Positions 1 to 64,000 of a stretch of 64,000 nucleotides of DNA are shown one piece after another. The notes under the pieces were generated by a model. It made no database searches. It was not told where the DNA came from and worked only from the letters and a program-made list of their open reading frames with translations. The position numbers were made by a program, and so were the translations under genes. Origin of the DNA: an uncultured virus (IMG/VR IMGVR_UViG_2643221865_000004) (taxonomy: Duplodnaviria > Heunggongvirae > Uroviricota > Caudoviricetes); the IMG/VR virus record IMGVR_UViG_2643221865_000004; one strand, written 5' to 3'. Each line of letters starts with the position of its first letter. The first letter of the stretch is position 1.

Positions 1-3000
1 TGCCGGCTCCGCGGGGACGCCGAACATCTCCTCGTCAGACAGCTCATCGCCGAGAAGGTCGAGAAGGTCGTCGGGGACGTCTGCGGGGATGTCGAACTCG
101 TACATGTCGACCGGTGCGTCCACGGGGAACGGCAGGTCGATCAGGTCGTCCGGGACAGACGGTGCGGTCGGTGCTGTCGGCGTCTGGTCGACGGCAGGCG
201 CCGCGGGCAGTTCCGGTGCGGGGAGGCGGGAGTTGTCCTTCGCGCGTCCGTTCGGCCCGACAGCAGGTGGCTTCGACTTCGCCTTCTCGACGGGGGTCTT
301 CACCAGCTTCAGAAGCTGCAGAACCGGGACTTCGGGCAGTTCACGGGGTGCGCTGCGGGCGGTGTCCTGGATGAACGCTCCAACAGCCGGGTCGGTCAGG
401 CTGATCGGGAACACCCGGCGGAACGTCATCTCCTTCGTGGTGACGGTTTCGATGACGTTGCCGTCCTCATCCTCGACGTCGCGGGAGCGCATCTGCACGG
501 AACCGAACGCGGCGACGATCGAACCGACCTCCGGGGCGTTCCTCACCGTCTTCAGCGCGTCGTCCCACATGACGCCGGCGATCCGAGCGCCAGCAGCTTC
601 GAGGGTGATGTTGGCGCGTCGGCCCTTCGCGTACGGGGACTCCGCCCACTGAGACAGCAGCCCTGCAGTGAGGACGTCGGCGTTGTGGGTGTCGGGAATC
701 TTGTTGACCGGCTTCGCGCGGGCGCCCTGGCTTCGGGACACCTTCTGGAGGCGCCAGTCGTCGTCGAGCTCCACACCGGGCAGCGTCCACGCCATCATCT
801 GCTCGCGCAGGGACCGCAGCGGGTGTTCGCCGAGCGAAACTCCGAGACGGGCACGCTGACGCATCGACTTCTCCAGGATCCCGAACTCGGCGTCCGGGAT
901 CGGAAGCCTGGAGTTGCTGCGAAGCGCTCGGACCACCATCAGCTGGCCGAGGCGGGGGCCGAATGAGTCCATTGCTCCGGCTTCGATCAGGCCTTCCAGG
1001 CCTGCGATCGACGGAGCCTTCTTGTCGGGGACGTTGTAGAGGCGGGTGACGAGCGTCCCGAGACCGGTGAACGGAACCTTCGCGTGGTCGCGGATCTCTA
1101 CGATGTCCTCGCCGAGCTGGCCGACCTTGTCGATCTCAGCAAGGCCGATGCGGACGGAGAGGCCTTCCGGCGAGGTGACCTTCTGGGAACGGTTCACGTC
1201 GGGCGGGAGGATCTCCACGCCTTCCTCCTGGAGGGCGTCGATCGCGGCGAGGCGTCGTTCCTTCTCGCTGGTGGTTGCGAGGATCGCAGCGCCATACTCA
1301 GCCGGCCAGTTCGCTTTCAGGAACGCGGTGATGTACGAAATCTGGGCGTACGCGGCGGAGTGTGAGGCGTTGAACAGGTACGAAGCCGAACCCTTCATCG
1401 CCTCCATCAGCTTCTCGGCGGTCTCCCGCTTGAACTTGATGCTGGTGACGTTTCCGTTCTCGTCACGGAACTCCTGCACGGCGCCGTCGAGGAAGTACTT
1501 GGTGACCTCCGCCATGACGTCGGCCTTCTTCTTCGCCACCGCCTTGCGGAGCTTGGAGCGGAGGACAGCATCGAAGCCGGCGACGACTGAACCCAGACGC
1601 ATGAGCTGCTCCTGGTAGACCCATACGCCGTAGGTCTCACCGAGGACGGACGCGATGGCTTCCTGCTCTGCAGGGTCGTCGGTGAACTGGGAGTAGTCGA
1701 CCTGGGCGGTGCCGGCCTTACGGTCGGAGTACTGGTCGACCATGCCTGCGGACAGGGGTCCGGGGCGGAACAGGGCGAGGATGGCGGAGAGGTCGTTCAG
1801 TGACTCCGGTCCGACATCCTGTGCGACCTTCTTCATGCCGGACGATTCCATCTGGAACACACCGGCGGTCTGGCCGGCGCGGAGCACCGAGTAGGCCTTG
1901 TCGACGCGGGAGTCGCCCTTCGTGTTCGGGTGCGGGAGGTTGCGGGCGTCGAGGTGCTCGCCGGTGGTCTCCTCGATGAACTCGATCGCCTGGGAGACGA
2001 TGTCGAGGTTGCGGATGGAGAGGACGTCGAGCTTCAGCAGGCCGACGCCGGGGAAGTCGACGATGTCGGGGGCGTCCCATGCGGTGACTGCAGTCAGGCC
2101 GCCGGATGCCGCCTTCGACCGGTCACGGCGGAGAGGGATGAGTCCGCGGAGCGGCTCGTCGGAGAGGATGATGCCGCATGCGTGGATGCCTTCACCCTTC
2201 AACGTGCCGTTGATCTTCCGGGCGAGGTCCACGACGGTCTGCCCGTTCTCGCCGAGCTCGGCGAGTTCGGATCGGAACTTCTCGGTGCCGCCGTTGGTCA
2301 GGTCGAACAGCTCGTCGAACGTCGTCATGTTGGCGATCACCTTCGTCAGGCGGTTGCCGACGTCGGGGAGTTCCAGGACGCGAGCGGCGTCCTTGATGGC
2401 TGCTTTCGTCTGGGCGACAGCGTGGGTACCGATGCGGGCCACCTTGTCGCGGCCCCACTTGTACGCCAGGTAGGCGCGGACACGGTCGACGTAACGCTTC
2501 TCGAAGTCGATGTCGATGTCGGGCATGTCCTTGCGGCCAGGCTCCATGAACCGCTCGAACAGGAGGTTGTTCTCCAGAGGGTCGATGTCGACGATCTCCA
2601 GGCAGTAAGACATGACGGCACCTGCCGCGGAGCCGCGGCCAGGCCCGACGAGGATGCCCTTCTCGATCGGCTCCCAGTCGGGGAGGTTGCCGTCCTCGCG
2701 GGCCCACTTGATGAGGTCCCACACGATAAGGAAGTAGTCGTCGAATCCCTGGCTGTGAACGATCTCCGTCTCCATCTGGAGACGTTCGCGGATCTCCGCG
2801 GTCATCCCGTCCGGGTAGCGCTTCTTCGCGCCTTCGCGGATCAGCATCTTCAGGAACGAGTGAGCGTCGGCGTAGCCGTCCGGCACCGGGTACTTCGGCA
2901 GGTGCAGCTTCGGGACGGGGAGGACGTTGTCGTCGAACCGTTCCGCCACCTTCACGGTGTTGTCGCAGGCGACCTGCCACCACGGCTCCGGGCGGAGGGC

Positions 3001-3936
3001 ACGCATCTCAGCTTCGGAGCGGAGGTGGTAGCCACGGCCGTGGAACTGGAACCGCTTCGGGTCGGACAGGACGGAGCCGGACTGCACAGCAAGCCACGCG
3101 CCGTGGGTGTCGTGGTCGTCGGCGTGGGTGTAGTGGGCGTCGTTGGTGGCGACGACGGGGAGGTTGTACTCGGCTGCCAGGTCCACGGCCGCCTGCAAGG
3201 CGATGGACTCGGACTCGATGCCGTGCTCCATGATCTCCACGTACACGTTGTCGTGACCGACAGCGTCGATGACTCGGTCCAGGCCGCGGCGGGCTTCAGC
3301 CATCGCGTCATCAGCCTTCGCCTGCCAGTCCGCGGCACGGGCCGGGTCGGAGATGACCTTGTTGAGGGCGGTGACGTGACGGGATACAGGTCCGAGGACA
3401 GGGCCGCCGAGGCAGCCGGTGAGGGCGATGATGCCTTCCGAGTACTGCTTCAGGAGGGTGTAGTCGATGCGCGGCTTCATGTAGTAGCCGGACTCCTCGG
3501 AGATGTCCATGATCGTCGCGAGGTTCTTCCACCCGGTCGGCGTCGTCGCGAACAGGGTGAGGTGCTGGTAGTACTTCCGCTTCTGGTCGCTCTTCTTCGA
3601 GCCGCCACGCTCTGCGGCGTCCTCATCGACGGAGGACTCATCGTCCCGGTCGACGAGCATGGAGTCGCGCTGGGTGCGGTCAGGCTCCTGCTGCCAGGTG
3701 GGGGCGACGGCGACGTACACCTCAACACCGACGAGCGGCTTGATGCCGGCCTCGCGGCAGGCGTTGTTCAGCTGCCATGCTCCGCCGACGGTTCCGTGGT
3801 CGGTGCAGGCGAAAGCGGGCTGGCCGTCAGCGACGGCGAGCTTCACACCGTCCTTGATCTTCACCATCCCGTCCAGAGAGGAGAACTCGGTGTGGACGTG
3901 CAGGTGCACGAACCCGCCGGTGGTGGGTGCGTTCAT
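1..3936 (-). CDS. dnaE: DNA polymerase III alpha subunit; 3' end runs off the window
   Basis: Absent from the ORF track because there is no stop in the window. ATG at 3936 gives MNAPTTGGFVHLHVHTEFSSLDG with PHP motifs TDHG, TGCLGG, ATNDAHY, then GRGSAAG and the catalytic MPDIDIDFE. Acidic/Pro-rich tail at the left edge. Confidence 0.95.
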   Translation of the reverse strand, partial: MNAPTTGGFVHLHVHTEFSSLDGMVKIKDGVKLAVADGQPAFACTDHGTVGGAWQLNNACREAGIKPLVGVEVYVAVAPTWQQEPDRTQRDSMLVDRDDESSVDEDAAERGGSKKSDQKRKYYQHLTLFATTPTGWKNLATIMDISEESGYYMKPRIDYTLLKQYSEGIIALTGCLGGPVLGPVSRHVTALNKVISDPARAADWQAKADDAMAEARRGLDRVIDAVGHDNVYVEIMEHGIESESIALQAAVDLAAEYNLPVVATNDAHYTHADDHDTHGAWLAVQSGSVLSDPKRFQFHGRGYHLRSEAEMRALRPEPWWQVACDNTVKVAERFDDNVLPVPKLHLPKYPVPDGYADAHSFLKMLIREGAKKRYPDGMTAEIRERLQMETEIVHSQGFDDYFLIVWDLIKWAREDGNLPDWEPIEKGILVGPGRGSAAGAVMSYCLEIVDIDPLENNLLFERFMEPGRKDMPDIDIDFEKRYVDRVRAYLAYKWGRDKVARIGTHAVAQTKAAIKDAARVLELPDVGNRLTKVIANMTTFDELFDLTNGGTEKFRSELAELGENGQTVVDLARKINGTLKGEGIHACGIILSDEPLRGLIPLRRDRSKAASGGLTAVTAWDAPDIVDFPGVGLLKLDVLSIRNLDIVSQAIEFIEETTGEHLDARNLPHPNTKGDSRVDKAYSVLRAGQTAGVFQMESSGMKKVAQDVGPESLNDLSAILALFRPGPLSAGMVDQYSDRKAGTAQVDYSQFTDDPAEQEAIASVLGETYGVWVYQEQLMRLGSVVAGFDAVLRSKLRKAVAKKKADVMAEVTKYFLDGAVQEFRDENGNVTSIKFKRETAEKLMEAMKGSASYLFNASHSAAYAQISYITAFLKANWPAEYGAAILATTSEKERRLAAIDALQEEGVEILPPDVNRSQKVTSPEGLSVRIGLAEIDKVGQLGEDIVEIRDHAKVPFTGLGTLVTRLYNVPDKKAPSIAGLEGLIEAGAMDSFGPRLGQLMVVRALRSNSRLPIPDAEFGILEKSMRQRARLGVSLGEHPLRSLREQMMAWTLPGVELDDDWRLQKVSRSQGARAKPVNKIPDTHNADVLTAGLLSQWAESPYAKGRRANITLEAAGARIAGVMWDDALKTVRNAPEVGSIVAAFGSVQMRSRDVEDEDGNVIETVTTKEMTFRRVFPISLTDPAVGAFIQDTARSAPRELPEVPVLQLLKLVKTPVEKAKSKPPAVGPNGRAKDNSRLPAPELPAAPAVDQTPTAPTAPSVPDDLIDLPFPVDAPVDMYEFDIPADVPDDLLDLLGDELSDEEMFGVPAEPA

Positions 3937-3958
3937 AACGGCCTCGTGTGCTGAAAGA

Positions 3959-4117
3959 TCAGTGGTTGACAAGAGCGAACACCGCCCCCGCGGTGACCAA
4001 GATCCAGAACGGAGCGGCAAACAAGAGGCCGAACCCGATTCCGCGGAAAGTTGTGACCGATTCGCGGAAGTCGAGCTCGGCAGAGCCGGCGTGCTGGGCG
4101 GGGGCGATGTTCTTCAT
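3959..4117 (-). CDS. 52-aa single-TM small protein upstream of dnaE
   Basis: MKNIAPAQHAGSAELDFRESVTTFRGIGFGLLFAAPFWILVTAGAVFALVNH*; the ATG lies 7 nt downstream of the CCGCGCATA motif. Confidence 0.6.
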   Translation of the reverse strand: MKNIAPAQHAGSAELDFRESVTTFRGIGFGLLFAAPFWILVTAGAVFALVNH

Positions 4118-4122
4118 AGGGT

Positions 4123-4151
4123 TCTATGCGCGGGCAGGATGGCCGGCTGTC
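4123..4151 (-). promoter_or_regulatory. Putative promoter, replication subclass GACAGCCGGC-N8-CGCGCATAGA
   Basis: Same bipartite motif as at 9848, 10478 and 20733; sits immediately upstream of a start codon. Confidence 0.6.
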
Positions 4152-4214
4152 CATTTCGTGGACAGGCGCGCTCACGAGGACGGAAGACCATCGGCCTCGA
4201 GGCGCGTCCGTCCG

Positions 4215-4808
4215 CTACGACGGCGGGGTGTTCTCCACGGTCGCCGGAGCTGCATCGTCAGCATCTGGAAGCCCGGCCCGTCGGCGCTTGGTGATCCGCA
4301 CGATCGACGGGATCAGAAGGATGGTTGCCGCAACCTCGCCGGGCAGAACTCCCCACAGCCCGAACCACGCCTTGTAGATGATCCAGACGACGGACCCGGC
4401 GAAGATCATCCATTTGACCGTCAGTACGTCACGCAACCCCAGGCCCACCACGACGAACCCACAGCCGAGGATGGGCAGCCACTCGAAGCCGTTGTCCGGC
4501 CAGCCGTTCGCCCACACGTAGGCGACCCAGATGGCGACGAGGAAGAACCCGGTCACCGTCCACCGCGCCGCCTCAGACTTCAGCTGCCACCTTTCCACCA
4601 CGATGCCGCGGACGAAGTTCACCACCGATACCGCCACCGCACCCCAGGCTCCCAGGACCGCGTCGGACACAGCGAAGAACGCGGCGGCCGCGACGTTGGA
4701 AGCCACAGTCCGTTTCCGGGAGATCGTCCACGACGAGTACAAGAGCAGACCGCCGGCAACAACACCGAGAGCCTGACCGACCCACCACCAAACGTTCGAG
4801 AAGTCCAT
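4215..4808 (-). CDS. YgjV-like multi-pass membrane protein
   Basis: Several hydrophobic helices; LGAWGAVAVSVVNFVRG pattern typical of Imp-YgjV; CGCCACATG 10 nt upstream. Confidence 0.65.
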   Translation of the reverse strand: MDFSNVWWWVGQALGVVAGGLLLYSSWTISRKRTVASNVAAAAFFAVSDAVLGAWGAVAVSVVNFVRGIVVERWQLKSEAARWTVTGFFLVAIWVAYVWANGWPDNGFEWLPILGCGFVVVGLGLRDVLTVKWMIFAGSVVWIIYKAWFGLWGVLPGEVAATILLIPSIVRITKRRRAGLPDADDAAPATVENTPPS

Positions 4809-4848
4809 ACCGGCCAGCCATGTGGCGTGGCGTGTACTCGCGAACCGG

Positions 4849-5484
4849 TCAGCCGGCGGTCGGCACCAACTCCATGGACCCGGCGATCGCCTTGAACGTG
4901 TCGACGGACTTGCCGGAGCGTTCCGCGACGTCGTAGATCCGGTAGGTGTGCTCGTCGGTGACGACAGTCAGCTGGAACGTGTCCGGGTGAGCCCACCCTG
5001 CCGCGTCATCTTCGGTGGTGTCCACAGCTGACGTCTGGCCGTACACGGCGTACGCCCCGTCGACGGGAACAGTGAAACGGGAAGCCGGTCCGATCGGTCC
5101 GTCCTTCGGGTAGTCGAACTCGACGGTGGATTCACGGTCCGAAGCTGACACCCACATGGTCGCCGGCGACTTCCGGTCCTCAGGGCCGAACAGCACGAAC
5201 TCGTGGCCGAGGTCGGCGCTGATGTCAGCACCGTTCCCCGCCTGCAGATCCACCCAGGATGCCGGCACCTTGAAACGGAGCTCACCGACCGTCAACGGCT
5301 TCCAGTCATCGCCGGGCTCAACAGTTGCCAGCGTGGGGAGCTTCCCGACCGGAGTGTCGACGGTCGCGCCGGACGCTTCGAACGCCGGGGCGGTTCCCGT
5401 GGGGAGCAGCGCGCAGCCAGCCAGCGACGATGCGATGACAGCGGCGGCCACCAGGGCAGCGACAGGGCGGGCGGTGATCTTCAT
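4849..5484 (-). CDS. Putative lipoprotein
   Basis: MKITARP... signal peptide with lipobox LAGC; AAGGAG RBS before ATG 5484. Confidence 0.7.
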   Translation of the reverse strand: MKITARPVAALVAAAVIASSLAGCALLPTGTAPAFEASGATVDTPVGKLPTLATVEPGDDWKPLTVGELRFKVPASWVDLQAGNGADISADLGHEFVLFGPEDRKSPATMWVSASDRESTVEFDYPKDGPIGPASRFTVPVDGAYAVYGQTSAVDTTEDDAAGWAHPDTFQLTVVTDEHTYRIYDVAERSGKSVDTFKAIAGSMELVPTAG

Positions 5485-5572
5485 GACGGACTCCTTCGTG
5501 GTCTGCAGGGAAGCCATGTGGCGGGCATGCGAAAGGCCGGGCAGCAGCTGCCCGGCCTCCACATGTCACGTC

Positions 5573-6196
5573 CTACTTGTCGAACGACACCTCAGCGGCG
5601 TCCTCGGAGCCAGCTGCGGCCTGGAAGTACTCGAACTTCTCACCCTGGCCGAGCAGGTTCGCGACCAGCACCGTCGGGAACGAAGACACCTGAGTGTTAA
5701 ACACACGGGCGGCGTCGTTGTAGTCACCGCGGGCGACCGTGATCCGGTTCTCGGTACCTTCCAGCTGCGACTGCAGGTTCAGGAACCCATCCTGCGACTT
5801 CAGCTGCGGGTACGCCTCAGCGACCGCCAGCAGCTTCCCGATGCCGGCACCCAAGTCAGCTTGCGCCTTCTCGAACGCGGCGACCTCAGCCTCCGACGGG
5901 TTCTCGCCCAGGTGGACGCCGGTCGCCTTCGAACGCGCCGCAACCACCTCAGACAACGTCGTCTTCTCCACCTCCGACGCTTCCTTCACCGCAGCGACCA
6001 AGTTCGGGATCAGGTCCGCGCGGCGCTGGTACTGCGCATCCAAGTCAGACAGGGTGGCGTTCACCGTCTCACGCGAGGACACCACACCGTTGTACGTGCC
6101 GACCACCGAACCGGAGGACAGCATCACCACCAGGGCGGCGCCGCCGATCCAGAACCACTTCGCGTAGCTCTTCGGGGAGGTTGTCTCGTCGCCCAT
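5573..6196 (-). CDS. lemA: LemA family protein
   Basis: N-terminal TM, YQRRADLIPNLV, AVAEAYPQLKS, LEGTENRITVARGDYN. Start assigned to ATG 6196. Confidence 0.92.
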   Translation of the reverse strand: MGDETTSPKSYAKWFWIGGAALVVMLSSGSVVGTYNGVVSSRETVNATLSDLDAQYQRRADLIPNLVAAVKEASEVEKTTLSEVVAARSKATGVHLGENPSEAEVAAFEKAQADLGAGIGKLLAVAEAYPQLKSQDGFLNLQSQLEGTENRITVARGDYNDAARVFNTQVSSFPTVLVANLLGQGEKFEYFQAAAGSEDAAEVSFDK

Positions 6197-6239
6197 CAGG
6201 GCCTCCAAATGTTCAAGGCACGCATCGCGCGCAGAGTGG

Positions 6240-6764
6240 TCAGGCTGCAGTTGCAAGCCGGGCGCGGCGGTACGCCGCAACCCAGGTGCCGAGCGGAGCG
6301 ACATAGATCGTCGGCGAACCCGCCCGGGTGACGATCCCGACAGCGGCGTCCGGGGCTGGGTGCTTCTTCGCCCACTCGGCCGCGGCGGTGGCCGCTTTGT
6401 GTTCGACCGGCGGCGCTGTGAGGTCCTCCGGCCATTCGACGACGGACGCGAGCCACTTCTGGTGCGGTCCGCGGGCGTTGTGCATCTTCACCATGCCGAG
6501 CGCGTAAGGCTGTTCGGCGTTCTTCGCCTGGTCGACACTGGTGACTGCAGCGTCGTACATGGCCTTCGACAGGTACTGCGGCTTGAACACCTTCACCTGC
6601 ACGGCCGCGTCGGGGAAGACGCGGAGGTCACCCTCGTCGTCTTTCCGGCCGGCGCCGAGCATCCGGCGGGGGTTGCGGACGACGAGGTCTGGACAGAGGG
6701 CGACGAGGAACTCGACTGCGTCACGCTCCCCCTTGTCGCCCTTGTTCTTGTTCGCGTTCACCAT
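6240..6764 (-). CDS. Holliday junction resolvase-like PD-(D/E)XK nuclease
   Basis: NKNKGDKGER...GDL...AVQVK pattern of phage/archaeal Hjc-type resolvases; coupled to the primase-helicase. Confidence 0.75.
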   Translation of the reverse strand: MVNANKNKGDKGERDAVEFLVALCPDLVVRNPRRMLGAGRKDDEGDLRVFPDAAVQVKVFKPQYLSKAMYDAAVTSVDQAKNAEQPYALGMVKMHNARGPHQKWLASVVEWPEDLTAPPVEHKAATAAAEWAKKHPAPDAAVGIVTRAGSPTIYVAPLGTWVAAYRRARLATAA

Positions 6765-9700
6765 CAGTCGAACTCGCTCTCGACCTCGACGGGCTTCGCC
6801 TCGGGCTCGGGGAGCTCGTCGTTGAGGAGCAGGTCGACGTGGATGGGAACTCCGCGCTGGCTCTTGCCACCGTTGCGGAACACCTTCGTGGCGCGGTTGC
6901 CGTCACGGTCGGTGTAGCGCGGGTGGGACAGGCCCTCGTTCCAGACGCTGTTGAAGGAGACGCTGGCCATCGTTCCGGACGGCAGCAGGTGCGGGTAGGC
7001 GCGCTGTGCCATCTCGAACGCGTTGGTGGCGTTCAGCATCACCATGTCGTCTCCGACCAACCAGCCGATGGAGGTGCCGAGCGGGCGGAGCTTGTCCTGG
7101 CTGTCGGCACGCCATCCCATCTGGTTGTTCATGAACGGGGTTCCGTTCGGGTACGGCGGGATGCCGGGGTCGTTGGCGTTGAGGATGTGGGCGCGACCGG
7201 ACGCGATCAGAAGACGGATCGCCTCCATGAGCGAGCGTCCCGGGGTGACCTCGGCCTGCGACTGGAACGATCCGGAGACGAGCTGGGCGATGAGCTCCAG
7301 CAGGTTGCCCTTCTTCTTCGGGTCGAGGAGCTTCAGCCACTCCTTGTCGCCGACCATCTCTGCGAGGACCTCGATGGAGAGCAGTCCGAGCATCAGGTCG
7401 ACAGCCATGCCGATGTGACGGTCGGGAGCCTTGCCTTCGATCTTCCGACCGTCGGAGGTGACGGCGGTGATGACCTTGCGGGCAACCTCCTCGTACCGGG
7501 CCGCCGCACCGCGAACGATGTGCTCCAGCGTGTTGGCCCACCCGTTGTGGACGGCGAGGGTCTGGTATGCCTGCACGGCTTCGACGGTGATCCGTCCCGG
7601 GGTGGCGTCGTGGTCGCGGAACTCAACCATGTCGGTTGCGTGCTCGTTGAGGGCGTCCTTGTCGAGGTTCAGGATGACGGTGCGGTCGCGGACCGAGTTG
7701 ACGGTGTGCTCGTTCTCGGCGGTCGCGATCAGGAGAGCCTTCGGCTCGAAGACCTCTCGGGCCTTCAGCTCGGTGCCGGATCGACGCTTCGCGGTCTTGT
7801 TGTGGACGGAGCGGACGATGTCGCCGAGCTTGGACTGCTCCATCTCGGACTGGCGCTTGTCTGCGGAGGGGGCGAGGTCGTCCATGACCCAGATGTTGGT
7901 CTGGGCGAGGGCCTGCTCGACGGAGGTGCCGGTGTCCTTCATGGATCCGGGGAGCATCTTGTTGGACCAGGTCTTGCGGGCCTGCCAGAACGCCAGGATC
8001 ATCGACACGGTCCAGGACTTGCCGCCACCTGGTGCGCCGACGGCGTACAGGACGGTGGTGTTGGGCACCGGGACGGTGGGGCGGAGTCCGCCGGCGATGA
8101 CGGCTGCTGCGATCTGCTTGTTCGTCCATGCGCCCTTGGTGATGAAGCGGTCGCGGAGGGTGTTGAGGTCTGTTCGGACCAGCTCCTTCCATTCATCGGT
8201 TCCGGGCTCGGGGTCGACGACGGGGAGGCTGAACTTGGCGGATCCGGGGAGGACGACCTCGTTGACTCCGGGGATCGTCTTCAGGCGGTCGGATTCGCTG
8301 GCGGCGATGACGGTCTTGCCGGAGATGAACGCGCAGACCTTGGAGCCTTCCACGGGGACGTAGCCCATGGCGGACCAGGAGACGTGCTCGCGGAGAGGGG
8401 TGTCGCGGTTCGCCTTGATCGCCTTCAGCCAGCTGCTTCCGGTCTGGCCGGTGTAGGGCCACTCAGGGTGGATGAGCAGGCTGTTGGGGATGTCAGCCTT
8501 CCGCTTGTGCCACTCCGACGGCGGGTCGGCGAGGATGGTGGAGGGGCCGGTGACGTCGGCGGTCATCTCGTCGCCGTCTTCGTTCAGCCACTGCAGGTGG
8601 ATACGGACGATCGAGGAGGACGGGACGTCCTGCTCCTGGACGCCTTCACCGAAGACTGCAGTCTCGACCTCACGCTCGGTGGGGGCGCGGTGGGTTTCCA
8701 ACGCGGCGATGTAGCCGCCGATGTTTCCCTGGGTGACCCACTGGGCGATCTTGTTGCCGAACGGGTCTTCCTTCTCGACGTACGCTGCGACGGAGTTCCC
8801 GTCCTCGGCGACGCGCCATGTTCCGACGGGCTCGTCGTCGCGCTTGATGGCCGGCTGCGGGGGCAGCTGCATGGTGAGGCGGGCGAGGATGTCGTCCCAG
8901 TCGCCGTGGCGGACGAGGAAGTCGTCGATGCCGACCTTCTCCGCCTTGACGGGGGTGTTCGCTCCGGTGGACTTGGCGTTCTCCTCGTCGATGAGGTTGG
9001 CGACCTTGTCGTCGAAGTCGACGATGTCGAGGTCGACGAGGTTGACGATGGCGCCCTTGCCCTGGGTGTAGCCCCACAGGTCGTTCGCCTGCTTCCAGAC
9101 GTTGTAGTTGGTGGCGATGTCACCGTCGAACGCGAGCAGGAGCTGGCGGCCGCGGAGCGGCATGCTGATCCAGACTTCGTTGTTCTTCCAGTTCGCGACT
9201 CCGACGAAGGACAGGATGGTGACGCGCTTCTCCTCGGGGATGCTCATCATCAGCTTTCCGAGCTTGTCGATCGCCTCGACACGGGTGAGCCCGTTGTTCT
9301 GGAGCTCCTCCTCGGGGATGCCGTTGGCGCGGAGCTGGGCGGTGAGGGCGGCGTCGCCCTTGATGACGCCCTCGGTGATGAGGAGCTTCGGTGAGGACGA
9401 GTACCACTCCAGCGGGGTGCCGGGGTTGACGTCGATGACGGACGGCTGGTCCTTCAGGTTCTCGTACTTCATCAGCTTGCCGGTGGCGGGGTTACGTCGC
9501 GGGCTGCCCGGGCGCAGCTGCATGCTGGTGAAGATGGGCGGCTGGGAGCGGCGGTGGGCTTCGGCGACCTGGTCGGCGGAGTACCACAGCAGGACGAGTG
9601 CGTCGGCGTACTGGGTGACGGTGGCGACCTGGTTGTACTGCTTGGAGTTGGCGTTGCCGAGGCGGTGCTGCTTGGCGAAGTCCTTCACCTGCTCGGACTC

Positions 9701-9841
9701 GAGGGTCTCGTATCCGCGGGCTGCTGCCACGAGCGGAGCGACGCCGGAGTCGGCGAGTTTCTGGGCGCCAGTGAACTTGATGCCGGACGGGGCGTAGTCG
9801 GCGGAGATCCAGGGGGTGCGCGGAGTGGATGAATTGGTCAT
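6764..9841 (-). CDS. Primase-helicase (DUF3854-like TOPRIM plus DUF927/SF3-type P-loop helicase); likely replication initiator
   Basis: LLITEGVIKGD, LAFDGD, KVGIDDFL (TOPRIM); Walker A GAPGGGKS, Walker B WVMDD, sensor ATAEN. Start at ATG 9841 directly after the promoter motif. Confidence 0.8.
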   Translation of the reverse strand: MTNSSTPRTPWISADYAPSGIKFTGAQKLADSGVAPLVAAARGYETLESEQVKDFAKQHRLGNANSKQYNQVATVTQYADALVLLWYSADQVAEAHRRSQPPIFTSMQLRPGSPRRNPATGKLMKYENLKDQPSVIDVNPGTPLEWYSSSPKLLITEGVIKGDAALTAQLRANGIPEEELQNNGLTRVEAIDKLGKLMMSIPEEKRVTILSFVGVANWKNNEVWISMPLRGRQLLLAFDGDIATNYNVWKQANDLWGYTQGKGAIVNLVDLDIVDFDDKVANLIDEENAKSTGANTPVKAEKVGIDDFLVRHGDWDDILARLTMQLPPQPAIKRDDEPVGTWRVAEDGNSVAAYVEKEDPFGNKIAQWVTQGNIGGYIAALETHRAPTEREVETAVFGEGVQEQDVPSSSIVRIHLQWLNEDGDEMTADVTGPSTILADPPSEWHKRKADIPNSLLIHPEWPYTGQTGSSWLKAIKANRDTPLREHVSWSAMGYVPVEGSKVCAFISGKTVIAASESDRLKTIPGVNEVVLPGSAKFSLPVVDPEPGTDEWKELVRTDLNTLRDRFITKGAWTNKQIAAAVIAGGLRPTVPVPNTTVLYAVGAPGGGKSWTVSMILAFWQARKTWSNKMLPGSMKDTGTSVEQALAQTNIWVMDDLAPSADKRQSEMEQSKLGDIVRSVHNKTAKRRSGTELKAREVFEPKALLIATAENEHTVNSVRDRTVILNLDKDALNEHATDMVEFRDHDATPGRITVEAVQAYQTLAVHNGWANTLEHIVRGAAARYEEVARKVITAVTSDGRKIEGKAPDRHIGMAVDLMLGLLSIEVLAEMVGDKEWLKLLDPKKKGNLLELIAQLVSGSFQSQAEVTPGRSLMEAIRLLIASGRAHILNANDPGIPPYPNGTPFMNNQMGWRADSQDKLRPLGTSIGWLVGDDMVMLNATNAFEMAQRAYPHLLPSGTMASVSFNSVWNEGLSHPRYTDRDGNRATKVFRNGGKSQRGVPIHVDLLLNDELPEPEAKPVEVESEFD

Positions 9842-9847
9842 GGGGTC

Positions 9848-10506
9848 TCTATGCGCGAGCCGGAGTGCCGGCTGTCCACTTTCGACCTCTGATACCGAAA
9901 TCACCCAGCGTCACCACCGCCGGGTTACAGGTTCTCCCCTTATGGCTGCTGGGAAGAACCCTTACTACTACTACTGATTACCCAGTTACCAAGTTAACAA
10001 ATACCCCTTAAGGGAAAAGCAATATATCCGCTGGCTCTCTCCAGCTATATATCTATGGCCCCTAATACTTATGCATGCTGTTCCGGTGGGTAATTCGGGT
10101 ATCAAGGCTGTTTTTGCCCTTCTGATCTGCCTTTATACAGGTACCACGGGGTTGGTTACAGCTGGTGATCTGGGTGATTCTGGTCGGTTACGGACCGGTT
10201 TGTGCCGTCGCCGAAGTTGACAGCACCCTCGTTCGGGTGATATTCGCGCGCGCACGCGCGGGCGCGCGCGTTCCTACTTAATACGTGCACCCTGCCCCCA
10301 AGTCGGGGGTGATTCCGCATTTCAGGTGTAATGCGAGCGATCCTCACCGCTCCACACCTACGCGCACAGGCGCGCGACGCGCGCGTGATCACTACCTCCA
10401 TGTGCGGACGCGCGCCAATTTGCGCAGCACCCTGCACTGCTCCGCCTCCGCCACATGTCCTACGCGGACGCGTAAATGACAGCCGGCACTCCGGCTCGCG
10501 CATAGA
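9848..10506. repeat. Exact 29-bp inverted repeat (9848-9876 and 10478-10506) forming divergent promoters
   Basis: GACAGCCGGCACTCCGGCTCGCGCATAGA at 10478-10506 is the exact reverse complement of 9848-9876; each copy ends 6 nt before an ATG. Confidence 0.9.
9900..10330. other. Putative replication origin (AT-rich, GTTAC repeats)
   Basis: Most conspicuously AT-rich stretch in the window; GTTAC at 9924, 9985, 10155, 10187 and GTTAAC at 9993; lies between the primase-helicase and ParA-like genes. Confidence 0.6.
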
Positions 10507-10512
10507 ACCCCT

Positions 10513-12720
10513 ATGGACAACTTCACCCCGCCGACACTCGGCATCATCGAGCTGCCCGAGCTCAGCGAGCTCCTCCGCCAGCTCGGCTACCGGATCGTAT
10601 CCGGACCCAACTTCCAGAACGCCGCAGCCGCAGTCAAGGCAGAGATCGACTCCGCCAACGCACGCGGAGACGCCAACGGCAGCCGCTTCCCCGTCGTCAT
10701 CGCCGACGGCCGCAAGCCCGGCATCAAGGCGTGGACGCAGAAGCTCTCAGCCACCTCCCCGGTACTGATCCTCCGCGACGGCGACCCCCGCTCCCACTAC
10801 ATCATCGCGGAGGGCACCCGCGAGCTGAACCTCCCCGCCACCGTCGGCGAGATCCTCGGCTCCATCAACTTCCCCGTCCCTCAGGACGAGAAGCTCACCT
10901 GGTTGGTCGGGGTCGACGGTTCCGTCCGCCCGTCCAACGCTGCTCCCTCCCCCGCACCCGCATTCCCCGCGGCCACGACAGCAGCGCCCCTCCCCGAAGC
11001 CGCGCCGCAATTCCCGGCCGCAGCACCTGCGTTCCCCGGAACGGCGCCGTCCGCCCCCGGCTTCCCCGGAACTCCGGCCGCCGCAGAACGCGCCCCCTGG
11101 GACAACCGACCCGTGGCCGACGAGGCGTTCCACCAGCCGGAGGTCGATCCGTCCATGTTCGACCGTCCCGCTCAGACCATCTTCCCCGACGCACCGCAGG
11201 CAGCACCTGTTCAGCCGGCATGGGCCGTAGCCGACCAGGCAGCAGCGCCAGCACCGGCATGGGGTGTCCCGACAGCTCCCGCCGCCCCCGCAGCGCCGGT
11301 CGCACCTGCCCAGCCGGCCGTCCAGCCCGACTGGTCTGCCAACTCACCGGCCGGATGGCCGGCAGCCACGGCATCCTTCCCCGAAGAGGTTCCTGCACCG
11401 CAGGCGCCGGCTCCATTCGAGCCGCTCGCCCACGGACGACGCTCCCAGGAGCCGGACCAGACCTTCGACGGTTGGGCACAGCCCGCAGAGACAGCGGCAT
11501 CCTTCCCCGAAGCACCCGCGGCTCCCGCCACCCCGGCATGGGCTGCGCAGTTCGAAGCACCGGCCGCCGCTCAGCCGGCCGCACCCGCATGGGCTGCGAC
11601 GCCTGAGGCTGCTCCTGCCCCCTGGGTTCCCGAGCCGGCAGCGCCCGCACCGACGTTCCAGGCTCCCGCACCGGTCGCCGTTCCGTCCTTCACGTCACCG
11701 ATCGAGCAGCAGGCACCCGCCTGGGCTGCAGCAGCCGAGCCGGACTGGGCGAGCACTCCCGTGCAGCCGGCCGCACCCGCAGCACCGGCCTTCCAGGTTC
11801 CGGTGCCAGCAGCCCCTATCTACACGAACCCGGTCGAGCCGGAGATCTTCGAAGCAGCGGTAGTGAACCACGCCGGCGGCCCGGTTTCACCGATCATCTT
11901 CGACTGGGCGTACAAGGGCGGCGTCAACAAGACCAGCCTCAGCCTGCAGTTCGCCCACCGCGCTTCCGAGTGTGGGATGAAGGTCGTCCTCGTCGACATG
12001 AACCGCGGCCAGGGCGGTGTTCGCACCATGCTTCGCATCAGCGACGACGCTCCGATTCCATCCGCGTTCGACGCAGCCCAGACCGGCGACCCGTCAGCCG
12101 CGGTCGTCCTCCCGAACGACATGCAGCGCCATCGCGCGAACACACTCGCCCCGGTGCAGTTCGGCGTGGTGCTCGCACCGCCCCGTGCGGTAGCCAGCGC
12201 AGACGCCACTCCGTACACCGCTTACAAGAAGATCATCGATCACGCCCGCCGCACCGCGGATCTCGTCATCGTCGACACCCAGAACGTCGAAGCAACGGAC
12301 AACTCCGGACTCATCGACAAGGTCATGGTTCCGATGATGATCGAGGACGCCTGGGGTGTCGCGATCACCGAGTTCGGCAAGGAGTCCGTCGACAACCTCC
12401 TCGCAGCACTCGAGATGTACCAGAAGCGGGGGCTGGCGCGCGACCGGCAGCTGCTGACCGTCACCCGCGTCCAAGGCTTCACCCCGGACGACGCAAACGG
12501 TGTCGAGCGCAAGTTCGGACGCTACGCCCGGTTCGCCGGCACCACCACCGTGTCCTCCTACCTCAAGGACCAGCTGGACCGCGGGCAGATCATCTCCGAC
12601 GACCCCGCCGTCAGGCCGCTGCTCGACAACGTCCTGTTCCAGGTGACAGGCAACTCCGTCTTCGACGAATCCGCGCAGAAACCCAAGAAGCGCGGCCTGT
12701 TCGGAGGTGGCAAGCGATGA
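10513..12720 (+). CDS. ParA/MinD-family ATPase with N-terminal domain and long Pro/Ala-rich linker
   Basis: Deviant Walker A YKGGVNKTS, KVVLVDMN, DLVIVDT; MinD-like C-terminal KKRGLFG. Confidence 0.8.
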   Translation: MDNFTPPTLGIIELPELSELLRQLGYRIVSGPNFQNAAAAVKAEIDSANARGDANGSRFPVVIADGRKPGIKAWTQKLSATSPVLILRDGDPRSHYIIAEGTRELNLPATVGEILGSINFPVPQDEKLTWLVGVDGSVRPSNAAPSPAPAFPAATTAAPLPEAAPQFPAAAPAFPGTAPSAPGFPGTPAAAERAPWDNRPVADEAFHQPEVDPSMFDRPAQTIFPDAPQAAPVQPAWAVADQAAAPAPAWGVPTAPAAPAAPVAPAQPAVQPDWSANSPAGWPAATASFPEEVPAPQAPAPFEPLAHGRRSQEPDQTFDGWAQPAETAASFPEAPAAPATPAWAAQFEAPAAAQPAAPAWAATPEAAPAPWVPEPAAPAPTFQAPAPVAVPSFTSPIEQQAPAWAAAAEPDWASTPVQPAAPAAPAFQVPVPAAPIYTNPVEPEIFEAAVVNHAGGPVSPIIFDWAYKGGVNKTSLSLQFAHRASECGMKVVLVDMNRGQGGVRTMLRISDDAPIPSAFDAAQTGDPSAAVVLPNDMQRHRANTLAPVQFGVVLAPPRAVASADATPYTAYKKIIDHARRTADLVIVDTQNVEATDNSGLIDKVMVPMMIEDAWGVAITEFGKESVDNLLAALEMYQKRGLARDRQLLTVTRVQGFTPDDANGVERKFGRYARFAGTTTVSSYLKDQLDRGQIISDDPAVRPLLDNVLFQVTGNSVFDESAQKPKKRGLFGGGKR

Positions 12721-13727
12721 GATCCCGTGGATTCCCGCAGCTGCGCACCCTCATCGAGGGCATCGACCGCATCCTCATCGGCAAGACCGCTGAGCAGACA
12801 GACCCCGGCGTCCGGGAAGGCGTGAACTTCATCGTCCGCCTCCCGACCTGGACGGAGCTTCCTCCGGCGATCAACGTCGGCATGAAGGCGAAGAAGAACG
12901 AAGACCTCGTCCTTCCTGCCCGTATCGAGTGGAACGTCCCGCCGCTGGTAATGGTCACCCCCGGCGAGTCCGTCGAGGTCGAGTGGCGCATCACCAACAT
13001 GGGCCACCGCAAGAGCGGCACCATCACGCTGACCGAGCTCGGTCAGTCGGAGTTGATCCCCGGACAGCTCGACGGTGCGGTGATCGGCACGTTCTCGTCC
13101 CGCGACCTGAACCGGAAGCTGACGAAGCTCGTCACCGACGGGCAGTCCGCGAAGTGGGAGGTGCTGAACTCCTTCGAGGAGTACACCCGCTCGAAGATCA
13201 CCGAGGCTTCCAGGATCCTGGCGCAGGAGTTCTCAGAGCTCTCTGGCCGCTCAATCCCGGGAGTCCTCGACGAGAACGCCATCGACGCACTCCTCGCGGA
13301 GATGCTCTTCGGTGAGCGTGAATCGAAGAAGGACAGCTCGATTGTCTCCCGGATGGTTGACAAGGCTCTCGACCCGAACGCGTTCAACGACTACGACCCG
13401 GCTCGGTTCTTCACTCTCAACTTGAAAGCCCGAGCGCTCGGAGAAGTCAAGCGCGTCATCGGCGACCCGCACATCGGACCAAAGATCCGACGGGTTCACC
13501 GCATGAGTGGGGCCACGACAATCGAAGCGGTTGTCGCGGCGTACAACGAACAGTACCCGAAGGAGCACCTCGGCGCAAAACGGGCGATGGCTGCCCTGAC
13601 GGCCGGCCACCAGCTCGAGGTGATGGCCGGAGCACTCGCTCCCGACGACGAACTCCGCGACTGGGCCCAGTCCGAACTCGACGCGGTCGAGCCGGATGAG
13701 ACTCCCGAGACGGAGTCCGACGCATGA
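12717..13727 (+). CDS. Hypothetical protein, possibly a second divergent sigma-like or DNA-binding factor
   Basis: ATGA overlap with the ParA-like gene; helical C-terminal half (FFTLNLKARALGEVKRVIGDPHIGPKIRR). Function is speculative. Confidence 0.6.
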   Translation: MRSRGFPQLRTLIEGIDRILIGKTAEQTDPGVREGVNFIVRLPTWTELPPAINVGMKAKKNEDLVLPARIEWNVPPLVMVTPGESVEVEWRITNMGHRKSGTITLTELGQSELIPGQLDGAVIGTFSSRDLNRKLTKLVTDGQSAKWEVLNSFEEYTRSKITEASRILAQEFSELSGRSIPGVLDENAIDALLAEMLFGERESKKDSSIVSRMVDKALDPNAFNDYDPARFFTLNLKARALGEVKRVIGDPHIGPKIRRVHRMSGATTIEAVVAAYNEQYPKEHLGAKRAMAALTAGHQLEVMAGALAPDDELRDWAQSELDAVEPDETPETESDA

Positions 13728-14167
13728 GCGCGCCGGTGACTTCGCTCGCTGACGCGAAGACCGCACGGGTCGCTGCGGACCACGAACGAGCCGAGTGGCT
13801 CGTGTCTCTGGCGGACGGGTTCAACTCCCAGGCGGACCTCTTCCAGCGTGCCGGAACACTCGGCGGGCGACCCCTGCTGCGCATCCCGTTGCGTCAGGTT
13901 CTGCTCGCCACGAAGGGCATCGGAGACCAGAAGGCGGCGCACATCTTGGCGCGCGTCCAGACGGTCCTCGGGGTCAAGATCCCGGTCCGAAAGATGACGG
14001 TCGGCTGGCTCCTGGACTCCCGCGCCGGCGGCCGCCGAGCGATGGCGTGGCAGGACGTGACGACCTCTCTGCGGTCAGAACCGTGGCCCGGCTTCCCCTA
14101 TTCTTCTCGGCTCGTAAACGCCGTTGGGGGACATCAGTCCTCCGCAAACCGAGGAGAACACCTGTGA
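13724..14167 (+). CDS. mIHF-like (H2TH) nucleoid-associated protein
   Basis: IPLRQVLLATKGIGDQKAAHIL resembles the actinobacterial IHF/S13-like H2TH motif; ATGA-coupled. Confidence 0.65.
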   Translation: MSAPVTSLADAKTARVAADHERAEWLVSLADGFNSQADLFQRAGTLGGRPLLRIPLRQVLLATKGIGDQKAAHILARVQTVLGVKIPVRKMTVGWLLDSRAGGRRAMAWQDVTTSLRSEPWPGFPYSSRLVNAVGGHQSSANRGEHL

Positions 14168-15045
14168 GCATCGACGTCGCGACCTATTTCGCTGAGCGCA
14201 TCGAATCCCTGCGCGGTCTGGATGGGGGACACCGCCAGATCGGCTCGTCTCCGCTGGAACGCGGGGTCCACCGTGTGCTGCGTGATTTCAACGGTCACAT
14301 TTGGGGGTGGTCGAACCAGGCGTGCCGCGCGCACGGTGACCGCGACCTGCTGTTCGCCGAGGATGTGCGCAGCACCATCTCGCTGAAAGTGTGGCAGGCG
14401 ATCATGAAGGAGCTGACTGACCCGGCCGATCCGGCGATTGTCAACTATTACTCCTACTTTCAGAAAATCGCTCAGCGCACTGCGTTCGCGTTTTTCCACA
14501 CGTCGGAGCGGTCCGGATTCAGCAACGTGAACGGTGCGTTGCGCCGCACGTCGAAGATCAACAAGACCCGCGGCGAGATGACCATTTCGATGGGCCGTGA
14601 GCCGTCGGACGAAGAGGTCGTTGCGGAGGTGAACCGGGTCATGCACGAGACCCGGAAGAACCCGGAGAAGCAGGGTGCCCTGGTCAGCCTTCAGGATGTG
14701 CGTGTTGCCACGTCTTCATCGCTTGACGGCATGGTCGCCGAGTACGGCGATTCGATCTGGGAGCCCGTCGTTCACGACGAGGCCGAGCTGTCCTCTGTCG
14801 AAGCTCCGTCGTTGATCGAGAGGATCATCGATGAGTGTTTCGACGAGTCTTCGGAGCTGGGCGAGATCGCTCAGCTGTGGATCGGGAACGCTGTTTCCGA
14901 GCCGCCGGTGATCCGTACGGAGGTGGAGATTCGTGATCTCGTGTCCCCGAGGGTGGCGTCTGTTGCTGCGCTGATGATCGAGGTGAAGGAAGTGGCACAG
15001 CGTGTGTGCATCGACGACTTCGGCATCGACTCTCCCTTTCTCTGA
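14164..15045 (+). CDS. Divergent sigma-70-family factor
   Basis: GTG 14164 with GAGGAG RBS and GTGA overlap. Region 2-like NYYSYFQKIAQRTAFAFF, region 3 signature MGREPSDEEVVAE, region 3.2-like SSLD. Confidence 0.65.
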   Translation: MSIDVATYFAERIESLRGLDGGHRQIGSSPLERGVHRVLRDFNGHIWGWSNQACRAHGDRDLLFAEDVRSTISLKVWQAIMKELTDPADPAIVNYYSYFQKIAQRTAFAFFHTSERSGFSNVNGALRRTSKINKTRGEMTISMGREPSDEEVVAEVNRVMHETRKNPEKQGALVSLQDVRVATSSSLDGMVAEYGDSIWEPVVHDEAELSSVEAPSLIERIIDECFDESSELGEIAQLWIGNAVSEPPVIRTEVEIRDLVSPRVASVAALMIEVKEVAQRVCIDDFGIDSPFL

Positions 15046-15049
15046 TCAT

Positions 15050-15296
15050 TCCGGTCATCACTGACCGGGTCCCGTCACCCACTAACTGGGGGCGGGATTC
15101 ATCATGCCCGACAGAAGCCGGGAAAACAAATCGCCCCCGAAAGGGGTGAAGCTCGTGGTGTAACCGCTTCGTTGCGGGCACGAGTACATAACTTACACCC
15201 CCACAGCGAGGGTAAGTCAAATCAGCCCCGGAAAGGGGGCGCGCAGGGGTGTAACGACGAGGCGGGTCAAGCCGGCCTGCGCATTACACCCCCCCG
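15050..15296 (+). ncRNA. Structured element with two tandem hairpin-plus-pseudoknot units
   Basis: Units 15127-15202 and 15218-15295 share CAAATC, a GCCCC..GAAA..GGGG hairpin and GGTGTAA/TTACACC pairing, with different but complementary P1 stems. G-U pairs favour a + strand RNA. Confidence 0.6.
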
Positions 15297-15303
15297 ATCG
15301 GGA

Positions 15304-15717
15304 TTACGCCTCGGCGGGGTAGAAGACCGCGACGCCCTTGGAGTTCTCCAGCACCTCCACGTAGGGCTCGACGTCGCCGAACTCCTCATTCAGGGCCGAG
15401 TGCGGGTTGCCCTGCTCCTTCGCGTACTCCTCCTCGGAGGCGTACGTCTCGAACAGCCACTCCCCGAACTCCGCGTCGTCCGCCTGCGGGTTCCACGACT
15501 GGAACAGCTGCTTCGCCTCCAGGTACGTGTCCGAGGAGCTGATCGCAGCGCGCTGCTCGTTGTGGCCGAAGCCCTCATAGCCGTCGGTGACAGCAAGGGA
15601 GAACTCAGGAGCGTCGGAGCGCAGGTGCTCAGGGATCGGCTCGAACTGCTTCGTGAACGGGTTGCGGTGCTGGTCGCGGAGGTGGGCCTTGGCTGGGTCG
15701 ATGGTGAGGTTGCTCAT
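15304..15717 (-). CDS. Hypothetical protein
   Basis: Acidic ORF with a coding-like codon pattern; CACACCTA-N6-ATG upstream. Confidence 0.75.
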   Translation of the reverse strand: MSNLTIDPAKAHLRDQHRNPFTKQFEPIPEHLRSDAPEFSLAVTDGYEGFGHNEQRAAISSSDTYLEAKQLFQSWNPQADDAEFGEWLFETYASEEEYAKEQGNPHSALNEEFGDVEPYVEVLENSKGVAVFYPAEA

Positions 15718-15737
15718 ACCACCTAGGTGTGCGGCTG

Positions 15738-15980
15738 CTACGAGCCCGGGTTCAGTCGCTCTCTGATCTCGCGGGCCTTCTCCAGCAGGGCGATGACAGT
15801 GTCCAGCTGGTGCGGGAAGATCGCCACGTACTGACCTTCGTCGCCGTTATCGACGAGCTGGACGACACCGTCGCCGTTGTCGTCGATCGCGACCACCACC
15901 GCGAAGTCCTCAGGATCGCCGCTATCGATCGTGGTGCGGGTGACGATCTTCGTCTGCACCTCGTACGTGTTCACGCTCAT
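15738..15980 (-). CDS. Hypothetical protein (80 aa)
   Basis: GGGAG RBS; CGCCACATG at 16019. Confidence 0.75.
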   Translation of the reverse strand: MSVNTYEVQTKIVTRTTIDSGDPEDFAVVVAIDDNGDGVVQLVDNGDEGQYVAIFPHQLDTVIALLEKAREIRERLNPGS

Positions 15981-16039
15981 TTGGACTCCCCCGGTGTTGT
16001 GCTGATGTAGGGGTTAGACATGTGGCGAGGCAGCGCCAG

Positions 16040-17377
16040 TCACATCGCCTTCATGAGCTCGTCGACCTCGATGACGGAGGATGCGATGTATGAGTTGATT
16101 CGAGCGACATGGTCCAGGTGGGTGTCAATGAGGCGTTTGCCGACGCTCATCCCGTTGTCCATGACCCGGGTCCTGTACGCGATCCTCTGGGCGCCTTCGC
16201 CGGCGACCACGTTTCCCTGGTGGATCTCGCCATATGCACCGCGGACCTTCTGGTGCAGCCCTGTCAACGTCGCCTTGTCTGCACCGTCGGCGTACTGTTC
16301 GAGGAACTCGGCTGCCGCCTTCTCCAACTTCTTGTCGTTCTCGGCGAACTGCGCCTGGATGGTGTCGACGATGGCGACGACGGTCCGCGGCTCGGCGTTC
16401 TTGTTCCCGACGACATTCATCTTCGCCTGGTAGCCGCCGTGGGTCGCCGCGAGCTCCAGTGTGGCTGCGTTAGCCTCTCGGGAGTGTCCGATCGCGGCCG
16501 CGAGCTCCTGGTTGACGGGGTGGCCGGCGCGGAGTTCAGCGTTCGCGATGGTCCAGAGCGCTCCGGTGCCAGCCTGGTGGATGGCGCGGAGCTTCGACTC
16601 TCGCGACCCGGCGGGGTCATAGACGGCCGGCCCGATCTTCGAGGCGCTGACCATGTAGCGCATCTCCGTGGCGGGGTTGCCGTCGTCGTCGAGTTCCTGG
16701 ATGACGATCTCGCCGGTCGCTTCATCGGTGTACGTCTTCTTGTGCTTGCCGGCCAGGGACACCCAGGAGCCGTCGATCGCGACTGCTCCTTCGGTTCGGC
16801 TGTCGGTCACGGCTCGAGGGATTCCGATCATCCGGTTCCGGGTGATGGCTGTCGGCTCTCCGTTGGTGAAGCCGACGTGGGAGGTGAGGATGACGGTGCC
16901 GGCCTCCTTCAGTGCGGCGAACGCCTTGGTCTTGGGGAGGTCGGTGAGCGGGTTCCGGACGGGCTCGTCCACCGGGGCGGGCGCTTCAGGCTCGTCCCAC
17001 GACATCGGCTTCGGGAAGTCTTCGTCGTGGTAGCTGTCCTGGTCGTCGAAGCGGTGGCCGGTCTGTGCTGCGATAGCGGCGATGACCAGGTTGTGGTCGC
17101 CGGAGTTGAGCATCGACGCGGACAGGTTCGATACGGCGAGCGGGTGCTCGGCAAGCAGTCGCTCGGCGACCTTGTCTGCCGGCAGGAGAGCACCGTCCCA
17201 GAGGTAGTCGTTGATGTTGTCGACGGCGACGTAGTTGGCCTTGATGTCGTCGGCGGAGATCTTGTCGGTGAGGAATCCCGGGGTGTTGAAGTAGACGGCG
17301 AACCGTCCGGCGTTACCGCCCCATCCGAGGTCTCCTCGGCGCATCAGTGTGGCGCCGTTCTGCATCTGGTATTCCAT
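16040..17377 (-). CDS. Hypothetical protein (445 aa)
   Basis: Long ORF; CACACCTA-N6-ATG upstream; N-terminal GNAGRFA motif. Confidence 0.8.
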   Translation of the reverse strand: MEYQMQNGATLMRRGDLGWGGNAGRFAVYFNTPGFLTDKISADDIKANYVAVDNINDYLWDGALLPADKVAERLLAEHPLAVSNLSASMLNSGDHNLVIAAIAAQTGHRFDDQDSYHDEDFPKPMSWDEPEAPAPVDEPVRNPLTDLPKTKAFAALKEAGTVILTSHVGFTNGEPTAITRNRMIGIPRAVTDSRTEGAVAIDGSWVSLAGKHKKTYTDEATGEIVIQELDDDGNPATEMRYMVSASKIGPAVYDPAGSRESKLRAIHQAGTGALWTIANAELRAGHPVNQELAAAIGHSREANAATLELAATHGGYQAKMNVVGNKNAEPRTVVAIVDTIQAQFAENDKKLEKAAAEFLEQYADGADKATLTGLHQKVRGAYGEIHQGNVVAGEGAQRIAYRTRVMDNGMSVGKRLIDTHLDHVARINSYIASSVIEVDELMKAM

Positions 17378-17399
17378 GCAGAGTAGGTGTGTGGCTTGG

Positions 17400-17828
17400 C
17401 TACCGGCCGAGGGTCTGGTGCAGGCCCATCCGCAGGAGCTCTGCCTTGAGGCTCTCCTTGCCGCTCAGTGCGGCCAGGGTCTGTGATGTGAGAGCTGCGA
17501 ACGCCTTGCGACTGCCGGAGAGGTAGGTGAACCCTCGGGGCCCTGTCGCCCAATGCCGGAGGGCGTCGTCTCCGAGCTCGTGCAGCGCCCAACCGAACAC
17601 CGGTCCCGCAAGCCAGACGGTCTCGCCTGCAGCGATCGGGGCTCGGCCGTCCAGTCGCCAGACGAACTCCTCATCGGAGGGGTGGAGCGGCTGAAGGCTG
17701 GCGCGTGTCCAGTTGAGTCCTGCCGCCACGAACTCCCGGCCGCCGATCGAGAGGACCGGGGTTCGCTCCGTGAGTCGGTGCTCGTCTCCGACGATGTCGC
17801 CGACGAATCCGGTCAGACTGGCCCTCAT
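17400..17828 (-). CDS. Hypothetical protein
   Basis: Starts 2 nt after the lytic transglycosylase stop. Confidence 0.6.
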   Translation of the reverse strand: MRASLTGFVGDIVGDEHRLTERTPVLSIGGREFVAAGLNWTRASLQPLHPSDEEFVWRLDGRAPIAAGETVWLAGPVFGWALHELGDDALRHWATGPRGFTYLSGSRKAFAALTSQTLAALSGKESLKAELLRMGLHQTLGR

Positions 17829-17830
17829 GC

Positions 17831-18496
17831 TCAGTACCAGCCGGAGGACTCAGAGTGAGCCCATGCACCGCAAGGGTCTCCGTAGCGCTCCTGGATGTAG
17901 CCGAGCCCCCAGATGATCTGGGTGGCCGGGTTAGTCTCCCAGTCGGCGCCGGCGGAGGCCATCTTGCTGCCAGGCAGCGACTGCGGGATCCCGTACGCGC
18001 CTGACGAGCTGTTGCTCGCGGCGGCGTTCCAACCGGACTCCCGGTCCCAGAGGGCGACAAGGCATCCGAACTGGTCCTCGCCCCAGCCGCGGGGAGCCAT
18101 CATGTCGTGGGCGATCGCCTGCGCACTGCCCGGGTCGGGGGCGAACACCGGCGGGGCCGCGTAGATGGCGACCGGATCCGGCTCGGGCGATGGTACCGGC
18201 TCGGGCTTGGGCGCAGGTGGCGGCGGTGGCGGTGGGACGTAGGCGACGACGGTGTAGTTGTCGCGCACCACCTCGGTCGGCGCGGCGCCGGTCGGGACGG
18301 TGATCGTCTGCAGTGGTCCGTGGTCGACGGTCGCGACGGTGGTCGGCTGCGAGGGCGCAGCGAACGCCATGGGGGCGAGGGCGATGGTGGCGCCGAATAG
18401 GGCGACTGCTGCCAGCGCGCCAGCTTTTCTGGGGTTCACTGCGGGTGCCGGGCGGCGGCTTGTGGTGACGGCGCGGTGCCGTGAGGTTGAGGGCAT
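17831..18496 (-). CDS. Secreted lytic transglycosylase (SLT/lysozyme-like)
   Basis: CLVALWDRESGWN...GAYGIPQSLPGSKMASAG.DW.TNP.TQI.WGL.YI..RY; signal peptide and Pro linker. Start uncertain. Confidence 0.85.
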   Translation of the reverse strand: MPSTSRHRAVTTSRRPAPAVNPRKAGALAAVALFGATIALAPMAFAAPSQPTTVATVDHGPLQTITVPTGAAPTEVVRDNYTVVAYVPPPPPPPAPKPEPVPSPEPDPVAIYAAPPVFAPDPGSAQAIAHDMMAPRGWGEDQFGCLVALWDRESGWNAAASNSSSGAYGIPQSLPGSKMASAGADWETNPATQIIWGLGYIQERYGDPCGAWAHSESSGWY

Positions 18497-18565
18497 GAAG
18501 TCTGCTTCCGGTCGCGGGGACGCCTCGGCGTGTTCTGTCTGTTGTGTGGGCATGTGGCGGAAGGC

Positions 18566-18591
18566 GGGTGCCCCGCCTAAGCGGGGCACCC
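18566..18591. terminator. GC-rich hairpin downstream of nrdF
   Basis: GGGTGCCCCGC-CTAA-GCGGGGCACCC perfect stem. Confidence 0.55.
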
Positions 18592-18694
18592 TTGGTGGCC
18601 AACGATTTGGGTCGGTCAGCTTTGGTGGGCGATGCTATTGAGAATTGTTCGCAATAGGAATCTGAAGTCCCAATCGCTGTCCCCCAAATGGGGG

Positions 18695-20148
<1,454 letters not shown>

Positions 20149-20238
20149 GGAGGCTTTCTGTGGCGGGAGGTCGGGGTCTGAAAGACATGTGGCAAAGCTC
20201 GCCTGGTGTCTGCTGACCTGGACCTTGTAGGTGTGTGG

Positions 20239-20727
20239 CTACGCGGCGTCCACGACGGAGCGGCGTGTCCCCGCGAGGACGGCGGCCAGGTCGATGTACC
20301 AGGCGGTCGGATCGTCGGCGAACCCGGGGACCAGGCGGATGACGAGGTCGGAGTCGACGGCGGCGAAGTCGTCGACGGTCTGGCGGGTGACGTAGGCGGA
20401 GAGCAGTCCGAGCCCGACATCGGCGACGGTGGATGCTCCGCCGTCCCAGTCGCTCAGGTACGCGGCGGCGTTCTCCGCCGCAACCTCGGCAACCTTTCCG
20501 GAGTGGGTCTCGAGCGCCCAGATCTGCGGGTAGATGTCACGGATGCTGACGTGATTACCGGCGGCCTCCGCGACGGTGTTGGTGAGGGCGAGTGCCGTTG
20601 CGCGGTCAGTGTCGATGTAGTCGAGGCCTGTCGCTGCGGCAGCCAGAAGGTCGCGGATGTACTCGGGAGCGTCGGTGGCGCCGGCTTCAGCGAGACGTCC
20701 GGCGATGGTGCGAGGGAATGCAGTCAT
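20239..20727 (-). CDS. Hypothetical protein
   Basis: Preceded by the GCAGCCGGC..CGCGCATAGA motif, as in the replication genes. Confidence 0.75.
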   Translation of the reverse strand: MTAFPRTIAGRLAEAGATDAPEYIRDLLAAAATGLDYIDTDRATALALTNTVAEAAGNHVSIRDIYPQIWALETHSGKVAEVAAENAAAYLSDWDGGASTVADVGLGLLSAYVTRQTVDDFAAVDSDLVIRLVPGFADDPTAWYIDLAAVLAGTRRSVVDAA

Positions 20728-20826
20728 ACAGTTCTATGCGCGACGGGAGTAGCCGGCTGCTTCCAGCAAGGGTGGAGCCTCGGGCCGCGCCGACACCGAG
20801 TAGCGCGGCCCGAGGGGTTCAGGGGG

Positions 20827-21408
20827 TCAGGGCTTCGGTGACATCTGTCCTGAAGCGACCAGTTGGGCCCAGGCTGCGAGGGTGATGCCGCAGGTGATGA
20901 CACCGCTGGTGACGAGGCTGGTGAGTGTGCCGTCGTTCACCCACAGCTGCTTGGCGCCGGACTTCTCCTCTTGGAACAGCATGTTCTCCTGAGGCTTCGT
21001 GTCGAACAGGTACACCACGACCGCGGTGTCCATCAGGCCGGGCTCCGGGTAGAAGCCGCCGAGCCGGACCGGGTCGGGAAGCACTTCGCAGCCGACCTCC
21101 TCTTCCAACTCGCGCTGAGCTTCCTCGACGGTCAGGGCGGTCGCCCAGCCGCGGGGGAACTCCAGAGTGAACGAGTTCGACGCGGGACGGTGCTGCTTCA
21201 CCAGCCCGTAGTAGGAGACGCCTTTCGCTGTGGCTCGAGGGATCGCGACGACGCCGAGACCAGTGCCGGGACGGACGATCGTGACGGTGCCGGGACGCCC
21301 GTCAGGTCGGATGACCGGGGTCTCGTCGACACGCATCTTGTCGTTCTGAAAACGGGTCTCGCTCGGTCCGGTGGGGGTGAAGCCAGGCTCTGTGACGCCG
21401 AAGCTCAT
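20827..21408 (-). CDS. Nudix hydrolase (ADP-ribose pyrophosphatase-like)
   Basis: LVKQHRP..LEFPRG...AQRELEEEVG, FYPEPG. Confidence 0.85.
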   Translation of the reverse strand: MSFGVTEPGFTPTGPSETRFQNDKMRVDETPVIRPDGRPGTVTIVRPGTGLGVVAIPRATAKGVSYYGLVKQHRPASNSFTLEFPRGWATALTVEEAQRELEEEVGCEVLPDPVRLGGFYPEPGLMDTAVVVYLFDTKPQENMLFQEEKSGAKQLWVNDGTLTSLVTSGVITCGITLAAWAQLVASGQMSPKP

Positions 21409-21462
21409 GGTGTTCCCTCCTCACTGGTCCGGGATTGGTTCAGCTGTCAGACATGTGGCGAA

Positions 21463-22053
21463 TCAGAGCGCGCTGATGTTCCGGCCGGTGGCGACAAGCT
21501 GCGCCCAGGCGGCGATCGTGAACCCGCAGGTGATCTGCCCGCGAGAGATGAGCCCCTGCAGGGTTCCGCCGTTCACCCAGTGGTGGATGGCGCCGGAGGA
21601 CTCCTCGCGGTACGAGTCCTGGTCGAGGAAGACTGCGTCCTCGGTGGTCGTGCAGGCGGCAAGGTAGGTGGCGACGGTAGTGGTGAGCAGCCCGGTGTCG
21701 GGGTGGATCGTGCCGATCCGCAGCGGCTCACCGTTCACCTCGCAGCCGACCTCCTCGACGACCTCGCGGGCGGCGCTCACGCTGTCCAGATCCTTCGTAG
21801 CTCCACGCGGGAACTCCAGAGACTGACCTCCGATGGGCGGCCGGTGCTGGCTGACCAACGCGAAGTAGGGCAGGCCTCGGATGAAGGTGCGCGGGATGAC
21901 GACGACACCGTTGCCGGTCCCCGGAGTCACCGTGGTGAAGAAGCCATCCTCGCCGTCCGGACGGACGACAGGGGTCTCCTCCACACGGATGAACTGGTTC
22001 GCGAAACGTGGCTCAGCTTCACCTTTGGGGGTGAATCCGTAGTGACGTGTCAT
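21463..22053 (-). CDS. Nudix hydrolase, tandem paralog
   Basis: LVSQHRPP..LEFPRG...AAREVVEEVG, IHPDTG. Confidence 0.85.
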   Translation of the reverse strand: MTRHYGFTPKGEAEPRFANQFIRVEETPVVRPDGEDGFFTTVTPGTGNGVVVIPRTFIRGLPYFALVSQHRPPIGGQSLEFPRGATKDLDSVSAAREVVEEVGCEVNGEPLRIGTIHPDTGLLTTTVATYLAACTTTEDAVFLDQDSYREESSGAIHHWVNGGTLQGLISRGQITCGFTIAAWAQLVATGRNISAL

Positions 22054-22140
22054 GGGCTCGGTGCCTTTCGTTGTGGGCAGGCGGTGAAACCTGTCACACC
22101 TCAGGCATGTGGCGAATAACACTCGGTTCTCGCTGTTCCG

Positions 22141-22536
22141 TCAGTGCAGGTGGGCTGCCGCTGCAAGGAAGCCGAAACCTGCAGCCTCTCCCCTGTACTC
22201 GGCGATGAGCTCCGCAGCGACATGTGCGTTCGTCTGAACGTCCGCGATGCGACCTTCCCCGAGATTGCGCAGGAACCAGGCCGAGATTCGCTGCTTGGAG
22301 CTGGTCGCGTCGATGATGTTGCCCGGTGCGTTCCTCGCGATAATGGCCGCTGCCGCCTCGGTTTCCGCACGGGCGACCAGCTGGTGACGCTCATTGATGA
22401 CCATCTTCCCGACCGCCGTCCATCGCATGCCGGCTGAGGGAGCTAGCGCTTCAGCTTCCGCCTGCTCCGCCTCGAAGCGGGTGACAAGTTCACGAAGGCC
22501 ACCGTCGACCTGGGCGTGTGCTTCTGTGATGTCCAC
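22141..22536 (-). CDS. Hypothetical protein
   Basis: GTG 10 nt downstream of CGCCACATG. Confidence 0.7.
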   Translation of the reverse strand: MDITEAHAQVDGGLRELVTRFEAEQAEAEALAPSAGMRWTAVGKMVINERHQLVARAETEAAAAIIARNAPGNIIDATSSKQRISAWFLRNLGEGRIADVQTNAHVAAELIAEYRGEAAGFGFLAAAAHLH

Positions 22537-22568
22537 ACCCCAAAGGCATGTGGCGGAGAGTCAGTGGT

Positions 22569-23843
22569 TCACGGGTTCGGATCGTCGTGAACGACGACCC
22601 GCGACAACTCCACTGTGCCGTCAGGGAGTCGCCAGAAATGCAGCCGGCGGGCAGCGGCGACGTTCGTCTCCACGCTCACCCGGAAGCACACGGCACCGTC
22701 CTCACGGGACCATGGTGCGTTCGCTCCGCCTTCCCCTCGGCGAAGCGGGTGCAGCTTCCGGTGAGCTTGCACCCGACCGATCAGGACATCTACGACGCAG
22801 CGAAGCGCTTTCGATCTCAGCTGCGGGTCCAGCTCGTCGACACTGTCGGCGAACATCGGGCCGATCCGGTACTCCGGCAGTGGGGCTTCCGTCTTCTCCG
22901 ATGACGGCACCCGGTCCACCCAGGCGCCCAGAATCGCATGCCGCACAGCCTCTCCAGCATCTTGGAATGCGTCCGGCCGCCACGTCGTGACGGCCTCGCC
23001 GGCGTCCTGCCGGTCGATGCGTCGTGCTCGCGTCGCGGTTGTCCTCAGCCTCTCGCTGAGCTCTGAGACTTTCGTCTGGAGTTGGGCGGCGAGGATCAGG
23101 GCTTCTCTGGCTTCTTCGGACCGTTGGGATGAGCGGTTCAGTTCGTTGGTGAGCCCGATGGTTTTCAGTCGCCAGCTGTCCCGGTCGGTGGTCATCACCC
23201 TGAGGTCCCGTTCCGCTTTGGACAGCTTGGAGCGGAGCGTGGCGAAGATCTCGTCGGTGCTCTCGACGACCGGTTTTGCAGGTTCCGGGTCGGGTGCCGG
23301 GGTTGGTGCGGGTGCCGGCGGCGCTTTCGGTTTGGCGGTGGCTATCCGCTGCATCGCGGTCATGGCGTCGGCCGGGGTTTTCAGCGGTGCGTGGAACAGG
23401 AGCGAGTTGTGTCTGGGGAGCCTGGCGGCGGCGTCCTGCAGGTCGAGGATGTCGTCACGTCGGGCTGCGGCGAGGACTGACCAGACCAGCTGTTGGTATT
23501 TCTGGCCGGCTTCGTCGGCGTCATGGGCGAGGAACAGTTTCGCTTCGGAGCGGTTGAACTTCCACGCGAGTCCTGCCGGGTAGACCCGCACAGCTCCGCC
23601 CCACACCTTGCCGTTGTCGGGCATGTGGTCGGTGAACAGGTAGTTCGGTTGGCCGGCCGGGAGGACGCATACATCAACGTCTGTGCCGCATCCGTCGACG
23701 ATGGCTCCGGGGTCGAAGAACGGCCCGTGGGCGCGCAGGGATTGCGTGATCACCACGGTGACCCGATCTCGTCCTGGATGCTGAAGATGTTCCGCTAGTT
23801 CGCGGACATCGTCCGCCGTCTTGACGAACCCCATGCCCCACAT
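22569..23843 (-). CDS. Coiled-coil protein with C-terminal RelE/ParE-like domain (paralog 1)
   Basis: C-terminal IGPMFADSV...HPLRRGEGG...CFRVSVE...ARRLHFW...VELSRVVVHDD; clear paralog of 31439-32818. Confidence 0.7.
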   Translation of the reverse strand: MWGMGFVKTADDVRELAEHLQHPGRDRVTVVITQSLRAHGPFFDPGAIVDGCGTDVDVCVLPAGQPNYLFTDHMPDNGKVWGGAVRVYPAGLAWKFNRSEAKLFLAHDADEAGQKYQQLVWSVLAAARRDDILDLQDAAARLPRHNSLLFHAPLKTPADAMTAMQRIATAKPKAPPAPAPTPAPDPEPAKPVVESTDEIFATLRSKLSKAERDLRVMTTDRDSWRLKTIGLTNELNRSSQRSEEAREALILAAQLQTKVSELSERLRTTATRARRIDRQDAGEAVTTWRPDAFQDAGEAVRHAILGAWVDRVPSSEKTEAPLPEYRIGPMFADSVDELDPQLRSKALRCVVDVLIGRVQAHRKLHPLRRGEGGANAPWSREDGAVCFRVSVETNVAAARRLHFWRLPDGTVELSRVVVHDDPNP

Positions 23844-23903
23844 TCTTGCACTGGGGTGTCTGCCGGTGGGGGTGGATCTGTGCGGCGCGTCTCAGGTTGC
23901 CGT

Positions 23904-24152
23904 TCAGTCAGCCCAGACGCGTTCCGGGTGTGCCGGGTAGATGATCTTCCCGTTGAACCAGTTGCCGATCTTCTCCCCGTCGGGGGTGGTGCCGAGCCAG
24001 TGCTTGTACCGCCGGTCCTGGTCGAGATTCCGGCCGGTGAACACACCCCATGTCTGGTTGCAGGTGGGGCACTGCCACAGTGCGCCGACGGGGTTGCTGT
24101 CCAGTGGCGGGACGGCGCATGGGTGCGGTGTCGGTGTTTCAGGTGTGCTCAT
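23904..24152 (-). CDS. Small putative Zn-binding protein
   Basis: HPC...WQCPTC; GGAG RBS; motif at 24185. Confidence 0.65.
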   Translation of the reverse strand: MSTPETPTPHPCAVPPLDSNPVGALWQCPTCNQTWGVFTGRNLDQDRRYKHWLGTTPDGEKIGNWFNGKIIYPAHPERVWAD

Positions 24153-24200
24153 CGGGCGTCTCCAGGTCGGCTTCTGGGGTGAGGCATGTGGCGGACGCAG

Positions 24201-24234
24201 AACCGCCCCGGCGGTTGAGGCTGCCGGGGCGGTT
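24201..24234. terminator. Hairpin after the Ig-repeat surface protein gene
   Basis: AACCGCCCCGGCGG-loop-CTGCCGGGGCGGTT. Confidence 0.55.
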
Positions 24235-24248
24235 CGTGTGGAGGGGTT

Positions 24249-26555
24249 CTACTCTGCCGGGGTCTCCGGGTTGGTGGGCTCCTCCGGGTTGGTCGGGCCA
24301 TCGCCCGGGTTGTCGCCGGGTTCGGTGGGCTCGTCTCCGGGCTCGTCGCCGGGGTTTTCGCCCGGGTTGTCGCCGGGCTCCTCGCCGGGCTCTTCGACGG
24401 GGTCAGCCGCGATGATCTGTCCGGTGGTGGCGAAGTACCGGTTGACTTCGAGGTGGCTGTTCACGAGGGCGGTGATGACGTGGCCGATGTCGTCCTCGTC
24501 GAGGACGTAGTTCGGACCGTCCTGCCAGTCGATGAGCTCACCGTCGCGGAACCACCGGTAGGTCTGGCCTTCGGGGTTCGCCTCCGGGTCCTCCCAGATG
24601 CTGAGGACCTCGCCTGCCTGCTCGGTTCCGTGGAAGCTGGACGCCTCGAGGCTGCCGTCGAACTGGGTGGTGCCTTCGGTGTCGGAGTACCAGGAGCGCT
24701 GCTGGTATCCGTCCTTGTTCGCTGTGACGACCACAAACACCGGGTATCCGACGTCGTCGATCGTCTGCGTGTAGGTAGCGGCGTCGGCGCCGGGGATCAG
24801 CGTCTCGTAGCTGCGGTACCACTGGTAGGTCAGGGTTGCCCCTTCGACTGCCCAGTCGATTCCGATGACTGCGGTGAGCTCAGCGCCCATGATCCGCTCG
24901 CCGGCCGGTGTGGTCTGCTCGTCGCCGACGAAGTACAGCAGCTCGTCGCCGGGGTCGCCTTCGCCTTCACCCTCGCCCTCGCCTTCGCCTTCACCTTCGC
25001 CGGGCTCAGCGGCCACGGTCGGGTCGCCGCCTTCGGACGCCCAGGTCTGGGTTTCGTACCCGTCGCGGACTGCTGTCACGGTGGCGGTGATGACGTGGTC
25101 GATGTCGGCTTCGGTCTGGAAGTAGCTGCTGTCGTTGTAGGGCGTCTCGTCTTCGGTGAGGATCGGCTCGCCGTCTCGGAACCAGGCGACGTTCAGTTCG
25201 TCCGGTGACGGCTGGATCGCTTCGGGCAGTGCGACGTACAGGTCCTCGCCGACGGCACGGACACCGTTGACGTTGGGGGTCTCACCGCCGGTGAAGATAC
25301 CGGCGAGGGTGTCGACCGATCCGCCTGACACCCAGGACTTCGTGACGTATCCGGCCTTGGCGGCTGTGACGGTGACCTTGATCACGTGGCCACGGTCGGC
25401 GGCTTCGAGGGTGTAGCGGGACGTGGTGGCTTCAGCGACCGGCAGGCCGTCTCGTGTCCACTGGTAGCTGATCGTCGGGGTTCCGGCGATGGGGCTGACC
25501 GATGCCGTGAGGAGCTCACCGACGCGGTGCTCGCCGGTGATCCCGATCTCGGGGGTGGCGAACACGGACAGGCCCGTGGTCTTCGCGGTCGACGTCAGAG
25601 CGAACACCGCGGTTGCGTGCCCGGTCCTCGCGACGGTGACCTTGGCGGTGGTGACGGTCCCGATGTCGGTTTCGGTCTCCGTGTACGTGGCCTTGGTGGC
25701 GCCGGCGATGGCCTTCCCGTCTCGGTACCACTGGTAGGCGACGCTGGTGGCTGCCGGGGTGAACACTCCGGGGGTGATGGTGAGGGTGGAGCCGATGATC
25801 CGGTTTCCGGCCCAGGTGGGCTTGCCTGTGACGGCCGCTCCTGCTGCTGCCTTCGACTTGTTGGTGGTCGACCATGCACGGGAGACGTAGTTCGCCTTGG
25901 CGGCGGTGACCTTGACGTTCACGACAGCGTTGTAGTCGGCGGCGGAGAGGACGTAGGTGGTCTTGGTGGCTCCGGGGATGGCTACGCCGTTCCGGGTCCA
26001 CTGGTACGTGAACGCGGGAGTGGGGGCGAGCTTGGCGGGTGCCTTGGCTGTCAGGGTCTTGCCGACCTGGAGGGTGCCGGTGAGGCTGGGGACGGTGGTG
26101 CCGGCGATCACGCCGTAGGTCTTCACCTTGGGGGACGTCCACGACTTGGAGGCTTTGCCCTTCTTCGCAATGACGCGCACCTGGAGCTGGTGTCCGATGT
26201 CGGCGGTGGTCTGCTTGTAGGTGGTCTTCGTCGCCTTCGAGATCGCCTTGCCGTCCCGGTACCACTGGTACGTGGAGACGTAGCCGGCCGGGGTCCACTT
26301 GCTGGGCTTGGCGGTGAGCGTGGAGCCGACGGTGTGGCTGCCGGAGACAGTGGGGGTGAGGGCGGCTGCGGCAACGAGGCGCACTTCTGTGTGCTGGTCG
26401 CTGGTCTCGGAGTGGATCACGAGGCTGGCATGGGACGGCTGCGGTGTCGCGGCGAATGCTGGTGTGACTGTGCATGCAAGGACGGCTGCGACGGCGGTCG
26501 TTGCGACCCCCACCTTCCAGTTCCTGCTGCGTGGCTGTGTGCTAGATGGGTGCAT
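24249..26555 (-). CDS. Secreted surface protein with about 7 Ig-like repeats
   Basis: Signal peptide; repeated VG.TLTA...YQW.RDG..I.GAT..TY units; (GE)n and EPGD/NPG low-complexity tails. ATG 26555 is 10 nt after CGCCACATG. Confidence 0.85.
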   Translation of the reverse strand: MHPSSTQPRSRNWKVGVATTAVAAVLACTVTPAFAATPQPSHASLVIHSETSDQHTEVRLVAAAALTPTVSGSHTVGSTLTAKPSKWTPAGYVSTYQWYRDGKAISKATKTTYKQTTADIGHQLQVRVIAKKGKASKSWTSPKVKTYGVIAGTTVPSLTGTLQVGKTLTAKAPAKLAPTPAFTYQWTRNGVAIPGATKTTYVLSAADYNAVVNVKVTAAKANYVSRAWSTTNKSKAAAGAAVTGKPTWAGNRIIGSTLTITPGVFTPAATSVAYQWYRDGKAIAGATKATYTETETDIGTVTTAKVTVARTGHATAVFALTSTAKTTGLSVFATPEIGITGEHRVGELLTASVSPIAGTPTISYQWTRDGLPVAEATTSRYTLEAADRGHVIKVTVTAAKAGYVTKSWVSGGSVDTLAGIFTGGETPNVNGVRAVGEDLYVALPEAIQPSPDELNVAWFRDGEPILTEDETPYNDSSYFQTEADIDHVITATVTAVRDGYETQTWASEGGDPTVAAEPGEGEGEGEGEGEGEGDPGDELLYFVGDEQTTPAGERIMGAELTAVIGIDWAVEGATLTYQWYRSYETLIPGADAATYTQTIDDVGYPVFVVVTANKDGYQQRSWYSDTEGTTQFDGSLEASSFHGTEQAGEVLSIWEDPEANPEGQTYRWFRDGELIDWQDGPNYVLDEDDIGHVITALVNSHLEVNRYFATTGQIIAADPVEEPGEEPGDNPGENPGDEPGDEPTEPGDNPGDGPTNPEEPTNPETPAE

Positions 26556-26654
26556 ATCGGACGGACATGTGGCGAAAACCCTTTTGTCCCTTGTGGGGAC
26601 GGAAACGCCCCGGTCAGCCGAAGCCAACCGGGGCGATCCTTGTCACGCCCTAGG

Positions 26655-28787
26655 TCACAGGGCGCAGGAGACGCATCCGTCGATTTCTGTCCCTTCGAGG
26701 GCCATCTGACGGATCCGGACGTAGTAGATCGTCTTGATCCCGGACTGCCAGGCGCGGATGTACGCCTTGTTGAGGTCGCGGGTGGTGGCGGTGTCGGGGA
26801 AGAACAGGGTCAGCGAGAGGCCCTGGTCGACGTGCTGTGTCGCGGCGGCGTACGTGTCGATGATCTTCTCGTAGCCGATCTCGTACGAGTCCTGGTAGTA
26901 GTCCAGGTTCTCGTTCGTCATGAACGGCGCCGGGAAGTACACGCGGCCGAGCTTGCCTTCCTTGCGGATCTCGATCTTCGCGGCGATCGGGTGGATCGAC
27001 GCGGTCGAGTTGTTGATGTAGGAGATCGAGCCGGTCGGCGGGACCGCCTGCAGGTAGGCGTTGTAGAGGCCGGTCTTCTTGACCTTCTTCGCCAGCGCCA
27101 CCCAGTCGTCCTGCGTGGGGATGTCGATGCCGGCGTCCTTGAAGAGCTTGACGACCTTCTTCGTGGCCGGCTTCCACTCCTGCTCGGTGTACTTGGTGAA
27201 GAACTCACCGGATGCGTACTTCGAGTCCTCGAAGCCGAAGAACGTCTCGCCCTTCTCCTTCGCGATCTTGTTCGACGCGGAGAGCGCGTGGAACAGGACC
27301 GTGTAGAAGTACATGTTGGTGAAGTCGATGCCTTCCTCGGAGCCGTAGTAGACGTGCTCGCGGGCGAGGTAGCCGTGGAGGTTCATCTGGCCGAGGCCGA
27401 TCGCGTGGGACTTGTTGTTGCCGTTGACGATCGAGGGGACCGAGTTGATCTCCGACAGGTCGCTGACTGCGGAGAGGCCACGGATGGCGACCTCCACCGT
27501 CTTGGCGAGGTTGCCGCCGTCCATCGCGAGGGCGATGTTCATGGAGCCGAGGTTGCAGCTGATGTCGCGGCCGACCTCCGAGTAGGAGAGGTCCTCGTTG
27601 TAGCTGGACGGGGTGTTGACCTGGAGGATCTCCGAGCAGAGGTTCGACATGTTGATGCGGCCCTTGATCGGGTTCGCAGCGTTCACGGTGTCCTCGAACA
27701 CGATGTACGGGTAGCCGGACTCGAACTGCAGCTCTGCGATGGTCTGGAAGAACTCGCGGGCGTTGATCTTCGATTTCTTGATGCGGCCGTCGTTGACCAT
27801 GTCGTAGTAGTTCTCGGTGACCGGCACGTCGGCGAACGGCTTGCCGTACACCTTCTCGACGTCGTAGGGCGAGAAAAGGTACATGTCCTCGTTCTTCTTC
27901 GCGAGCTCGAACGTGATGTCGGGGACGACGACGCCGAGGGACAGCGTCTTGATGCGGATCTTCTCGTCAGCGTTCTCTCGCTTCGTGTCGAGGAACCGCA
28001 TGATGTCCGGGTGGTGAGCCGACAGGTACACGGCGCCGGCACCCTGACGTGCGCCGAGCTGGTTCGCGTAGGAGAACGAGTCCTCCAGCAGCTTCATGAT
28101 GGGGATGATGCCGGACGACTGGTTCTCGATCTGCTTGATCGGAGCGCCGGACTCACGGACGTTGGAGAGGAGCAGGGCGACGCCGCCGCCGCGCTTGGAG
28201 AGCTGCAGGGCGCTGTTGATGCCGCGGCTGATGGACTCCATGTTGTCCTCGATGCGGAGCAGGAAGCAGGAGACGAGCTCGCCGCGCTGCGCCTTGCCGG
28301 CGTTCAGGAACGTCGGGGTGGCGGGCTGGAAGCGGCCGGAGAGGATCTCCTCCATGAGGTACTCCGCCTGCTTCTTGTCACCCTGGGCGAGGAAGAGGGC
28401 GGTCATGACGACACGGTCCTCGAAACGCTCCAGGTAGCGCTTGCCGTCGAACGTCTTCAGCGTGTAGCTGGTGTAGTACTTGAACGCGCCGAGGAACGAC
28501 TCGAAACGAGCCTTCTTGTCGTACGCCTTCTTGGTGAGCTCCTTCACGAACGGGACACCGTAGGTGTCGAACGTGCCGGGCTCGTAGTACTGCTTCTCCA
28601 GCAGGTATTCGATGCGCTCCTCGAGAGAGTGGAAGAACACCGTGTTCTGGTTCACGTGCTGCAGGAAGTACTCCCGCGCAGCCTCGCGGTCCTTGTCGAA
28701 CTGGATCTTTCCATCGTTGTCGTAGAGGTTGAGCATCGCGTTGAGCGAGTGGTAGTCGAGCTGTGTGCGATCGGGTGCAGCGATCAC
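26655..28787 (-). CDS. nrdE: Class Ib ribonucleotide reductase alpha subunit
   Basis: [44 protein letters not shown]-terminal GCVSCAL; GTGA overlap with nrdI. Confidence 0.97.
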
Positions 28788-29188
28788 GGCTGTTGTTTCC
28801 AAAAGGCTTCCAATCCTTCGAGGACGGCCTGTCGGTCGTCCGGGGTTCCAAATACTTCGAATGTGTAGAGCAACGGGACGTTGCATTTCTCTGCGACGAT
28901 GCGGGCTGCCAGGCAGTACGCTTCGCCGAAGTTTGTGTTGCCGGCGCCGATCACTCCGCGGAGGAGGGCCCGGTTGTCGGGGTGGTTGAGGAACTTGATG
29001 ACCTGCTTCGGGACGGCTCCTCCGTCGTTCCCTCCGCCATACGTCGGGAGGATCAAGACATGTGGCGACTCCATGACGACGGTGTCGTCCTTCGTCATGA
29101 CCGGGAGACGGGTGGCGGGCAGGTCGAGGGATTCGACGAACCGGTGGGTATTTCCGGAGACGCTGGAGAAGTAGGAGATGGTGCTCAT
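28784..29188 (-). CDS. nrdI: Class Ib RNR flavodoxin
   Basis: [34 protein letters not shown]. Confidence 0.95.
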
Positions 29189-29213
29189 GCGGGGGCTGAG
29201 GTTCTGGGGACGC

Positions 29214-29789
29214 TTACGCGTCGAGAATGGTGGGGTCGCGGAGGATCTCCAACTCGCGCTCGTCGAACGATCCGGGACGGTACTTGGCGACCATGTTGTC
29301 CACGACCTCGTCACGAGTCAGCTCCGGTGCCGCTGCAGCGTCGTTGTCGATCTGTGCCAGGGTCTGCTGGAGTTCGATGAGGATGTCCGCGGCGCCGTAC
29401 TGGCCCCAGTTCGGGAGAGCCTTGGCGGCGAAGTCGTTGTACGCCTCGACTTCGGGCAGGAGGTTCGCGTTCATCCCGTTTCTGCGGAAGATGGTCTCGC
29501 CGCCTCGTCCGTGGTTCTCGACTGTCAGCAGCTTGTCGCCGTTGAAGTACAGCTCAGCTTCGAAAGCTCCCTGAGGACCGACCGAGAAGTCACCGATGTA
29601 GCCGGACTTCCGTGGCTTGTACTTCCTGATCTCGTACCCGCCGAGCTGGCCGGGGTTCCGCGGTGCGGTGAGCGGTGCAATTTCAGCGGCCTGCTGGGTC
29701 TTCTGGGTGTACAGGCCGGAGCCGTCGTGGGCGGCGCTGTTCACGTCGACGCTCTTCTGGGCGCCGGTCTTCTTCGGAGTGGTCGTCAT
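29214..29789 (-). CDS. Hypothetical protein
   Basis: CACACCTA-N6-ATG at 29789; [10 protein letters not shown] motif. Confidence 0.75.
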
Positions 29790-29896
29790 GCTGCTTAGGT
29801 GTGCGGCCGCGAGGAGCGGCGTGTCGGGTTCGGGTGGTGCGAGCAGCCCCGGGCGATCCAATTTCCCGGGGCGTCTCGTGAGTCTTAGGTGCGCGG

Positions 29897-30217
29897 CTAC
29901 GGTCGCAGCTGCGGGATGAACGGGGCGAGTCGTTGCCGTTCGGCGAAGCTCAGCAGGTGCGGGAGGTTCACGATGGTCTCGACCGCGTCGGCGGTGTAGT
30001 TCGACTGGTGCGGGTCGGTCCAGTCGTTGGCTTCGAGCAGGTCGACGCCGACGAGGGACGCAAGGGTGATGGCGAGCCGGTACACCTTCTCGTGAAACTC
30101 GCTGCCCTTCGACACGTCGAAACCCTGTGGGAAGCTGAGGCCGGCAAGCCCCAGGATGTCGAGGGTGTCGACGTTAAGGTTCTCGTCGAGGTAGCGGGCG
30201 TAGCTGTTCGTCTCCAT
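29897..30217 (-). CDS. Hypothetical protein
   Basis: CCGCACATG-N8-ATG. Confidence 0.7.
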   Translation of the reverse strand: METNSYARYLDENLNVDTLDILGLAGLSFPQGFDVSKGSEFHEKVYRLAITLASLVGVDLLEANDWTDPHQSNYTADAVETIVNLPHLLSFAERQRLAPFIPQLRP

Positions 30218-30253
30218 GCCACATCCATGTGCGGACTGTTCCGGTTTCGGAGC

Positions 30254-31306
30254 TCAGGACCCGATCTGCCGTCGGCTGGTCTGGTCGACCGGGCGAGGCC
30301 GGGGTGGTGCGACTCCCAGCAGTTGCGGCACCCGGGTAGGGATCCGCCGGCCGCGTCTGACGATCCACAGGATGAGGGTGGCGGCGGCGATGAACAAGAC
30401 GATGGACAGGATGGTGAACCAGGCGGCGGAGCCGATCACCCATTCGGCGTCCTTCTCGGTGAATGCGTCCCCGGAGTAGGACAGGATCGGGCCGAGTGCG
30501 AACGCGACCTGGCCTTCCGTTTCGGTGAATGACCCGTCGTGGCCGGCGGCTCCGTGGTTGATCTCGGAAGTGGGCCCGCGGAGGTCGGGCCTGTCGACGG
30601 TCGGGCTTTGCGTGGCAGCAGGAGCTTCAATCGGGGTGTCGGCGGGTTCTGGCTCTTCCTCGACTGGCGCCGGTTCCGGCTCAGGTTCCGGCTCGGGCTC
30701 TGGGGCGGGTGCGGGCTCCGGTGCGGGCTCGGGTTCGGGTGCAGGGTTCGGGGCTGGGGCGGGGTTCGGGGCTGGCGCAGGGTTCGGGGCTGGGGCAGGG
30801 TTCGGTGCGGGCGCTGCCCCTCCCCCGCCGCCGGACCCTTCAGATGGGTAGCCGGCGAAGATCTGAACCCATTCGAGGCCGCGAGGGTCGTAGCCGATTC
30901 CGATGCGGGTGTAGAGGCTTTGCAGGATGTTGTTGCGGTGGCCGGTTGAGCCCATCCATGCGTTCATCACCTGTTTGCCGGAGTCGTAGCCTTCGGCGAT
31001 GTTCTCTCCGTTGGCTCGCCAGCCGGCGGGGATCCTGGCGGCCCGCCATTCGTTCGTGGAGTGGTCGAAGTCGCCGGAGTCGAAGATGTGCTTCGCCCAT
31101 TCCTGGGCGATCGCGTCGAGGGTGGGGTCTCGGGTGAGGGCTGGGACTCCGGCGGCTGCGCGTTGCTGGTTGACGATGGTGAGGACGTCGTCCTGCTGTT
31201 GGGATGCGTGCAGCGGTGCACCGCCGATGAGGGTAGCTGCGAGGAACGCTGCCGCTGCAAGGAAGGCTGTCAGCCGCGGCCGTCGGCTCCTGCGCGTCGC
31301 GTCCAC
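30254..31306 (-). CDS. CAP/SCP-domain surface protein with Pro-rich stalk and C-terminal TM
   Basis: VNQQRAAAG, GENIA, WMGSTGHRNNIL; PAPNPA repeats; LSYSG, TM, RRGRR tail. Confidence 0.88.
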   Translation of the reverse strand: MDATRRSRRPRLTAFLAAAAFLAATLIGGAPLHASQQQDDVLTIVNQQRAAAGVPALTRDPTLDAIAQEWAKHIFDSGDFDHSTNEWRAARIPAGWRANGENIAEGYDSGKQVMNAWMGSTGHRNNILQSLYTRIGIGYDPRGLEWVQIFAGYPSEGSGGGGGAAPAPNPAPAPNPAPAPNPAPAPNPAPEPEPAPEPAPAPEPEPEPEPEPAPVEEEPEPADTPIEAPAATQSPTVDRPDLRGPTSEINHGAAGHDGSFTETEGQVAFALGPILSYSGDAFTEKDAEWVIGSAAWFTILSIVLFIAAATLILWIVRRGRRIPTRVPQLLGVAPPRPRPVDQTSRRQIGS

Positions 31307-31438
31307 GGTTTCAGCACCACGCCCGGACGGTCGATGCGGTACAAGCCATGCTTGGTGCCTCCTCGTTCCGGGCGCTCCACACGGGAGTCCACGGCGGAGG
31401 CATGTGGCGAGAAGCTCAACTGCGGTCGCTGCTCAGCG

Positions 31439-32818
31439 TCACGGCTCCATGTCTTCATGCAGGACGACGCGGGACAGTTCCACGGTCCCGTCCGGCAGTT
31501 TCCAGAAGTGGAGGCGGCGTGCGGATGAGGTGTTCGTTTCGATGTTCGCCCGGTAGCAGATGGCGCCGTCGTCGCGGGTGCGGGGCGCGTCGTCGCCGCC
31601 TTCGCCGGTGCGGAGCGGGTGGACGTTCCGGCCGCTGATGGTGCGGGCGCGCCCGGTGATGACATCCACGATGGTACGGAGTGCTTTCGTGCGCTGGCCG
31701 TCGTCGAACGTGTCGATCGACTCGGAGAATGCCGGACCGACGATGTAGTCGGACAGCGGGTAGTCGTCCTTCTCGTAGGACGGGACGCGCTCTGCCCAGG
31801 CGGAGGTGACCGCGTACCGGAGGGTGCGTTCCGGGTCAGCGAACCATTCCGGCTTCCAGTACGGATCCGCGGCTGCCGTGGCAGGCTTCGGTTTCTTGGT
31901 TCGGGCTGATGCGCGATGCACCTCGTCGCGGTCCTGGATGGTGCGGTTCAGCCGGGCGTTCTCCACCCGCAGTTCGCTGAGCTCAGCGGCATGGGCAAGT
32001 GAAGCGGCTGTCGCTGCGGACTTCAGGTTGTGGACTGTGGTGAGGGCTGCCTGCAGGGCGGTGCGACGCTCCGCCGGGGTCGGGCCCTGAGGCGTTGGGA
32101 CCTCGACCGCCTCGACCGCCTCGACCGCCTCGACCGGTGAGGCTGTGGGCGCGGCTGCGACTGTGGCGGGCGACGGGGCGGGCGTTGCCGCAGGCGACAG
32201 GCCGAGTGTGGGCGCTGGTGTCGGTGCGGGAGCTACAGGCGCGGGCTTGGGCGTCGGGACGGGTGCCGGCGCGGGAGCGGGCTTCGGCACGGGAGCTGCG
32301 CCGAGGCGCGCCGCGAGGGCGGCCGGGGTCGGCGGTGGGGTCGAAGGCTTCGCCGGTGCGGAAGGAGCGGCAGGGGCGGCACGGCGAACCGCCGGTGTTG
32401 GCGTGTACTCCGGTGCGAGGTAGCTGGCGGTGATCGCCGCGTCCACGAGCTCGTGGGTCTTCTCTTCTGCCTGGTCTTCGTCGTAGGCGAGGACGATCGG
32501 GGCTTTCCGCCAGTTCTGGATCCACGCGTCTCCGGTCGGGTAGACGCGGGCTGCACCGCCGTACACGCTGACGTCCAACGGCATCTCGTCGGAGAAGGTG
32601 TACGCGAGCGTTCTACTTGTGATCAGGTACACGTCGGCTGCGGAACCGATTTCGGCTGCGATGCGGTTCGGGTTGAACCGCGGCACCCCGGCCTCGGAAG
32701 GGCAGGTGACGACGACTGCGACGCGGTGGCGTGACGGGTTGGTGAGTTCAGCGGCGAGCCCTCGGACGGCTGCTGCATCCTCGATGCGGTACACGTTGCG
32801 GGTGTCGACGGCGGTCAT
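31439..32818 (-). CDS. Coiled-coil protein with C-terminal RelE/ParE-like domain (paralog 2)
   Basis: Shares the N-terminal VYGGAARVYP and C-terminal HPLRTGEGG...ARRLHFW domains with 22569-23843. Confidence 0.7.
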   Translation of the reverse strand: MTAVDTRNVYRIEDAAAVRGLAAELTNPSRHRVAVVVTCPSEAGVPRFNPNRIAAEIGSAADVYLITSRTLAYTFSDEMPLDVSVYGGAARVYPTGDAWIQNWRKAPIVLAYDEDQAEEKTHELVDAAITASYLAPEYTPTPAVRRAAPAAPSAPAKPSTPPPTPAALAARLGAAPVPKPAPAPAPVPTPKPAPVAPAPTPAPTLGLSPAATPAPSPATVAAAPTASPVEAVEAVEAVEVPTPQGPTPAERRTALQAALTTVHNLKSAATAASLAHAAELSELRVENARLNRTIQDRDEVHRASARTKKPKPATAAADPYWKPEWFADPERTLRYAVTSAWAERVPSYEKDDYPLSDYIVGPAFSESIDTFDDGQRTKALRTIVDVITGRARTISGRNVHPLRTGEGGDDAPRTRDDGAICYRANIETNTSSARRLHFWKLPDGTVELSRVVLHEDMEP

Positions 32819-33249
32819 CGCGTCGCCCCGTTCCGGGCGACGACGACGTGGTCGGCGGCTTCCCAGGTCTCAAAGACGTTGATCCCGGCTTTCATCGCCC
32901 TGCGGATGCAGTCTCGGGTGCCGCTGTTCCTCTCGCCTTCCTTCAGGAACGCCAGGCAGATGTCAGCACCGAGGTCGACCATCTTCTGGTTGCGGGTGAA
33001 TCCGGCCAGCTTGTCGGTCGGTCCGTTCGGACCTTCCGGCTGCCAGATGGCGGGGTGGATCTCCTCGGTCGCCCGGCCGCGGTTGTCTCGGGCCACCTGG
33101 CCGGCGAGCTTGTCGGCGCCGCGGGCGTTCCCGTGGATGACGGTCAACGGCTGGCGACCGAAATCTACCCAGGTCTGGGTGATCGCGGCGGCTACGGTGG
33201 AGCGCTGTTTGATCTCTCGGCTGCCGGTGATGAGGACTCGGACGCTCAC
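32815..33249 (-). CDS. DUF2493/YspA-like SLOG protein
   Basis: VLITGSR, IHGNARGAD, AGFTRNQKMV, SGTRDCI. Confidence 0.85.
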   Translation of the reverse strand: MSVRVLITGSREIKQRSTVAAAITQTWVDFGRQPLTVIHGNARGADKLAGQVARDNRGRATEEIHPAIWQPEGPNGPTDKLAGFTRNQKMVDLGADICLAFLKEGERNSGTRDCIRRAMKAGINVFETWEAADHVVVARNGATR

Positions 33250-33391
33250 TTCCGGGCCCCGGTTCCAGAGGCGTGTGACGCCTCTTCCTGAGGGCTGGTG
33301 GGGTGTGAGCTGCGCATTGGAATCCTCCTGAGGTGGTGTTCCCCTCCCTCATGTGCGGACGGTCGCGGCTTTGCGTGTCAGGGCTGAGCTG

Positions 33392-33979
33392 TTACTGCAG
33401 TGTCTTGACCAGGTCCTCGACAGAGGGAACGTCTTCGGTCGGGGTGCTGCCGAGCAGGTCGGAGACGTCGAAACCATCGGGGATGGTCACAGCTCCAGGT
33501 GCGGTGATCTGCCCGCTGAGCAGGCCGAGGACTCCGCTGCCCGGGCCGGCCTCTCCCCCGGCCCCGAACCCGGAGGTGACGCCGGTGATGATGAGTACCA
33601 CTGCGTCGACAGCCACAAGCCCGATGAACACGAGAACGGACACCGGCGCGAGGATGCTGAGACGCACGATGACCGCGACCATCACCTTCCCCGCTGACCA
33701 TCCCGAGTACCGGCCCTGCTCCGCCGCCCAGTAGAGGACGTTGAGGCCAAGAACCACACCGGTCGGGGCGAGGAACACGAGTGGGTTGAAGGCGAACAGC
33801 CCTGTCCGGGATCCGAAGACATCCTGCACGTACAGAGCCGCTGACACAGTCAGGATCGCGGCGGCAAAGGAGCCCAACCAGATCTTCGAGGCGGACTTCC
33901 GGGCGGGCCGGCTGGGCCGGAGGTCGTCCGCGGCGACGGGCTCGCCGGCCAGGTTAAGGGTGTCTGCTGATTCGCTCAC
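33392..33979 (-). CDS. Membrane protein
   Basis: Three to four hydrophobic segments; GTG 33979 lies 9 nt after the motif. Confidence 0.7.
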   Translation of the reverse strand: MSESADTLNLAGEPVAADDLRPSRPARKSASKIWLGSFAAAILTVSAALYVQDVFGSRTGLFAFNPLVFLAPTGVVLGLNVLYWAAEQGRYSGWSAGKVMVAVIVRLSILAPVSVLVFIGLVAVDAVVLIITGVTSGFGAGGEAGPGSGVLGLLSGQITAPGAVTIPDGFDVSDLLGSTPTEDVPSVEDLVKTLQ

Positions 33980-33987
33980 GGAGGTGG

Positions 33988-34015
33988 GCATGTGGCGTGG
34001 GTCTGCGCCACATGC
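33988..34015. promoter_or_regulatory. Back-to-back CGCCACATG motifs serving divergent genes
   Basis: GCATGTGGCG-TGGGTCTG-CGCCACATGC; start codons 9 and 10 nt away on either side. Confidence 0.75.
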
Positions 34016-34024
34016 CTATCGGGC

Positions 34025-34612
34025 ATGCCCCCGCAGAACATCACAGCCAAGGATGTGCTGACGGCTGTCCGCCGGAAGCACCGGAAAGACGCCGTCATCC
34101 GTGAGGTCGTGGTCGACGACCCGTTCCATCTCGTGATCCTGAACAGGTGGCGGTTGGAGACGAACCCGGCTCGGTGGGAGGGGAAGATCCACCCGTCGGA
34201 GGTGGCCCCGTCGATCCCGGACGGGTGGACCCCTCAGGATTCCCCGCCGAAACGGCGGATCGATGCGTTGATCGTCGAGTCCGGCATGCTGACTGCCGTG
34301 GAGATCAAGATTTCCCGAGCCGACTTCAAACGCGACGTCGAGGCGAAGAGGCGGGCGTGGAAACTGTTCACGAACCGTTTCGTGTACGCCACCCCGAAAG
34401 GCCTGCTGCAGCCTCACGAGATCCCGGAAGGCTGCGGTCTGTGGGAGTTCGACGCGGACGCAGTGAACCCGAGGTCGGTGAAGTCGCACGGGATCACTGT
34501 GACGAAGAAGGCGATCGTGAACCATCACCCTGCCGCGTTGCCTGGACAGGTGTTCGTCGCGCTCGCGTACCGGGTGTCGAAATACGAGACGATCGAGGAG
34601 AGGCGCAGCTGA
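34025..34612 (+). CDS. MmcB-like PD-(D/E)XK endonuclease
   Basis: RIDALIV...AVEIKISRADFKRD, FVYATPKGLL..HEIPEGCGL. Confidence 0.75.
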   Translation: MPPQNITAKDVLTAVRRKHRKDAVIREVVVDDPFHLVILNRWRLETNPARWEGKIHPSEVAPSIPDGWTPQDSPPKRRIDALIVESGMLTAVEIKISRADFKRDVEAKRRAWKLFTNRFVYATPKGLLQPHEIPEGCGLWEFDADAVNPRSVKSHGITVTKKAIVNHHPAALPGQVFVALAYRVSKYETIEERRS

Positions 34613-35160
34613 TGGGCAGACCCAACAGCCCACGACTCGGCGACACATCAGCGTTCCAGATCGCCACCCGCCGCGACCAGTTCGTCCACGCAGCCATCAC
34701 CTTCCTCGTGAACCGGATCGCATCCCAGCACTACCGCGCATACGTCACTGCCGTGGAGAGCATCGGTGCTGACGCGATCACCAGGCAGGCTGCCGAGGCG
34801 GAGGCGCAGGCTGCTCCGGTCGTCGAGAACCGCGACTACGACCTGTGGACCGGTTTCGGAAGCGGTGTCCTCCGCACCCACGCCCGCTCTCAATGCTCAG
34901 GGACCCCTTGCTGCCTTCACGCACCGTCCGACCACCCGCTGACCGGTTCGCCGATGTCGTGGCTTGATGACCGGATGATGATGGAACGGATCTGCGAACA
35001 CGGCATTCACCACCCCGATCCGGACGACCTGGACTACAAACGTCGTGTGCTGAACCCAGCCTTGTACCTCGCTGGAGACTACGAAACCCACGACTGCGAC
35101 GGATGCTGCGTCCCATCTCGGATAGCCATCCGCTGGCCGTTCCGACGCCACCGACCGTGA
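34612..35160 (+). CDS. Cys/His-rich hypothetical protein
   Basis: TGATG coupling; CSGTPCCLHAPSDHP, ERICEHGIHHPDPD, HDCDGCC. Confidence 0.7.
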   Translation: MGRPNSPRLGDTSAFQIATRRDQFVHAAITFLVNRIASQHYRAYVTAVESIGADAITRQAAEAEAQAAPVVENRDYDLWTGFGSGVLRTHARSQCSGTPCCLHAPSDHPLTGSPMSWLDDRMMMERICEHGIHHPDPDDLDYKRRVLNPALYLAGDYETHDCDGCCVPSRIAIRWPFRRHRP

Positions 35161-35221
35161 GTGGCTTCGGGGCCGGGGCGCGCCGAAGCTGACCGCAGAT
35201 CCGCCACATGTCTGCACTGAA

Positions 35222-35704
35222 GTGAGCACCAGTCGTAACCCGGACACGACGGCGACGTACCAGATCGCTGTGTCCAACAACCGACGGAAGAAGCCACGGT
35301 TCACCTCCGAGCTGATGGGAGCGGATTCCACCCCCACCGACTTCGAGGACGTCGAGTCCGACGTCGTCATCCCGCGGCTCGGATCTCTGGACCTCCTCCA
35401 CGTCGCCGCCGGCGCTTTCGGCGAAGGCTGGTCCGTCCGACGGATCGGTGTTTCTGACGGTGCCATGCTCCCCATGGAAGGTGACGTCATCCCGGACAGG
35501 TTGCGCCGCAACCTCGGCCGGCATGGGGCGTCGTCGGCGCTGCTCTGGCTGACCGATGAATGCCCAGGCGCCGCGGTCGTGGATGTGACCGTCATCCCAG
35601 CGAACGGGCGGGAGTTCACCCTCACCCGCCTCGGCGGGGTGACTGGCGACACCAGCCAGGAAGCGATCCAGCTGCTGCGATCCGTGTGGTCCCAGGTCCG
35701 CTGA
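35222..35704 (+). CDS. Hypothetical protein
   Basis: GTG 11 nt after CGCCACATG (35202). Confidence 0.7.
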   Translation: MSTSRNPDTTATYQIAVSNNRRKKPRFTSELMGADSTPTDFEDVESDVVIPRLGSLDLLHVAAGAFGEGWSVRRIGVSDGAMLPMEGDVIPDRLRRNLGRHGASSALLWLTDECPGAAVVDVTVIPANGREFTLTRLGGVTGDTSQEAIQLLRSVWSQVR

Positions 35705-35794
35705 TGTCGGTGGCCGGCCCCATCATTGGAGAAGGCAGGATGCCGGACCGCACGGACAGGATTCCGAAACCAACCATCTTGTGAGGAACATCCT

Positions 35795-36163
35795 TTGAGC
35801 ATCACCGCTGAGAAGTCCGCCGGAACCGTCGAGCAGTTCAACGTCACGATCCCCGGAGCGGATGTCGTCTCGGTCACCGCCACCTGGACCCCCGGGTACG
35901 ACAAGCTGCTGCAGCCCGCGATCGGGTCCGACGGGGTGAACGACATCCTCGAGGAGTGGGAGAAGGCGGCCCCCGGCGCCCGGAAGTACCTGTGGGGCAC
36001 CACGGAGCGCAGCGACGACGACGCATTCCTGTCCTGGACCGACGAGTCCGGTGTCGTCAACCTGCAGTCCTGGCCGACCGGGAACCCGTCCGACACGTAC
36101 AACCTGGAGACGTTGGAGCTGCTGCTGCCGGCGTCGCACCTGATCGTCGCCTCAGCCGACTGA
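35795..36163 (+). CDS. Hypothetical protein
   Basis: GAGGA RBS and TTG start; followed by a terminator. Confidence 0.7.
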   Translation: MSITAEKSAGTVEQFNVTIPGADVVSVTATWTPGYDKLLQPAIGSDGVNDILEEWEKAAPGARKYLWGTTERSDDDAFLSWTDESGVVNLQSWPTGNPSDTYNLETLELLLPASHLIVASAD

Positions 36164-36182
36164 GCCGTCCACCCACCCGGAC

Positions 36183-36216
36183 AAGCCCGGCCTGCCCCTA
36201 CGCAGGTCGGGCTTTT
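36183..36216 (+). terminator. Rho-independent terminator
   Basis: AAGCCCGGCCTGC-loop-GCAGGTCGGGCTTTT. Confidence 0.7.
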
Positions 36217-36281
36217 CTGCGCAGAAACCGGCGATGCCGCACATGTTGGTGTGGAACTACACCCTCTTGAAAGGAGTCGAC

Positions 36282-36395
36282 GTGCTCACAACCATCCTCG
36301 TCGCCGCCACCCTCACCGTCATCGCAGCTGCTGCCATCGGCTACGCCATCTGCAGCTTGCTCGCCGAGCAGACCAGCCGCCGGTCGGCACGGTGA
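36282..36395 (+). CDS. 37-aa single-TM peptide
   Basis: AAGGAG RBS, GTG start, MLTTILVAATLTVIAAAAIGYAICSLLAEQTSRRSAR*; GTGA overlap with the next gene; CCGCACATG at 36237. Confidence 0.65.
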   Translation: MLTTILVAATLTVIAAAAIGYAICSLLAEQTSRRSAR

Positions 36396-36985
36396 CCGCC
36401 GAAGCGCTGATCTCCAACCTGCTCCGCGACCTGGTCGAGCAGATCGAAGCTGTCGGCGCCGCCGAGCTGTCCGCCGGGTTCCTCGGAGGCGACTACGGGT
36501 ACGGCGCCGAGGTCGACAACGACGTGTTCGAGATGTTCCCGTACTACTCGGGCGACTGCGAATGCGGTCACAACGATGCAGAGTCCTCCTGGATCGACGC
36601 GCACCCGCACGCCGGCGACTGCTACCAGACCGAACTGCAGCGACGTCAGGAAGCTGACGAGGCCGCCAACGGACTCCTCAGCGACAACTGGTCCACCATC
36701 GCCAGTGACCTCGCTTCCGAGCGGGGCCTTCCCGAGCTCGGATGCGGAATGCACTGCACCTGCGGCCGGGACGACCTCTACGCCGCCTGGGCTTCGGAGA
36801 ACACGCACTCACCGACCTGCGGTGTTGTGCGCCCGAACTTCCTCCACAAGCCGACCGGCGTCCGCGTCGACTGGTACAAGTACATCGGACGGGGCATGGA
36901 GATCACCGCCCCGGAGGCCTTCACGACGAAGGATTGGCTGACGCTGTACCTCGACTGCGCCGAGTCCTTGAACGCTGCAGCCTAG
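36392..36985 (+). CDS. Cys/His-containing hypothetical protein
   Basis: DCECG, HCTCG, RPNFLHKPTG.RVDWYKYIGRGM. Confidence 0.7.
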   Translation: MTAEALISNLLRDLVEQIEAVGAAELSAGFLGGDYGYGAEVDNDVFEMFPYYSGDCECGHNDAESSWIDAHPHAGDCYQTELQRRQEADEAANGLLSDNWSTIASDLASERGLPELGCGMHCTCGRDDLYAAWASENTHSPTCGVVRPNFLHKPTGVRVDWYKYIGRGMEITAPEAFTTKDWLTLYLDCAESLNAAA

Positions 36986-37359
36986 AGGGAGACGTGGACG
37001 TCAGCGTCGACGTCTGAAGCATCCACAGCCACAGTGGTCAACCCCGCGGTGCGGGCCACTTCGATCAGCTCACGATGGGATGAGAGCAGCACTCCGCCTT
37101 CGCAGAGGAGCAACGTGACGTCCTCCGGCGTGTCACGACCTACCGTCACGACGACGACCCGCTCATAGCTGTTCAGCCCCCGGAGGATCTGCTCGGCGTT
37201 GCCTGCCTTCAGGTTCGACAAGACGTATTGGGTGGCGCCCGCTTCGGCGAAAGCGGGGACAAGATCCTCCGCCAGCCAGGTCGGGCCGTCAGCAACGGTA
37301 GCCGCCAACCCCAGCTCCCACACAACGGTGGAGTCGGTAGCGGATTCGATGACATTCAC
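36982..37359 (-). CDS. Hypothetical protein (start uncertain)
   Basis: ORF downstream of the motif at 37409. Confidence 0.5.
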   Translation of the reverse strand: MNVIESATDSTVVWELGLAATVADGPTWLAEDLVPAFAEAGATQYVLSNLKAGNAEQILRGLNSYERVVVVTVGRDTPEDVTLLLCEGGVLLSSHRELIEVARTAGLTTVAVDASDVDADVHVSL

Positions 37360-37479
37360 TCGGTCTGCCGAGGTTCCCCACGATGTTGTCGTCTGCACAT
37401 CAGGGAGGCATGTGGCGAGGGATGAAGTTCGGCGCCCCACCCGAAGGTGAGACGCCGAACTGTCATCGTCGGTTCGTGT

Positions 37480-40347
37480 TCAGTTCACCGTTGCGGTCTG
37501 CGCAGACGTCCACGCGGTGTTCTTGTACCCGGTCTTCGTGGCTGTGACGGTGACGGAGAGCTTCGCCGTCTTGTCCGCGACTGCCAGCTTGTACGTCTTC
37601 GCTGTAGCGCCGGCGATCGGCGTTCCGTTGCGGAGCCACTGGTACTTGAACGTCGTCGTCGCTGGAGTCCATCCGGACCCAGCTGTTGCGGTCAGCACCT
37701 GACCGACTGTGGTGGCGCCGGTGACCGTCGGGAGTGCCGATCCGGTGAACGACGGCTTCTCAGCGACCGTCGCGGTCTGGGCGCTGATCCAGTCTCGGGA
37801 GACGTAGGCGGCATTCACCGCGGTCACCTTCACGGTGATCTTCTTGCCAACCTCAGCGTCCTTCAGCGTGTACGTCTTCGCGGCAGCTCCGACGATGTCG
37901 ACACCGTTCGCGGCCCACTGGTACTTGTAGGAGGTCGGGGCCGGTGTGAGACCCGATGCGGTGGCGGTGAGGACCTTCCCGTTCACTGGGTCGCCGGTGA
38001 TCGTGGTGGCTGGGGTGCCGACGAACGGGAGCATCGCCCCGACGGCGCTCCCCGCCACTGTCCATGTGGAGGTGGTGTAGCCGGGTGCGGCGGCGGTCAC
38101 CTTGACGTTGACGACCTTTCCGAGGTCAGCGGCCTTCAGCGTGTAGGTCTTCGCGGTGGCGCCAACGATCGCTTCCGTGCCGGCGAACCACTGGTACGTG
38201 AACTTCGGTGCCGGGGTGAGACCGGCCGGGGCGACTGCCAAAGCCTGCCCCACGTTGAACTTCCCAGTGACAGGAGCTGCGAAGGAGCCAGCGAACGAGG
38301 ACAGCACCCCGACCTGAACCTGGTTGCTGGTCCAGGTGACGCTGGTGACACCGGCGCGGACGGCGGTGACGGCGACGGTGAGCTTCGCGGTCATGTCTGC
38401 GTCTTTGACGGTGTACGCGGCGGTTGTCGCCCCGGTGATCAGAGCGCCGTTGCGGTACCACTGGTACTTGAACGAGGTCGGCTTCGGTGCCCAGCCGGCG
38501 TCGGGGACGGCGGTGAGTTTGGTGCCCCACTTCACAGGCTCGGTGCCGGTGAAAGTGATGGCCGGCTTGTTCGTTCCGGTGAACGGGCTGATGGGCGGGA
38601 CGGCGACCGCAGCTGACACCCAGGTGCGGTTCGGACGGCCGGTCACCTTCGCTGTCACGGCGACAGTCAGGTTCTTCTGCAGGTCGGAGGCTGTCAGGGT
38701 GTACTTCGCCGCTGTGGCGCCGGCGATGGGTGCGCCTTCACGCATCCACTGGTACGCGTACGAGGTTGGCTTCGGCGCCCAGTCAGTGCCGGGCACGGCA
38801 GTGAGCGCCGCACCCTGCAGACGGTCGCCGACGATGGTCGGAAGCTGGTCGCCGAGGAAGCCGGTGCTGGTCGTGACAGTGAGAGTCGCTGTGGACCCGG
38901 TGATGGCGTCGATCTTGACGGTCACCCCGGATGCGCCGGAACGGAAGGTGTCACCGGCAGCCCAGACGAACGAGCGGATCCCCGTTGAGACCTGCTTGGG
39001 GATGACAACGGATTGGCCTCCAGCGTCCTGCTTCAAGATGCGCACACCGGTTCCGACGCGAGGGCGTTCGTTCGCGCTCGGGTTCGGGTACCTGGTGTAC
39101 AGGGCGTTCGTGTCGCGGCCGGTGGCGTTGCGGTATTCGACGTAGTAGGTGACGTTCGACACCGGGTCGGTGACCTTGACGCCGCGTGAACCGGATCCGG
39201 CTGAGGCGGCGTTCAGCGTGAACTGGTTGGTCCCGGTCGGCGCGGTGACCATGTCGGCGCCCAGGGTGTTCAGGCGTGCCCGCTGCGTGACGTTCAGGGC
39301 AGTCAACGTCGGGTTCGATGCACCGTTCAGCAGGTACGAAGCCGCCATCGTGTCGTACAGGTCCCCGTACGCCTGGTCGGAGCAGCCGGAGGTGTAGCCG
39401 GCGACACCGTCGACGACAGGGGCTTTGCAGTTGTGGGTGTTGGAGTGTCCGAGGGAGAAGTTGTGCCCGAACTCGTGGGCGATCGTCTGGGCGTTTCCTC
39501 CGGGGACGTCAGCCATCCAAACCGTGCCGCCTGAGTTCAACCCGGCCCCGACCGTGGCGAGGCCGATGGCGCCATTGGCGCAGCTGTTCGGGGAGATGAC
39601 AAGCAGGTGTCGGCCGGGAGTGTTGTAGTAGGTGGATGGGGTCATCCCGAACTTCGCTGCCGCTTCGTTCCACAGGTTGTTCTGGTTGCAGCCTGCGGTG
39701 GTGGTGTACCGGCTGACCGGGTTGACCCGTGAGATCCCGGAGATCCCGTTGGACGCCTGGTCCGTCCAGAACTCTGATGCGGTGGCGACGATTCCGTCCA
39801 CCTGCGCGTCGTTGAATGGGGCGACCTGGCCGCCGGTGGTGACGACAGCGACGTCGACAGTGTGGGTGACGCCCGACGCGGCAGTCACCACTCCCTCCAC
39901 TTGTATTGCTGCCAGCGGGAGGGGTGTGCTTCCGGTCTCCTCGGTGATCGCCTTCCCTGCTGCGCTGCCGGACTCGACGGTGCCGGACACCCGAATGCCG
40001 GCGTCGCTGACCAGGTCGGCATCGGCGACAGCGGTTGCGTCGACATCGGCTCCGGTGGCGGCGTTATTCGGCAGGTCGGCCGGGTCGACGGGCACTTGGC
40101 TGCCGTTGGCTGTGACGATGAAGGCAGATCGTTCTGCCCCGTCCGCATTGGGGGTCGTTGCCTCTTCCTGGAGGACGACGAGCTCACCGGACAGGTGCAC
40201 CTTGACGTCGCCCTGAGGGGCGGTGGCAGCCTGTGCGGGGGTGACTGTCGTGCCGATCAACGCCAAGGAGACCAGCGCTGCGAAGAGGGTCTTCCTCTTC
40301 CATGTGGGTGTTGCTGGGCTGTGGCTGAAGTCCCTAGTGGCGCTCAT
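37480..40347 (-). CDS. Secreted zinc metalloprotease (metzincin, M11/M12-like) with five C-terminal Ig-like repeats
   Basis: Signal peptide; HEFGHNFSLGHS; YGDLYDTM Met-turn; same YQW..GAT..TY repeats as 24249-26555. Confidence 0.88.
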   Translation of the reverse strand: MSATRDFSHSPATPTWKRKTLFAALVSLALIGTTVTPAQAATAPQGDVKVHLSGELVVLQEEATTPNADGAERSAFIVTANGSQVPVDPADLPNNAATGADVDATAVADADLVSDAGIRVSGTVESGSAAGKAITEETGSTPLPLAAIQVEGVVTAASGVTHTVDVAVVTTGGQVAPFNDAQVDGIVATASEFWTDQASNGISGISRVNPVSRYTTTAGCNQNNLWNEAAAKFGMTPSTYYNTPGRHLLVISPNSCANGAIGLATVGAGLNSGGTVWMADVPGGNAQTIAHEFGHNFSLGHSNTHNCKAPVVDGVAGYTSGCSDQAYGDLYDTMAASYLLNGASNPTLTALNVTQRARLNTLGADMVTAPTGTNQFTLNAASAGSGSRGVKVTDPVSNVTYYVEYRNATGRDTNALYTRYPNPSANERPRVGTGVRILKQDAGGQSVVIPKQVSTGIRSFVWAAGDTFRSGASGVTVKIDAITGSTATLTVTTSTGFLGDQLPTIVGDRLQGAALTAVPGTDWAPKPTSYAYQWMREGAPIAGATAAKYTLTASDLQKNLTVAVTAKVTGRPNRTWVSAAVAVPPISPFTGTNKPAITFTGTEPVKWGTKLTAVPDAGWAPKPTSFKYQWYRNGALITGATTAAYTVKDADMTAKLTVAVTAVRAGVTSVTWTSNQVQVGVLSSFAGSFAAPVTGKFNVGQALAVAPAGLTPAPKFTYQWFAGTEAIVGATAKTYTLKAADLGKVVNVKVTAAAPGYTTSTWTVAGSAVGAMLPFVGTPATTITGDPVNGKVLTATASGLTPAPTSYKYQWAANGVDIVGAAAKTYTLKDAEVGKKITVKVTAVNAAYVSRDWISAQTATVAEKPSFTGSALPTVTGATTVGQVLTATAGSGWTPATTTFKYQWLRNGTPIAGATAKTYKLAVADKTAKLSVTVTATKTGYKNTAWTSAQTATVN

Positions 40348-40409
40348 GCTCTTTTAGGTATGTGGCGAAAAGCCGCATGGCCCCTCGAAGAGGCGATTTC
40401 GCCCGGCGA

Positions 40410-41246
40410 TCAGTACCAGTTGAGGCTGTTGGAGTGGTCCAAAGCTGAGCAGGGAGACGCGTACCGGTCGGCGATGTATCCAAGCCCCCAGAGGATCTGC
40501 GTGCGAGCGTTCGTCTGCCAGTCGGGGCCAGCGGAGGCCATCTTCGAGCCGGGCAGCGCCTGCGGGATGCCGGTGGCGCCGCCGTTCCCGTTGTAGGCGT
40601 CCACCCGCCAGTTCGACTCCCGGTCCCACAGGGTGCTGAGGCACTGGAACTCCCCCTCGCCCCAGCCGTACTTGTCGGCGGCGATCCGGCGTGCTTGCGC
40701 ACGGGCGCCGTCCGGGGTGTTGGCGACCCGTGCGGCTTCTGCTGCGGCCGCGGCATCCGCGGCTGCCTGAGCGGCGACAGCGGCGTCGTGCTCGGCGATG
40801 GCGGTGGTGGTCGCCTGGGCGGCGGCGTCAGTGTTGTCGATCAGAGTTTCGATGCGGTCGACGCTGAGAAGTTCGTAGCGGGCGAGGCTGGCGACGTGGT
40901 CGGCCAGCTCGGTGGCGTCAACCTTCGAGGCGGCGGCCGCGATGACGGTGTTCGCAGTGCTGAGGGCAGCTTCGGCGGAAACGGAGGCTTTGAACTTGGC
41001 GATGTCGGCGTACACACCGAGGTGATCGCGGTCGAGGGAGCCTTGCTGGCTGAGGGTGACGGTGTACGCCTCCCGTTCGGCGCGGAGGTCAGCAGCGTTC
41101 GCCATGAGCGGGGCGGAGATCAGGGAGCCGCCGATGAGGGCGGCGGCGGAGATTGTGGCGATGCGGCGGCGGGCGGTTGTGCTCCCGAGGCCGGCGATTC
41201 GGTTCTTCAGGGTGATGAGGTCGGTGGTGAGGGTGCGCTGAGGCAT
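40410..41246 (-). CDS. Secreted lytic transglycosylase, paralog of 17831-18496
   Basis: CLSTLWDRESNW...GIPQALPGSKMASAGPDWQTN..TQILWGLGYIADRY. Confidence 0.85.
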   Translation of the reverse strand: MPQRTLTTDLITLKNRIAGLGSTTARRRIATISAAALIGGSLISAPLMANAADLRAEREAYTVTLSQQGSLDRDHLGVYADIAKFKASVSAEAALSTANTVIAAAASKVDATELADHVASLARYELLSVDRIETLIDNTDAAAQATTTAIAEHDAAVAAQAAADAAAAAEAARVANTPDGARAQARRIAADKYGWGEGEFQCLSTLWDRESNWRVDAYNGNGGATGIPQALPGSKMASAGPDWQTNARTQILWGLGYIADRYASPCSALDHSNSLNWY

Positions 41247-41385
41247 GGGGCTCCGATGTTCGAGCTGCCCTGCTGCGGCGACCGGAGTTGATCCGGTGGG
41301 CGCTGCCGCACCCTGTCGGGGTGTGGGGTGCGGCGCAGGCTGGTCCAGCCCCTCGCGGGAGGGGCCGGAACCTACATGCGCGGAC

Positions 41386-42150
41386 TCAGGCGGTCTTGGC
41401 TGCCTGGGTGCGCAGACGAGCCAGCCCGGAAGCCAGCGTCTCGGTGATCTCCTGCATTCCGCGGAAGGGGACGAAAGCTTCCACATCAGGCTGGAACAGT
41501 CGTGCGATGAATGCATCGCCGAGCGGCTCGTACTTCGAGGCGAGCCTCGCGACCATGTCCTTGTTGGCGGAGTGGCTGGCGGTGTGGTGCAAGGACAGGG
41601 CGTTGTCGACGAAGTCGGTGAACTTCACCAGCGCGACGCGAGGGTCGGCGATCGCTTCGACGACATGGGTGCGGTACGCGTCGTGCTTCTGGGCGCGAGT
41701 GAGCCCGGCGGGGAGCTCCGGGTTGGTGACAGCCTCAACGGTGCGGTACACGGTCGTGCCGAACTCCGTAGCCCAGAACGTCAGGGCGGTGTGTCGAGGG
41801 TCGCTGGTCTTGGTCACCGGGGACAGGGCGACGATGTCGTCGACGCAGTCTTCGACGGTGTCATGAAGGATCGATGCGATGATCGCGGCCTGGTCGGTGA
41901 CACCCCACCGGACCAGCCTGAGGGCCGAGCGGAGCGGGTGCTCGATGTAGTGGACGCGGGGCATGTCGCCGCGGTTCGCGCGGGTCTGGTCCCGGTGAAG
42001 GTAGGAAGCGTACGCAATCGCCTTCTCGACCAGGTCGACGTCGTTGCCGGCGGCCTCCGAGGCGAGCAGCAGCTCACGGCTGAGCAGGGTGGCGTCCATC
42101 TGCTTCAGCGGCAGGGAGCGGATCATCTCGTCAACAGGTGTGCTTCTCAT
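41386..42150 (-). CDS. HD-domain hydrolase, RelA/SpoT (Mesh1/SAH)-like
   Basis: HRDQTR, YIEHPL, ILHDTVED, LVKFTDFVDN; CCGCACATG-N8-ATG. Confidence 0.8.
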   Translation of the reverse strand: MRSTPVDEMIRSLPLKQMDATLLSRELLLASEAAGNDVDLVEKAIAYASYLHRDQTRANRGDMPRVHYIEHPLRSALRLVRWGVTDQAAIIASILHDTVEDCVDDIVALSPVTKTSDPRHTALTFWATEFGTTVYRTVEAVTNPELPAGLTRAQKHDAYRTHVVEAIADPRVALVKFTDFVDNALSLHHTASHSANKDMVARLASKYEPLGDAFIARLFQPDVEAFVPFRGMQEITETLASGLARLRTQAAKTA

Positions 42151-42175
42151 GTCACCTACATGTGCGGACAGATGC

Positions 42176-42215
42176 AAGAAGGAGCGGCTCCTGCGAGAGG
42201 AACCGCTCCTACTTG
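42176..42215. terminator. Hairpin after the pilin gene
   Basis: AGGAGCGG.TCCT-loop-AGGA.CCGCTCCT. Confidence 0.55.
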
Positions 42216-42320
42216 GTGCTCAACCGAAGTTGGGCGACGGTAGCCAGCTGGGCTGGACCTTGGCTACGTGTTTGTGTCGGCCGGGGCGACTGTGGAAGCC
42301 CACCCCGGCCGGCAGGTCGA

Positions 42321-42881
42321 TTAGTTGAAGGCCGAGTCCGGAGCAGTGGCCACCGAGGGGATGGTGATGACGACGGGGTCGCCCTTTGCGTCCTTGACTG
42401 CCGGGAGCGCCTCAACGGGAGTGTTGGGGTTGTCCGACGAGATGTAGAAGCGCAGGGTGTCGCTGACCTTGGAGACGGCGATGTACTCGCTGCCGTCAGC
42501 CGAGACGGCAACGTCCACCGACTCGGACGCCTGGATCAGCGAGTCGATGCCGTCGGCGTCAACGCCGGAGACGAGGTCACTGAAGGCGAGGTACTTGCCT
42601 TCGCCGGTGTTGGCGACGTACTGAGCGAAGGCGACGGACTCGGCTTCCTTGACGGAACCGAGGGCCTGCTTGCCAGCCTCCTTCTGTGCCCAGGGGATGA
42701 CCGCGAAGACGGTTGCGGCGATGATGCCACCGACGATGGCGATGACGATGACGCCGACCATGATCGAGGCGAGGTCGATCGCACCCTGCTGCGAGAAGAC
42801 GGCCTTGCGGAGGCCGAGCTCGCTCTTGCGGGCAGCGAACTGCTCCTTACGAGCCTTCAGGCTGTGCCGGAAAACGTTCAT
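42321..42881 (-). CDS. Type IV pilin-like protein (probable major pilin) with a non-canonical N-terminus
   Basis: Basic leader then QQGA-IDLASIMVGVIVIAIVGGIIAATVFAVIPW; lies immediately after the prepilin peptidase, with its own motif at 42960. Confidence 0.75.
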   Translation of the reverse strand: MNVFRHSLKARKEQFAARKSELGLRKAVFSQQGAIDLASIMVGVIVIAIVGGIIAATVFAVIPWAQKEAGKQALGSVKEAESVAFAQYVANTGEGKYLAFSDLVSGVDADGIDSLIQASESVDVAVSADGSEYIAVSKVSDTLRFYISSDNPNTPVEALPAVKDAKGDPVVITIPSVATAPDSAFN

Positions 42882-43006
42882 GAATATGGATCCTTTGGTT
42901 TTGTTGGCCGCCGTATCCGACGGCCAGTCGACTGCACCCGGTCGGGCGCAACGAAAAGGCATGTGGCGAAAACAGCCGTGGATCCTGCAGGTGGGAAGAA
43001 TCCCTG

Positions 43007-43651
43007 TCAGCCGAGGAGCCCGAAAGCGGAGAACATCGCCGTGTACACGAGGACCGCCGGCGGGATGGCGAGGGCCATGAACGGAGCCAGCGGGACGGTG
43101 GGCTTCTGCTCACCGTGGGCGCGGATGACGACGGCGACGGACACGACTGCGCAGAGCAGGAAAGTGAACAGCAGCCACATGCACGCGGTGAGTGGTGACA
43201 GGGCTGCGAGTCCCCCGGCGATCACGGGGGCGATCTTGATGTCCCCGCCGGCGGCGAACCCGGTCAGCCACCACATGAGGACCATCACGCCGAATGTGCC
43301 GGCGGCTGTGAGGGCGGCTGTGATCACGACCGGGTTGTGCGGGGACACCAGCTGGATGGTGATGAGGGCGGAAAGGACCCCGGCCGAGAGAACGGCGTTG
43401 TGGCTGTTCAGGATGAGCTTGGTGCGCCAGTCGACGTGGCCGAGGAAACCGGCACCGATTCCGAGGATGACGGTGAGCACGATCATCGGCCATGGCAGCT
43501 GGTGTGCGGCCAGGCCTGCGGCTCCGCCGGACAACGCCCCGGAGATCCAAGGTGGAGCTGTCCGGCTGAGCCGGCGCGCTTCGGCGATGTCGTCGTCGAG
43601 GTCGGGGTCGAACTGGTCGAAGTCGGCTGGGGCCGTCCCTGCTGCGGTCAT
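43007..43651 (-). CDS. Prepilin peptidase (A24), without the methyltransferase domain
   Basis: HVDWRTKLILN, AGGDIK, VPLAPFM; ATGA overlap with pilC. Confidence 0.85.
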   Translation of the reverse strand: MTAAGTAPADFDQFDPDLDDDIAEARRLSRTAPPWISGALSGGAAGLAAHQLPWPMIVLTVILGIGAGFLGHVDWRTKLILNSHNAVLSAGVLSALITIQLVSPHNPVVITAALTAAGTFGVMVLMWWLTGFAAGGDIKIAPVIAGGLAALSPLTACMWLLFTFLLCAVVSVAVVIRAHGEQKPTVPLAPFMALAIPPAVLVYTAMFSAFGLLG

Positions 43652-44844
43652 TGGCCGGGGATGGCGACGCCGGTGCCGTCCGGGACGCTCACTCCGCCGC
43701 CACCGCCGGTGCTGGTCATGTCCATCAGGGCGGGGAACATGGCGTACATCGGGACGATGACAGCGATGATCAGGACGGCGACGATCAGGTAGACGATCCA
43801 GTTGACGACAGGTTCCATCGTCTTCTGGAACCCGTCGAGCTGGACGTCTGCTTCCAGGCGGTACTCGGGGCCGAGCTCGCTCATCACTTCGATGGTCTGC
43901 CGGACGGACGGGGCGGCGGCCAGCATGTACTTGGCGTTCTCGGGGAGGAGGCGGGTCTGGGCGAACTCGGACAGTCGGGCGCCTTCGGTGCGCATCCGCT
44001 CCGCGTGGCGGTAGCAGTGCTCGGCGATCGCTTCGTTGCCGGCTCCGGCGCCGGCGGACTCGAGCGCTGCGGCTTCTCCCATTCCGGTGGACAGGTTGGT
44101 GGCGAGGAGCTCGAACAGTCGGCTCGTGGCGGCCAGCTGGACGATGGAACCGATCAGCGGAAGCCGGATCGACATACGGTCGGTGAACACCTGCACGGCG
44201 CGGATCTTGCGGCCGCCGAGCCCGTAGAACAGCCCGATGAGGACTCCGACGCCGATGAGGGAGCCGATGACGTACTTGGTGACGTCGGCGACGTTCAGCA
44301 CGATCAGGGTGAGCGGAGGCGTCTCCGTGTTCAGGGTCTTGAAGGTCGCGAGGAAGCCCGGGATGATCCACGCGGTCGCCGCGAACAGGAACCCCATCGC
44401 CATCGTGAACATGAAGCCCGGCTGGATCAAGGAGATCAGCAGCTTCTTCTTTACCGACTGGCCCTGCGACACCAGCTTCGCTGCCTGCACCAGGTTCTTG
44501 TGGATGCTGGCTGCGGTGGGGGCGGCTGATACGAGCTCGTGGACGGTGCGAGGGAACACGTCTTCGGAGAGGATCGCCTGTTTGAAGCCGACACCCTCTT
44601 CACGCATCGTCTTCGCAGCACGGGTGTACGCGCGGCCGACTTCGTACTTCTTGAACTGCTCGCCGACGATCTCCAGCGCGCGAGCTTCGGATTCACCGAC
44701 CTTCAGGATCATCGCGAGAGCGCGGAGGCTGCGGGCCAGGAGCTCCGGCTTCGTCTTCCGGCCGTTGTAGAAGGCCATCTTCCGCTTCTCGGGGGTCAGC
44801 TGGGCGGTTTGCGACATGGGGTCAGTCCTCGGTTTCGGTGTCAT
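43648..44844 (-). CDS. pilC: Type IV pilus platform protein (T2SS F family)
   Basis: Two T2SSF repeats; LIQPGF, TPPLT, MEPVV...IAVIVPMYAM. Confidence 0.85.
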   Translation of the reverse strand: MTPKPRTDPMSQTAQLTPEKRKMAFYNGRKTKPELLARSLRALAMILKVGESEARALEIVGEQFKKYEVGRAYTRAAKTMREEGVGFKQAILSEDVFPRTVHELVSAAPTAASIHKNLVQAAKLVSQGQSVKKKLLISLIQPGFMFTMAMGFLFAATAWIIPGFLATFKTLNTETPPLTLIVLNVADVTKYVIGSLIGVGVLIGLFYGLGGRKIRAVQVFTDRMSIRLPLIGSIVQLAATSRLFELLATNLSTGMGEAAALESAGAGAGNEAIAEHCYRHAERMRTEGARLSEFAQTRLLPENAKYMLAAAPSVRQTIEVMSELGPEYRLEADVQLDGFQKTMEPVVNWIVYLIVAVLIIAVIVPMYAMFPALMDMTSTGGGGGVSVPDGTGVAIPGQ

Positions 44845-44896
44845 TCACGCCGTGGACGCGGCGCACACCTGAGGCATGTGGCGAACCCCTCAGTTT

Positions 44897-45982
44897 TCAG
44901 CGGATGCCGAGGCCGCGGAGCTTGTCCTCGAGGATCGCGGCGCTTTTCGTGTTCGCCTGGGCTGTCTCCACGGTGATCTTCTCGTCCTTCACGAGCTGGG
45001 CGAGGGACTCCTCCATGGAGAACGAGTCGCGGGTGGATTCCAGCTGAGCGCGCATCATGTGCAGGTCACCTTTGGAGATCAGCTCCTGCATGTTCAGGTC
45101 GTTGAACATCAGCTCCCGTGCGGGCACCTTGCCGCCGCCGATTTTCGGCACGAGCCGCTGCACCATGACGCCGATCAGCGACTGGCCGAGACGGGAACGG
45201 ATCTGAGGCTGCTCGTCGGCGGTGAACTGTCCGATGAAACCGTCGAGCGCTTCCACGACGGAGCCTGCGTGGGCTGTGGTGATGACCAGGTGGCCGGTGG
45301 TGGCGGCGTGGAGAGCTGCGCGGGCGGTGGCCGGGTTCAGCATCTCGCCGATGAGGATGACGTTCGGCTTGGAGCGGAGGGCGTCCTCGATGGCTGTGGC
45401 GTAGTCGGGCGCGTGGATGCCGATCTCACGCTGGGTGAACATCGACTCCTTCGGGGTGTGGACGAACTCGATCGGCTGCTCGATCAGGTAGATGTGCTGC
45501 GCGGTGGTGCGGTTGATCAGGTCGATGAGCGCTGCGATCGCGGTCGTCTTTCCGGAACCGGTCGGGCCTTCCACCAGCAGCAGACCGCTGGATCGCTTCA
45601 CGACGTCCTGCAGTTGCTGCGGCAGGTCGAGCTTCTCGACATGTGGGACATCGGCGGGGATCAGACGGAACGTGCAGGAGTGACCTCCGACGGACTTACG
45701 GAACGTGCCACGGACGCGCCAGGTGCCGGTATCGAACGCTTCGGAGGAATGGCCGCGCTCACCGAACGGGTCGAACTCGTTCCCGTCCTCGTCATCGGGG
45801 TGGTTGATCTTCAACCACTCCAGGATCTCCCGCTCGGGGATCTGCACAGCGGGATCTTCGTAGTGGGAGAGCTTGTCAGCGGTGAGCAGCCAGATGCCGT
45901 CGTTCGGATGAATGTGGATGTCGGAGACCTGTTGGTTGCCGGCCTGGTCGATGATCCAGTACAGGTGCTCTTCGGGTGTCAT
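44897..45982 (-). CDS. pilT: Type IV pilus retraction ATPase
   Basis: SDIHI, GPTGSGKTT, IEQPIEFVH, QREIG, ILIGEM, TGHLVITTAH, QIRSRL (AIRNL-like). Confidence 0.9.
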   Translation of the reverse strand: MTPEEHLYWIIDQAGNQQVSDIHIHPNDGIWLLTADKLSHYEDPAVQIPEREILEWLKINHPDDEDGNEFDPFGERGHSSEAFDTGTWRVRGTFRKSVGGHSCTFRLIPADVPHVEKLDLPQQLQDVVKRSSGLLLVEGPTGSGKTTAIAALIDLINRTTAQHIYLIEQPIEFVHTPKESMFTQREIGIHAPDYATAIEDALRSKPNVILIGEMLNPATARAALHAATTGHLVITTAHAGSVVEALDGFIGQFTADEQPQIRSRLGQSLIGVMVQRLVPKIGGGKVPARELMFNDLNMQELISKGDLHMMRAQLESTRDSFSMEESLAQLVKDEKITVETAQANTKSAAILEDKLRGLGIR

Positions 45983-45994
45983 GGCGGTGCTCTC

Positions 45995-48900
45995 TTACTT
46001 TCCCTGGTCGGTGGTCTGACCGAGAACCTTGCGGATCTCTGCCTCGTCGGTGATGCCTGCCTCGACGAGGCGGGCGGAGTCTTCCTCGAATGTGGACGCT
46101 GAGGCTGCGTCGGCTACTTCACGGATCTCACCCAACGGGCGGTTCTCCATGACGGCTTCGATGAGCTGGTCGTTCATGGTGAGGACTTCGTGGATCGGGA
46201 CGCGGCCGCGGTACTTGTCCAGCGGGTCGACTCCGTCCCATTCCGGGTTGAGGCGGCGGACGAGACGCTGCGACACGATGCCCTTCACGGCGTCCATGAC
46301 AGCGAGCGGGGAGTCCTGCGCGAGCTCGATGAGGCGGAGGGCTGCGGTGACGTTGTCGTTGGCGTGGATGGTGGAGATGACCTGGCGGCCGGCCTTCGAC
46401 TGGCGGACGGCGGCGGCAGCGGTTTCGTTGTCACGGATCTCGCCGAGGAACAGGGTGTCGTAGTCGCTTCGGACGAGGAATGGGAGCAGGTCCTTGAAGC
46501 CAGCGCCGTTCTTCTCGTCGACCTCCAGCTGGGTGAGGCCGGGAAGGCGACGCTCGACCGGGTCTTCGAGGGTCCAGACGGTGCGGTCTCCGGTCGCGAC
46601 ATGCATGAGGGAGCCGTGCGCGGTGGTGGTCTTTCCGGAACCCATCGGGCCGGCGATCATGACCATGCGGTTCGACGCGGCGAGCATGTCGTAGAACAGG
46701 TTGAGGTTCTTCTCGGAGAACTCCAGCTCCTCCAACGGCTTGACCGCACCGCGTGATGGGAGGCGCATGACGAGGGCGTCGCCGCCGTCTTCGGAGCGGA
46801 ACAGGACGGCGCGGGCCTTGCGCACTTCACCGTCGACGGGGACGCCGTAGATGGCTTCCTGCGGGACGAACGATCCGTCGGACGCGAACTGGGCGCCGGC
46901 CTTGAAGATACCCATCACCTTCTGCGCGTCGGCGCCTTCCAGCTGGGCGAACTCCCGCATGGTTCCGTCGATGCGGGCGCGGAGGAGCAGGTGGTCGCGG
47001 GCGCCGTTGACGGTGGCGTGGATGTCTGAAGCGTCCATCAGGAGTGCTTCGTTGACCTTCTCGCCGAGCCATGTCTGGGCGTTGACGCCCGTCTCGATGG
47101 CGACCTCGCGGCTGCGGTTGATGCGTGCCGGAGTGGACGGGCGGGACGAGCCGAACGAGAAGAACGGGTCACGCTCGTTGACGATCGGTTCGAAGGCAGC
47201 ACCCGGGTCGACACGCTGGGTGCGCTGCTCCGGTGCAGGCTGGTACGGGGTCGAGTCGTACGGGAGCTCGGCGACAGGCCGAGGCGCCTGAGGCTGCACT
47301 GGAGCCTGGTACGCCGGTGCGGGCTGGAACTGCTGGGCAGGAGCGGCGGGGGCCGGCTGCTGGAACTGCGGGTAGGCGGGAGCGGGAGCCTGCACGACGA
47401 TGACCTGCGGTGCCGGAGCTTCCTCCTTCTTCACCACCTTCTTCTCGCCGAACACGACGTTGGTCGGGCCGAGCCCACCGAACGGGGAGAACGGAGAGTC
47501 GGCTGCTGGAGCGGCAGGCTCGGTGACGGCGACGCCCTCCGCCTCAGTGACGGGGTCAGCAGATACTTCGACGGGCTCAGCGATGGGGGCAGCGGCCGGG
47601 GTCTCGAACACTGCGGGCGCGTCAACGACAGCCGCAGCGGGCTCCTCGACGACAGGCTCTGCGACGACGGGCGCCTCTTCGGGTGCGAACGTCTGGAACT
47701 CGGGAACCTCGACAGGCGCCGGCAGGTCCTCAGCGTTCAGGTCCGCCCAGCCGAACGGTGAAGCAGTGTCGTCAGCGGCGGGCTCGACAACCTCTGGCAC
47801 GTCGTCCACCACAGCTTCCGGGGTCGCCTTGGCGTCCACGGCGGGGGTCTTCGACTTCTTCCGCTTCAGCCATCCGCGGCGGGCTCGAGGCTCAGTCGCC
47901 TCGTCGATGACGGGCTCAGCATCCGGGGTGGGGACGGTGGTCACCAGATCTTCGAATGACGGGAAAACAGGCACGGGCTGCGCGACTTCCTCAGCAGCCT
48001 CGGGCTCCGTTGCGACGTCGAGCTCGGTCTCAGCGACGGGCTCGATCTCGGGCTCGTCATCGGTGAGGGACTCGACGTCAGCGGCAGGCTCAGGCTGAGC
48101 TTCGGGCTCGGTGGCAGGGGCAACTTCGGGCTCGGCCGCGGCCGCCGGCGCGTCCTCAACCTCAGGCTCGGGTGTGATCTCGGTGTTGGTGGGCTCCTCG
48201 ACCTCGGGTGCGTTCAGCTCCGGGTCGGTGGTGGCGGCACCCCAGGTGGGAGGTGTCCACGCCGGTGCAGCCCAATCCGGGGTCGCCCAGGCGGGTGCCG
48301 CTGCCGACTCCTCGGGAACTTTGTCTTCGCTGGCGGGCTCCTGGACGTCGTCGGCTGCGGGCTCGACACTCTCGACCGGAGCGTCGTCGATGACGTCCTC
48401 GTCGGAGGGTCCCTCTGCAGCAGTGGCGGTTGCATCGGCCGTGAGCTGGTCGAACTCGATGACATCGGGCGTCGAGTCATCGGCGAGCTCGACTGCGCTC
48501 TCAGCCTCGGGGGCCGGCTCCGTCTCGTCGACAACGGGGATCTGCTCAGTTTCGGTTTCGATTTCAGTTTCGGTCTCGGCCTCAACTGAAACCTCAGCAA
48601 CGACGATCTCCTCAGCCTGATCGGCGGGCACCTCTGCCGGGTCCACCTCGAAGGCAGGGTCGTCCCACAGCTCGACGAGGTCGTGGTCGGTTCCCTCGTC
48701 AGCAATCTCGTCCTCGGCCACGGCGATGTCGTCAGCGACGGTCACCAGTTCGTCCAACGGCCAGAAGGTCGCCTCGAGCCACTCGGAGTCAGCAGGGACA
48801 ACAACGGTCGCGGGTGGTTCAGCGGCGGTCTTCACGCTGACGCCGATCTTCTCGATCAGGTGCGTGAGGTGCGCGTCGGCGCGCACGTCAAGGACGACGC

Positions 48901-49036
48901 TCTCTCCGCGCTTCAGGACGGAGCCTGCGGGAAGGTCGTTGCGGGAAGGCTCGACCCGGTGGCGGGGAGGCACGGGGTTGGTGCGCTTCTTCTTGTCGTC
49001 GCGCTTCACATACGGGTTAGCGTGTCGAGGTGTCAT
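45995..49036 (-). CDS. pilB: PilB/GspE assembly ATPase with a ~600-aa acidic Pro/Ala N-terminal region
   Basis: ASDIH, RARIDG, GPMGSGKTTT, TLEDPVE, LGEIRD, STIHAND, YRGRVPIHE. Confidence 0.88.
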   Translation of the reverse strand: MTPRHANPYVKRDDKKKRTNPVPPRHRVEPSRNDLPAGSVLKRGESVVLDVRADAHLTHLIEKIGVSVKTAAEPPATVVVPADSEWLEATFWPLDELVTVADDIAVAEDEIADEGTDHDLVELWDDPAFEVDPAEVPADQAEEIVVAEVSVEAETETEIETETEQIPVVDETEPAPEAESAVELADDSTPDVIEFDQLTADATATAAEGPSDEDVIDDAPVESVEPAADDVQEPASEDKVPEESAAAPAWATPDWAAPAWTPPTWGAATTDPELNAPEVEEPTNTEITPEPEVEDAPAAAAEPEVAPATEPEAQPEPAADVESLTDDEPEIEPVAETELDVATEPEAAEEVAQPVPVFPSFEDLVTTVPTPDAEPVIDEATEPRARRGWLKRKKSKTPAVDAKATPEAVVDDVPEVVEPAADDTASPFGWADLNAEDLPAPVEVPEFQTFAPEEAPVVAEPVVEEPAAAVVDAPAVFETPAAAPIAEPVEVSADPVTEAEGVAVTEPAAPAADSPFSPFGGLGPTNVVFGEKKVVKKEEAPAPQVIVVQAPAPAYPQFQQPAPAAPAQQFQPAPAYQAPVQPQAPRPVAELPYDSTPYQPAPEQRTQRVDPGAAFEPIVNERDPFFSFGSSRPSTPARINRSREVAIETGVNAQTWLGEKVNEALLMDASDIHATVNGARDHLLLRARIDGTMREFAQLEGADAQKVMGIFKAGAQFASDGSFVPQEAIYGVPVDGEVRKARAVLFRSEDGGDALVMRLPSRGAVKPLEELEFSEKNLNLFYDMLAASNRMVMIAGPMGSGKTTTAHGSLMHVATGDRTVWTLEDPVERRLPGLTQLEVDEKNGAGFKDLLPFLVRSDYDTLFLGEIRDNETAAAAVRQSKAGRQVISTIHANDNVTAALRLIELAQDSPLAVMDAVKGIVSQRLVRRLNPEWDGVDPLDKYRGRVPIHEVLTMNDQLIEAVMENRPLGEIREVADAASASTFEEDSARLVEAGITDEAEIRKVLGQTTDQGK

Positions 49037-49111
49037 TGGGGGTACCAGCCAAGGGTTCGGTGTCTTGGGCCGCCGGCCGACGGCAACAGGAAGGCATGTG
49101 GCGATTCCGGC

Positions 49112-49936
49112 TCATGCTGGTGGTGGCGACAGGAACGCGTCGACGTGGGCGATCGGGATCGTCCGTGACGAGTACCGACCCTGATTTCCGAGGTTGTACT
49201 CCTCGATGTGGACGGTCTTGTCTGCCAGGTTCACCGATTCGACGTACGCGACATGGTTGGAACCCCACCATGCGACCCAACCGGGTTGGGGGTCGGCGGA
49301 TACCGGCCAGTGATGGGCTTCCCAGTTCGCTTTCCACTGGGATGCGTCGCCGCCCTGAGGGGTGAGGTCCGACCAACGCCAACGGAGCTTGTTAGAGGTG
49401 GCTCCGGCGTCCTGGTTCAGTCGCCAGGCGACGAAGTCGACACACTCCCGGTAGTAGTACCCGATCGGTGACAGGCCGCCGCCTTCATCGTCTGTGAGCG
49501 CGTGCGGCCACGGGTAGTCGTCACCGGGCTCCACGCCGAGGGATTTCAGGGCTGCGAGGCGGGCAGCGTGTGCGGAGTCCGCTGCTTCCTGGCGGACCTG
49601 CAGTCCGGTGAGGGCGGCGTAGGAGTCGCGGGACACCTTGATGGTCGCTGCTTCCGCGGGGACTTCGATGTGCTGGGAGGTGTCGGCCGCCGGGGATGGT
49701 GACCGCTGGTAGTCGTAGCCGGCCGGAGATGCGTTCGCGTAAGCAGGCAGTACGAGCGTGGCGATGAGCAATGTCGATGCGGACACAGCTGTGGTCTTCT
49801 TCAGGTTGATCCGAGGTATCCGCAGCTGAGTGATGCGCCTGTGGATGGTCCCGGTGAGCATGCTGGCGCACGCTGCCGCCTCTATGCGGAGGTTCCGCAG
49901 GGACGGCAGACGCGCATGTCGGGGTCGGTCGGCCAT
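49112..49936 (-). CDS. CHAP-domain cell-wall hydrolase
   Basis: YYRECVDFVAWRL, GGDASQW, NHVAYVE, IEEYN. Start uncertain. Confidence 0.85.
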   Translation of the reverse strand: MADRPRHARLPSLRNLRIEAAACASMLTGTIHRRITQLRIPRINLKKTTAVSASTLLIATLVLPAYANASPAGYDYQRSPSPAADTSQHIEVPAEAATIKVSRDSYAALTGLQVRQEAADSAHAARLAALKSLGVEPGDDYPWPHALTDDEGGGLSPIGYYYRECVDFVAWRLNQDAGATSNKLRWRWSDLTPQGGDASQWKANWEAHHWPVSADPQPGWVAWWGSNHVAYVESVNLADKTVHIEEYNLGNQGRYSSRTIPIAHVDAFLSPPPA

Positions 49937-49978
49937 TTCGCCTTCAAGGCATGTGGCGACCGACCCCGGTTTGGGCGG

Positions 49979-50455
49979 CTAGAGGCTGGCTGTCTTCCCG
50001 GAGACGATGACTTCGTTCGTGCCGGTGGATCCTCCACCGCCGACGCCGCGGACGGAGTCGCTGAGCTCGCCGTCGACCTCAGTGAAGTCCGGGGTGAGGT
50101 AGTGCTGGTACATCATCTGCGCGACCCGGTCTCCGGGGGTGACGACGAACACGGTGTCACCGAAGTTGTGGAGGATGACCATGATCTCGCCGCGGTAGCC
50201 GGAGTCGATGACACCGGGGGCGTTCAGGACGGCGACGGAGTGCTTCAGCGCGAGACCGGACCGCGAGCAGACCAGGCCGACGGTGTCGGAGGGGATCTCC
50301 TGCGCGAAGCCGGTCTTCACGAGGGCGTGCTCGCCAGGCTCGATGAAGTAGTGCCCGGTGGAGCGAAGGTCGAATCCGGCGTCGCCAGGGGTGGCTGCGG
50401 TGGGGAGGACAGCGTCGGGGTGGAGTCGCTTGAACTGGACGGGGATGGTGGACAT
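49979..50455 (-). CDS. dut: dUTPase
   Basis: GDAGFDL, RSGLA, GVIDSGYRGE, GDRVAQ, RGVGGGGSTG. Confidence 0.95.
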   Translation of the reverse strand: MSTIPVQFKRLHPDAVLPTAATPGDAGFDLRSTGHYFIEPGEHALVKTGFAQEIPSDTVGLVCSRSGLALKHSVAVLNAPGVIDSGYRGEIMVILHNFGDTVFVVTPGDRVAQMMYQHYLTPDFTEVDGELSDSVRGVGGGGSTGTNEVIVSGKTASL

Positions 50456-50523
50456 CGGGTGGGCTTTCTGGTTGTGGGTGGTCGGTTCGCCGGTGGGCGC
50501 TGACACCGTCATGTGCGGACGGG

Positions 50524-51015
50524 TCAGAAATCGATCGGGCGGGTGCCGCCGATCAGGCAGGTGTCCCAGTGGGTTTCCGGCATGGTGGTGGAGGTGAAGG
50601 TCCCGTGTCCGACATCACCGATGAGGCAGGTGTTCCCGTACCGGACTGAGAACTGGACGGTCTCCTGCATGGTTCCGGCTGTCCCGTTGTGGTCGGTGAC
50701 TTCCATGACGTCGTCGGGGACGCCTGCCGCACGGAACGCTTGGATGTACGCGGCGCCGTCCATCGCGCCTGTGCCTGCGACTGTTCCTGCGACCCGGTCG
50801 AAGAACCGTTCGGCTTGCGCCACCGAGGCTTCCGGGTCGTATGGTTCCGGGACGGCGATGTGGCCTGGGTTCACCGCTGCAGCGGTCGGGGTCGGTTTGG
50901 GGGCCGGCGGTTCCGGTGGTTCCGGCATCAGCACGGTGTAGCTGAGCACGGCGGTGGCGATGAACAGGACGGTGACGACGGCGGACAGGATCAGCCTCTT
51001 GGTGGCTCGGCTCAT
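50524..51015 (-). CDS. Membrane-anchored protein (DUF6993-like)
   Basis: N-terminal TM; TVQFSVRYGNTCLIG and CLIGGTRPIDF. Confidence 0.65.
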   Translation of the reverse strand: MSRATKRLILSAVVTVLFIATAVLSYTVLMPEPPEPPAPKPTPTAAAVNPGHIAVPEPYDPEASVAQAERFFDRVAGTVAGTGAMDGAAYIQAFRAAGVPDDVMEVTDHNGTAGTMQETVQFSVRYGNTCLIGDVGHGTFTSTTMPETHWDTCLIGGTRPIDF

Positions 51016-51785
51016 CGGATCGTCTCCACCCACTGGTCGAGGAGCGGTTGCACGTCGGCGGGAGCTCCGCCGGCGCGGGGGTAGAACTTCTCCAACGTGG
51101 TGTACGCGATCAGACGTTCGCTCCAGGCGGTGAACTTCGGGTTGCAGGAGATGAGGGTGAGGAGGTGATCGAAGCCGAGGTTGTCGGAGTCTGGCCAGTC
51201 CTTCAGCACCGACACCTGGGTCCGGTCCACAAGGTCTGAGTTCCGGAACCGGTACTCGTACCAACCGTCGGTTGTCTCGACGTAGACGGGGTCTCCGACG
51301 CGAAGCTCGGCGAGGTTGAAGAACGGGGACCCGTACGCGGATCGGTGCGCTGTGATGATGCTGTTGCCGGCTCCACCCAGCGGTGCGCTGCCGATGTAGT
51401 GACCGGCGACGCCACGGTCGAGGATGTCGTGCTTGTCGGTGCCTTCGACGATCGCGAGCTTGAAGTCCGTTCCGAGCCTCGGGGCGTAGAGCACACCGAT
51501 TGTCGTGCCTTGCTCCCACGCGAGGATGTCCTGTCCGGGGAGACGGTATTCCTGGTCGTACAGTTTCGAGGCAGCCTGCGACCCGGCGGGGACCGGGTGC
51601 CGCTCGAAGTCGGAAGCCCACGTCTCCGCGGTGGTGCTCGCTTGAACGGCGACGACTTCAGCGGTGGCTTCGTCGGTGGCGACGAGTTTCCAGCCGAGGA
51701 ACAGCAGGATGATGACCAGGCCGGTGATCAGCAGCTCCAAGCAGACCGCGAAGGGGTCAGCCCGGTGCTGGACGGCGGATGTCAT
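51012..51785 (-). CDS. Class E sortase
   Basis: TAHRSAYG, LTLISCNP, SERL catalytic H/C/R. Confidence 0.88.
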   Translation of the reverse strand: MTSAVQHRADPFAVCLELLITGLVIILLFLGWKLVATDEATAEVVAVQASTTAETWASDFERHPVPAGSQAASKLYDQEYRLPGQDILAWEQGTTIGVLYAPRLGTDFKLAIVEGTDKHDILDRGVAGHYIGSAPLGGAGNSIITAHRSAYGSPFFNLAELRVGDPVYVETTDGWYEYRFRNSDLVDRTQVSVLKDWPDSDNLGFDHLLTLISCNPKFTAWSERLIAYTTLEKFYPRAGGAPADVQPLLDQWVETIR

Positions 51786-52297
51786 CGTCGTGCCAGGTCG
51801 ACGTGATGTGCGAAACGGTTGCGGGCCCGGTCACGGACCGCCGCGATCTCCTTCGCAGACAGGCCGTACAGGACGATCAACCCCGCCACGAAAGCAGCCA
51901 TAGTGAGCGGGATGGCGTACTGCTTGCCGATGAAGATGAGCGCGGCGCAGCAGACGGCGCTGACGATCAGGTAGGACGACATTCGGCGCCAGAACTGCTT
52001 CCTGAACAGCGGCGATCGACCCTCCTCAGCGATGAGCCGGTCTTCCTCCCGCAGCCACAGTTCCACGTCGTCCTCGGATGCGAAGGTGATGGGCTCATCG
52101 TCGTAGAACACGGCGGATCGACGGTCGGCACCTGTGATGGTCCCGTGGACGGTGGCCGAGGCGCCGGTCTCTGAGCTGGCCTCCAGGTCAGCGGATTCGA
52201 TGAGCATCATCACCTCTCCGCTGCCGTCGGGGATCAGCACCCAGCGGTCCTTGAGGGCGTCCTCGGTGGCAGTCCACGCGGTCAGTTTTCCGGTCAT
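51782..52297 (-). CDS. Membrane protein (two C-terminal TMs)
   Basis: ATGA-coupled on both sides. Confidence 0.7.
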   Translation of the reverse strand: MTGKLTAWTATEDALKDRWVLIPDGSGEVMMLIESADLEASSETGASATVHGTITGADRRSAVFYDDEPITFASEDDVELWLREEDRLIAEEGRSPLFRKQFWRRMSSYLIVSAVCCAALIFIGKQYAIPLTMAAFVAGLIVLYGLSAKEIAAVRDRARNRFAHHVDLARR

Positions 52298-53439
52298 GCG
52301 GCGATCACCGAGCGGACGGAGTCGATCAGGTCGAACGCTTCCGGCCACGCGAACATCCGGGGGCCGGTGACGAACTTGTTGTAGGACTGGTCGTACACGA
52401 TCCGCTCCCAGGTGGGTGCGAGGAGCCCGTCGATGACAGGCTTGTCGTCGAAGAGGATGTCGCCCTTGATGAGGGTCTTGTCCTGGGTGAGGACGACCCT
52501 CTTCACCATGTCCTTGCCAAAGTGCTCGCCGATCGCCCACAGCTTGTCGGACGCGCACGACTCGTTGTAGAGCGCCGGCGTGGAGCAGAACAGCACGTTG
52601 ACACCTGCGTCGACGAGGGCGCGGATCACTTCGACGGCTCCCGGGAACACGTCGAGCTCGCGGAACAGGCCGGGCCATGCCATCGCCTCGCGGAGAGCGG
52701 CGGCTTCGTCGGCTGGGGTGTTGGGGAAGAAGTCCCATTCGTCGCGGGTGCCGGCGTCGGCGATCTTCACGTTCGGGTGGTTGATCCGGGCACGGCGAAC
52801 GATTCCGCCTTCCCAGTCGAAGATGACACCGTCCATGTCGAACAGGACTGTGAACGGGTCGGTGCTGTAGTCGCGGCCGGAGGCGACATGCCCGGCGATG
52901 ATGTCGAACAGCTGATCCCAGCTGGTCATCCGGCGGCCGGGGGTGTTCCGGTTGTACGGCTGGTCGAACACCACCTGCTCCCACTCGGGGATCATGCTGC
53001 CTGTGATCTCCGGCTTGTCGTCCAGCAGGATGTCGCCGCGGACGACGGTCTTGTCGAACGTGAGGATGGTGTTGGCTGCGACCTTGTCGCCGAAGTTGGC
53101 TGCGTTCCACACGAGTTTGTCGCTGGCGCAGCTGGGGTTGTCGGCTGACGGTGTGGTGCAGACGAAGTGGTTGATCCCCCGGTCGTGAAGCTTCCGGAAC
53201 GCCTTCTGGGCGCCGGGGGTGACGGGGAGGTTCCCGTAGAAGCCGGCGGTGTTCATCGTGGCTCGGAAGGCGTCCCGCTCTTCCGCCGGGAGTGTGAGGT
53301 GGAAGTCCCACTGGTCTCGGGTTCCGGCGTCGGCGAACGTCAGGTGCGGGTAGGCGGCACGGACGTCACGGATGAGCCCTCCCTCCCAGTCGGCCATGGG
53401 GGCGTCCTGGTCGGAGAGCACGATGAAAGGTGTGGTCAT
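52294..53439 (-). CDS. Tandem-domain 5'(3')-deoxyribonucleotidase (NT5C, HAD)
   Basis: Two copies: SDQDAP and FDMDGV; CASDKL twice; DKT..GDIL.DDKP twice; DQ.YN twice. Confidence 0.88.
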   Translation of the reverse strand: MTTPFIVLSDQDAPMADWEGGLIRDVRAAYPHLTFADAGTRDQWDFHLTLPAEERDAFRATMNTAGFYGNLPVTPGAQKAFRKLHDRGINHFVCTTPSADNPSCASDKLVWNAANFGDKVAANTILTFDKTVVRGDILLDDKPEITGSMIPEWEQVVFDQPYNRNTPGRRMTSWDQLFDIIAGHVASGRDYSTDPFTVLFDMDGVIFDWEGGIVRRARINHPNVKIADAGTRDEWDFFPNTPADEAAALREAMAWPGLFRELDVFPGAVEVIRALVDAGVNVLFCSTPALYNESCASDKLWAIGEHFGKDMVKRVVLTQDKTLIKGDILFDDKPVIDGLLAPTWERIVYDQSYNKFVTGPRMFAWPEAFDLIDSVRSVIAA

Positions 53440-53483
53440 ATCCCCCACATGTGCGGATGTTGCCGGGTTTGCTGCATCCAGGC

Positions 53484-53891
53484 TCAGTTGCCTGCCGCCG
53501 TCGCATCTTGCATGGCTGCGTCGAGCACCGTCGCGGTGTCGCACCAGTCGGTGCTGCCGTCGTCAGCATGGACCAGTGGCGGTGCTGCGGCCGGCACGTC
53601 CGGCAGGGCATCTCCGGCGTTGGCGGCATGGAAGTCCTTGACGGCAGCGTTGAATGCTGCGGCGGCCAGCGGCCATTCCGTGTCAGCTTCGGTCGCATCC
53701 CCTGTCAGCTGCATCGTGCAGCCGTTGGACGCGATGGTGAGCAGCTGTGTCCAGGAGGACATCACTTTCGCGGAACCCAGCACCTTCACCTGCTGCACCC
53801 CGGTGACGCCTTCAGCGGCATCCGTCAGGCCGGAGCATCCGGACAGGGTGATGACGGCGATGGCGGCTGCGGCGAGCAGGGCCTTCTTCAT
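53484..53891 (-). CDS. Putative lipoprotein
   Basis: MKKALLAAAAIAVITLSGC lipobox. Confidence 0.75.
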   Translation of the reverse strand: MKKALLAAAAIAVITLSGCSGLTDAAEGVTGVQQVKVLGSAKVMSSWTQLLTIASNGCTMQLTGDATEADTEWPLAAAAFNAAVKDFHAANAGDALPDVPAAAPPLVHADDGSTDWCDTATVLDAAMQDATAAGN

Positions 53892-54223
53892 GCGGCGGCG
53901 CCGTAGGAGTCATGGGCAGCGTTCAGCAGGTCGAGCTGTGCCCGGTGGACACCGTGGCCGACGAGAGGTTCGGTGAGAGTCGCCAGTGCGGGACCGTACA
54001 GTCCTGGGCGCCCGGAGAGCTTGCCGAGGAACTCAGAGGTTTCCGGGTCGGCATCGACGGCCGCTTCCGCGGCTTTCCGGTACCAGTAGCGGAAGTCGAT
54101 GATGCTCTCAGCACAGTCTGCGATGGCTTCCCGGTCGGTTTCGGGGATGCTCTCCAACCATTCCAGGACCTGCTCTGCTGCGCGGTGGTTGAGGACGGTC
54201 TGTGGTTCGGCGATGACGCTCAT
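53888..54223 (-). CDS. Hypothetical protein
   Basis: ATG 10 nt after the motif at 54234; ATGA overlap with the lipoprotein. Confidence 0.7.
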   Translation of the reverse strand: MSVIAEPQTVLNHRAAEQVLEWLESIPETDREAIADCAESIIDFRYWYRKAAEAAVDADPETSEFLGKLSGRPGLYGPALATLTEPLVGHGVHRAQLDLLNAAHDSYGAAA

Positions 54224-54233
54224 GTGTTCAGGC

Positions 54234-54257
54234 CATGTGGCGATGGTCCGCCACATG
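54234..54257. promoter_or_regulatory. Back-to-back CGCCACATG motifs serving divergent genes
   Basis: CATGTGGCG-ATGGTC-CGCCACATG; starts at 54223 and 54268, each exactly 10 nt away. Confidence 0.78.
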
Positions 54258-54267
54258 GCTTTCCGTT

Positions 54268-54927
54268 GTGAGTCACCCCGACATCGAGCAATGGGCGCGG
54301 CTGGAACGGAAGTACCAGGCGCGCGACTACGCCGGAGAACCTGACAGGTCATCCGGGTATTTGGTGAACCGCGGATCCGAGATCCTGCTGGTCGCACCGC
54401 ATTCAGTGAACTCGATCCGCCACGGCGTTGAACGGCCAGCTGATGCCGGCACTGGCGGGCTTGCTGAACTTCTGGGCGCGAAGACGGATGTGAGCGTCCT
54501 GACGTTCGCCCGCACAGCCCCGTCCTGGGAGACGTGGAACACCCGTGAGGACGACTTCACCCGCATCCTCCGCGACCAGCTGGGCGGGGTTCGTCTGGTG
54601 GTTGTGCTGCAGGGTATGGCGGACAGGCACGGCGTTGACATCTGCGTCGGGCTCGGCCCGGACCCGTCAGAGTTGACAGATCACGCGTCGAAGGTTCTGC
54701 TGCGAGCTTTCAACGGGTACGAAGCGTCGGAGAACTTCCCTTTCACCGGGGAGCCTGAGTACACCGTCACGTCGTTCACCCAGAAGACCGGACCGGCGAC
54801 TGCTGTGCAGGTGGATGTCGCGGCTGTCCACCGGGACTTCGCCGCCAGCGCCAAGTCTGGGGTTCGAGCTGTCGCTCGTTTCACTAGCGCTCTCACATCA
54901 CTGCAGCATCACCTCGGCTCGGACTGA
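54268..54927 (+). CDS. N-formylglutamate amidohydrolase-like (Zn-carboxypeptidase fold) protein
   Basis: ILLVAPH, DICVG, ENFPFTG, AVQVDV; metal ligands look degenerate. Confidence 0.55.
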   Translation: MSHPDIEQWARLERKYQARDYAGEPDRSSGYLVNRGSEILLVAPHSVNSIRHGVERPADAGTGGLAELLGAKTDVSVLTFARTAPSWETWNTREDDFTRILRDQLGGVRLVVVLQGMADRHGVDICVGLGPDPSELTDHASKVLLRAFNGYEASENFPFTGEPEYTVTSFTQKTGPATAVQVDVAAVHRDFAASAKSGVRAVARFTSALTSLQHHLGSD

Positions 54928-54936
54928 CGCCACCCG

Positions 54937-55665
54937 TCAGTTCTGGGCGGCGACCTGAGCTGCGATCACCCCTGGCGGGCCCGCTGACAGTGGCCTCCAT
55001 GACTCCAGGACGCCGACGGCGGCGATCCGTTCACGTGATGAGTACAGCGGATTGCAGGTTGTGAGGGTGATCAGACGTTCGGTCGGCTCTGCTCCCTCGG
55101 CTCCGGGGACCGGCCAGATGACGTCGATCTTGTCAGGGCTGATGATCCGCTCCGACCGGAACCGGTAGGTGTACCACCCGTCCGCGGTCTGCACGATGAT
55201 CGGATCCCCCGGAACCAACTGGTCGATGAGGTGCATCGCACCTCCGTACGCGGACCGGTGCCCGGCGATCGCGAAGTTACCCGTATCACCCGGCATCTGC
55301 GTTCCGGGGTAATGCCCTATTCCCAGGTCGAAACTGTTCAGCACCTCGGCGCCGAACCCTTCCGCGATCGTCCTCCGATAGTCGGGTCCGTAACGCGGGA
55401 CGTACAGGACAGCGAATGCTGTTCCTGCCTGCGGTGCCTCTCCTACGGTGGGGTCTCCGAACTCGGCGCTGTGTGGGGTGACATCCTCACTCGCGGCGGC
55501 GATCCACGCTTCTGACTGCGCTGCAGCAGCATCCGACTGGTGGGTTGCGTAGGTGACGTCCTGCCAGCCCAGCTTCCAGCCGACGAACATCAGCAGAAGC
55601 ACTGCGCCGGAGATCAGCACCTCGCCGATGGCGGTGCAGACCAGCGTGAATGTCGAAGGCTTCAT
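54937..55665 (-). CDS. Class E sortase (second copy)
   Basis: GHYPGTQMPG, AGHRSAYG, ITLTTCNP, RERI; CCGCACATG-N8-ATG. Confidence 0.9.
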   Translation of the reverse strand: MKPSTFTLVCTAIGEVLISGAVLLLMFVGWKLGWQDVTYATHQSDAAAAQSEAWIAAASEDVTPHSAEFGDPTVGEAPQAGTAFAVLYVPRYGPDYRRTIAEGFGAEVLNSFDLGIGHYPGTQMPGDTGNFAIAGHRSAYGGAMHLIDQLVPGDPIIVQTADGWYTYRFRSERIISPDKIDVIWPVPGAEGAEPTERLITLTTCNPLYSSRERIAAVGVLESWRPLSAGPPGVIAAQVAAQN

Positions 55666-55787
55666 GTTCACCACATGTGCGGATCAGAACGGATCCGCCT
55701 CCCGAAGTTGTGCCGCCACATGCCTGAATGGTGGGAGCGGATGACGCGCCCGACCCTTTTCGCCGTCCTTCCCTCATCGGAGCCTTC

Positions 55788-56267
55788 GTGACCGACTACC
55801 AGTACCCCAGCGTCTTCTTCCCCGCCCGGCCGCAGTTCGCAGTCACCGTCCCGGACGACTGGTCCCCGCACCTGACCGACGGGGTCGAGTTCGCTGTTGT
55901 CCGCGACGCCGAGGAAGGGGATGGCGGTTTCCGGCCGAACGTCTCCGTCACCATCACCCGTGTCATCGGCGAAGCGGACCTGACCGTGTTCGCCACCGAG
56001 ATCGGCACATCCCTGTCTGAAGTACCGTCCGTGCAGATCCTTGGCGCCGAACTCCGCGAAGTCCTCGACAACCCCGGGATCCGCATCGAAATGACGTTCC
56101 CGCACCCGAGCCTCGGCGAGCCGATCTTCCAGGCGATCAACGGCACCGTCATCCAGCACGACCTCGTCGCAGACCTGATCACCATCTCCGGGTGCTGCAC
56201 CGTGGAGCAATCTAAGGAGCTCCTCGCAACCATCCGCGAGATCGTCGAGTCAGCCCGGCTCGAGTAG
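55788..56267 (+). CDS. LpqN/DcrB(PsbP-fold)-like protein
   Basis: VPDDW, GFRPNVSV; GGAG RBS and GTG start. Confidence 0.55.
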   Translation: MTDYQYPSVFFPARPQFAVTVPDDWSPHLTDGVEFAVVRDAEEGDGGFRPNVSVTITRVIGEADLTVFATEIGTSLSEVPSVQILGAELREVLDNPGIRIEMTFPHPSLGEPIFQAINGTVIQHDLVADLITISGCCTVEQSKELLATIREIVESARLE

Positions 56268-56376
56268 GAGCACCCGCAGCCCGGCCGGGGGCACGGCACG
56301 CACCGTTTGCCACATGGCTCACAGCTGACAACCAGCCGGCACGCAGTCGTGTCCGGCCGAAGCTGGAAGGCCACCG

Positions 56377-57834
56377 ATGTTCCGCAAGCTCTACCGACCG
56401 CTACCCACCTTGGCAAGCCTGCGTGCTGCGATCGATCTCGCCTCGATCATGGTGGGTGTCATCGTCATCGCCATCATCGGTGCGATCATCGCCGCCAGCG
56501 TCTTCACCGTGATCCCCTGGTCCCAGGACGAGAAAGCGAAGGTGGATCTGACTGCGGTCAAGGACATCCAAGCCATCGCCAAGCTCCCGGCTCCCGGCGG
56601 TGTCGGAAGGTACCTGGAGACCGCCGACCTGACCAGCGGAGCCCTGGCCGGGTTCGAAGGTAAGAAGGTCGACGACCCCGGCACTCTGCTGGTCACCACC
56701 GACCAGGACGGCACCTGCTACGTCGCCACCTCTCGGTCCCAGTCCGGCCAGGTCGTCTGGTACGTCACCGACAAGAACCCAGCACCCCAGAAGACCGCCA
56801 TCGCCCCTGACTACTGCGGCATCGACGTCGTCCAGCAGGGCGAAGACACCCCCGGCCCCGGCAGCGGCCCCAGTGGCGGCGGACCAATCACACCAGTCGG
56901 AAACCCCGGCGACCCGGCCGTCGATGTGGACGGATACGTGCCCACAGGGCAGCCCAACCCGACCGTATTCGCTGACCGCAACGGTGGCGGCCTCGGAACC
57001 AACCCGTCCGGCGCCGGACCGTCACGCTCCTACAACGTCACAGCTGTCATCGGCGGGCCTGGCCCGTCGAACCCTGCACTGCCGGTGATCACCGAAGCGC
57101 CAAGCGACACCACGATCTCCGATGTTCACGCATGGATTGGCACGAAGGAAGTCTCCGTCACCCAGTCAGGTTGGTTCCTGATGAGCGGCAACGCGAGCGC
57201 TGTGGTCATCGGGAACAACAACTTCAAGGTCGGTTCCGGATGGAACTCCACCGTCAGGTCATGGTGGGAGGACGGCTACCTGTCCTTCAAGGTGGGCGGC
57301 GGACAGCCGAACATCATGCGCATGAACGGGGCAACGTCACCCATGCTCGACTCCCTGTCGAACGACTACGGTGAGGACTTCGTCTGGCCGGCCGTCGCTG
57401 AGGCCACAGCGGCAAGGTCGGGCGTGAGCGACTGGAGCTACGGAGCCGGCTTCGAAAGCTTGTTCAGCACTGTCCGGCCGTTCACCCCCGCCGACATCAA
57501 GTCGTTGCCGTTCCTGAAGAACATCCACGCGACCGGCGGCGCAACCATCAACCTGACCAACGGTGTCATCCACCTGGCCGACGGACGGAACCTGTCGTTG
57601 GCGAAGGACCTTGCCTACTTCGACTCGTCGGAGCCGTGGCTGACGATGAGGACCTTCTCCGACGGAGACGGACAGTTCACGTCCGTCACCACCGTCGTCA
57701 ACGAGGCCAAAGCACTGAAGGGCATCACCCGCGCGGAGCTGCTCGGCGCCACGATCACATTCGAGTCGAACGGCACCAACACCATCAAGCTGGTCGACAA
57801 GCACTGGTACGACACCAAGTTCAACCGGAACTGA
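56377..57834 (+). CDS. Large pilin-like protein (minor pilin or adhesin)
   Basis: N-terminal AA-IDLASIMVGVIVIAIIGAIIAASVFTVIPW, nearly identical to 42321-42881, plus a beta-rich C-terminal extension. Confidence 0.75.
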   Translation: MFRKLYRPLPTLASLRAAIDLASIMVGVIVIAIIGAIIAASVFTVIPWSQDEKAKVDLTAVKDIQAIAKLPAPGGVGRYLETADLTSGALAGFEGKKVDDPGTLLVTTDQDGTCYVATSRSQSGQVVWYVTDKNPAPQKTAIAPDYCGIDVVQQGEDTPGPGSGPSGGGPITPVGNPGDPAVDVDGYVPTGQPNPTVFADRNGGGLGTNPSGAGPSRSYNVTAVIGGPGPSNPALPVITEAPSDTTISDVHAWIGTKEVSVTQSGWFLMSGNASAVVIGNNNFKVGSGWNSTVRSWWEDGYLSFKVGGGQPNIMRMNGATSPMLDSLSNDYGEDFVWPAVAEATAARSGVSDWSYGAGFESLFSTVRPFTPADIKSLPFLKNIHATGGATINLTNGVIHLADGRNLSLAKDLAYFDSSEPWLTMRTFSDGDGQFTSVTTVVNEAKALKGITRAELLGATITFESNGTNTIKLVDKHWYDTKFNRN

Positions 57835-57843
57835 CACTGTGAA

Positions 57844-57881
57844 AAACGAAAGGCTCACCTGCGAAGGTGAGCCTTTCGTTT
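57844..57881. terminator. Bidirectional terminator between convergent genes
   Basis: AAACGAAAGGCTCACCT-GCGA-AGGTGAGCCTTTCGTTT perfect 17-bp stem. Confidence 0.85.
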
Positions 57882-58407
57882 ACGCCAATCCGAGGCTGAC
57901 CATGTCAGCTCCGGTGCTGGCGATCGCGAGCAACAACGTGTCACGGCTGGTGACGATCCGCGGCTCGTATCGGAGCGGCATTCTGGCCTCTTCCGGTGTT
58001 CTTGCCGCCTTGATGTTGTTGCATCGAAGGCAACTCGAGATCGTGTTCGTCCAGGTGTTCGGGTTCCCCTTCACCCTGGATCTCGGCATGATGTGGTCGA
58101 TTGTCATCGCCCCGGTGCGGCCGCAGTAGGCGCACCCGAGCCCGCGGTCACGTTCGATCACGCCGGAACGGGTCCACGGCTGAACCATGTACTTGTAGGG
58201 AACACGGACCATCTCTCTGAACTGCACCACGCGGGGCACCGGGAACTCCGCCGACGCGGACTTGAAAGTCTGGCCGGGGACAGCTTCGACGATGGATGCG
58301 CGCTCGCGCACGAGGTACGCCATGGCTCGGCGGAGAGGAACGACACCCAGCGGTTCGAAGCTGGCGTTCAAGACGACTACGGCGGACACGATGGGGGCTC
58401 CTTTCAT
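57880..58407 (-). CDS. HNH endonuclease
   Basis: VLNASFEPL, CAYCG, TIDHIMPRSR, NTWTN.ISSCLRCNNIK. Confidence 0.9.
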   Translation of the reverse strand: MKGAPIVSAVVVLNASFEPLGVVPLRRAMAYLVRERASIVEAVPGQTFKSASAEFPVPRVVQFREMVRVPYKYMVQPWTRSGVIERDRGLGCAYCGRTGAMTIDHIMPRSRVKGNPNTWTNTISSCLRCNNIKAARTPEEARMPLRYEPRIVTSRDTLLLAIASTGADMVSLGLA

Positions 58408-58469
58408 CCCAGAGGCGTGCGTGTGTTCAGTTGTGAGGCATGTGGTGAACGCACAGTGGATGAAGGAAT

Positions 58470-58543
58470 TGGAGGCGCCTACGGGACTCGAACCCGTGTG
58501 CCCGCTTTTGCAGAGCGGTACCTAGCCTCTCGGTCAAGGCGCC
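58470..58543 (-). tRNA. tRNA-Cys(GCA)
   Basis: GGCGCCT acceptor, CCGCT-CTGCAAA-AGCGG anticodon arm, GGTTCGAGTCCC T-arm, encoded CCA. Confidence 0.93.
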
Positions 58544-58561
58544 ATGGTGGCCGGCCCAGGT

Positions 58562-59059
58562 TTACGGGCGGCCGATCGCCTCAGCGGCGACCTGGTCGGC
58601 TTCCGACCCAGTCGGCTTCAGGGCTCTCCGGGCGACGGATGCCAGTCCGGTGTAGACGGCTCCGGCGGCAGCTGCGGCCAGTGCGACGCTGCCGGCCCCG
58701 ACATCAGCTCCGGCTCCGGCGGCGAGGATGCCGACGGTGAAGCCGGCGCCCATGACACCGGCGGCGTGGGAGGTGATGGCGACGGAGTGGCGTTGCGCCC
58801 AGGTGCTGTTCTTGTGCGCTGCCTGGTGGATCCGGTAGTACCGTTCCACCTCGGTGTCGCGTTCCCAGCCGGTGAGGTCTGGACGGTCGGTGTCGACGGC
58901 AGTTTCAGCCCACGCCCATGACTTCTGCTCGTCACGGCTCGTGGGTGCCTGCAGCTCGTATCCGTGCCGGGCGCGGCGGGCGGCGTACCGTCCGCTGTTC
59001 TCGGTGGATCCGCGCAGGATCCCGTCCTGGTCTTCCCACACTCCGGCGTGATCTGTCAT
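58562..59059 (-). CDS. Membrane-associated hypothetical protein
   Basis: CACACTTA-N6-ATG; N-terminal ENSGRYA; two C-terminal hydrophobic helices. Confidence 0.7.
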   Translation of the reverse strand: MTDHAGVWEDQDGILRGSTENSGRYAARRARHGYELQAPTSRDEQKSWAWAETAVDTDRPDLTGWERDTEVERYYRIHQAAHKNSTWAQRHSVAITSHAAGVMGAGFTVGILAAGAGADVGAGSVALAAAAAGAVYTGLASVARRALKPTGSEADQVAAEAIGRP

Positions 59060-59081
59060 GGAGCGTAAGTGTGTGGGCTGT

Positions 59082-59690
59082 TCAGGCGACCCTGCCGAGC
59101 CACTCCTCGATCGCCTTGATGGGGACGGGCGTGAAGTCGTGAGCGTCGACTCCGACGTGGAACTGGCGCGGGTGGGTGCCGTCGGTCGCCTGCGTGGCGT
59201 GGGTGTGTCCGTGGACCAGCGGGAGGCCGGTGTCGACCGGCCGGAGCTCCGCGTACCGTTCGATGTCCTTCCGGGAGTCGCCGACGTACGGGTAGTGGGA
59301 GAGCAGCACCCGACGGCCGCCGATCTCCGCCTCCATGACCTCGTCGAGGATCGTCCAGCCGTACTTCTCGTAGAGACCGCGTTTCTTCTCGATCTCACGA
59401 CCTTCGTCGAAGGCGTGGGAGACACGGTCGTGGTTGCCGGGCAGGATGTACTTGTCTCCGTGGAGGGCACCGGTCAGAGCCAGTGACTCCTCCAGTGGTC
59501 CCATGGCGAGGTCGCCGAGGTGGATCACCCTCTGGTGGGGGGCGACGGCTCGGTTCCAGCGGGCGACGAGCTCACCGTTCATCTGGCCGGTGGACGTGAA
59601 GGGCCGACTGGCGAACTCGATGATGCGGGCGTGGCCCCAGTGGTGGTCGCTGGTGACGTGGTGGAACTCGAAATCGATCAGGCTGACCAT
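59082..59690 (-). CDS. Calcineurin-like metallophosphoesterase
   Basis: TSDHHWGH, HLGD, PGNHD, LSHYP, HGHTH, HVGVD. Confidence 0.9.
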   Translation of the reverse strand: MVSLIDFEFHHVTSDHHWGHARIIEFASRPFTSTGQMNGELVARWNRAVAPHQRVIHLGDLAMGPLEESLALTGALHGDKYILPGNHDRVSHAFDEGREIEKKRGLYEKYGWTILDEVMEAEIGGRRVLLSHYPYVGDSRKDIERYAELRPVDTGLPLVHGHTHATQATDGTHPRQFHVGVDAHDFTPVPIKAIEEWLGRVA

Positions 59691-60073
59691 GCGAAGGCCT
59701 TTCCCGCCTCCTGGACGGAAGGCGTTGCGTAGCGGTTGTTGGCTCGTTCGATGAGCTGGGTTTCGAAGTCGCGAAGGTAGCTGTGAACAGCCACCTCTTC
59801 CCGGGCAGGGAAGCCGCGACCCATGAACTTGACGGCGAGGGCTTCGCTGACGAGTCGGCGGACGAGGTCGCTGCTGAAGCCGCGTACTCGACCGTTGTGT
59901 GCGATAGATGGGTGCATGTCGCAGATGGACTTCAGGTCCACGTCCGGGATCTCGATCCCCCAGTCGGCGCGGAGGTCTCTGTTGATCTCGCTGACTTCGG
60001 TGATTTCCAGTTCGGTGCTGCTGCGACGTTGGTTGTTGCTGTAGTACATGGGTGGGGTGGGCTCCTCTTTCAT
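59678..60073 (-). CDS. Hypothetical protein
   Basis: Follows CCGCACATG at 60080; overlaps the start of the phosphoesterase. Confidence 0.6.
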   Translation of the reverse strand: MKEEPTPPMYYSNNQRRSSTELEITEVSEINRDLRADWGIEIPDVDLKSICDMHPSIAHNGRVRGFSSDLVRRLVSEALAVKFMGRGFPAREEVAVHSYLRDFETQLIERANNRYATPSVQEAGKAFAWSA

Positions 60074-60143
60074 CACCCACATGTGCGGCACCGGCAGGAA
60101 AAGCGTAGGAAGGCTCAGGGTTTCAAGCTGAGCTTGAAGGTTT

Positions 60144-60764
60144 CTACCCGCCGAACGAGGAGTGTCCGATCGAGCTGGACTTCGCGCCGGACCCGAACCC
60201 GCCGGACTTGCCGGCCTTGGAGGTTCCGCCGAAGCCGCCCTTCAGCGAGGTCTTCGATCCGACCTTCGACCCGGCCGGAGCGGCGGGGGCGACGTCGGGC
60301 TGGACCGCGGCGCCGGGTGCGGCGAACCCGCCAGCCTGGACCGGAGCCCATGACTGGACGCGGGGCGAGTCCCAACGGGATCCGCCGAACAGGAGCGGGC
60401 CGAGCCAGATGAAGCTGCCGCCGGCGTGGTGGTACGTGTTCCCGTACTTCTCGCTGGACTCGCACAGCTTCTCCGGGCTGTCGGAAACGGTCTCGCCGTC
60501 AGCTTTCAGCTTCGCGATCTGCTCAGTGACATCCGCGATGCAGTCTTCCTTCGACTTGTACGTGGGGCGTTCCGTGCCGTCTGCGACGACGTAGTTCTTC
60601 CCGTCGGCGCCGGGCATGACGATGCCTTCCTCGGGGACGGAGGAGCAGCCGGCGAGGGCCAGCATGGCGCCGGCGACACCGATGGCGGTGACGGTCTTGG
60701 CGATGGTCTTGTTGCGGTCGGCGGCGATGCCGGAGATGGTGAGGGTGCCGCGGCGGGTGGTCAC
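60144..60764 (-). CDS. YgiB/DUF1190-like lipoprotein
   Basis: LAGC lipobox, YKSKEDC...C, Gly/Ser tail KGGFGG; adjacent to the Gsp-synthase-like gene. Confidence 0.7.
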   Translation of the reverse strand: MTTRRGTLTISGIAADRNKTIAKTVTAIGVAGAMLALAGCSSVPEEGIVMPGADGKNYVVADGTERPTYKSKEDCIADVTEQIAKLKADGETVSDSPEKLCESSEKYGNTYHHAGGSFIWLGPLLFGGSRWDSPRVQSWAPVQAGGFAAPGAAVQPDVAPAAPAGSKVGSKTSLKGGFGGTSKAGKSGGFGSGAKSSSIGHSSFGG

Positions 60765-60777
60765 AGTTCCTGTGCTC

Positions 60778-61968
60778 CTAGTTCTCGATGAAGTGGGGGA
60801 CGAACTCGGCGAGGTCTCCGGTGATCGGGCCGCTGGTTTCGCGGATGTCGATCCCGGCGGGGGTTTCCCCGACGACCCAGGAGCCGATGATCACGGTCTT
60901 GCCGTTGAGGCGGGCCAGGTTCGCACGCTTCTGGAAGATGAACCCTTCCTCGCCGTACGCGCCGGGCTGTGCCACGTCGACGGAGCCGTCACCCTTGTAC
61001 ACGGTGACGTTCGCGCCTTCACGGCCGAGCCTCGGCTTTGAGACATGTGGCGTACCGCGGAGCTTCTCCGGGCTCTCGTACGTCGCGAGCAGGTTCGGGT
61101 GGTTCGGGAACATCTCCCACAGCACCACGAGGAGCTGCTTGTTGCTGAGCAGCATCTTCCACAGCGGCTCCACCCACTGGGTGTTGTCCTTGGACGGTTC
61201 CAGGAACCCGGCGAACTGCTCCTCACGCATCCACTCCCACGGGTACAGCTTGAAGATGTGGGTGATGTCCTGACCGTCGGAGTCGACGAACTGGTTCCGG
61301 TCGGCGTCGTACTCGACGTCCTCCATGAAGATCAGCTTCGGGGTGAACCCGGCTTCCTTCGCGGTCTCAGCCATGTACGCCACGGTGTCGGCGTCCTCGA
61401 TGATCAGGTCACCGTCGCCGTCGTCGTGCAGCGATGCGAGGTGGAGGACGGTGCCTTCCGGCAGGTTCCAGCGTTCCTCGCGGATGTGCTTCCACTGCTC
61501 GACGAGGAGCTCGTGGATGGCGTTGAACTGGTCGGCGTTCTCGCCGCGGACCTGGACGAGCCACTGCCACTGTGCAGCGGCGGACTCGACGAGGCTGGTG
61601 GGGGTGTCGGCGTTGAACTCCAACATCTTGATCGTGGAGCCGTTGTCGTAGGCGAGGTCGAACCGGCCGTACACGGTCGGGTCGTCGTTGTCCCAGGAGT
61701 CCTTCACCAGCTGGCGGAGGCGTTCCGGGATTCCGAACTCGGCGAGGCGGTCCTCGCGGACGACATGCTCGACGGCGTCCATGCACCGGTCGAACAGCTC
61801 CTTCGTCGCAGCTGCCAGCTCATCCACCTCGCGGGAGGTGAAACCGTACGCGTTCACTTCGTTCCAGTACGGACGTCCGCCTTCGGACTCCAGGTCGTAG
61901 AACGAGAAGCCGATCTGGTCGAACTGCTCCCGCCAGTCGGGACGGGCGGGGGAATCGATGCGACGCAC
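60778..61968 (-). CDS. Glutathionylspermidine synthase-like ATP-grasp ligase (YgiC/YjfC family)
   Basis: YGRFDL, LEFNADTPTSLVE, FKLYPWEWM, EPLWKMLLSNK, KPRLGREGAN, FVPH. Confidence 0.92.
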   Translation of the reverse strand: MRRIDSPARPDWREQFDQIGFSFYDLESEGGRPYWNEVNAYGFTSREVDELAAATKELFDRCMDAVEHVVREDRLAEFGIPERLRQLVKDSWDNDDPTVYGRFDLAYDNGSTIKMLEFNADTPTSLVESAAAQWQWLVQVRGENADQFNAIHELLVEQWKHIREERWNLPEGTVLHLASLHDDGDGDLIIEDADTVAYMAETAKEAGFTPKLIFMEDVEYDADRNQFVDSDGQDITHIFKLYPWEWMREEQFAGFLEPSKDNTQWVEPLWKMLLSNKQLLVVLWEMFPNHPNLLATYESPEKLRGTPHVSKPRLGREGANVTVYKGDGSVDVAQPGAYGEEGFIFQKRANLARLNGKTVIIGSWVVGETPAGIDIRETSGPITGDLAEFVPHFIEN

Positions 61969-62050
61969 AGTGTTCCAATCGTGTCATGGCCACAGCCTGC
62001 GGAATGCAGCGCTGTTGTGGACTTGGCCGGGTTCGCACCGACCGTTTCCG

Positions 62051-62123
62051 CTCCCCCGCCTGGATTCGAACCAAGGCCTGAACAGCTCCAAAGGCTGCCG
62101 TGCTACCGCTACACCACGGGGGA
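62051..62123 (-). tRNA. tRNA-Gln(TTG)
   Basis: TCCCCCG/CGGGGGA acceptor, GCAGC-CTTTGGA-GCTGT anticodon arm, GGTTCGAATCC; CCA not encoded. Confidence 0.92.
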
Positions 62124-62249
62124 TCACTTCTTCTGGACCTACATGCGCGGATCCCGGCCGATTGTTCGGGCAGCTGTCACCCGGACTGGGTTTTGTCGGC
62201 CGTCTTCGCCCGCCGGTAGTGTCGGGCGACCCGAAAGGACCCGAACCTC

Positions 62250-62975
62250 ATGGACAACGAATCCGTCAAGGACGACGCCCAGGCACCAGCAGCCCCTTCG
62301 GTGGCGCCGGCGCCCGCGACAGCCGCAGCGCCGAAGGCTCCACGGGCATCCAAGCCGCGTGTGCCAGGCGCGCCAGCCAAGCCGAAGTCGGCCGCGAAGC
62401 CGAGGAAGAAGCTGTCGAAGACCGCCATCGCGTTGATCGCCGTATCCGGCGTCGCCGTCCTCGGGTGGGCTTCGTTCGCTGTCGCCGTCAACGTCGCCGC
62501 GAACACGAACGATGAGCTCGTCCACGTTCAGGCTGACAACACGAAGATGTCCGGGGAGAAGGACGACCTGATCGGCGACCTGACCGAGATGACGGCGTCA
62601 CGGGACCAGTACATGAACGCGTCCGACGCTGTCGCCAAACGGGAAGAGGCTGTGAAGGTCAAGGAGACGGCGCTGCAGACACGGGAGGACGCCGTGAAAG
62701 GCCGCGAGGATGCGGTCACCGGTGCGGAAGCCCGTGTGGCGCAGACCACATTGAAGGACGGGTACTCCTACATTGTCGGAGTGTCCATGGAGCCCGGCGT
62801 CTACGAGGCGACGTCAGCGAGCGGCACCTGCTACTGGGAGATCAACACCTCCGGCACCAACGGGTCCGACATCGTCGACAACGACCTCGGCGCGCAAGGG
62901 CTGATCCGTGTCACCGTCAGCGGCGGACAGGACTTCAACTCCTCCCGCTGCGGCGACTGGAAGAAGGTCGGCTAG
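62250..62975 (+). CDS. Membrane-anchored coiled-coil protein
   Basis: Basic N-terminus, TM, coiled coil, C-terminal PGVY...CYWEI...CGDW domain. Confidence 0.75.
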   Translation: MDNESVKDDAQAPAAPSVAPAPATAAAPKAPRASKPRVPGAPAKPKSAAKPRKKLSKTAIALIAVSGVAVLGWASFAVAVNVAANTNDELVHVQADNTKMSGEKDDLIGDLTEMTASRDQYMNASDAVAKREEAVKVKETALQTREDAVKGREDAVTGAEARVAQTTLKDGYSYIVGVSMEPGVYEATSASGTCYWEINTSGTNGSDIVDNDLGAQGLIRVTVSGGQDFNSSRCGDWKKVG

Positions 62976-62980
62976 ACCAG

Positions 62981-63619
62981 CTACCAGAGGTTCGCTTCGG
63001 TGCGGCTGATGTCGAACCCGTGCCCGGATGAGGCCCGATCACAGGTCATGCCGTCCTCGCGGGACACGCACACCACTCCCCCGAACGTGATCGACTTACC
63101 GTAGTCCAGAACGGCGACGGTGTCGTCATAGGTGCCGCGGAACGGTTCGTCAGTCCGGCAACCGAACTTCACCGGGTCGTCACCGACACCTTCGACGCTG
63201 CCGACCATGTGGCAATGCTCGCTCGGCCGTGGCCCCGGATCGAACGTGAACTCCTTCGCCTTACAGCCCCAGAAATCCCAGTCGGTGCCCGCCTCGAAGA
63301 TGGTGCAGACGATGTTCCGTGACGGGCTGACGAAGTCAACGCCGTCGCCTCCAGTCTCCGACATGTCCATGAACAGGCCAGGGTTCACCGGGACGACAAC
63401 CTCGGCGGCCGGCGGGTCGGTCACCAGCTGTTCCGGGGTCTCGGTGGCGACTGGTGGCAGCGTCTCGGTCGGCGCCGGGACGCTGGTCGAGGTTGGTTCG
63501 GTGGCCGCCGGCAGGTCGACCCCAGTGGAGGGGGTCGGAGCGGAAGAGGCGCCGGCGCATCCGGTCAGGATGACGGCAAGCGCCCCGACCGTGGCCAAGG
63601 AGATGAGGGTGCGGCGCAA
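62981..63619 (-). CDS. Putative lipoprotein
   Basis: GGAAGGA RBS and TTG start; LTGC lipobox; FVSPSRNIVC...LDYGKSI..G.V.C. Confidence 0.7.
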   Translation of the reverse strand: MRRTLISLATVGALAVILTGCAGASSAPTPSTGVDLPAATEPTSTSVPAPTETLPPVATETPEQLVTDPPAAEVVVPVNPGLFMDMSETGGDGVDFVSPSRNIVCTIFEAGTDWDFWGCKAKEFTFDPGPRPSEHCHMVGSVEGVGDDPVKFGCRTDEPFRGTYDDTVAVLDYGKSITFGGVVCVSREDGMTCDRASSGHGFDISRTEANLW

Positions 63620-63681
63620 GAAGGTTCCTTCCAGTCTGCGGTGACGCAGGTGGGACATGTGGCAGAGCCTCCGCGATCCTC

Positions 63682-63999
63682 TCAGCTGATCCGTTCGACG
63701 TGCGCGAAGACGGCAGGCCAATCGTTGTGGTCGAAGTTCTTCTCACCGGTGTGGTGCGTGAACCGGTACACGCCAGGGGTCACGTCCACGACGGGCATCG
63801 TCCACGGGAGGTCGGCGGGGTTGGCTCCGTTGACCATCCACTCAGCGAGCTCTTTGAGCCGGTAGGAGTTGTCGTCGTCCAGGTCCGGCTTCGCCAGCCA
63901 GGTGGTGAGCTTGCCGAGCCAGTCGTCGTAGTCGGCGATCGAGTACGCCCACAGGTCGGTGCAGATCGAAGCGAGCTCCGTACCCTCCGGGTTCCCGTC
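63682..63999 (-). CDS. Hypothetical protein, 5' end outside the window
   Basis: Open frame ...ICTDLWAYSIADYDDW...VTPGVYRFTHH...HVERIS*. Confidence 0.6.
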   Translation of the reverse strand, partial: DGNPEGTELASICTDLWAYSIADYDDWLGKLTTWLAKPDLDDDNSYRLKELAEWMVNGANPADLPWTMPVVDVTPGVYRFTHHTGEKNFDHNDWPAVFAHVERIS

Positions 64000-64000
64000 C

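What the first reader, a model, noticed from the sequence alone, without database searches (positions are those of the whole stretch)
4819..63664. Element-wide promoter-like motif CGCCACATG, often 10 nt before leaderless starts
Seen: I counted 24 exact copies by eye. Minus-oriented CATGTGGCG at 4819, 5515, 16019, 18551, 21452, 22106, 22547, 24185, 26566, 29059, 31401, 33989, 37409, 42960, 44875, 49095, 49950, 54234, 61044; plus-oriented at 10449, 34006, 35202, 54249, 55714. One-mismatch copies lie at 20186, 40359, 56308, 58439, 63656. Roughly one copy would be expected by chance at this GC content. All but two are intergenic and point into the next gene. Where there is no RBS, the start codon is 10 nt downstream (4808, 22536, 26555, 34025, 54223, 54268; 9-11 nt at 33979, 35222, 40347). 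It does not resemble the housekeeping TANNNT -10. Inference: this is the -10-like element of a private promoter class, with +1 at the start codon of leaderless mRNAs.
Basis: partly seen in the sequence, partly recalled or inferred. Interest (0 to 1): 0.9.

Follow-up and report, generated by a model that had tools for sequence, protein, structure and literature searches.

The report
Private promoter motif of a megaplasmid
A short DNA word repeated in front of about 150 genes of a 700-kb plasmid-like replicon is most likely a promoter that only the replicon's own transcription factors read, so the replicon largely runs its own gene-expression programme inside its host.

Summary
There are 24 exact CGCCACATG copies in the window against 0.83 expected. 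There are 118 on the 701-kb, lower-GC contig C5 against 20 in the other 3.84 Mb, and 2-36 in each of 40 related genomes.

The full signal is yCGCCACATGyCT, followed by GG, then a pyrimidine and a purine 10-11 nt after the 9-mer. That purine is often the start codon. With the TGCCACATG variant, 134 of 150 sites lie outside called genes and 136 point at a gene start.

The host's own leaderless signature, TANNNT at -12, is sharp on the chromosome and almost absent from C5. So the promoter reading is supported, though only indirectly: no RNA data exist.

The motif is one of at least three private classes on C5. Related Micrococcales megaplasmids carry their own variants at the same position.

C5 encodes candidate readers. 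One is an unannotated sigma-like protein inside this window. Two are divergent ECF-like sigmas. Which one reads this motif is not settled.

The parts
4819..4827 (-). class A site; ATG at 4808 (offset 19), YgjV-like membrane protein
5515..5523 (-). class A site after a hairpin; GGAG and ATG 39 nt from the motif start
10449..10457 (+). class A site upstream of the ParA-like / 336-aa / IHF-like / sigma-like operon (ATG 10513)
16019..16027 (-). class A site; leader with GGGGGAG, start about 47 nt downstream
18551..18559 (-). class A site after a hairpin, before the SLT-domain gene string
21452..21460 (-). class A site before the NUDIX gene (start 21408)
22106..22114 (-). class A site, start about 61 nt downstream
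22547..22555 (-). class A site; GTG at 22536 (offset 19)
24185..24193 (-). class A site after a hairpin; start 41 nt downstream
26566..26574 (-). class A site; ATG at 26555 (offset 19), Ig-repeat protein
29059..29067 (-). class A site inside the small gene upstream of nrdE (intragenic)
31401..31409 (-). class A site before the CAP-domain gene
33989..33997 (-). class A site, half of a back-to-back divergent pair; GTG at 33979 (offset 18)
34006..34014 (+). class A site, other half of the pair; ATG at 34025 (offset 19), MmcB-like protein
35202..35210 (+). class A site after a hairpin; GTG at 35222 (offset 20)
37409..37417 (-). class A site after a hairpin; GTG at offset 19
42960..42968 (-). class A site before gene 42321-42962
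44875..44883 (-). class A site before the T2SSF-like gene (ATG 44844)
49095..49103 (-). class A site before the 1013-aa T2SSE-like ATPase gene
49950..49958 (-). class A site before the CHAP-domain gene (ATG at offset 22)
54234..54242 (-). class A site, half of a back-to-back pair; ATG at 54223 (offset 19)
54249..54257 (+). class A site, other half of the pair; GTG at 54268 (offset 19)
55714..55722 (+). class A site before gene 55728/55788-56267
61044..61052 (-). class A site inside the glutathionylspermidine-synthase-like gene, pointing at gene 60144-60764
20186..20194 (-). variant TGCCACATG before the gene string that ends with nrdF
40359..40367 (-). variant CGCCACATA; ATG at 40347 (offset 20), reprolysin-like protein
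56308..56316 (+). variant TGCCACATG before gene 56377-57834
63656..63664 (-). variant TGCCACATG before the DUF6636 gene
10399..10407 (-). class B site (CCGCACATG) next to the AT-rich, origin-like gap
30226..30234 (-). class B site; ATG at offset 17
33350..33358 (-). class B site before the SLOG-domain gene
36237..36245 (+). class B site
41375..41383 (-). class C site (CCGCGCATG)
42159..42167 (-). class B site; ATG at offset 17, HD-domain gene
50510..50518 (-). class B site before the dUTPase gene
53448..53456 (-). class B site before the NT5C gene; ATG at offset 17
55674..55682 (-). class B site before the sortase gene; ATG at offset 17
60080..60088 (-). class B site
62142..62150 (-). class C site 27 nt upstream of tRNA-Gln (62050-62123)
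4124..4149 (-). class D two-part site (CAGCC..CGCATAG) before a small ORF and dnaE
9849..9874 (-). class D site; ATG at 9841 of the Toprim + P-loop 1025/1046-aa protein
10480..10505 (+). class D site, the same 26-mer as 9849-9874, directly before ATG 10513 of the ParA-like operon
20734..20759 (-). class D site before gene 20239-20727
14164..15045 (+). gene for a 293-aa divergent sigma-70-family-like protein (P0007), a candidate reader of one private promoter class

Best explanation
CGCCACATG is the invariant core of a roughly 12-bp core promoter element, yCGCCACATGyCT ('class A'), on a 701-kb megaplasmid-like replicon (contig C5). It lies at about -19 to -8 from the transcription start. Transcription starts at a purine 10-11 nt after the 9-mer. 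In about 40% of copies that purine is the first base of the start codon, giving a leaderless mRNA; in the rest a short leader with a Shine-Dalgarno sequence follows. There is no -35 box and no host-type TANNNT -10. I therefore infer that host core RNA polymerase reads the element with a specificity factor encoded by the replicon, most likely one of its own sigma factors. The candidates are two divergent ECF-like paralogs found only on C5 among the three plasmids compared (C5:356507-357157 and C5:475959-476735) and a conserved, unannotated sigma-like protein in this window (14164-15045). Class A is one of at least three private classes on C5. Class B/C is tCCGCRCATGtwGGTG with an upstream CAGAA element, about 200 sites. 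Class D is CAGCCGG-N-CGCATAG, about 19 sites, in front of replication genes. Together classes A and B/C sit in front of 303 of 793 called genes. What is shown: the counts, specificity, position, orientation, spacing, the absence of host-type promoters, the analogous motifs on related plasmids, and the sigma-like fold. What is inferred: that transcription starts there, and which factor reads which class.
For: Enrichment and specificity: 24 copies in the window against 0.83 expected; 118 on C5 against 20 elsewhere; 2-36 per genome in 40 relatives.

Logo from the 118 copies: C at offset 10 in 117 of 118; T or C at offset 11 in 105; a pyrimidine at offset 18 in 106; a purine at offset 19 in 114; nothing conserved from -50 to -3.

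Spacing: ATG or GTG at offset 19 in 45 of 118 and at offset 17 in 22 of 118.

Position: 134 of 150 [CT]GCCACATG sites lie outside called genes, although only 14% of C5 is non-coding. 136 have a co-oriented gene start within 400 nt downstream, against 28 if the sites are flipped.

Divergent pairs at 33989/34006 and 54234/54249 fill intergenic gaps of about 45 nt between two leaderless starts, so the promoters of both genes must lie there.

Sites also precede tRNA genes: class A lies 45 nt before a tRNA-Asn and class C 27 nt before tRNA-Gln. This argues against a translation signal.

Host control: TANNNT peaks at -12 before the first in-frame ATG/GTG in 64 of 569 and 44 of 402 long chromosomal ORFs, but in only 2 of 237 on C5.

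Relatives: pACHL01 has CCGCACACAT 139 times (0.7 expected) and Curtobacterium plasmid D40 has CCGCGCATAG 88 times (0.7 expected). Both are again intergenic and sit 7-8 nt before start codons.

Candidate readers: for the 293-aa protein P0007, a profile of 78 relatives hits FliA at E = 2e-5 plus SigA, SigF and RpoS. The AlphaFold model has pLDDT 89.6. The Foldseek rows listed (to rank 50) are RNA-polymerase/sigma-factor entries, a few of them integrative models, and the top 50 VIA rows are nearly all sigma factors, apart from two or three integrative models; SigB gives Z 10.1 over 230 residues, and the SigC sigma-2 domain gives Z 9.1 at rmsd 2.4 A over 88 of 88 residues. The two ECF-like paralogs have region-4 hits of 44.3 and 35.2 bits, and one passes TIGR02937.
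Against: There is no direct evidence of transcription starts, because no RNA run was found.

No factor has been tied to class A. The two ECF-like sigmas would normally need a -35 box, and class A has none. Neither of their genes is preceded by any private motif.

The conserved sigma-like protein fits class D better. A CGCATAG box precedes its operon on all three plasmids, whereas class A is specific to C5.

P0007 is below Pfam's gathering score (18.8 against 25.3 bits) and has no NCBIfam hit.

102 of 150 sites follow a co-oriented gene within 200 nt, and hairpins upstream are only slightly more frequent than in controls (15% against 7% with MFE <= -20). So most sites sit inside gene strings without an obvious terminator, which would also fit a roadblock or processing signal.

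Gene starts come from my own crude caller.
Confidence: 0.72

Rival explanations
1. The motif is an operator for a replicon-encoded DNA-binding protein: a global repressor, activator or 'stoperator'-type roadblock. In this reading it overlaps or punctuates transcription units and is not itself the promoter.
For: The sites are asymmetric, intergenic and oriented with transcription. 102 of 150 lie within gene strings just after a co-oriented gene, with few clear terminators. C5 encodes many small helix-turn-helix and HA-domain proteins.
Against: The block occupies about -19 to -8 before leaderless start codons, and no host-type TANNNT is left at -12. A separate promoter would therefore have no room, least of all in the 45-nt divergent pairs. 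The spacing to the start is fixed, and the pyrimidine/purine pair at offsets 18/19 is part of the conserved signal.
Confidence: 0.1
2. A host sigma factor reads the motif, so the element has merely adopted a host alternative-sigma regulon and needs no factor of its own.
For: The chromosome encodes 14 Sigma70_r2 hits. One of the ECF-like C5 sigmas has 30-38% identical relatives in 179 of 401 genomes of the order.
Against: Outside one low-GC island, the chromosome holds only 14 copies in 3.8 Mb, mostly in coding frames and without the yCT extension. The 40 related genomes show background counts. Related plasmids in other genera each have a different word at the same position, which fits factors that travel with the plasmid.
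Confidence: 0.08
3. A replicon-encoded polymerase of another kind reads the motif, either single-subunit phage-like or a non-canonical multisubunit enzyme. The contiguous, -35-less, roughly 12-bp block would suggest this.
For: The architecture, one contiguous block from about -19 to -8 followed by GG and a pyrimidine/purine pair, resembles phage single-subunit promoters (from general knowledge). C5 has at least ten ORFs of 600-1400 aa without Pfam hits.
Against: No PF00940 hit was found, although that search's controls were silent. No DxDGD motif occurs in any large C5 protein. Three of the largest ORFans have no sequence match in the PDB, and one of them looks by eye like a Toprim + P-loop primase-helicase.
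Confidence: 0.05
4. The motif works at the RNA level, as a processing or cleavage signal that trims polycistronic transcripts to leaderless mRNAs, or as a translation signal.
For: It is strand-specific, lies at a fixed distance from start codons, and most copies sit within co-oriented gene strings.
Against: Back-to-back divergent pairs have no upstream transcript to process. Sites precede tRNA genes. The related classes B/C and D, and the main pACHL01 class, carry a second upstream box about 10-15 nt before the core, like -35 elements.
Confidence: 0.04

Closest known systems
SigN (ZpdN) regulon of Bacillus subtilis plasmid pBS32 (PMC6751061; abstract and passages read)
   Same: A plasmid-encoded sigma factor directs host polymerase to a consensus found on the plasmid and not on the chromosome. 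Its targets include plasmid replication-type genes such as gyrase, and the sigma gene has a promoter of its own class.
   Different: pBS32 is far smaller (size recalled, from no call) with about a dozen two-part -35/-10 promoters and one sigma. Here a 701-kb replicon has about 350 sites in at least three classes before 303 of 793 genes.
Phage promoter classes read by phage-encoded sigmas, such as T4 late promoters (gp55, a -10-only TATAAATA box) and SPO1 gp28/gp34 (recalled, not from any call)
   Same: A private consensus replaces the host -10. T4 late promoters also lack a -35. Several classes can form a cascade.
   Different: This element is a megaplasmid carrying flagellar, tRNA, CRISPR and replication genes, and I saw no phage structural genes. 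The motif is GC-rich and lies further upstream, at -19 to -8.
Repeated early promoters of Streptomyces phage phiC31, and the phage sigma-dependent leaderless promoters noted earlier in this scan (finding e1-4401637; the phiC31 details are recalled)
   Same: An actinobacterial mobile element with a repeated non-sigma-70 consensus in front of genes, with the start at the start codon.
   Different: Those have a handful of copies on a phage of about 40 kb. Here there are hundreds of copies on a plasmid family, with lineage-specific variants.
Stoperators of mycobacteriophage L5 (recalled, not from any call)
   Same: Asymmetric sites of about 13 bp, many copies, in short intergenic gaps, all oriented with transcription.
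   Different: Stoperators are repressor sites with no fixed distance to start codons, and they coexist with ordinary promoters. Here the block replaces the -10 region and has fixed spacing to leaderless starts.

Membership tests
Housekeeping (SigA-type) actinobacterial promoter | TANNNT hexamer at about -12 to -7 from the start | tested here: not met
   At class A sites the -12 to -7 window reads TGyCTy. TANNNT at -12 occurs in 2 of 237 C5 ORFs, against 64 of 569 and 44 of 402 on chromosomal contigs.
Two-part sigma-70-family promoter (-35 plus -10) | A second conserved box about 17 bp upstream of the -10 region | tested here: not met
   Class A is flat from -50 to -3. Classes B/C (CAGAA, with C in 80%) and D (CAGCCGG), and the main pACHL01 class (cGGgGAg), do have such a box.
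Promoter in general | Transcripts start at a fixed distance downstream | not testable with these tools
   No RNA run holds this DNA. The proxies are a pyrimidine at offset 18 in 106 of 118 copies, a purine at offset 19 in 114 of 118, and a start codon at offset 19 in 45 of 118.
Promoter in general | Lies upstream of genes and is co-oriented with them | tested here: met
   134 of 150 sites are outside called genes, and 136 of 150 have a co-oriented start within 400 nt, against 28 if the sites are flipped.
Plasmid-private sigma regulon (SigN-like) | Consensus confined to the plasmid, and a sigma gene on the plasmid | tested here: met
   118 copies on C5 against 20 elsewhere. C5 holds five sigma-like genes.
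Plasmid-private sigma regulon (SigN-like) | [quoted passage not shown] | not testable with these tools
   This needs in vitro transcription or induction experiments.
Sigma-70 family (for the 293-aa protein, window 14164-15045) | Sigma-2 domain fold | tested here: met
   VIA-align gives SigC sigma-2 (2o7g_A) Z 9.1 at rmsd 2.4 A over 88 of 88 residues, and sigmaE region 2 (4lup_A) Z 9.1 over 91 of 91. The model pLDDT is 89.6.
Sigma-70 family (for the 293-aa protein) | Passes curated family thresholds (Pfam r2/r3/r4, NCBIfam) | tested here: not met
   Sigma70_r3 scores 18.8 bits against a cut-off of 25.3. Among 78 relatives, r3 hits 17 and r4_2, r4 and r2 hit 2 each at E <= 0.01. There is no NCBIfam hit.
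Sigma-70 family (for the 293-aa protein) | Full-length sigma-2/3/4 arrangement | tested here: met
   The Foldseek rows listed (to rank 50) are RNA-polymerase/sigma-factor entries, a few of them integrative models, aligned over about 255-350 columns. VIA gives SigB (8x6g_H) Z 10.1 over 230 residues. The profile hits FliA at E = 2e-5. The Z values are moderate for an all-helical protein.
L5-type stoperator | A repressor site independent of promoter geometry, coexisting with ordinary promoters | tested here: not met
   The spacing to leaderless starts is fixed and no host-type -10 remains. Repressor binding itself cannot be tested here.

The most novel reading that the evidence does not exclude
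A whole family of 375-750-kb Micrococcales megaplasmids runs a nearly orthogonal transcription programme. These plasmids carry their own DnaE, gyrase, ribonucleotide reductase, tRNA arrays and flagella. Almost every operon is driven by lineage-specific, mostly leaderless promoters that several plasmid-encoded sigma factors read. One of these belongs to a previously unrecognised sigma-70 branch, with 307 cluster representatives annotated as hypothetical or HTH proteins, that sits in the replication module. The classes form a cascade: class D serves replication genes, and classes A and B/C serve the rest. On C5 they also reach into a chromosomal island.
Probability: 0.4. Interest if true: 0.8.

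Novelty: new variant of a known kind. Interest (0 to 1): 0.72.

Why it matters
If this holds, a 700-kb plasmid insulates most of its roughly 800 genes from the host's housekeeping promoter code. Phages are known to do this, but it is described for plasmids only on a small scale (SigN of pBS32). Four things would follow.

- It would explain how such giant replicons control their cost and stay portable between genera.
- It would give a ready set of orthogonal promoter/sigma pairs for high-GC actinobacteria.
- It would give a simple sequence signature for recognising these replicons and their integrated islands in draft assemblies.
- It assigns a likely function to a widespread family of unannotated proteins.

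Tried and rejected
- **RNA evidence.** No RNA holder is listed for the stretch.
- **Other polymerases.** The PF00940 search of the genome found nothing, but its controls were silent too. A DxDGD scan found nothing in large proteins. PDB sequence searches of three large ORFans gave nothing usable.
It heads a complete flagellar cluster of about 30 kb that has no class A site.
- **The 405-aa core protein as a sigma.** The lead was a weak r2 hit in its pACHL01 ortholog. Its alignment shows no sigma features.
- **The 205-aa core protein.** It is a membrane protein.
- **Terminators before sites.** Upstream hairpins are only slightly enriched.
- **Closer relatives.** The single genome-contig scan returned one 6.5-kb Agromyces contig with no informative intergenic DNA.
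- **The second over-represented word, CCACTGGTAC.** It is a coding repeat in Ig-repeat genes.
- **Literature.** Searches for 'megaplasmid, Curtobacterium, promoter', 'pACHL01', 'Curtobacterium, megaplasmid' and 'Arthrobacter, megaplasmid, leaderless', plus one paper checked, found no description of these motifs or of this plasmid family's transcription.
- **Earlier notes of this scan.** There are none for this genome or for the sigma-like protein.

Full report
**Observation.** Dinucleotide-preserving shuffles give a mean of 0.83 and a maximum of 4. The five one-mismatch copies exist too, but one-mismatch hits as a whole (24) are only about what chance gives, 48 in all against 22.4 expected. 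Two copies, 29059 and 61044, are inside genes.

**Where the window lies.** The window is G000:C5:633971-697970. C5 is 701,121 bp at 65.2% GC, while the large contigs are at 68-69%. C5 holds 118 copies and the other ten contigs (3.84 Mb) hold 20. Forty related genomes hold 2-36 each, close to a reversed-word control.

Six of the 20 chromosomal copies carry the extended motif. They cluster in a 63-65% GC stretch of contig C1, at about 400-480 kb, which also holds 14 CCGCGCATG sites. The other 14 mostly lie in coding frames and lack the extension.

**What C5 is.** Pfam scans show that C5 encodes:
- its own DnaE, plus a second DnaE fragment;
- GyrB and GyrA, and two NAD-dependent ligases;
- NrdE and NrdF, ThyA and a dUTPase;
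- SMC- and FtsK-like proteins;
- a type I-E Cas3/Cse1;
- two Tad/T2SS-like ATPase sets and sortases;
- a complete flagellar cluster.

It also carries 42 tRNA genes, 38 of them in one array. A 1046-aa protein in the window, which by eye has a Toprim domain and a P-loop, has 33-37% identical homologs on eight plasmids of 375-608 kb from Curtobacterium, Arthrobacter, Pseudarthrobacter and Paenarthrobacter, and gene order around it is conserved. Local tblastn finds 93 C5 proteins shared with both pACHL01 and Curtobacterium plasmid D40. C5 is therefore a member of a family of very large Micrococcales plasmids. I found no paper that describes their transcription.

**Anatomy of the motif.** Aligning the 118 C5 copies gives the following logo:
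- T or C just before the 9-mer;
- C, T or G at offset 9;
- C at offset 10 in 117 of 118;
- T or C at offset 11 in 105 of 118;
- G-rich offsets 16-17;
- a pyrimidine at offset 18 in 106 of 118;
- a purine at offset 19 in 114 of 118.

Nothing is conserved from -50 to -3. ATG or GTG stands at offset 19 in 45 copies and at offset 17 in 22. Where it does not, a purine-rich Shine-Dalgarno sequence and a start follow at about 35-70 nt.

Counting the frequent variant TGCCACATG (32 on C5, 10 elsewhere), 134 of 150 sites lie outside my called genes, although only 14% of C5 is non-coding. 136 have a co-oriented gene start within 400 nt, against 28 if the sites are flipped.

Two back-to-back pairs, 33989/34006 and 54234/54249, fill gaps of about 45 nt between divergent leaderless starts. 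A class A site lies 45 nt before a tRNA-Asn gene.

**Host control.** On two chromosomal contigs, TANNNT shows a sharp peak at -12 from the first in-frame ATG/GTG of long ORFs: 64 of 569 and 44 of 402. This is the signature of leaderless mRNAs made from SigA-type promoters. On C5 the figure is 2 of 237. So the host uses leaderless genes heavily, while the leaderless genes on C5 carry a different box in place of the host -10.

K-mer statistics on the whole of C5 show further words that are equally specific to the replicon.

- *Classes B and C.* CCGCACATG occurs 128 times on C5 and 30 elsewhere; CCGCGCATG occurs 71 and 93 times. They share flanks, tCCGCRCATG-tw-GGTG, and an upstream CAGAA box (C in 80%) 11-15 nt before the core. 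They have a pyrimidine/purine pair at offsets 16/17, and an ATG at offset 17 in 42 of 128 class B copies.
- *Class D.* A two-part signal, CAGCC(GG)-N10-16-CGCATAG, followed by a start codon 5-7 nt later. It occurs 19 times on C5. In the window it precedes the dnaE string, the primase-helicase-like gene, the ParA-like operon and one more gene.

In all, 303 of 793 called genes have a class A or B/C site within 300 nt upstream.

**Relatives.** The exact word is not enriched on pACHL01 (2 copies) or D40 (3 copies), but each has its own word.
- pACHL01 has CCGCACACAT 139 times against 0.7 expected, with an upstream cGGgGAg box, and a second class, CTACGCATG, 32 times.
- D40 has (t)CCGCGCATAG(a) 88 times against 0.7 expected.

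These words are again intergenic, gene-directed and 7-8 nt before start codons. All occupy about -17 to -8. A CGCATAG-type box precedes the orthologous ParA-like and primase-helicase-like genes on all three plasmids.

**Candidate readers.** C5 has five sigma-like genes.

1. A FliA/WhiG-like sigma sits at the head of the flagellar cluster, which carries no class A site. I set it aside.
2. An ordinary ECF sigma lies at C5:302835-303332, inside a 66-kb stretch without class A sites.
3. and 4. Two divergent ECF-like paralogs lie at C5:356507-357157 and C5:475959-476735. They are 29% identical to each other. Their region-4 hits score 44.3 and 35.2 bits, and one passes the TIGR02937 cut-off. phmmer does not find them on pACHL01 or D40. 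Relatives at 30-38% identity are common in chromosomes of the order. Neither gene has a private motif upstream.
5. A 293-aa protein in this window (14164-15045) is the last gene of the ParA-like operon. That operon is preceded by a class A site (10449) and a class D site (10480-10505).

**The evidence on the 293-aa protein.** This fifth protein is conserved on all three plasmids. pACHL01 annotates it only as an 'HTH domain-containing protein'.
- Its Agromyces homologs carry sub-threshold Sigma70_r3 hits.
- A profile search of 1.84 billion representatives finds 307 relatives of about 270-300 aa.
- A profile of 78 of them hits FliA (E = 2e-5), SigF, SigA and RpoS in the PDB.
- The AlphaFold model has pLDDT 89.6.
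- Its listed Foldseek matches (to rank 50) are RNA-polymerase/sigma-factor entries, a few of them integrative models, and nearly all of its top 50 VIA-align matches are sigma factors. SigB gives Z 10.1 over 230 residues, and the SigC sigma-2 domain gives Z 9.1 at rmsd 2.4 A over 88 of 88 residues.

It does not reach Pfam or NCBIfam thresholds. I therefore call it sigma-like by fold and profile, not a curated family member.

**Which sigma reads class A.** This is open. The conserved sigma-like protein fits the conserved class D best. The two C5-only ECF-like paralogs match the C5-only classes A and B/C in number, and the AAC-containing upstream box of B/C looks ECF-like (from general knowledge). 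But class A has no -35 box, which is unusual for ECF sigmas. My rough odds are: class A is a promoter, 0.85; it is read through a C5-encoded sigma, 0.65; that sigma is one of the two ECF-like paralogs, 0.4; it is the 293-aa protein, 0.2.

**Rivals.** An operator or roadblock site is the main rival, because most sites sit inside gene strings with few terminators. However, the block leaves no room for another promoter. A host sigma, an unrecognised polymerase and an RNA-level signal are each less likely, for the reasons given in their entries.

**Comparison.** The closest described system is SigN of pBS32, a plasmid-encoded sigma with a plasmid-only regulon and autoregulation (PMC6751061, passages read). 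The differences are scale, the number of classes, the leaderless geometry and the lineage-specific variants across a plasmid family. Phage late promoters (T4 gp55), phiC31 early promoters and L5 stoperators are recalled analogies that I did not test.

**Verdict.** It is a new variant of a known kind, a private sigma/promoter system, and it is remarkable for its extent. It needs transcription start mapping.

Noticed in passing
window 14164-15045 (+): This unannotated 293-aa protein is a divergent sigma-70-family-like protein by profile and predicted fold. It has 307 cluster representatives in public data, mostly labelled as hypothetical.
   Followed up: yes
window 9905-10512: AT-rich, repeat-rich gap between the divergent primase-helicase-like and ParA-like genes. 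It is flanked by two identical 26-bp class D sites and looks like the replication origin. D40 has a similar gap.
   Followed up: partly
G000:C5:5894-22352: An array of 38 tRNA genes (42 on C5 in all), beside genes for an RNA ligase, a Thg1-like enzyme, a peptidyl-tRNA hydrolase and a CCA-adding-like enzyme.
   Followed up: partly
G000:C5:102586-131800 (L006, L007): A complete flagellar gene cluster with its own FliA-like sigma, CsrA and FliW lies on the plasmid. It carries no class A site.
   Followed up: partly
G000:C1: about 400000-480000: A chromosomal island of 63-65% GC holds 6 extended class A and 14 class C sites. It may be an integrated relative of the plasmid, or a target of its factors.
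   Followed up: partly
L036:1250-4222 (pACHL01 377249-380221): A 990-aa fusion of an XPB/ResIII-type helicase, a full sigma-70 (regions 2, 3 and 4) and a C-terminal HA domain. C5 has at least six small HA-domain proteins but no such fusion.
   Followed up: partly
window 24249-26627 and 37480-40347: The over-represented word CCACTGGTAC (GTACCAGTGG on the coding strand) recurs about every 270 nt. It is a coding repeat of Ig-like domains, not a regulatory site.
   Followed up: yes
G000:C5:534575-540368 (L028): Type I-E CRISPR-Cas genes (Cas3 and a Cse1-Cse2 fusion) lie on the plasmid.
   Followed up: no
L035:31732-31833 (D40 489657-489758): PLSDB lists a 102-bp 'NDM-19' hit predicted by rgi on this Curtobacterium plasmid. 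From its size and place it looks like an annotation artefact.
   Followed up: no

What the first reader, a model, noticed from the sequence alone, without database searches (positions are those of the whole stretch)
15050..15296. Tandem covarying pseudoknot RNA directly downstream of the sigma-like gene
Seen: two ~77-nt units with one architecture: CAAATC, a GCCCC-(GAAA loop)-GGGG hairpin, then stem P1 whose loop starts GGTGTAAC and contains a small hairpin, then TTACACCCCC. P1 is GCTCGTG/CACGAGT (15151-15157/15179-15185) in unit 1 and GCGCAGG/CCTGCGC (15241-15247/15276-15282) in unit 2, so the sequence differs while pairing is kept. Loop GGTGTAA pairs with downstream TTACACC (15193, 15284), giving an H-type pseudoknot. 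Upstream hairpins (15051-15068, 15070-15097) and G-U pairs indicate a + strand RNA. I cannot match it to a known family. Candidates: ribozyme, nuclease-blocking 3' structure, sigma-regulating sRNA, or an ssDNA signal.
Basis: partly seen in the sequence, partly recalled or inferred. Interest (0 to 1): 0.8.

Follow-up and report, generated by a model that had tools for sequence, protein, structure and literature searches.

The report
Duplicated hairpin module between convergent genes
Two look-alike 76-base hairpin-forming modules sit between two genes that face each other in an actinobacterial genomic island; they are real, but they look more like paired transcription stop signals for the opposite strand than a new pseudoknotted RNA.

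Summary
The repeat is real. Two 76-nt units (15127-15202, 15218-15293) share CAAATC, a CCCC/GGGG hairpin, GGTGTAAC and TTACACCCCC at identical offsets: 41 of 76 positions identical, reached by 0 of 20000 shuffles. It is the only such cluster in the 4.54-Mb genome, and Rfam has no match.

- **P1 covariation:** the stem's 3' strand sits 6 nt apart in the two units. Stems of 7 bp or more arise in 37% and 17% of shuffles.
- **Pseudoknot:** one connecting loop is 0 nt; the other is 7 nt in unit 1 but 1 nt in unit 2. P1 and P2 therefore look mutually exclusive, and the units prefer different folds.
- **Link to the sigma-like gene:** none of the five homologous loci I could read carries the motif.
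- **Strand:** only the minus strand has hairpin plus U-tail.

Best guess (0.4): a hairpin cluster with tandem intrinsic terminators at the 3' end of the minus-strand operon. The conserved words and exactly kept spacing remain unexplained. No homologs or RNA data exist. Interest is low to moderate.

The parts
14164..15045 (+). Sigma-like gene (293 aa, GTG start after GGAG), last gene of a + strand operon (ParA/CpaE-like ATPase 10513-12720, 12717-13727, 13724-14167)
   Evidence: GC3 frame plot, start context. Weak Sigma70_r3 hit E=0.0034, below cut-off, on the longer ORF. AF2 model pLDDT 67.5. The listed 50 Foldseek PDB rows are almost all sigma-factor chains, but the best E is 4.4e-3.
15050..15098 (+). 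Two hairpins directly after the sigma-like stop codon: Ha 15051-15068 (7 bp, -11.9 kcal/mol) and Hb 15069-15098 (12 bp with two G-U pairs, -19.0). Both have U-poor tails. They are candidate 3'-end hairpins of the + operon.
   Evidence: (I18)
15127..15202 (.). Unit 1: CAAATC 15127-15132; H0-1 hairpin 15134-15146; P1 15151-15157/15179-15185; G-arm GGTGTAA 15157-15163; inner hairpin 15164-15177; C-arm TTACACCCC 15193-15201
15208..15217 (.). Degenerate third G-arm GAGGGTAAGT in the 15-nt spacer. It can pair with ACTTAC.CC of the unit-1 C-arm: hairpin -7.1 kcal/mol on +, -13.6 on -.
15218..15293 (.). Unit 2: CAAATC 15218-15223; H0-2 hairpin 15225-15240; P1 15241-15247/15276-15282; G-arm GGGGTGTAA 15246-15254; C-arm TTACACCCC 15284-15292. 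The arms extend to an imperfect 21-nt-arm hairpin, 15246-15266/15272-15292.
   Evidence: (I1, I23)
15120..15146 (-). Best intrinsic-terminator candidate, read on the - strand: CCCCUUUCGGGGG then CGAUUUGUUUU (H0-1 of unit 1 plus the reverse complement of CAAATC and the A-run)
   Evidence: Terminator scan. Hairpin -8.4 kcal/mol with 7 U in the 12-nt tail. The same short hairpin-plus-tail occurs in low-GC viral contigs L304/L311.
15293..15302 (.). Palindrome CCCGATCGGG abutting the stop codon of the - strand gene
15304..15717 (-). 137-aa acidic orphan protein (P0002), last gene of the convergent - strand gene string (80 aa 15738-15980, 445 aa 16040-17377, 142 aa, SLT-type transglycosylase 17831-18589)
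   Evidence: GC3 0.93. No family. No relative among 5.8 billion clustered proteins. No match in plasmids or phages.

Best explanation
The 258-bp spacer between two convergent gene strings holds the 3'-end structures of both transcripts. The two hairpins at 15050-15098 belong to the + strand sigma-like operon. The duplicated 76-nt module belongs to the - strand operon that ends with the 137-aa gene.

Read on the - strand, each unit is a large hairpin (GGGGUGUAA...UUACACCCC) followed by a small GC hairpin with a UUUC(C) loop and a U-rich tail (GAUUUGACUU, then GAUUUGUUUU). That is two tandem intrinsic terminators in a hairpin cluster: a leaky proximal one and a better distal one. Their job would be to stop the - strand polymerase before it runs antisense into the sigma-like operon.

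- **Shown:** the repeat, the hairpin potential, the U-tails on the - strand only, and the lack of any tie to the sigma-like gene.
- **Inferred:** that the region is transcribed, that termination happens there, and which strand matters.
For: - **Position:** the region lies between convergent genes. It is the most structured of the 16 intergenic regions of 90-700 nt that the run scored before it timed out (z -5.1/-6.8, mononucleotide shuffles).
- **Strand:** hairpin plus U-rich tail is found only on the - strand. H0-1 is -8.4 kcal/mol with tail UUUGUUUUCCCG (7 U of 12). H0-2 is -10.4 with AUUUGACUUACC (5 U of 12). No + strand hairpin has more than 4 U in its tail. This gives the conserved word CAAATC a role as GAUUUG, part of the U-tract.
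- **Close match:** CCCCTTTCGGGGGCGATTTGTTT also occurs in two viral contigs, L304 and L311, with a further T-run after it.
- **No tie to the + operon:** the motif is absent downstream of the sigma-like gene in 0 of 5 homologous loci read. The pattern GGTGTAAN{15,45}TTACACC has 0 matches in G426, G495 and G314.
- **Literature (passages read):** hairpin clusters, rather than single hairpins, are proposed as intrinsic terminators, with GC content and U-trail occurrence anti-correlated; tandem hairpins after M. smegmatis gyrA are cited as terminating better than single ones (PMC8355165). Streptomyces clavuligerus has U-rich terminators with an upstream A-tract, U-less 'I-shaped' ones, and bidirectional 3' ends (PMC8269248).
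Against: - The H0 stems are only 4-5 bp and weak. The terminator scan found 1 site in the region against 0.6 expected in shuffles, so the hit is not significant on its own.
- Termination does not explain why the two large-hairpin arms keep the same sequence in both units. It also does not explain why every spacing is kept to the base (30 nt from the start of CAAATC to the start of GGTGTAAC, 29 nt between the arms) while the 28 nt after GGTGTAAC are only 5 of 28 identical.
- The two units prefer different nested folds.
- In a 160-nt sliding fold of 141 kb of the contig (+ strand only), no window that starts inside the repeat ranks in the top 40; the two nearest entries start at 14751 and 14791 and end in the first nucleotides of the spacer or at the two upstream hairpins.
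- There is no expression data at all.
Confidence: 0.4

Rival explanations
1. A double-stranded DNA array of protein-binding sites (centromere-like, operator-like or iteron-like). Four GGTGTAA words in alternating orientation (15157 +, 15193 -, 15248 +, 15284 -), a degenerate fifth, and two CAAATC words would be read by one or two DNA-binding proteins. Spacing matters and the sequence between the words does not.
For: - The words are 100% conserved and every spacing is kept to the base, while the intervening 28 nt are 5 of 28 identical.
- The two units do not share a preferred RNA fold.
- The array sits directly after an operon that begins with a ParA/CpaE-like ATPase and ends with an HTH-bearing sigma-like protein. 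This is the position of sopC or parS in F and P1 (recalled, not tested).
- Clusters of GGTGTAAC/GTTACACC words in both orientations occur in many viral contigs, for example L179, L184, L186, L195, L257.
Against: - Homologous operons in five other loci have no repeat array downstream.
- No ParB-type protein was recognised in the operon.
- Site-centre distances of 36, 55 and 36 bp are not whole helical turns.
- The viral word clusters are only 2.4 times commoner than those of a same-composition control word (106 against 44 loci), and their words are packed far more densely.
- No further copies lie in the operon's promoter region or elsewhere in the window (138 matches at up to 2 mismatches against 130 expected).
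Confidence: 0.2
2. A specific structured non-coding RNA on either strand. Options are a pair of paralogous small RNAs (5' hairpin plus terminator, - strand), or a 3'-UTR element in which P1 and P2 are alternative helices or partly formed pseudoknots, as the first reader proposed for the + strand.
For: - Folding is better than shuffles on both strands.
- Both units allow the order a-b-a'-b' (P1 and P2), and the four arms are mutually complementary. The unit-1 C-arm pairs perfectly with the unit-2 G-arm over 9 bp (I9), so 1:2 / 2:3 / 3:4 alternative pairing is possible. That would explain why all arms keep one sequence.
- On the - strand each unit has the layout 'structured domain, then terminator hairpin plus U-tail'.
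Against: - No covariation: P1 is at chance level and shifted, and H0 and P2 are invariant.
- The connecting loops are 0 nt plus 7 nt in unit 1 and 0 nt plus 1 nt in unit 2. This makes simultaneous full P1 and P2 implausible in unit 2 and different between the units (geometric reasoning, not modelled).
- No Rfam hit, best E 0.04 to a snoRNA model.
- The covariance model finds no credible relative in 150 family genomes, 3 related plasmids or 2 Agromyces genomes.
- No promoter-like site in the region.
Confidence: 0.25
3. A single-stranded-DNA signal (transfer origin, single-strand replication origin or priming site) or a recombination site of the mobile island.
For: The locus lies in an accessory region with a second nrdE copy, Tad-like secretion ATPases, sortases and lytic transglycosylases, and a tyrosine integrase about 146 kb upstream on the same contig. 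Inverted 7-9-bp arms 29 bp apart recall the outer arms of large-serine-recombinase attachment sites (recalled, not tested).
Against: No TrwC relaxase, no TraG-type coupling protein and no large serine recombinase were found in the whole genome (other relaxase families were not searched). There is a single copy only, no adjacent replication or recombinase gene was recognised, and no related element carries it.
Confidence: 0.07

Closest known systems
Hairpin-cluster / tandem intrinsic terminators of GC-rich bacteria (PMC8355165; Streptomyces 3'-end classes in PMC8269248; WebGeSTer classes, PMC3013805, seen only in the search listing)
   Same: Several stable GC-rich hairpins packed into an inter-operon region after stop codons. 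The distal small hairpin has a U-tract with an A-tract on the other side. The genes are convergent.
   Different: Here two modules are sequence paralogs, with four conserved words and base-exact spacing. Known tandem terminators need not have this. The terminator-like stems are short (4-5 bp). No 3' ends have been mapped.
H-type RNA pseudoknots, including pseudoknot riboswitch aptamers followed by a terminator, and tandem riboswitches (PMC9481103, seen only in the search listing)
   Same: The strand order a-b-a'-b' is possible in both units. On the - strand a terminator-like hairpin follows each unit. The arrangement is tandem.
   Different: The connecting loops are too short (0 and 1 nt in unit 2). 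There is no covariation and no Rfam match. The element is not in a 5' leader, since no gene follows on either strand.
Repeat centromeres after partition operons (F sopC, P1 parS; recalled from memory)
   Same: Direct repeat units, each holding an inverted repeat, placed just after an operon that starts with a ParA-like ATPase.
   Different: There are only two units and the arms are 29 bp apart. No ParB was recognised. The array is absent from all homologous operons examined.
Viral contig L023 (IMG/VR, 70% GC): tandem GGTGTAAC...ATTACACCCC hairpins
   Same: Same arm words, two in tandem plus a GGGTGTGAC variant, in a spacer next to the end of a gene (TerL). With the G-run arm placed 5', a U-G wobble closes the stem, as in unit 2 on the - strand.
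   Different: The loops are 14 and 25 nt, not 29. There is no CAAATC + H0 module and the neighbouring genes are unrelated. It was found by searching for these very words, so the likeness is partly by construction.

Membership tests
Any Rfam family | Covariance-model score at or above the family's gathering threshold | tested here: not met
   Whole window: only 2 tRNAs. Region 14900-15450 at E up to 10: best is snoZ256 at 21.6 bits against a gathering score of 50, on the - strand.
   From the sequence: P1 and P2 share or abut a base (0-nt loop). The other loop is 7 nt in unit 1 and 1 nt in unit 2. Nested folds favour P1 in unit 1 (-27.8 against -24.6) and P2 in unit 2 (-40.8 against -30.3). No 3D modelling was done.
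Structured RNA family supported by covariation | Compensatory changes at aligned helix positions beyond chance | tested here: not met
   Only two sequences exist. H0 and P2 are invariant. The P1 strands are not at aligned positions, and stems of that length arise in 1867 of 5000 and 863 of 5000 shuffles. No homologs were found to extend the test.
Intrinsic (Rho-independent) terminator | GC-rich hairpin directly followed by a U-rich tract, downstream of a gene on the same strand | tested here: met
   - strand: 15146-15134 CCCCTTTCGGGGG + CGATTTGTTT. Tails hold 7 of 12 U (unit 1) and 5 of 12 U (unit 2). The site is downstream of the 137-aa gene. The stems are short and the scan hit is not above shuffle expectation.
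Intrinsic (Rho-independent) terminator | Transcript 3' ends map to the U-tract | not testable with these tools
   No RNA run holds this DNA.
Partition centromere (sopC/parS-like) | Repeat array next to a parA-parB operon, with a centromere-binding partner, kept in related operons | tested here: not met
   There is a ParA-like domain in the 735-aa ATPase, all hits below curated cut-offs. No ParB family hit. 0 of 5 homologous loci carry a downstream array.
Large-serine-recombinase attachment site / conjugative transfer origin | A cognate recombinase or relaxase encoded in the genome | tested here: not met
   PF07508, PF08751 and PF12696 each have 0 matches in the own genome. Other relaxase families were not searched.

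The most novel reading that the evidence does not exclude
Read on the - strand, each unit is a structured domain with two mutually exclusive helices (P2 against P1), followed by its own terminator hairpin and U-tail. The two in tandem would form a conditional, factor- or ligand-responsive double terminator in a 3' UTR. It would gate antisense read-through into the convergent sigma-like regulatory operon of the island. This would be a previously undescribed riboregulator class known so far from a single genome.
Probability: 0.08. Interest if true: 0.65.

Novelty: new member of a known kind. Interest (0 to 1): 0.27.

Why it matters
If the ordinary reading holds, this is one more hairpin-cluster terminator between convergent operons in a high-GC actinobacterium. 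It would be useful only as an annotation. It would also be a caution that compensated-looking stems in GC-rich spacers arise by chance in a fifth to a third of shuffles.

The part worth keeping in mind is the unexplained residue. Four words are conserved perfectly, and all spacings are kept to the base, across two units whose remaining sequence is randomised. That pattern means something reads either the words or the geometry, whether a protein on DNA or a set of alternative RNA pairings. It sits next to an unusual sigma-like regulatory operon shared by Micrococcales megaplasmid-like elements. With only one genome carrying it, its general importance is small unless relatives turn up.

Tried and rejected
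- **Nucleotide similarity:** no match for the spacer or its surroundings in phages, plasmids or 60 relatives.
- **Relatives of the sigma-like protein:** 5 in the large protein collection at 45-54% identity. DNA was reachable for only one of these, A. humi. A sixth relative, in G495, came from a genome search. Viral contigs held no relative.
- **The 137-aa neighbour:** no relatives. Four weak viral hits (E 7e-4) were not pursued. The 445-aa neighbour has no plasmid match.
- **Pattern scans:**
  - Viral GGTGTAACN{15,40}TTACACCCC gave 88 loci, nearly all single chance hairpins or coding.
  - The CAAATC..GGTGTAAC..TTACACC pattern gave 0 viral and 43 metagenome loci, none with the unit's layout.
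  - L118/L122 (48-bp palindrome arrays) and L136 (GC-rich, a eukaryote-looking gene upstream, my impression only) were judged unrelated.
- **Covariance model R1:** the hits in W01 (inside a CDS), G101 (E 0.015 among 150 genomes), G495 and W03 were judged chance.
- **Sequencing runs:** no RNA holder is listed. Laying the two soil-metagenome runs and the probable source run gave no independent cover of 15092-15259.
- **Other searches:** a literature search for the arm words returned only primer-type hits. Earlier findings of this scan gave nothing.
- **Ideas rejected on the sequence alone:** a promoter reading of TTACAC-N19-CAAATC (present at one junction only), an integron attC site, a MITE with terminal inverted repeats (single copy), and a 14-codon ORF at 15104-15148.
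- **Failed runs:** the first intergenic z-score run timed out with no output. The repeat timed out after 16 regions.

Full report
**What is there**

The window is part of a 701-kb contig of a 4.54-Mb, roughly 65% GC genome. The only protein-level relatives of the local genes are in Agromyces genomes and in Curtobacterium and Arthrobacter-group megaplasmids, so the organism is a member of the Micrococcales.

The finding lies in a 258-bp spacer (15046-15303) between convergent genes.

- **On the + strand**, GC3 frame analysis shows a four-gene string:
  - a 735-aa ParA/CpaE-like ATPase (10513-12720);
  - a 336-aa protein (12717-13727);
  - a 147-aa protein (13724-14167);
  - a 293-aa protein starting at GTG 14164.
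- **The last protein is plausibly sigma-like.** It has a sub-threshold Sigma70_r3 hit. An AlphaFold model (pLDDT 67.5) gives listed Foldseek PDB matches that are almost all sigma-factor chains, though none is better than E 4.4e-3.
- **On the - strand**, the spacer is met by a 137-aa acidic orphan (15304-15717). Behind it lie 80-, 445- and 142-aa orphans and a lytic transglycosylase.
- **The wider window looks like an accessory island**. It holds nrdE/F/I (a second nrdE copy lies on contig 7), dUTPase, Tad-like ATPases, sortases and CHAP/SLT enzymes.

**Checking the observation**

- The two units (15127-15202 and 15218-15293, period 91) align without gaps. 41 of 76 positions are identical, all within CAAATC, CCCC(..)GGG, GGTGTAAC and TTACACCCCC. 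The 28 nt after GGTGTAAC share 5 positions.
- None of 20000 shuffles reaches this identity.
- TTACACCCC occurs three times in the window against 0.08 expected.
- The genome has 55 GGTGTAA sites, and this locus is the only place with three or more within 300 bp.
- A covariance model built from the units finds only them in the genome.

So the repeat is real and unique.

- **Covariation.** The P1 stems differ in sequence and both pair, but they are not at equivalent positions. The 3' strand is at unit offset 52-58 in unit 1 and 58-64 in unit 2. A contiguous stem of 7 bp or more between the same two segments appears in 1867 of 5000 and 863 of 5000 shuffles of the variable parts. H0 and P2 are identical in both units and so say nothing about pairing.
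- **Pseudoknot.** P1 and P2 abut or share a base, giving a 0-nt loop. The other connecting loop is 7 nt in unit 1 but a single A in unit 2. By ordinary helix geometry (my reasoning, not modelled), full P1 and P2 cannot coexist in unit 2. In any case the two units cannot share one three-dimensional layout. Nested folding prefers P1 in unit 1 (-27.8 against -24.6 kcal/mol) and the long P2 hairpin in unit 2 (-40.8 against -30.3).
- **Strand.** Both strands fold well: z -4.5 for + and -6.7 for -. The unit region has nearly equal energy on each, -81.6 against -86.3. G-U pairs occur on both.
- **Link to the sigma-like gene.** The protein has only five relatives at 45-54% identity in the large protein collection. 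I could read the DNA downstream of the gene in five loci: A. humi, Agromyces-group genome G495 and three Curtobacterium plasmids. None has the motif or any repeat array. The arm pattern has no match in the three chromosomal genomes G426, G495 and G314. Model R1 gave only chance-level hits in the plasmids and in 150 family genomes.
- **Rfam.** Nothing matches.

**What it most likely is**

On the - strand, each small H0 hairpin is followed by a U-rich tail. Unit 1 reads CCCCUUUCGGGGG-CGAUUUGUUUU, which the terminator scan flags. Unit 2 reads CCCCCUUUCCGGGG-CUGAUUUGACUU. The tails hold 7 and 5 U in 12, while no + strand hairpin has more than 4.

This gives the conserved CAAATC a plain role as part of a U-tract. 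It also makes the A-run before unit 1 the mirror of that tract. CCCCTTTCGGGGGCGATTTGTTT, with a further T-run after it, occurs in two viral contigs.

The two hairpins next to the sigma-like stop codon (-11.9 and -19.0 kcal/mol, U-poor tails) would serve the + operon. Passages I read describe:

- hairpin clusters proposed as terminators in bacteria, with GC content and U-trail occurrence anti-correlated, and tandem hairpins after M. smegmatis gyrA cited as terminating better than single ones (PMC8355165);
- U-rich, U-less and bidirectional 3' ends in Streptomyces (PMC8269248).

I therefore read the repeat as two tandem terminator modules at the 3' end of the - strand operon, with confidence 0.4.

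**What this does not explain**

Termination needs neither identical arm sequences in both units nor spacing kept to the base while everything between is randomised. Two readings could account for that.

- **A DNA-binding array (0.2).** This fits the fixed geometry and the position after a ParA-like operon. It lacks a recognisable binding protein, helical phasing, conservation in related operons, and extra sites elsewhere.
- **An RNA with alternative pairings (0.25, taken together with other ncRNA readings).** This fits the fact that all four arms, plus a degenerate fifth at 15208-15217, are mutually complementary. That includes a perfect 9-bp match between the unit-1 C-arm and the unit-2 G-arm (I9).

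Clusters of the same words are found in many viral contigs. One is a 70%-GC contig with two tandem GGTGTAAC...ATTACACCCC hairpins beside TerL. However, a same-composition control word gives 44 loci against 106, so this is weak support for any special meaning of the word.

A single-stranded-DNA or recombination-site role (0.07) lacks a partner enzyme. No TrwC relaxase, TraG-type coupling protein or large serine recombinase was found in the genome.

**Limits**

- No homolog of the element was found, so covariation cannot be tested.
- No RNA data exist for this organism.
- The contigs of two soil metagenomes did not cover the units.
- The sliding-fold comparison used the + strand only. No window that starts inside the repeat ranks in its top 40; the nearest entries start at 14751 and 14791.
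- The intergenic comparison scored 16 regions before timing out.

**Verdict**

This is a genuine, unique duplicated module. The title claims (covarying, pseudoknot, + strand, sigma-associated) are not supported. It is most likely an ordinary 3'-end hairpin cluster with an unexplained layer of word and spacing conservation.

Noticed in passing
window 9905-10512: The 608-bp, 57% GC divergent spacer upstream of the ATPase/sigma-like operon holds the word GGGTGATTC or near copies four times (9896-9906 inverted, 10088, 10172, 10307). It also holds an alternating CG tract with dyad symmetry at 10244-10270, a TTGACA-16-GATATT promoter-like site at 10217, and an 11-nt stretch GGTGTAATGCG (10325-10335) identical to the - strand of unit 2. 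These are possible operator sites.
   Followed up: partly
window 10513-15045; L002-L004, L095, L144: The gene string 'large ParA/CpaE-like ATPase, (WhiB), ~330 aa, ~130 aa, ~290-aa sigma-like protein' recurs in Curtobacterium megaplasmids of 545-607 kb. The sigma-like gene alone recurs in Arthrobacter-group megaplasmids (375-441 kb) and two Agromyces genomes. It is a conserved regulatory module of these large elements whose function is unknown.
   Followed up: partly
window 18695-29314 and genome contig C7:510337-511893: The window carries a full nrdF / nrdE / nrdI set. A second nrdE is on contig 7, so one set is accessory. dUTPase, NT5C-type nucleotidase, NUDIX and HNH genes lie nearby.
   Followed up: partly
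L118 1-360 and L122 2380-2640 (metagenome contigs): Arrays of about 48-bp tandem units, each with a perfect palindrome whose half-sites change together from unit to unit (GTTACACCCGGGGTGTAAC, GTTATACCCGGGGTATAAC, GACACCAGTGGTGTC, GAGACCAGTGGTCTC, GATACCAGTGGTATC), upstream of a gene. It looks like an iteron or centromere array with covarying half-sites.
   Followed up: no
L023 1440-1620 (IMG/VR contig, 70% GC): Three consecutive hairpins with arms GGTGTAAC/ATTACACCCC (twice) and ATGTCACACCC/GGGTGTGACAT in the spacer after a large terminase gene. These are the only four GGTGTRAC sites in the 27-kb contig.
   Followed up: partly
genome contig C4 around 150332: A perfect 14-bp palindrome TTACACCGGTGTAA, followed by ...GTCGCAAATCG, lies about 55 nt upstream of a WhiB-like gene's start codon (identified by eye from the translation). 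It is possibly an operator and shares its words with the finding, perhaps by chance.
   Followed up: no
L136 1440-1590 (metagenome contig, 66% GC): Four direct GGGGGTGTAA words and two TTACACCC words are enclosed by an 11-bp outer stem, downstream of a gene for a Cys-rich esterase-like protein with a PT-repeat linker that looks eukaryotic (my impression). It folds with z -5.0.
   Followed up: partly
window 15104-15148: A 14-codon ORF (ATG...TGA) begins 6-10 nt after a G-rich stretch and ends inside the H0 hairpin of unit 1. There is no evidence that it is translated.
   Followed up: no

What the first reader, a model, noticed from the sequence alone, without database searches (positions are those of the whole stretch)
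42321..49036. Type IV pilus system with non-canonical pilins lacking F1/E5
Seen: pilB-pilT-pilC-prepilin peptidase-pilin in one orientation. The pilin reads QQGA-IDLASIMVGV where canonical type IVa pilins read G-FTLIELM, giving Asp at +2 and Ser at +5 on that alignment. Established: E5 supports N-methylation and assembly. The A24 peptidase here has no methyltransferase domain, which fits. Actinobacteria mostly use Tad or sortase pili, so a PilT-containing retractile pilus on a mobile element is notable. Inference: it serves mating-pair formation or adhesion.
Basis: partly seen in the sequence, partly recalled or inferred. Interest (0 to 1): 0.7.

Follow-up and report, generated by a model that had tools for sequence, protein, structure and literature searches.

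The report
Megaplasmid type IV pilus, odd pilins
A giant plasmid of an actinobacterium carries its own retractile type IV pilus genes, and the pilin subunits belong to a conserved, apparently undescribed family that lacks the usual N-terminal signature.

Summary
On the minus strand, 42321-49036 encodes a PilB-like ATPase, a PilT-like ATPase, a PilC platform, a short A24 (GxGD) peptidase and a 186-aa pilin. The pilin has a type IV pilin fold but no N_methyl motif and no Glu5. It belongs to a family in which 120 of 120 listed members read [G/A]-A-I-D-L-A-S-I-M-V-G...P-W-x-Q-D.

The peptidase is too divergent for Pfam. Profile comparison and a FlaK-like model place it in A24, and it has no methylase domain.

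The window lies on a 701-kb, 65% GC contig with 42 tRNAs and a tmRNA, probably a megaplasmid. That contig carries:
- a second T4P cluster;
- 13 pilin paralogs, seven of them fused to beta-propeller or DUF285 modules at Pfam thresholds;
- homologs of three minor-pilin-like genes of pACHL01.

Related clusters sit on 375-608 kb Micrococcales plasmids. The pilin family also occurs on 0.79-0.88 Mb low-GC metagenome contigs. It was not found in 440 related genomes.

Best reading: a plasmid-specific retractile pilus displaying modular adhesins. Its role in plasmid transfer is untested. I rate it a new variant of a known kind.

The parts
45995..49036 (-). PilB-like assembly ATPase, 1013 aa. The first ~650 aa are acidic and Pro/Ala/Glu-rich with no family match. 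The T2SSE ATPase domain is at 659-1001.
   Evidence: Pfam T2SSE E 6e-53. NCBIfam GspE 194 bits, PilB 161 bits, ComGA 153 bits. 46% identical over the ATPase part to the second plasmid PilB and 31% to the chromosomal PilB.
44897..45982 (-). PilT-like retraction ATPase, 361 aa.
   Evidence: TIGR01420 pilT_fam 274 bits, E 1e-81, below the 319-bit cut-off but far above the next family. The sequence shows GPTGSGKTT and LIGEM motifs, which I name Walker A and Walker B from recall. 40% identical to the second plasmid PilT and 38% to the chromosomal one.
43648..44844 (-). PilC/GspF-like platform protein, 398 aa.
   Evidence: Pfam T2SSF, two stretches, E 2e-19. TIGR02120 GspF 99 bits over residues 25-369. 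54-61% identical to PilC of megaplasmid and metagenome relatives.
43007..43651 (-). Divergent A24 (GxGD) prepilin peptidase, 214 aa, without a methylase domain. Its start overlaps the pilC stop.
   Evidence: No Pfam or NCBIfam hit of its own. 40 cluster representatives in 1.84 billion proteins. 32 of 38 relatives hit PF01478. D74 and G135-G136-D137-x-K139 are conserved. hhalign to the chromosomal PilD gives 97.9%, E 4e-13, to residues 127-274 only. The AF2 model has pLDDT 92.9 and its best PDB match is FlaK 3s0x, Z 11.4.
42321..42881 (-). Non-canonical type IV pilin, 186 aa. A 33-34 aa basic leader is followed by G-A-I-D-L-A-S-I-M-V-G and a hydrophobic helix ending I-P-W-A-Q.
   Evidence: Translation. 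238 homologs. The motif is present in 120 of 120 listed members. AF2 pLDDT 85.9, with a long helix and a 4-strand sheet. 23 of the top 24 PDB matches are pilins or pseudopilins, best Z 8.9. No N_methyl hit.
42276..42314 (-). GC-rich hairpin just after the pilin stop codon, a likely operon end.
   Evidence: Sequence. Fold of 42255-42325: -31.3 kcal/mol against -23.2 for shuffles, z -2.2. It has no T-run, so the terminator role is inferred.
56377..57834 (+). Second member of the same pilin family in the window, 485 aa, with a short leader ...SLR-A-A-I-D-L-A-S-I-M-V-G. It is not part of the operon.
   Evidence: tblastn and profile hits. N-terminus printed. No Pfam domain in its C-terminal part.

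Best explanation
This is a working, plasmid-specific type IV pilus machine of the T4aP/T2SS/Com lineage.

Proposed mechanism:
1. The co-encoded, methylase-less GxGD peptidase removes the basic leader of the pilin at the cytoplasmic membrane face. Cleavage is next to the conserved small residues, either [G/A]33|A34 or A34|I35.
2. PilB and PilC polymerise the unmethylated pilin through its nearly invariant hydrophobic N-terminal helix.
3. The invariant Asp at +2 or +3 takes the charge-neutralising role that Glu5 plays elsewhere.
4. PilT retracts the fibre.
5. The many paralogs with the same N-terminus but large beta-propeller, DUF285 or unknown C-terminal modules are incorporated as modular minor pilins. 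They give the fibre its binding specificities.

The machine belongs to a family of giant tRNA-array plasmids. It most likely serves attachment or cell-cell contact that benefits the element, possibly including its transfer.

Shown: gene content, family membership, predicted folds, motif conservation, genomic distribution.
Inferred: cleavage, polymerisation, the role of Asp, retraction, adhesion and any role in transfer.
For: Operon:
- A complete, tightly packed operon with an RBS and a terminal hairpin.
- GC3 of 0.81-0.88 in all called genes of the operon shows coding constraint. The peptidase frame was not among those scored.

Pilin:
- Pilin fold.
- In the Atlas feature search, the N_methyl family set accounts for 26 of 30 hits.
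- The N-terminal 33 residues are almost invariant across 120 of 120 members whose whole-protein identity to the window's pilin is 31-47% in alignment A2. That is the pattern expected of a polymerisation helix.
- The residue before the invariant Ala is Gly in 110 and Ala in 10 of 120 members, as at prepilin cleavage sites.

Peptidase:
- Both catalytic Asp motifs are kept and the model is FlaK-like.

Conservation of the gene order:
- pilB-pilT-pilC-(peptidase)-pilin recurs on pACHL01 and pYJN5-1. A Microbacteriaceae MAG has pilB-pilT-pilC-pilin with no peptidase hit. One low-GC metagenome locus holds hits to all five.

Elsewhere on the same replicon:
- Homologs of the three minor-pilin-like genes of pACHL01, at C5:139097-142341. 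One printed N-terminus reads ERG-SALID.
- Paralogs with modular architectures.
Against: - No experimental or expression data: no RNA holder was listed.
- No PilM homolog on the replicon; PilM_2 is found only in the chromosomal cluster. PilN and PilO were not searched.
- The pilin does not match the defining N_methyl motif and lacks Glu5.
- PilT scores below its family cut-off, and its AIRNLIRE-like stretch (motif name recalled) is degenerate.
- The peptidase itself misses the Pfam threshold.
- Foldseek gave only weak pilin matches, best E 0.5.
- The profile link to canonical PilA is modest: probability 50%.
- Which of three A24 peptidases in the genome cuts these pilins is unknown.
Confidence: 0.72

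Rival explanations
1. This is a short pseudopilus or surface-display system rather than a long pilus. The machine would insert and present the many pilin-anchored propeller proteins through the thick wall, or secrete proteins. The analogies are type II secretion, the second Clostridium T4P set, or the archaeal bindosome.
For: - 15 family members in the genome, most of them large proteins with binding-type domains.
- Leaders of the R-[A/G]|A type and the absence of Glu5 resemble archaeal class III signals (resemblance recalled).
- The peptidase's best structural match is the archaeal FlaK.
- PilC and PilB score best against GspF and GspE models.
- No PilM on the replicon.
Against: - A PilT paralog is conserved in the cluster in all relatives examined that carry the operon. 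That fits a dynamic, retractile fibre.
- The operon-linked pilin is small (186 aa) and major-pilin-like. Relatives hold tandem arrays of small pilins.
- Structural neighbours are dominated by true pilins as well as pseudopilins.
Confidence: 0.15
2. This is a DNA-uptake (competence-type) pilus that lets the plasmid's host take up DNA.
For: PilB and PilT also match ComGA models, at 153 and 119 bits. T4P-dependent transformation is known in Actinobacteria for Tad pili (PMC6916266 passages).
Against: No ComEA/ComEC-type genes were seen among the window's annotated genes. The rest of the replicon was not searched for them. The many adhesin-like modular pilins are not expected for a Com pilus.
Confidence: 0.06
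3. The small protein is not a pilin substrate at all. It would be an uncleaved single-pass membrane protein, and the cluster a decaying or silent remnant.
For: No N_methyl motif and no Glu5. The peptidase is below Pfam thresholds. There is no expression evidence.
Against: - All five frames are intact, and the four scored have strong third-position GC bias.
- The N-terminus is near-invariant over hundreds of proteins.
- The pilin fold is predicted with high confidence.
- Synteny with the peptidase is kept in distant, 43-46% GC relatives.
Confidence: 0.05

Closest known systems
Type IVa pili of monoderm bacteria (Streptococcus sanguinis, Clostridium), with modular minor pilins
   Same: A PilB-PilT-PilC-peptidase-pilin cluster in a single-membrane bacterium. 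A long leader peptide and a lollipop pilin fold. Pilin modules fused to large binding domains (PMC6916266 passages).
   Different: - The pilin N-terminus is G-A-I-D-L-A-S-I-M-V-G instead of G-F-T-L-I-E. There is no Glu5 and no N_methyl HMM hit.
- The Pro lies about 6 residues later in the helix.
- The peptidase has no methylase domain.
- No PilM homolog was found on the replicon.
- The cluster is encoded on a giant plasmid with 13 paralogs.
Tad/Flp (type IVc) pili, the type studied so far in Actinobacteria
   Same: The peptidase lacks the methylase domain, like TadV (PMC10191384 passages). There is possibly a small residue (Ala) at +1.
   Different: One PilC with two T2SSF repeats rather than split TadB/TadC. 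A PilT is present. The pilin is 186 aa with a globular head, not a 44-68 aa Flp. There is no Flp motif. The ATPases match the PilB/GspE and PilT models far better than the TadA model.
Archaeal type IV pili and the bindosome, with the FlaK/PibD peptidases
   Same: No Glu5. The paralogs have Arg followed by Gly/Ala before the putative cut. The peptidase's best structural match is FlaK. Many different proteins share one signal.
   Different: The ATPases and the platform belong to the bacterial PilB/PilT/GspF groups. FlaI scores only 35-50 bits. The pilin head resembles bacterial pilins.
Plasmid-borne type IV pili: the R64 thin pilus with PilV variants (recalled), and the T4P of the Pseudomonas AMR megaplasmid family
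   Same: A pilus encoded by a large plasmid, with variable adhesin-type pilins. Megaplasmid T4P is mentioned in PMC8628078 (passage).
   Different: Those are proteobacterial systems with canonical Glu5 pilins, and they accompany a type IV secretion system. Here no VirB4, VirD4 or TrwC was detected on the replicon. A role in transfer is conjecture.

Membership tests
Type IV pilin (class III signal peptide, IPR012902 / PF07963 N_methyl) | Hydrophilic leader ending in Gly (rarely Ala), followed by about 21 hydrophobic residues | tested here: met
   A leader of about 33 aa is followed by a hydrophobic helix. The position before the invariant Ala is Gly in 110 and Ala in 10 of 120 members. The definition is taken from PMC6916266.
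Type IV pilin (class III signal peptide, IPR012902 / PF07963 N_methyl) | Glu at mature position 5 | tested here: not met
   Position 5 is Ser39 or Ala38, depending on the cut site. The only acidic residue is the invariant Asp36 at +2 or +3.
Type IV pilin (class III signal peptide, IPR012902 / PF07963 N_methyl) | Match to the N_methyl HMM (PF07963 / TIGR02532) | tested here: not met
   No hit at E up to 10 in Pfam or up to 1 in NCBIfam. A genome-wide PF07963 search finds only the two chromosomal pilins on C6.
Type IV pilin (class III signal peptide, IPR012902 / PF07963 N_methyl) | Lollipop fold: a long N-terminal helix packed on an antiparallel sheet | tested here: met
   AF2 pLDDT 85.9, helix 31-92 plus four strands. 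23 of the top 24 VIA rows are pilins or pseudopilins. PilE 4noa gives Z 8.9, rmsd 3.2, 85 aligned. Thermus PilA4 gives Z 8.6, 119 aligned, with model residue 34 matching chain residue 1.
Type IV pilin (class III signal peptide, IPR012902 / PF07963 N_methyl) | Cleaved by a prepilin peptidase and polymerised into a filament | not testable with these tools
   Needs N-terminal MS and EM.
Peptidase A24 (GxGD aspartic prepilin peptidase) | Two conserved catalytic Asp, the second within GxGD | tested here: met
   D74 and G135-G136-D137-I-K139 are invariant or nearly so in 38 relatives. They align to the DxxT and GGDVKL stretches of the chromosomal PilD.
Peptidase A24 (GxGD aspartic prepilin peptidase) | Match to PF01478 above the gathering score | tested here: not met
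   The window's protein has no hit at E up to 10. 32 of 38 relatives hit at E up to 0.01, best 5e-10. The profile-profile probability is 97.9%. Membership therefore rests on transitive and profile evidence.
Peptidase A24 (GxGD aspartic prepilin peptidase) | FlaK-like polytopic fold | tested here: met
   Model pLDDT 92.9. FlaK 3s0x gives Z 11.4, rmsd 3.2, 148 aligned; the next row is Z 7.2. Foldseek was uninformative.
Bifunctional PilD type of A24 peptidase | N-terminal Cys-rich methylase domain (IPR010627) | tested here: not met
   The protein is 214 aa. The alignment covers only PilD residues 127-274. No such Pfam family appears for it or for 38 relatives.
Type IVa pilus machinery | PilB-type ATPase, PilT-type ATPase, and a PilC with two T2SSF repeats | tested here: met
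   PilT reaches 274 bits against a family cut-off of 319, so it is a divergent member.
Type IVa pilus machinery | PilM/PilN/PilO alignment proteins | tested here: not met
   PilM_2 is found only in the chromosomal cluster on C6 and not on C5. None is recognisable next to the operon. PilN and PilO families were not searched separately.
Tad / type IVc pilus | Split TadB and TadC platforms, a short Flp pilin, and no PilT | tested here: not met
   A single two-repeat PilC, a 186-aa pilin, and a PilT are present.

The most novel reading that the evidence does not exclude
The locus may be the attachment organ of a widespread, essentially undescribed class of giant actinobacterial extrachromosomal elements.

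Features of these elements:
- Sizes of 0.37-0.88 Mb.
- In the three examined for tRNAs, arrays of about 40 tRNAs; a tmRNA in this contig, and one reported for pCPAA3.
- In this contig, their own DnaE and ribonucleotide reductase.
- In this contig, no detectable type IV secretion system.

Under this reading, the elements use private, retractile type IV pili built from a non-Glu5 pilin family. Interchangeable propeller-tipped pilins would choose and pull in partner cells for transfer. That would make it a Gram-positive counterpart of the R64 thin pilus with its variable PilV adhesins.
Probability: 0.2. Interest if true: 0.85.

Novelty: new variant of a known kind. Interest (0 to 1): 0.6.

Why it matters
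Type IV pilins are found in genomes mainly through the N_methyl/Glu5 signature. This family has the pilin fold and a dedicated machine but escapes that signature. Pilin surveys would therefore miss it, and records name its members 'hypothetical protein' or 'PulG'.

An almost invariant alternative N-terminus, with Asp at +2/+3, no methylase and a later Pro, is a natural experiment. It bears on what Glu5 and N-methylation actually do in filament assembly. A review calls the significance of methylation a mystery (PMC10191384).

The setting also links pilus biology to poorly studied elements: giant tRNA-array plasmids shared by Microbacteriaceae and Micrococcaceae, and look-alike 0.8-Mb metagenome contigs with up to eight pilin-family loci each. 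How these elements spread is unknown; the eight PLSDB plasmids that share the backbone protein are typed non-mobilizable.

Tried and rejected
- **Phage origin.** No DNA or protein match to the pilin or operon in 50,697 phage records. No relative in IMG/VR contigs. PHROGs gave only domain-level hits (Ig-like, transglycosylase, HNH) for 47 window proteins. A phage reading was dropped.
- **Second cell in the assembly.** Rejected as a reading for C5. Contamination is 2.3% and GC is an even 65% along the contig. This is an argument, not a proof.
- **Foldseek.** For the pilin, the best row was Thermus PilA4 at E 0.5. For the peptidase it was uninformative. The VIA-align wide search was used instead.
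- **Word-based homolog search for the peptidase.** It found only 2 proteins. The exhaustive search found 40.
- **The search for related loci with the peptidase alignment.** It failed because no stretch was conserved enough.
- **tblastn of the pilin against plasmids.** It found 1 record only, yet a profile search found 5 members on each of two plasmids. The tblastn blank is a sensitivity artefact.
- **Expression.** No RNA holder was listed, and the one DNA holder may be the source sample.
- **Circularity of C5.** No terminal overlap was found. This decides nothing.
- **Earlier findings of this scan.** Nothing was on record.
- **Literature.** Listings showed no paper on this pilin family or on T4P of these plasmids. 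This covers only the held open-access library. No supplements were read.

Full report
**What is there**

The window has 65% GC and is mostly coded on the minus strand. Between 42321 and 49036 five genes follow each other on that strand:
- A 1013-aa PilB-like ATPase, 45995-49036. The T2SSE domain covers residues 659-1001, E 6e-53. The first ~650 residues are acidic and Pro/Ala/Glu-rich and have no family match.
- A 361-aa PilT-like ATPase, 44897-45982. TIGR01420 gives 274 bits, E 1e-81, below the 319-bit cut-off.
- A 398-aa PilC/GspF platform, 43648-44844, with two T2SSF stretches.
- A 214-aa polytopic membrane protein, 43007-43651.
- A 186-aa protein, 42321-42881.

The gaps between successive genes are 12 and 52 nt, then an ATGA-type overlap, then 125 nt (coordinates). 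The last gene has an AAGGA box 9 nt before its ATG. A GC-rich hairpin follows its stop (-31.3 kcal/mol, z -2.2). The consensus promoter scan found nothing.

**The pilin**

The protein reads MNVFRHSLKARKEQFAARKSELGLRKAVFSQQG-AIDLASIMVGVIVIAIVGGIIAATVFAVIPWAQKEAGKQ.... It has no Pfam or NCBIfam pilin hit.

A search of 5.8 billion cluster representatives gave 238 relatives, some named 'pseudopilin PulG' by JGI.

In all 120 listed members the N-terminus follows one pattern:
- Gly (110) or Ala (10), then Ala (114), then Ile (112).
- Then D-L-A-S, invariant in 120 of 120.
- Then I-M-V-G and a Gly-rich hydrophobic stretch, ending P-W-[A/S]-Q-D.

Whole-protein identity of the other members to the window's pilin is only 31-47% in alignment A2.

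AlphaFold2 with 100 sequences gives pLDDT 85.9. The model has a 62-residue helix (31-92) and a four-stranded sheet.

Against 48,161 PDB representatives, 23 of the top 24 rows are type IV pilins or pseudopilins:
- PilE 4noa: Z 8.9, rmsd 3.2, 85 residues aligned.
- Thermus PilA4 6xxd: Z 8.6, 119 aligned, with model residue 34 matching residue 1 of the mature pilin.

Foldseek alone was weak, with a best E of 0.5. In the ESM Atlas feature search, the N_methyl family set accounts for 26 of 30 hits.

A profile alignment to the genome's own canonical PilA gives probability 50%, E 1.6e-4. It aligns G33 with Gly(-1), treats A34 as an insertion, and pairs I35 with F1, D36 with T2 and S39 with E5.

**Where it is cut**

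Two registers remain open.

The evidence for A34|I35:
- The hhalign register.
- The M-x-G-V spacing of a pilin-like protein elsewhere on the replicon, which reads ERG-SALIDAMFGV.

The evidence for G33|A34:
- Position 33 is only ever Gly or Ala.
- Position 34 is Val in 5 of 120 members, and Val or Met in two of this genome's paralogs. Those residues would be poor at -1.

Either way there is no acidic residue at +5, and the invariant Asp sits at +2 or +3.

A review describes Glu5 as forming a salt bridge with the N-terminal amine of the next subunit (PMC10191384, passages). That Asp36 takes over this role is my inference.

**The peptidase**

The 214-aa protein matches no Pfam or NCBIfam model, even at E 10 and E 1 respectively. 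An exhaustive HMMER search of 1.84 billion representatives found only 40 relatives.

The evidence that it is an A24 peptidase:
- 32 of 38 aligned relatives hit Peptidase_A24 at E up to 0.01.
- D74 and G135-G136-D137-x-K139 are conserved.
- The family profile aligns to residues 127-274 of the 276-aa chromosomal PilD with 97.9% probability, E 4e-13.
- It hits FlaK weakly by sequence, E 0.19.
- The AF2 model (pLDDT 92.9) has FlaK 3s0x as its best structural match. That match has Z 11.4, rmsd 3.2 and 148 residues aligned, against Z 7.2 for the next row.

It is therefore a divergent GxGD prepilin peptidase. It lacks the N-terminal Cys-rich methylase module that the chromosomal PilD shows (sequence). 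This matches the TadV and FlaK types (PMC10191384).

**The replicon**

The window is C5:633971-697970 of an 11-contig, 4.54-Mb genome.

C5 is 701 kb at an even 65% GC, against 68-69% for the other large contigs. ARAGORN finds 42 tRNAs and a tmRNA on it, 38 of the tRNAs plus the tmRNA within 5.9-22.4 kb.

The window itself also encodes DnaE, NrdI/E/F, dUTPase, a 5'-nucleotidase, Nudix proteins, cell-wall hydrolases, two sortases, a ParA-like protein and many unknowns.

Links to known megaplasmids:
- The T4P genes are about 70% identical in DNA to clusters on 375-440 kb Micrococcaceae plasmids (pACHL01, pYJN5-1 and two Arthrobacter plasmids). They match more weakly to 546-608 kb Curtobacterium plasmids.
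- A 1046-aa unknown protein (6764-9904) has full-length homologs on exactly these 8 plasmids out of 72,556 records.
- pYJN5-1 and pACHL01 carry 41 and 38 tRNA matches, and 5 pilin-family genes each.
- Their operon-linked pilins read G-A-F-D-L-P-S-I-L-V-G...I-P-F-A-Q-D. One is the N-terminus of an 1865-aa fibronectin-III protein.
- The Curtobacterium plasmid pCPAA3 is noted in print only for its tmRNA (PMC10832533, passage).

I read C5 as a member of a family of giant tRNA-array plasmids. Its circularity is not shown.

**A paralog family and a second machine**

The genome has 15 members of the pilin family, 13 on C5 and 2 on C1. One more lies in this window, at 56377-57834. Most have short leaders ending R-A-A-I-D-L.

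Pfam results for the 14 paralogs scanned:
- Four carry BNR/Sortilin propellers.
- Two carry RCC1 propellers.
- One carries DUF285.
- One has a sub-threshold CBM_4_9 hit.
- Six have no family.

Eleven of the paralogs are 411-1057 aa long.

Homologs of pACHL01's three minor-pilin-like genes lie at C5:139097-142341.

C5 holds a second PilB-PilT-PilC-A24 cluster at 476971-482013. It is 46/40/33% identical to the window's proteins. The chromosomal proteins are 31/38/21% identical.

The chromosome (C6) has a textbook cluster: pilB, pilT, pilC, pilA (KGFTLIELL), further pilin-like genes, pilD and pilMNO-like genes. It holds the genome's only N_methyl and PilM_2 matches.

**Distribution**

The pilin profile found nothing in 40 relatives, which included 7 of the same genus and 17 more of the same family. 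It also found nothing in 400 genomes drawn across the order.

A pattern scan of 185,579 species genomes gave 8 loci:
- Frigoribacterium, Curtobacterium and Cryobacterium.
- Three loci from two Microbacteriaceae MAGs.
- A record titled Streptomyces.
- A 1.5-kb contig binned as Armatimonadota.

In metagenomes, 178 stretches encode relatives and 64 loci were kept. Of these, 51 have 42-51% GC and 13 have 57-62%.

Single contigs of 788,683, 878,612 and 883,042 bp carry 8, 3 and 4 listed loci respectively.

Hits to the window's proteins among the 64 loci:
- Peptidase: four loci.
- PilC: four loci.
- PilT: two loci.

One 16-kb locus gave nine tblastn pilin hits next to pilC and an A24 peptidase.

Sampled flanks of these contigs are mostly unknown ORFs. 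The rest are DUF285, RCC1 and CBM pilin fusions, NAD-dependent DNA ligase, ParA and ADP-ribosyltransferase-like proteins. They look like C5 rather than like ordinary chromosomes, but their nature and hosts are not established.

**Function**

What is shown: an intact, conserved, pilin-plus-machine gene set.

The presence of PilT and of binding-module pilins points to a retractile adhesive fibre. This parallels the modular pilins of S. sanguinis (PMC6916266).

A role in plasmid transfer is conjecture. C5 has FtsK/SpoIIIE-type ATPases but no detectable VirB4, VirD4 or TrwC. PLSDB types the eight related plasmids as non-mobilizable. Even so, the backbone is shared between two bacterial families.

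**Verdict**

It is a new variant of a known kind: a type IV pilus whose pilins and peptidase fall outside the current family models, tied to a family of giant plasmids.

Noticed in passing
G000 contig C5: 5894-22352 and 692440-700623. In the window: 58470-58543 and 62050-62123.: The 701-kb contig carries 42 tRNA genes and a tmRNA (tag ANASRSDFALAA), mostly in one 17-kb array. Two of them, tRNA-Cys and tRNA-Gln, lie in the window. Related plasmids pYJN5-1 and pACHL01 have 41 and 38 tRNA matches.
   Followed up: partly
window 1-4020, 18695-19657, 26655-29314, 49979-50512, 52294-53544: The replicon has its own DnaE-type Pol III alpha, NrdF, NrdE, NrdI, dUTPase and a tandem 5'-nucleotidase/HAD protein. 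That is a nucleotide and replication gene set more typical of giant phages than of plasmids. No phage structural genes were seen in the window.
   Followed up: partly
window 6764-9904: A 1046-aa protein with no family match. Its full-length homologs (33-37% identity) occur on only 8 of 72,556 plasmid records, all 375-608 kb Micrococcales megaplasmids. It is a candidate backbone marker for this plasmid family.
   Followed up: partly
window 51012-51785 and 54937-55674: Two sortase genes flank the region, one of them next to the second pilin-family gene (56377-57834). I did not look for LPXTG substrates.
   Followed up: no
window 22569-23843 and 31439-32818: Two paralogous unknown proteins (424 and 459 aa) with near-identical C-terminal ends (...RRLHFW.LPDGTVELSRVV.H.D..P). 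Two tandem Nudix-like paralogs lie at 20827-22122.
   Followed up: no
window 37480-40347 and 24249-26627: Large secreted proteins with Ig-like repeats. One has a reprolysin-type metalloprotease domain. Peptidoglycan hydrolase-type genes lie at 17831-18589, 40410-41516 and 49112-49936 (CHAP, directly upstream of pilB). These may help a pilus cross the wall, which is speculation.
   Followed up: no
G000 C5:476971-485594: A second PilB-PilT-PilC-A24 cluster on the same replicon. A nearby 229-aa ORF reads ...KKDG-IEVSIPNIIVAVTISLAII, possibly yet another non-canonical pilin type.
   Followed up: partly
loci L039, L043, L049, L056, L072, L097 (metagenome contigs of 0.79-0.88 Mb, 43-51% GC): These very long low-GC contigs carry many dispersed pilin-family genes fused to DUF285, RCC1 and CBM modules, plus ADP-ribosyltransferase-like genes, ParA and DNA ligase, among mostly unknown ORFs. 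They could be giant extrachromosomal elements or small genomes. This is undecided.
   Followed up: partly
G000 C1:417844-423710: Two pilin-family genes (411 and about 360 aa) lie on a contig with chromosomal GC. They may mark an integrated fragment of such an element.
   Followed up: no
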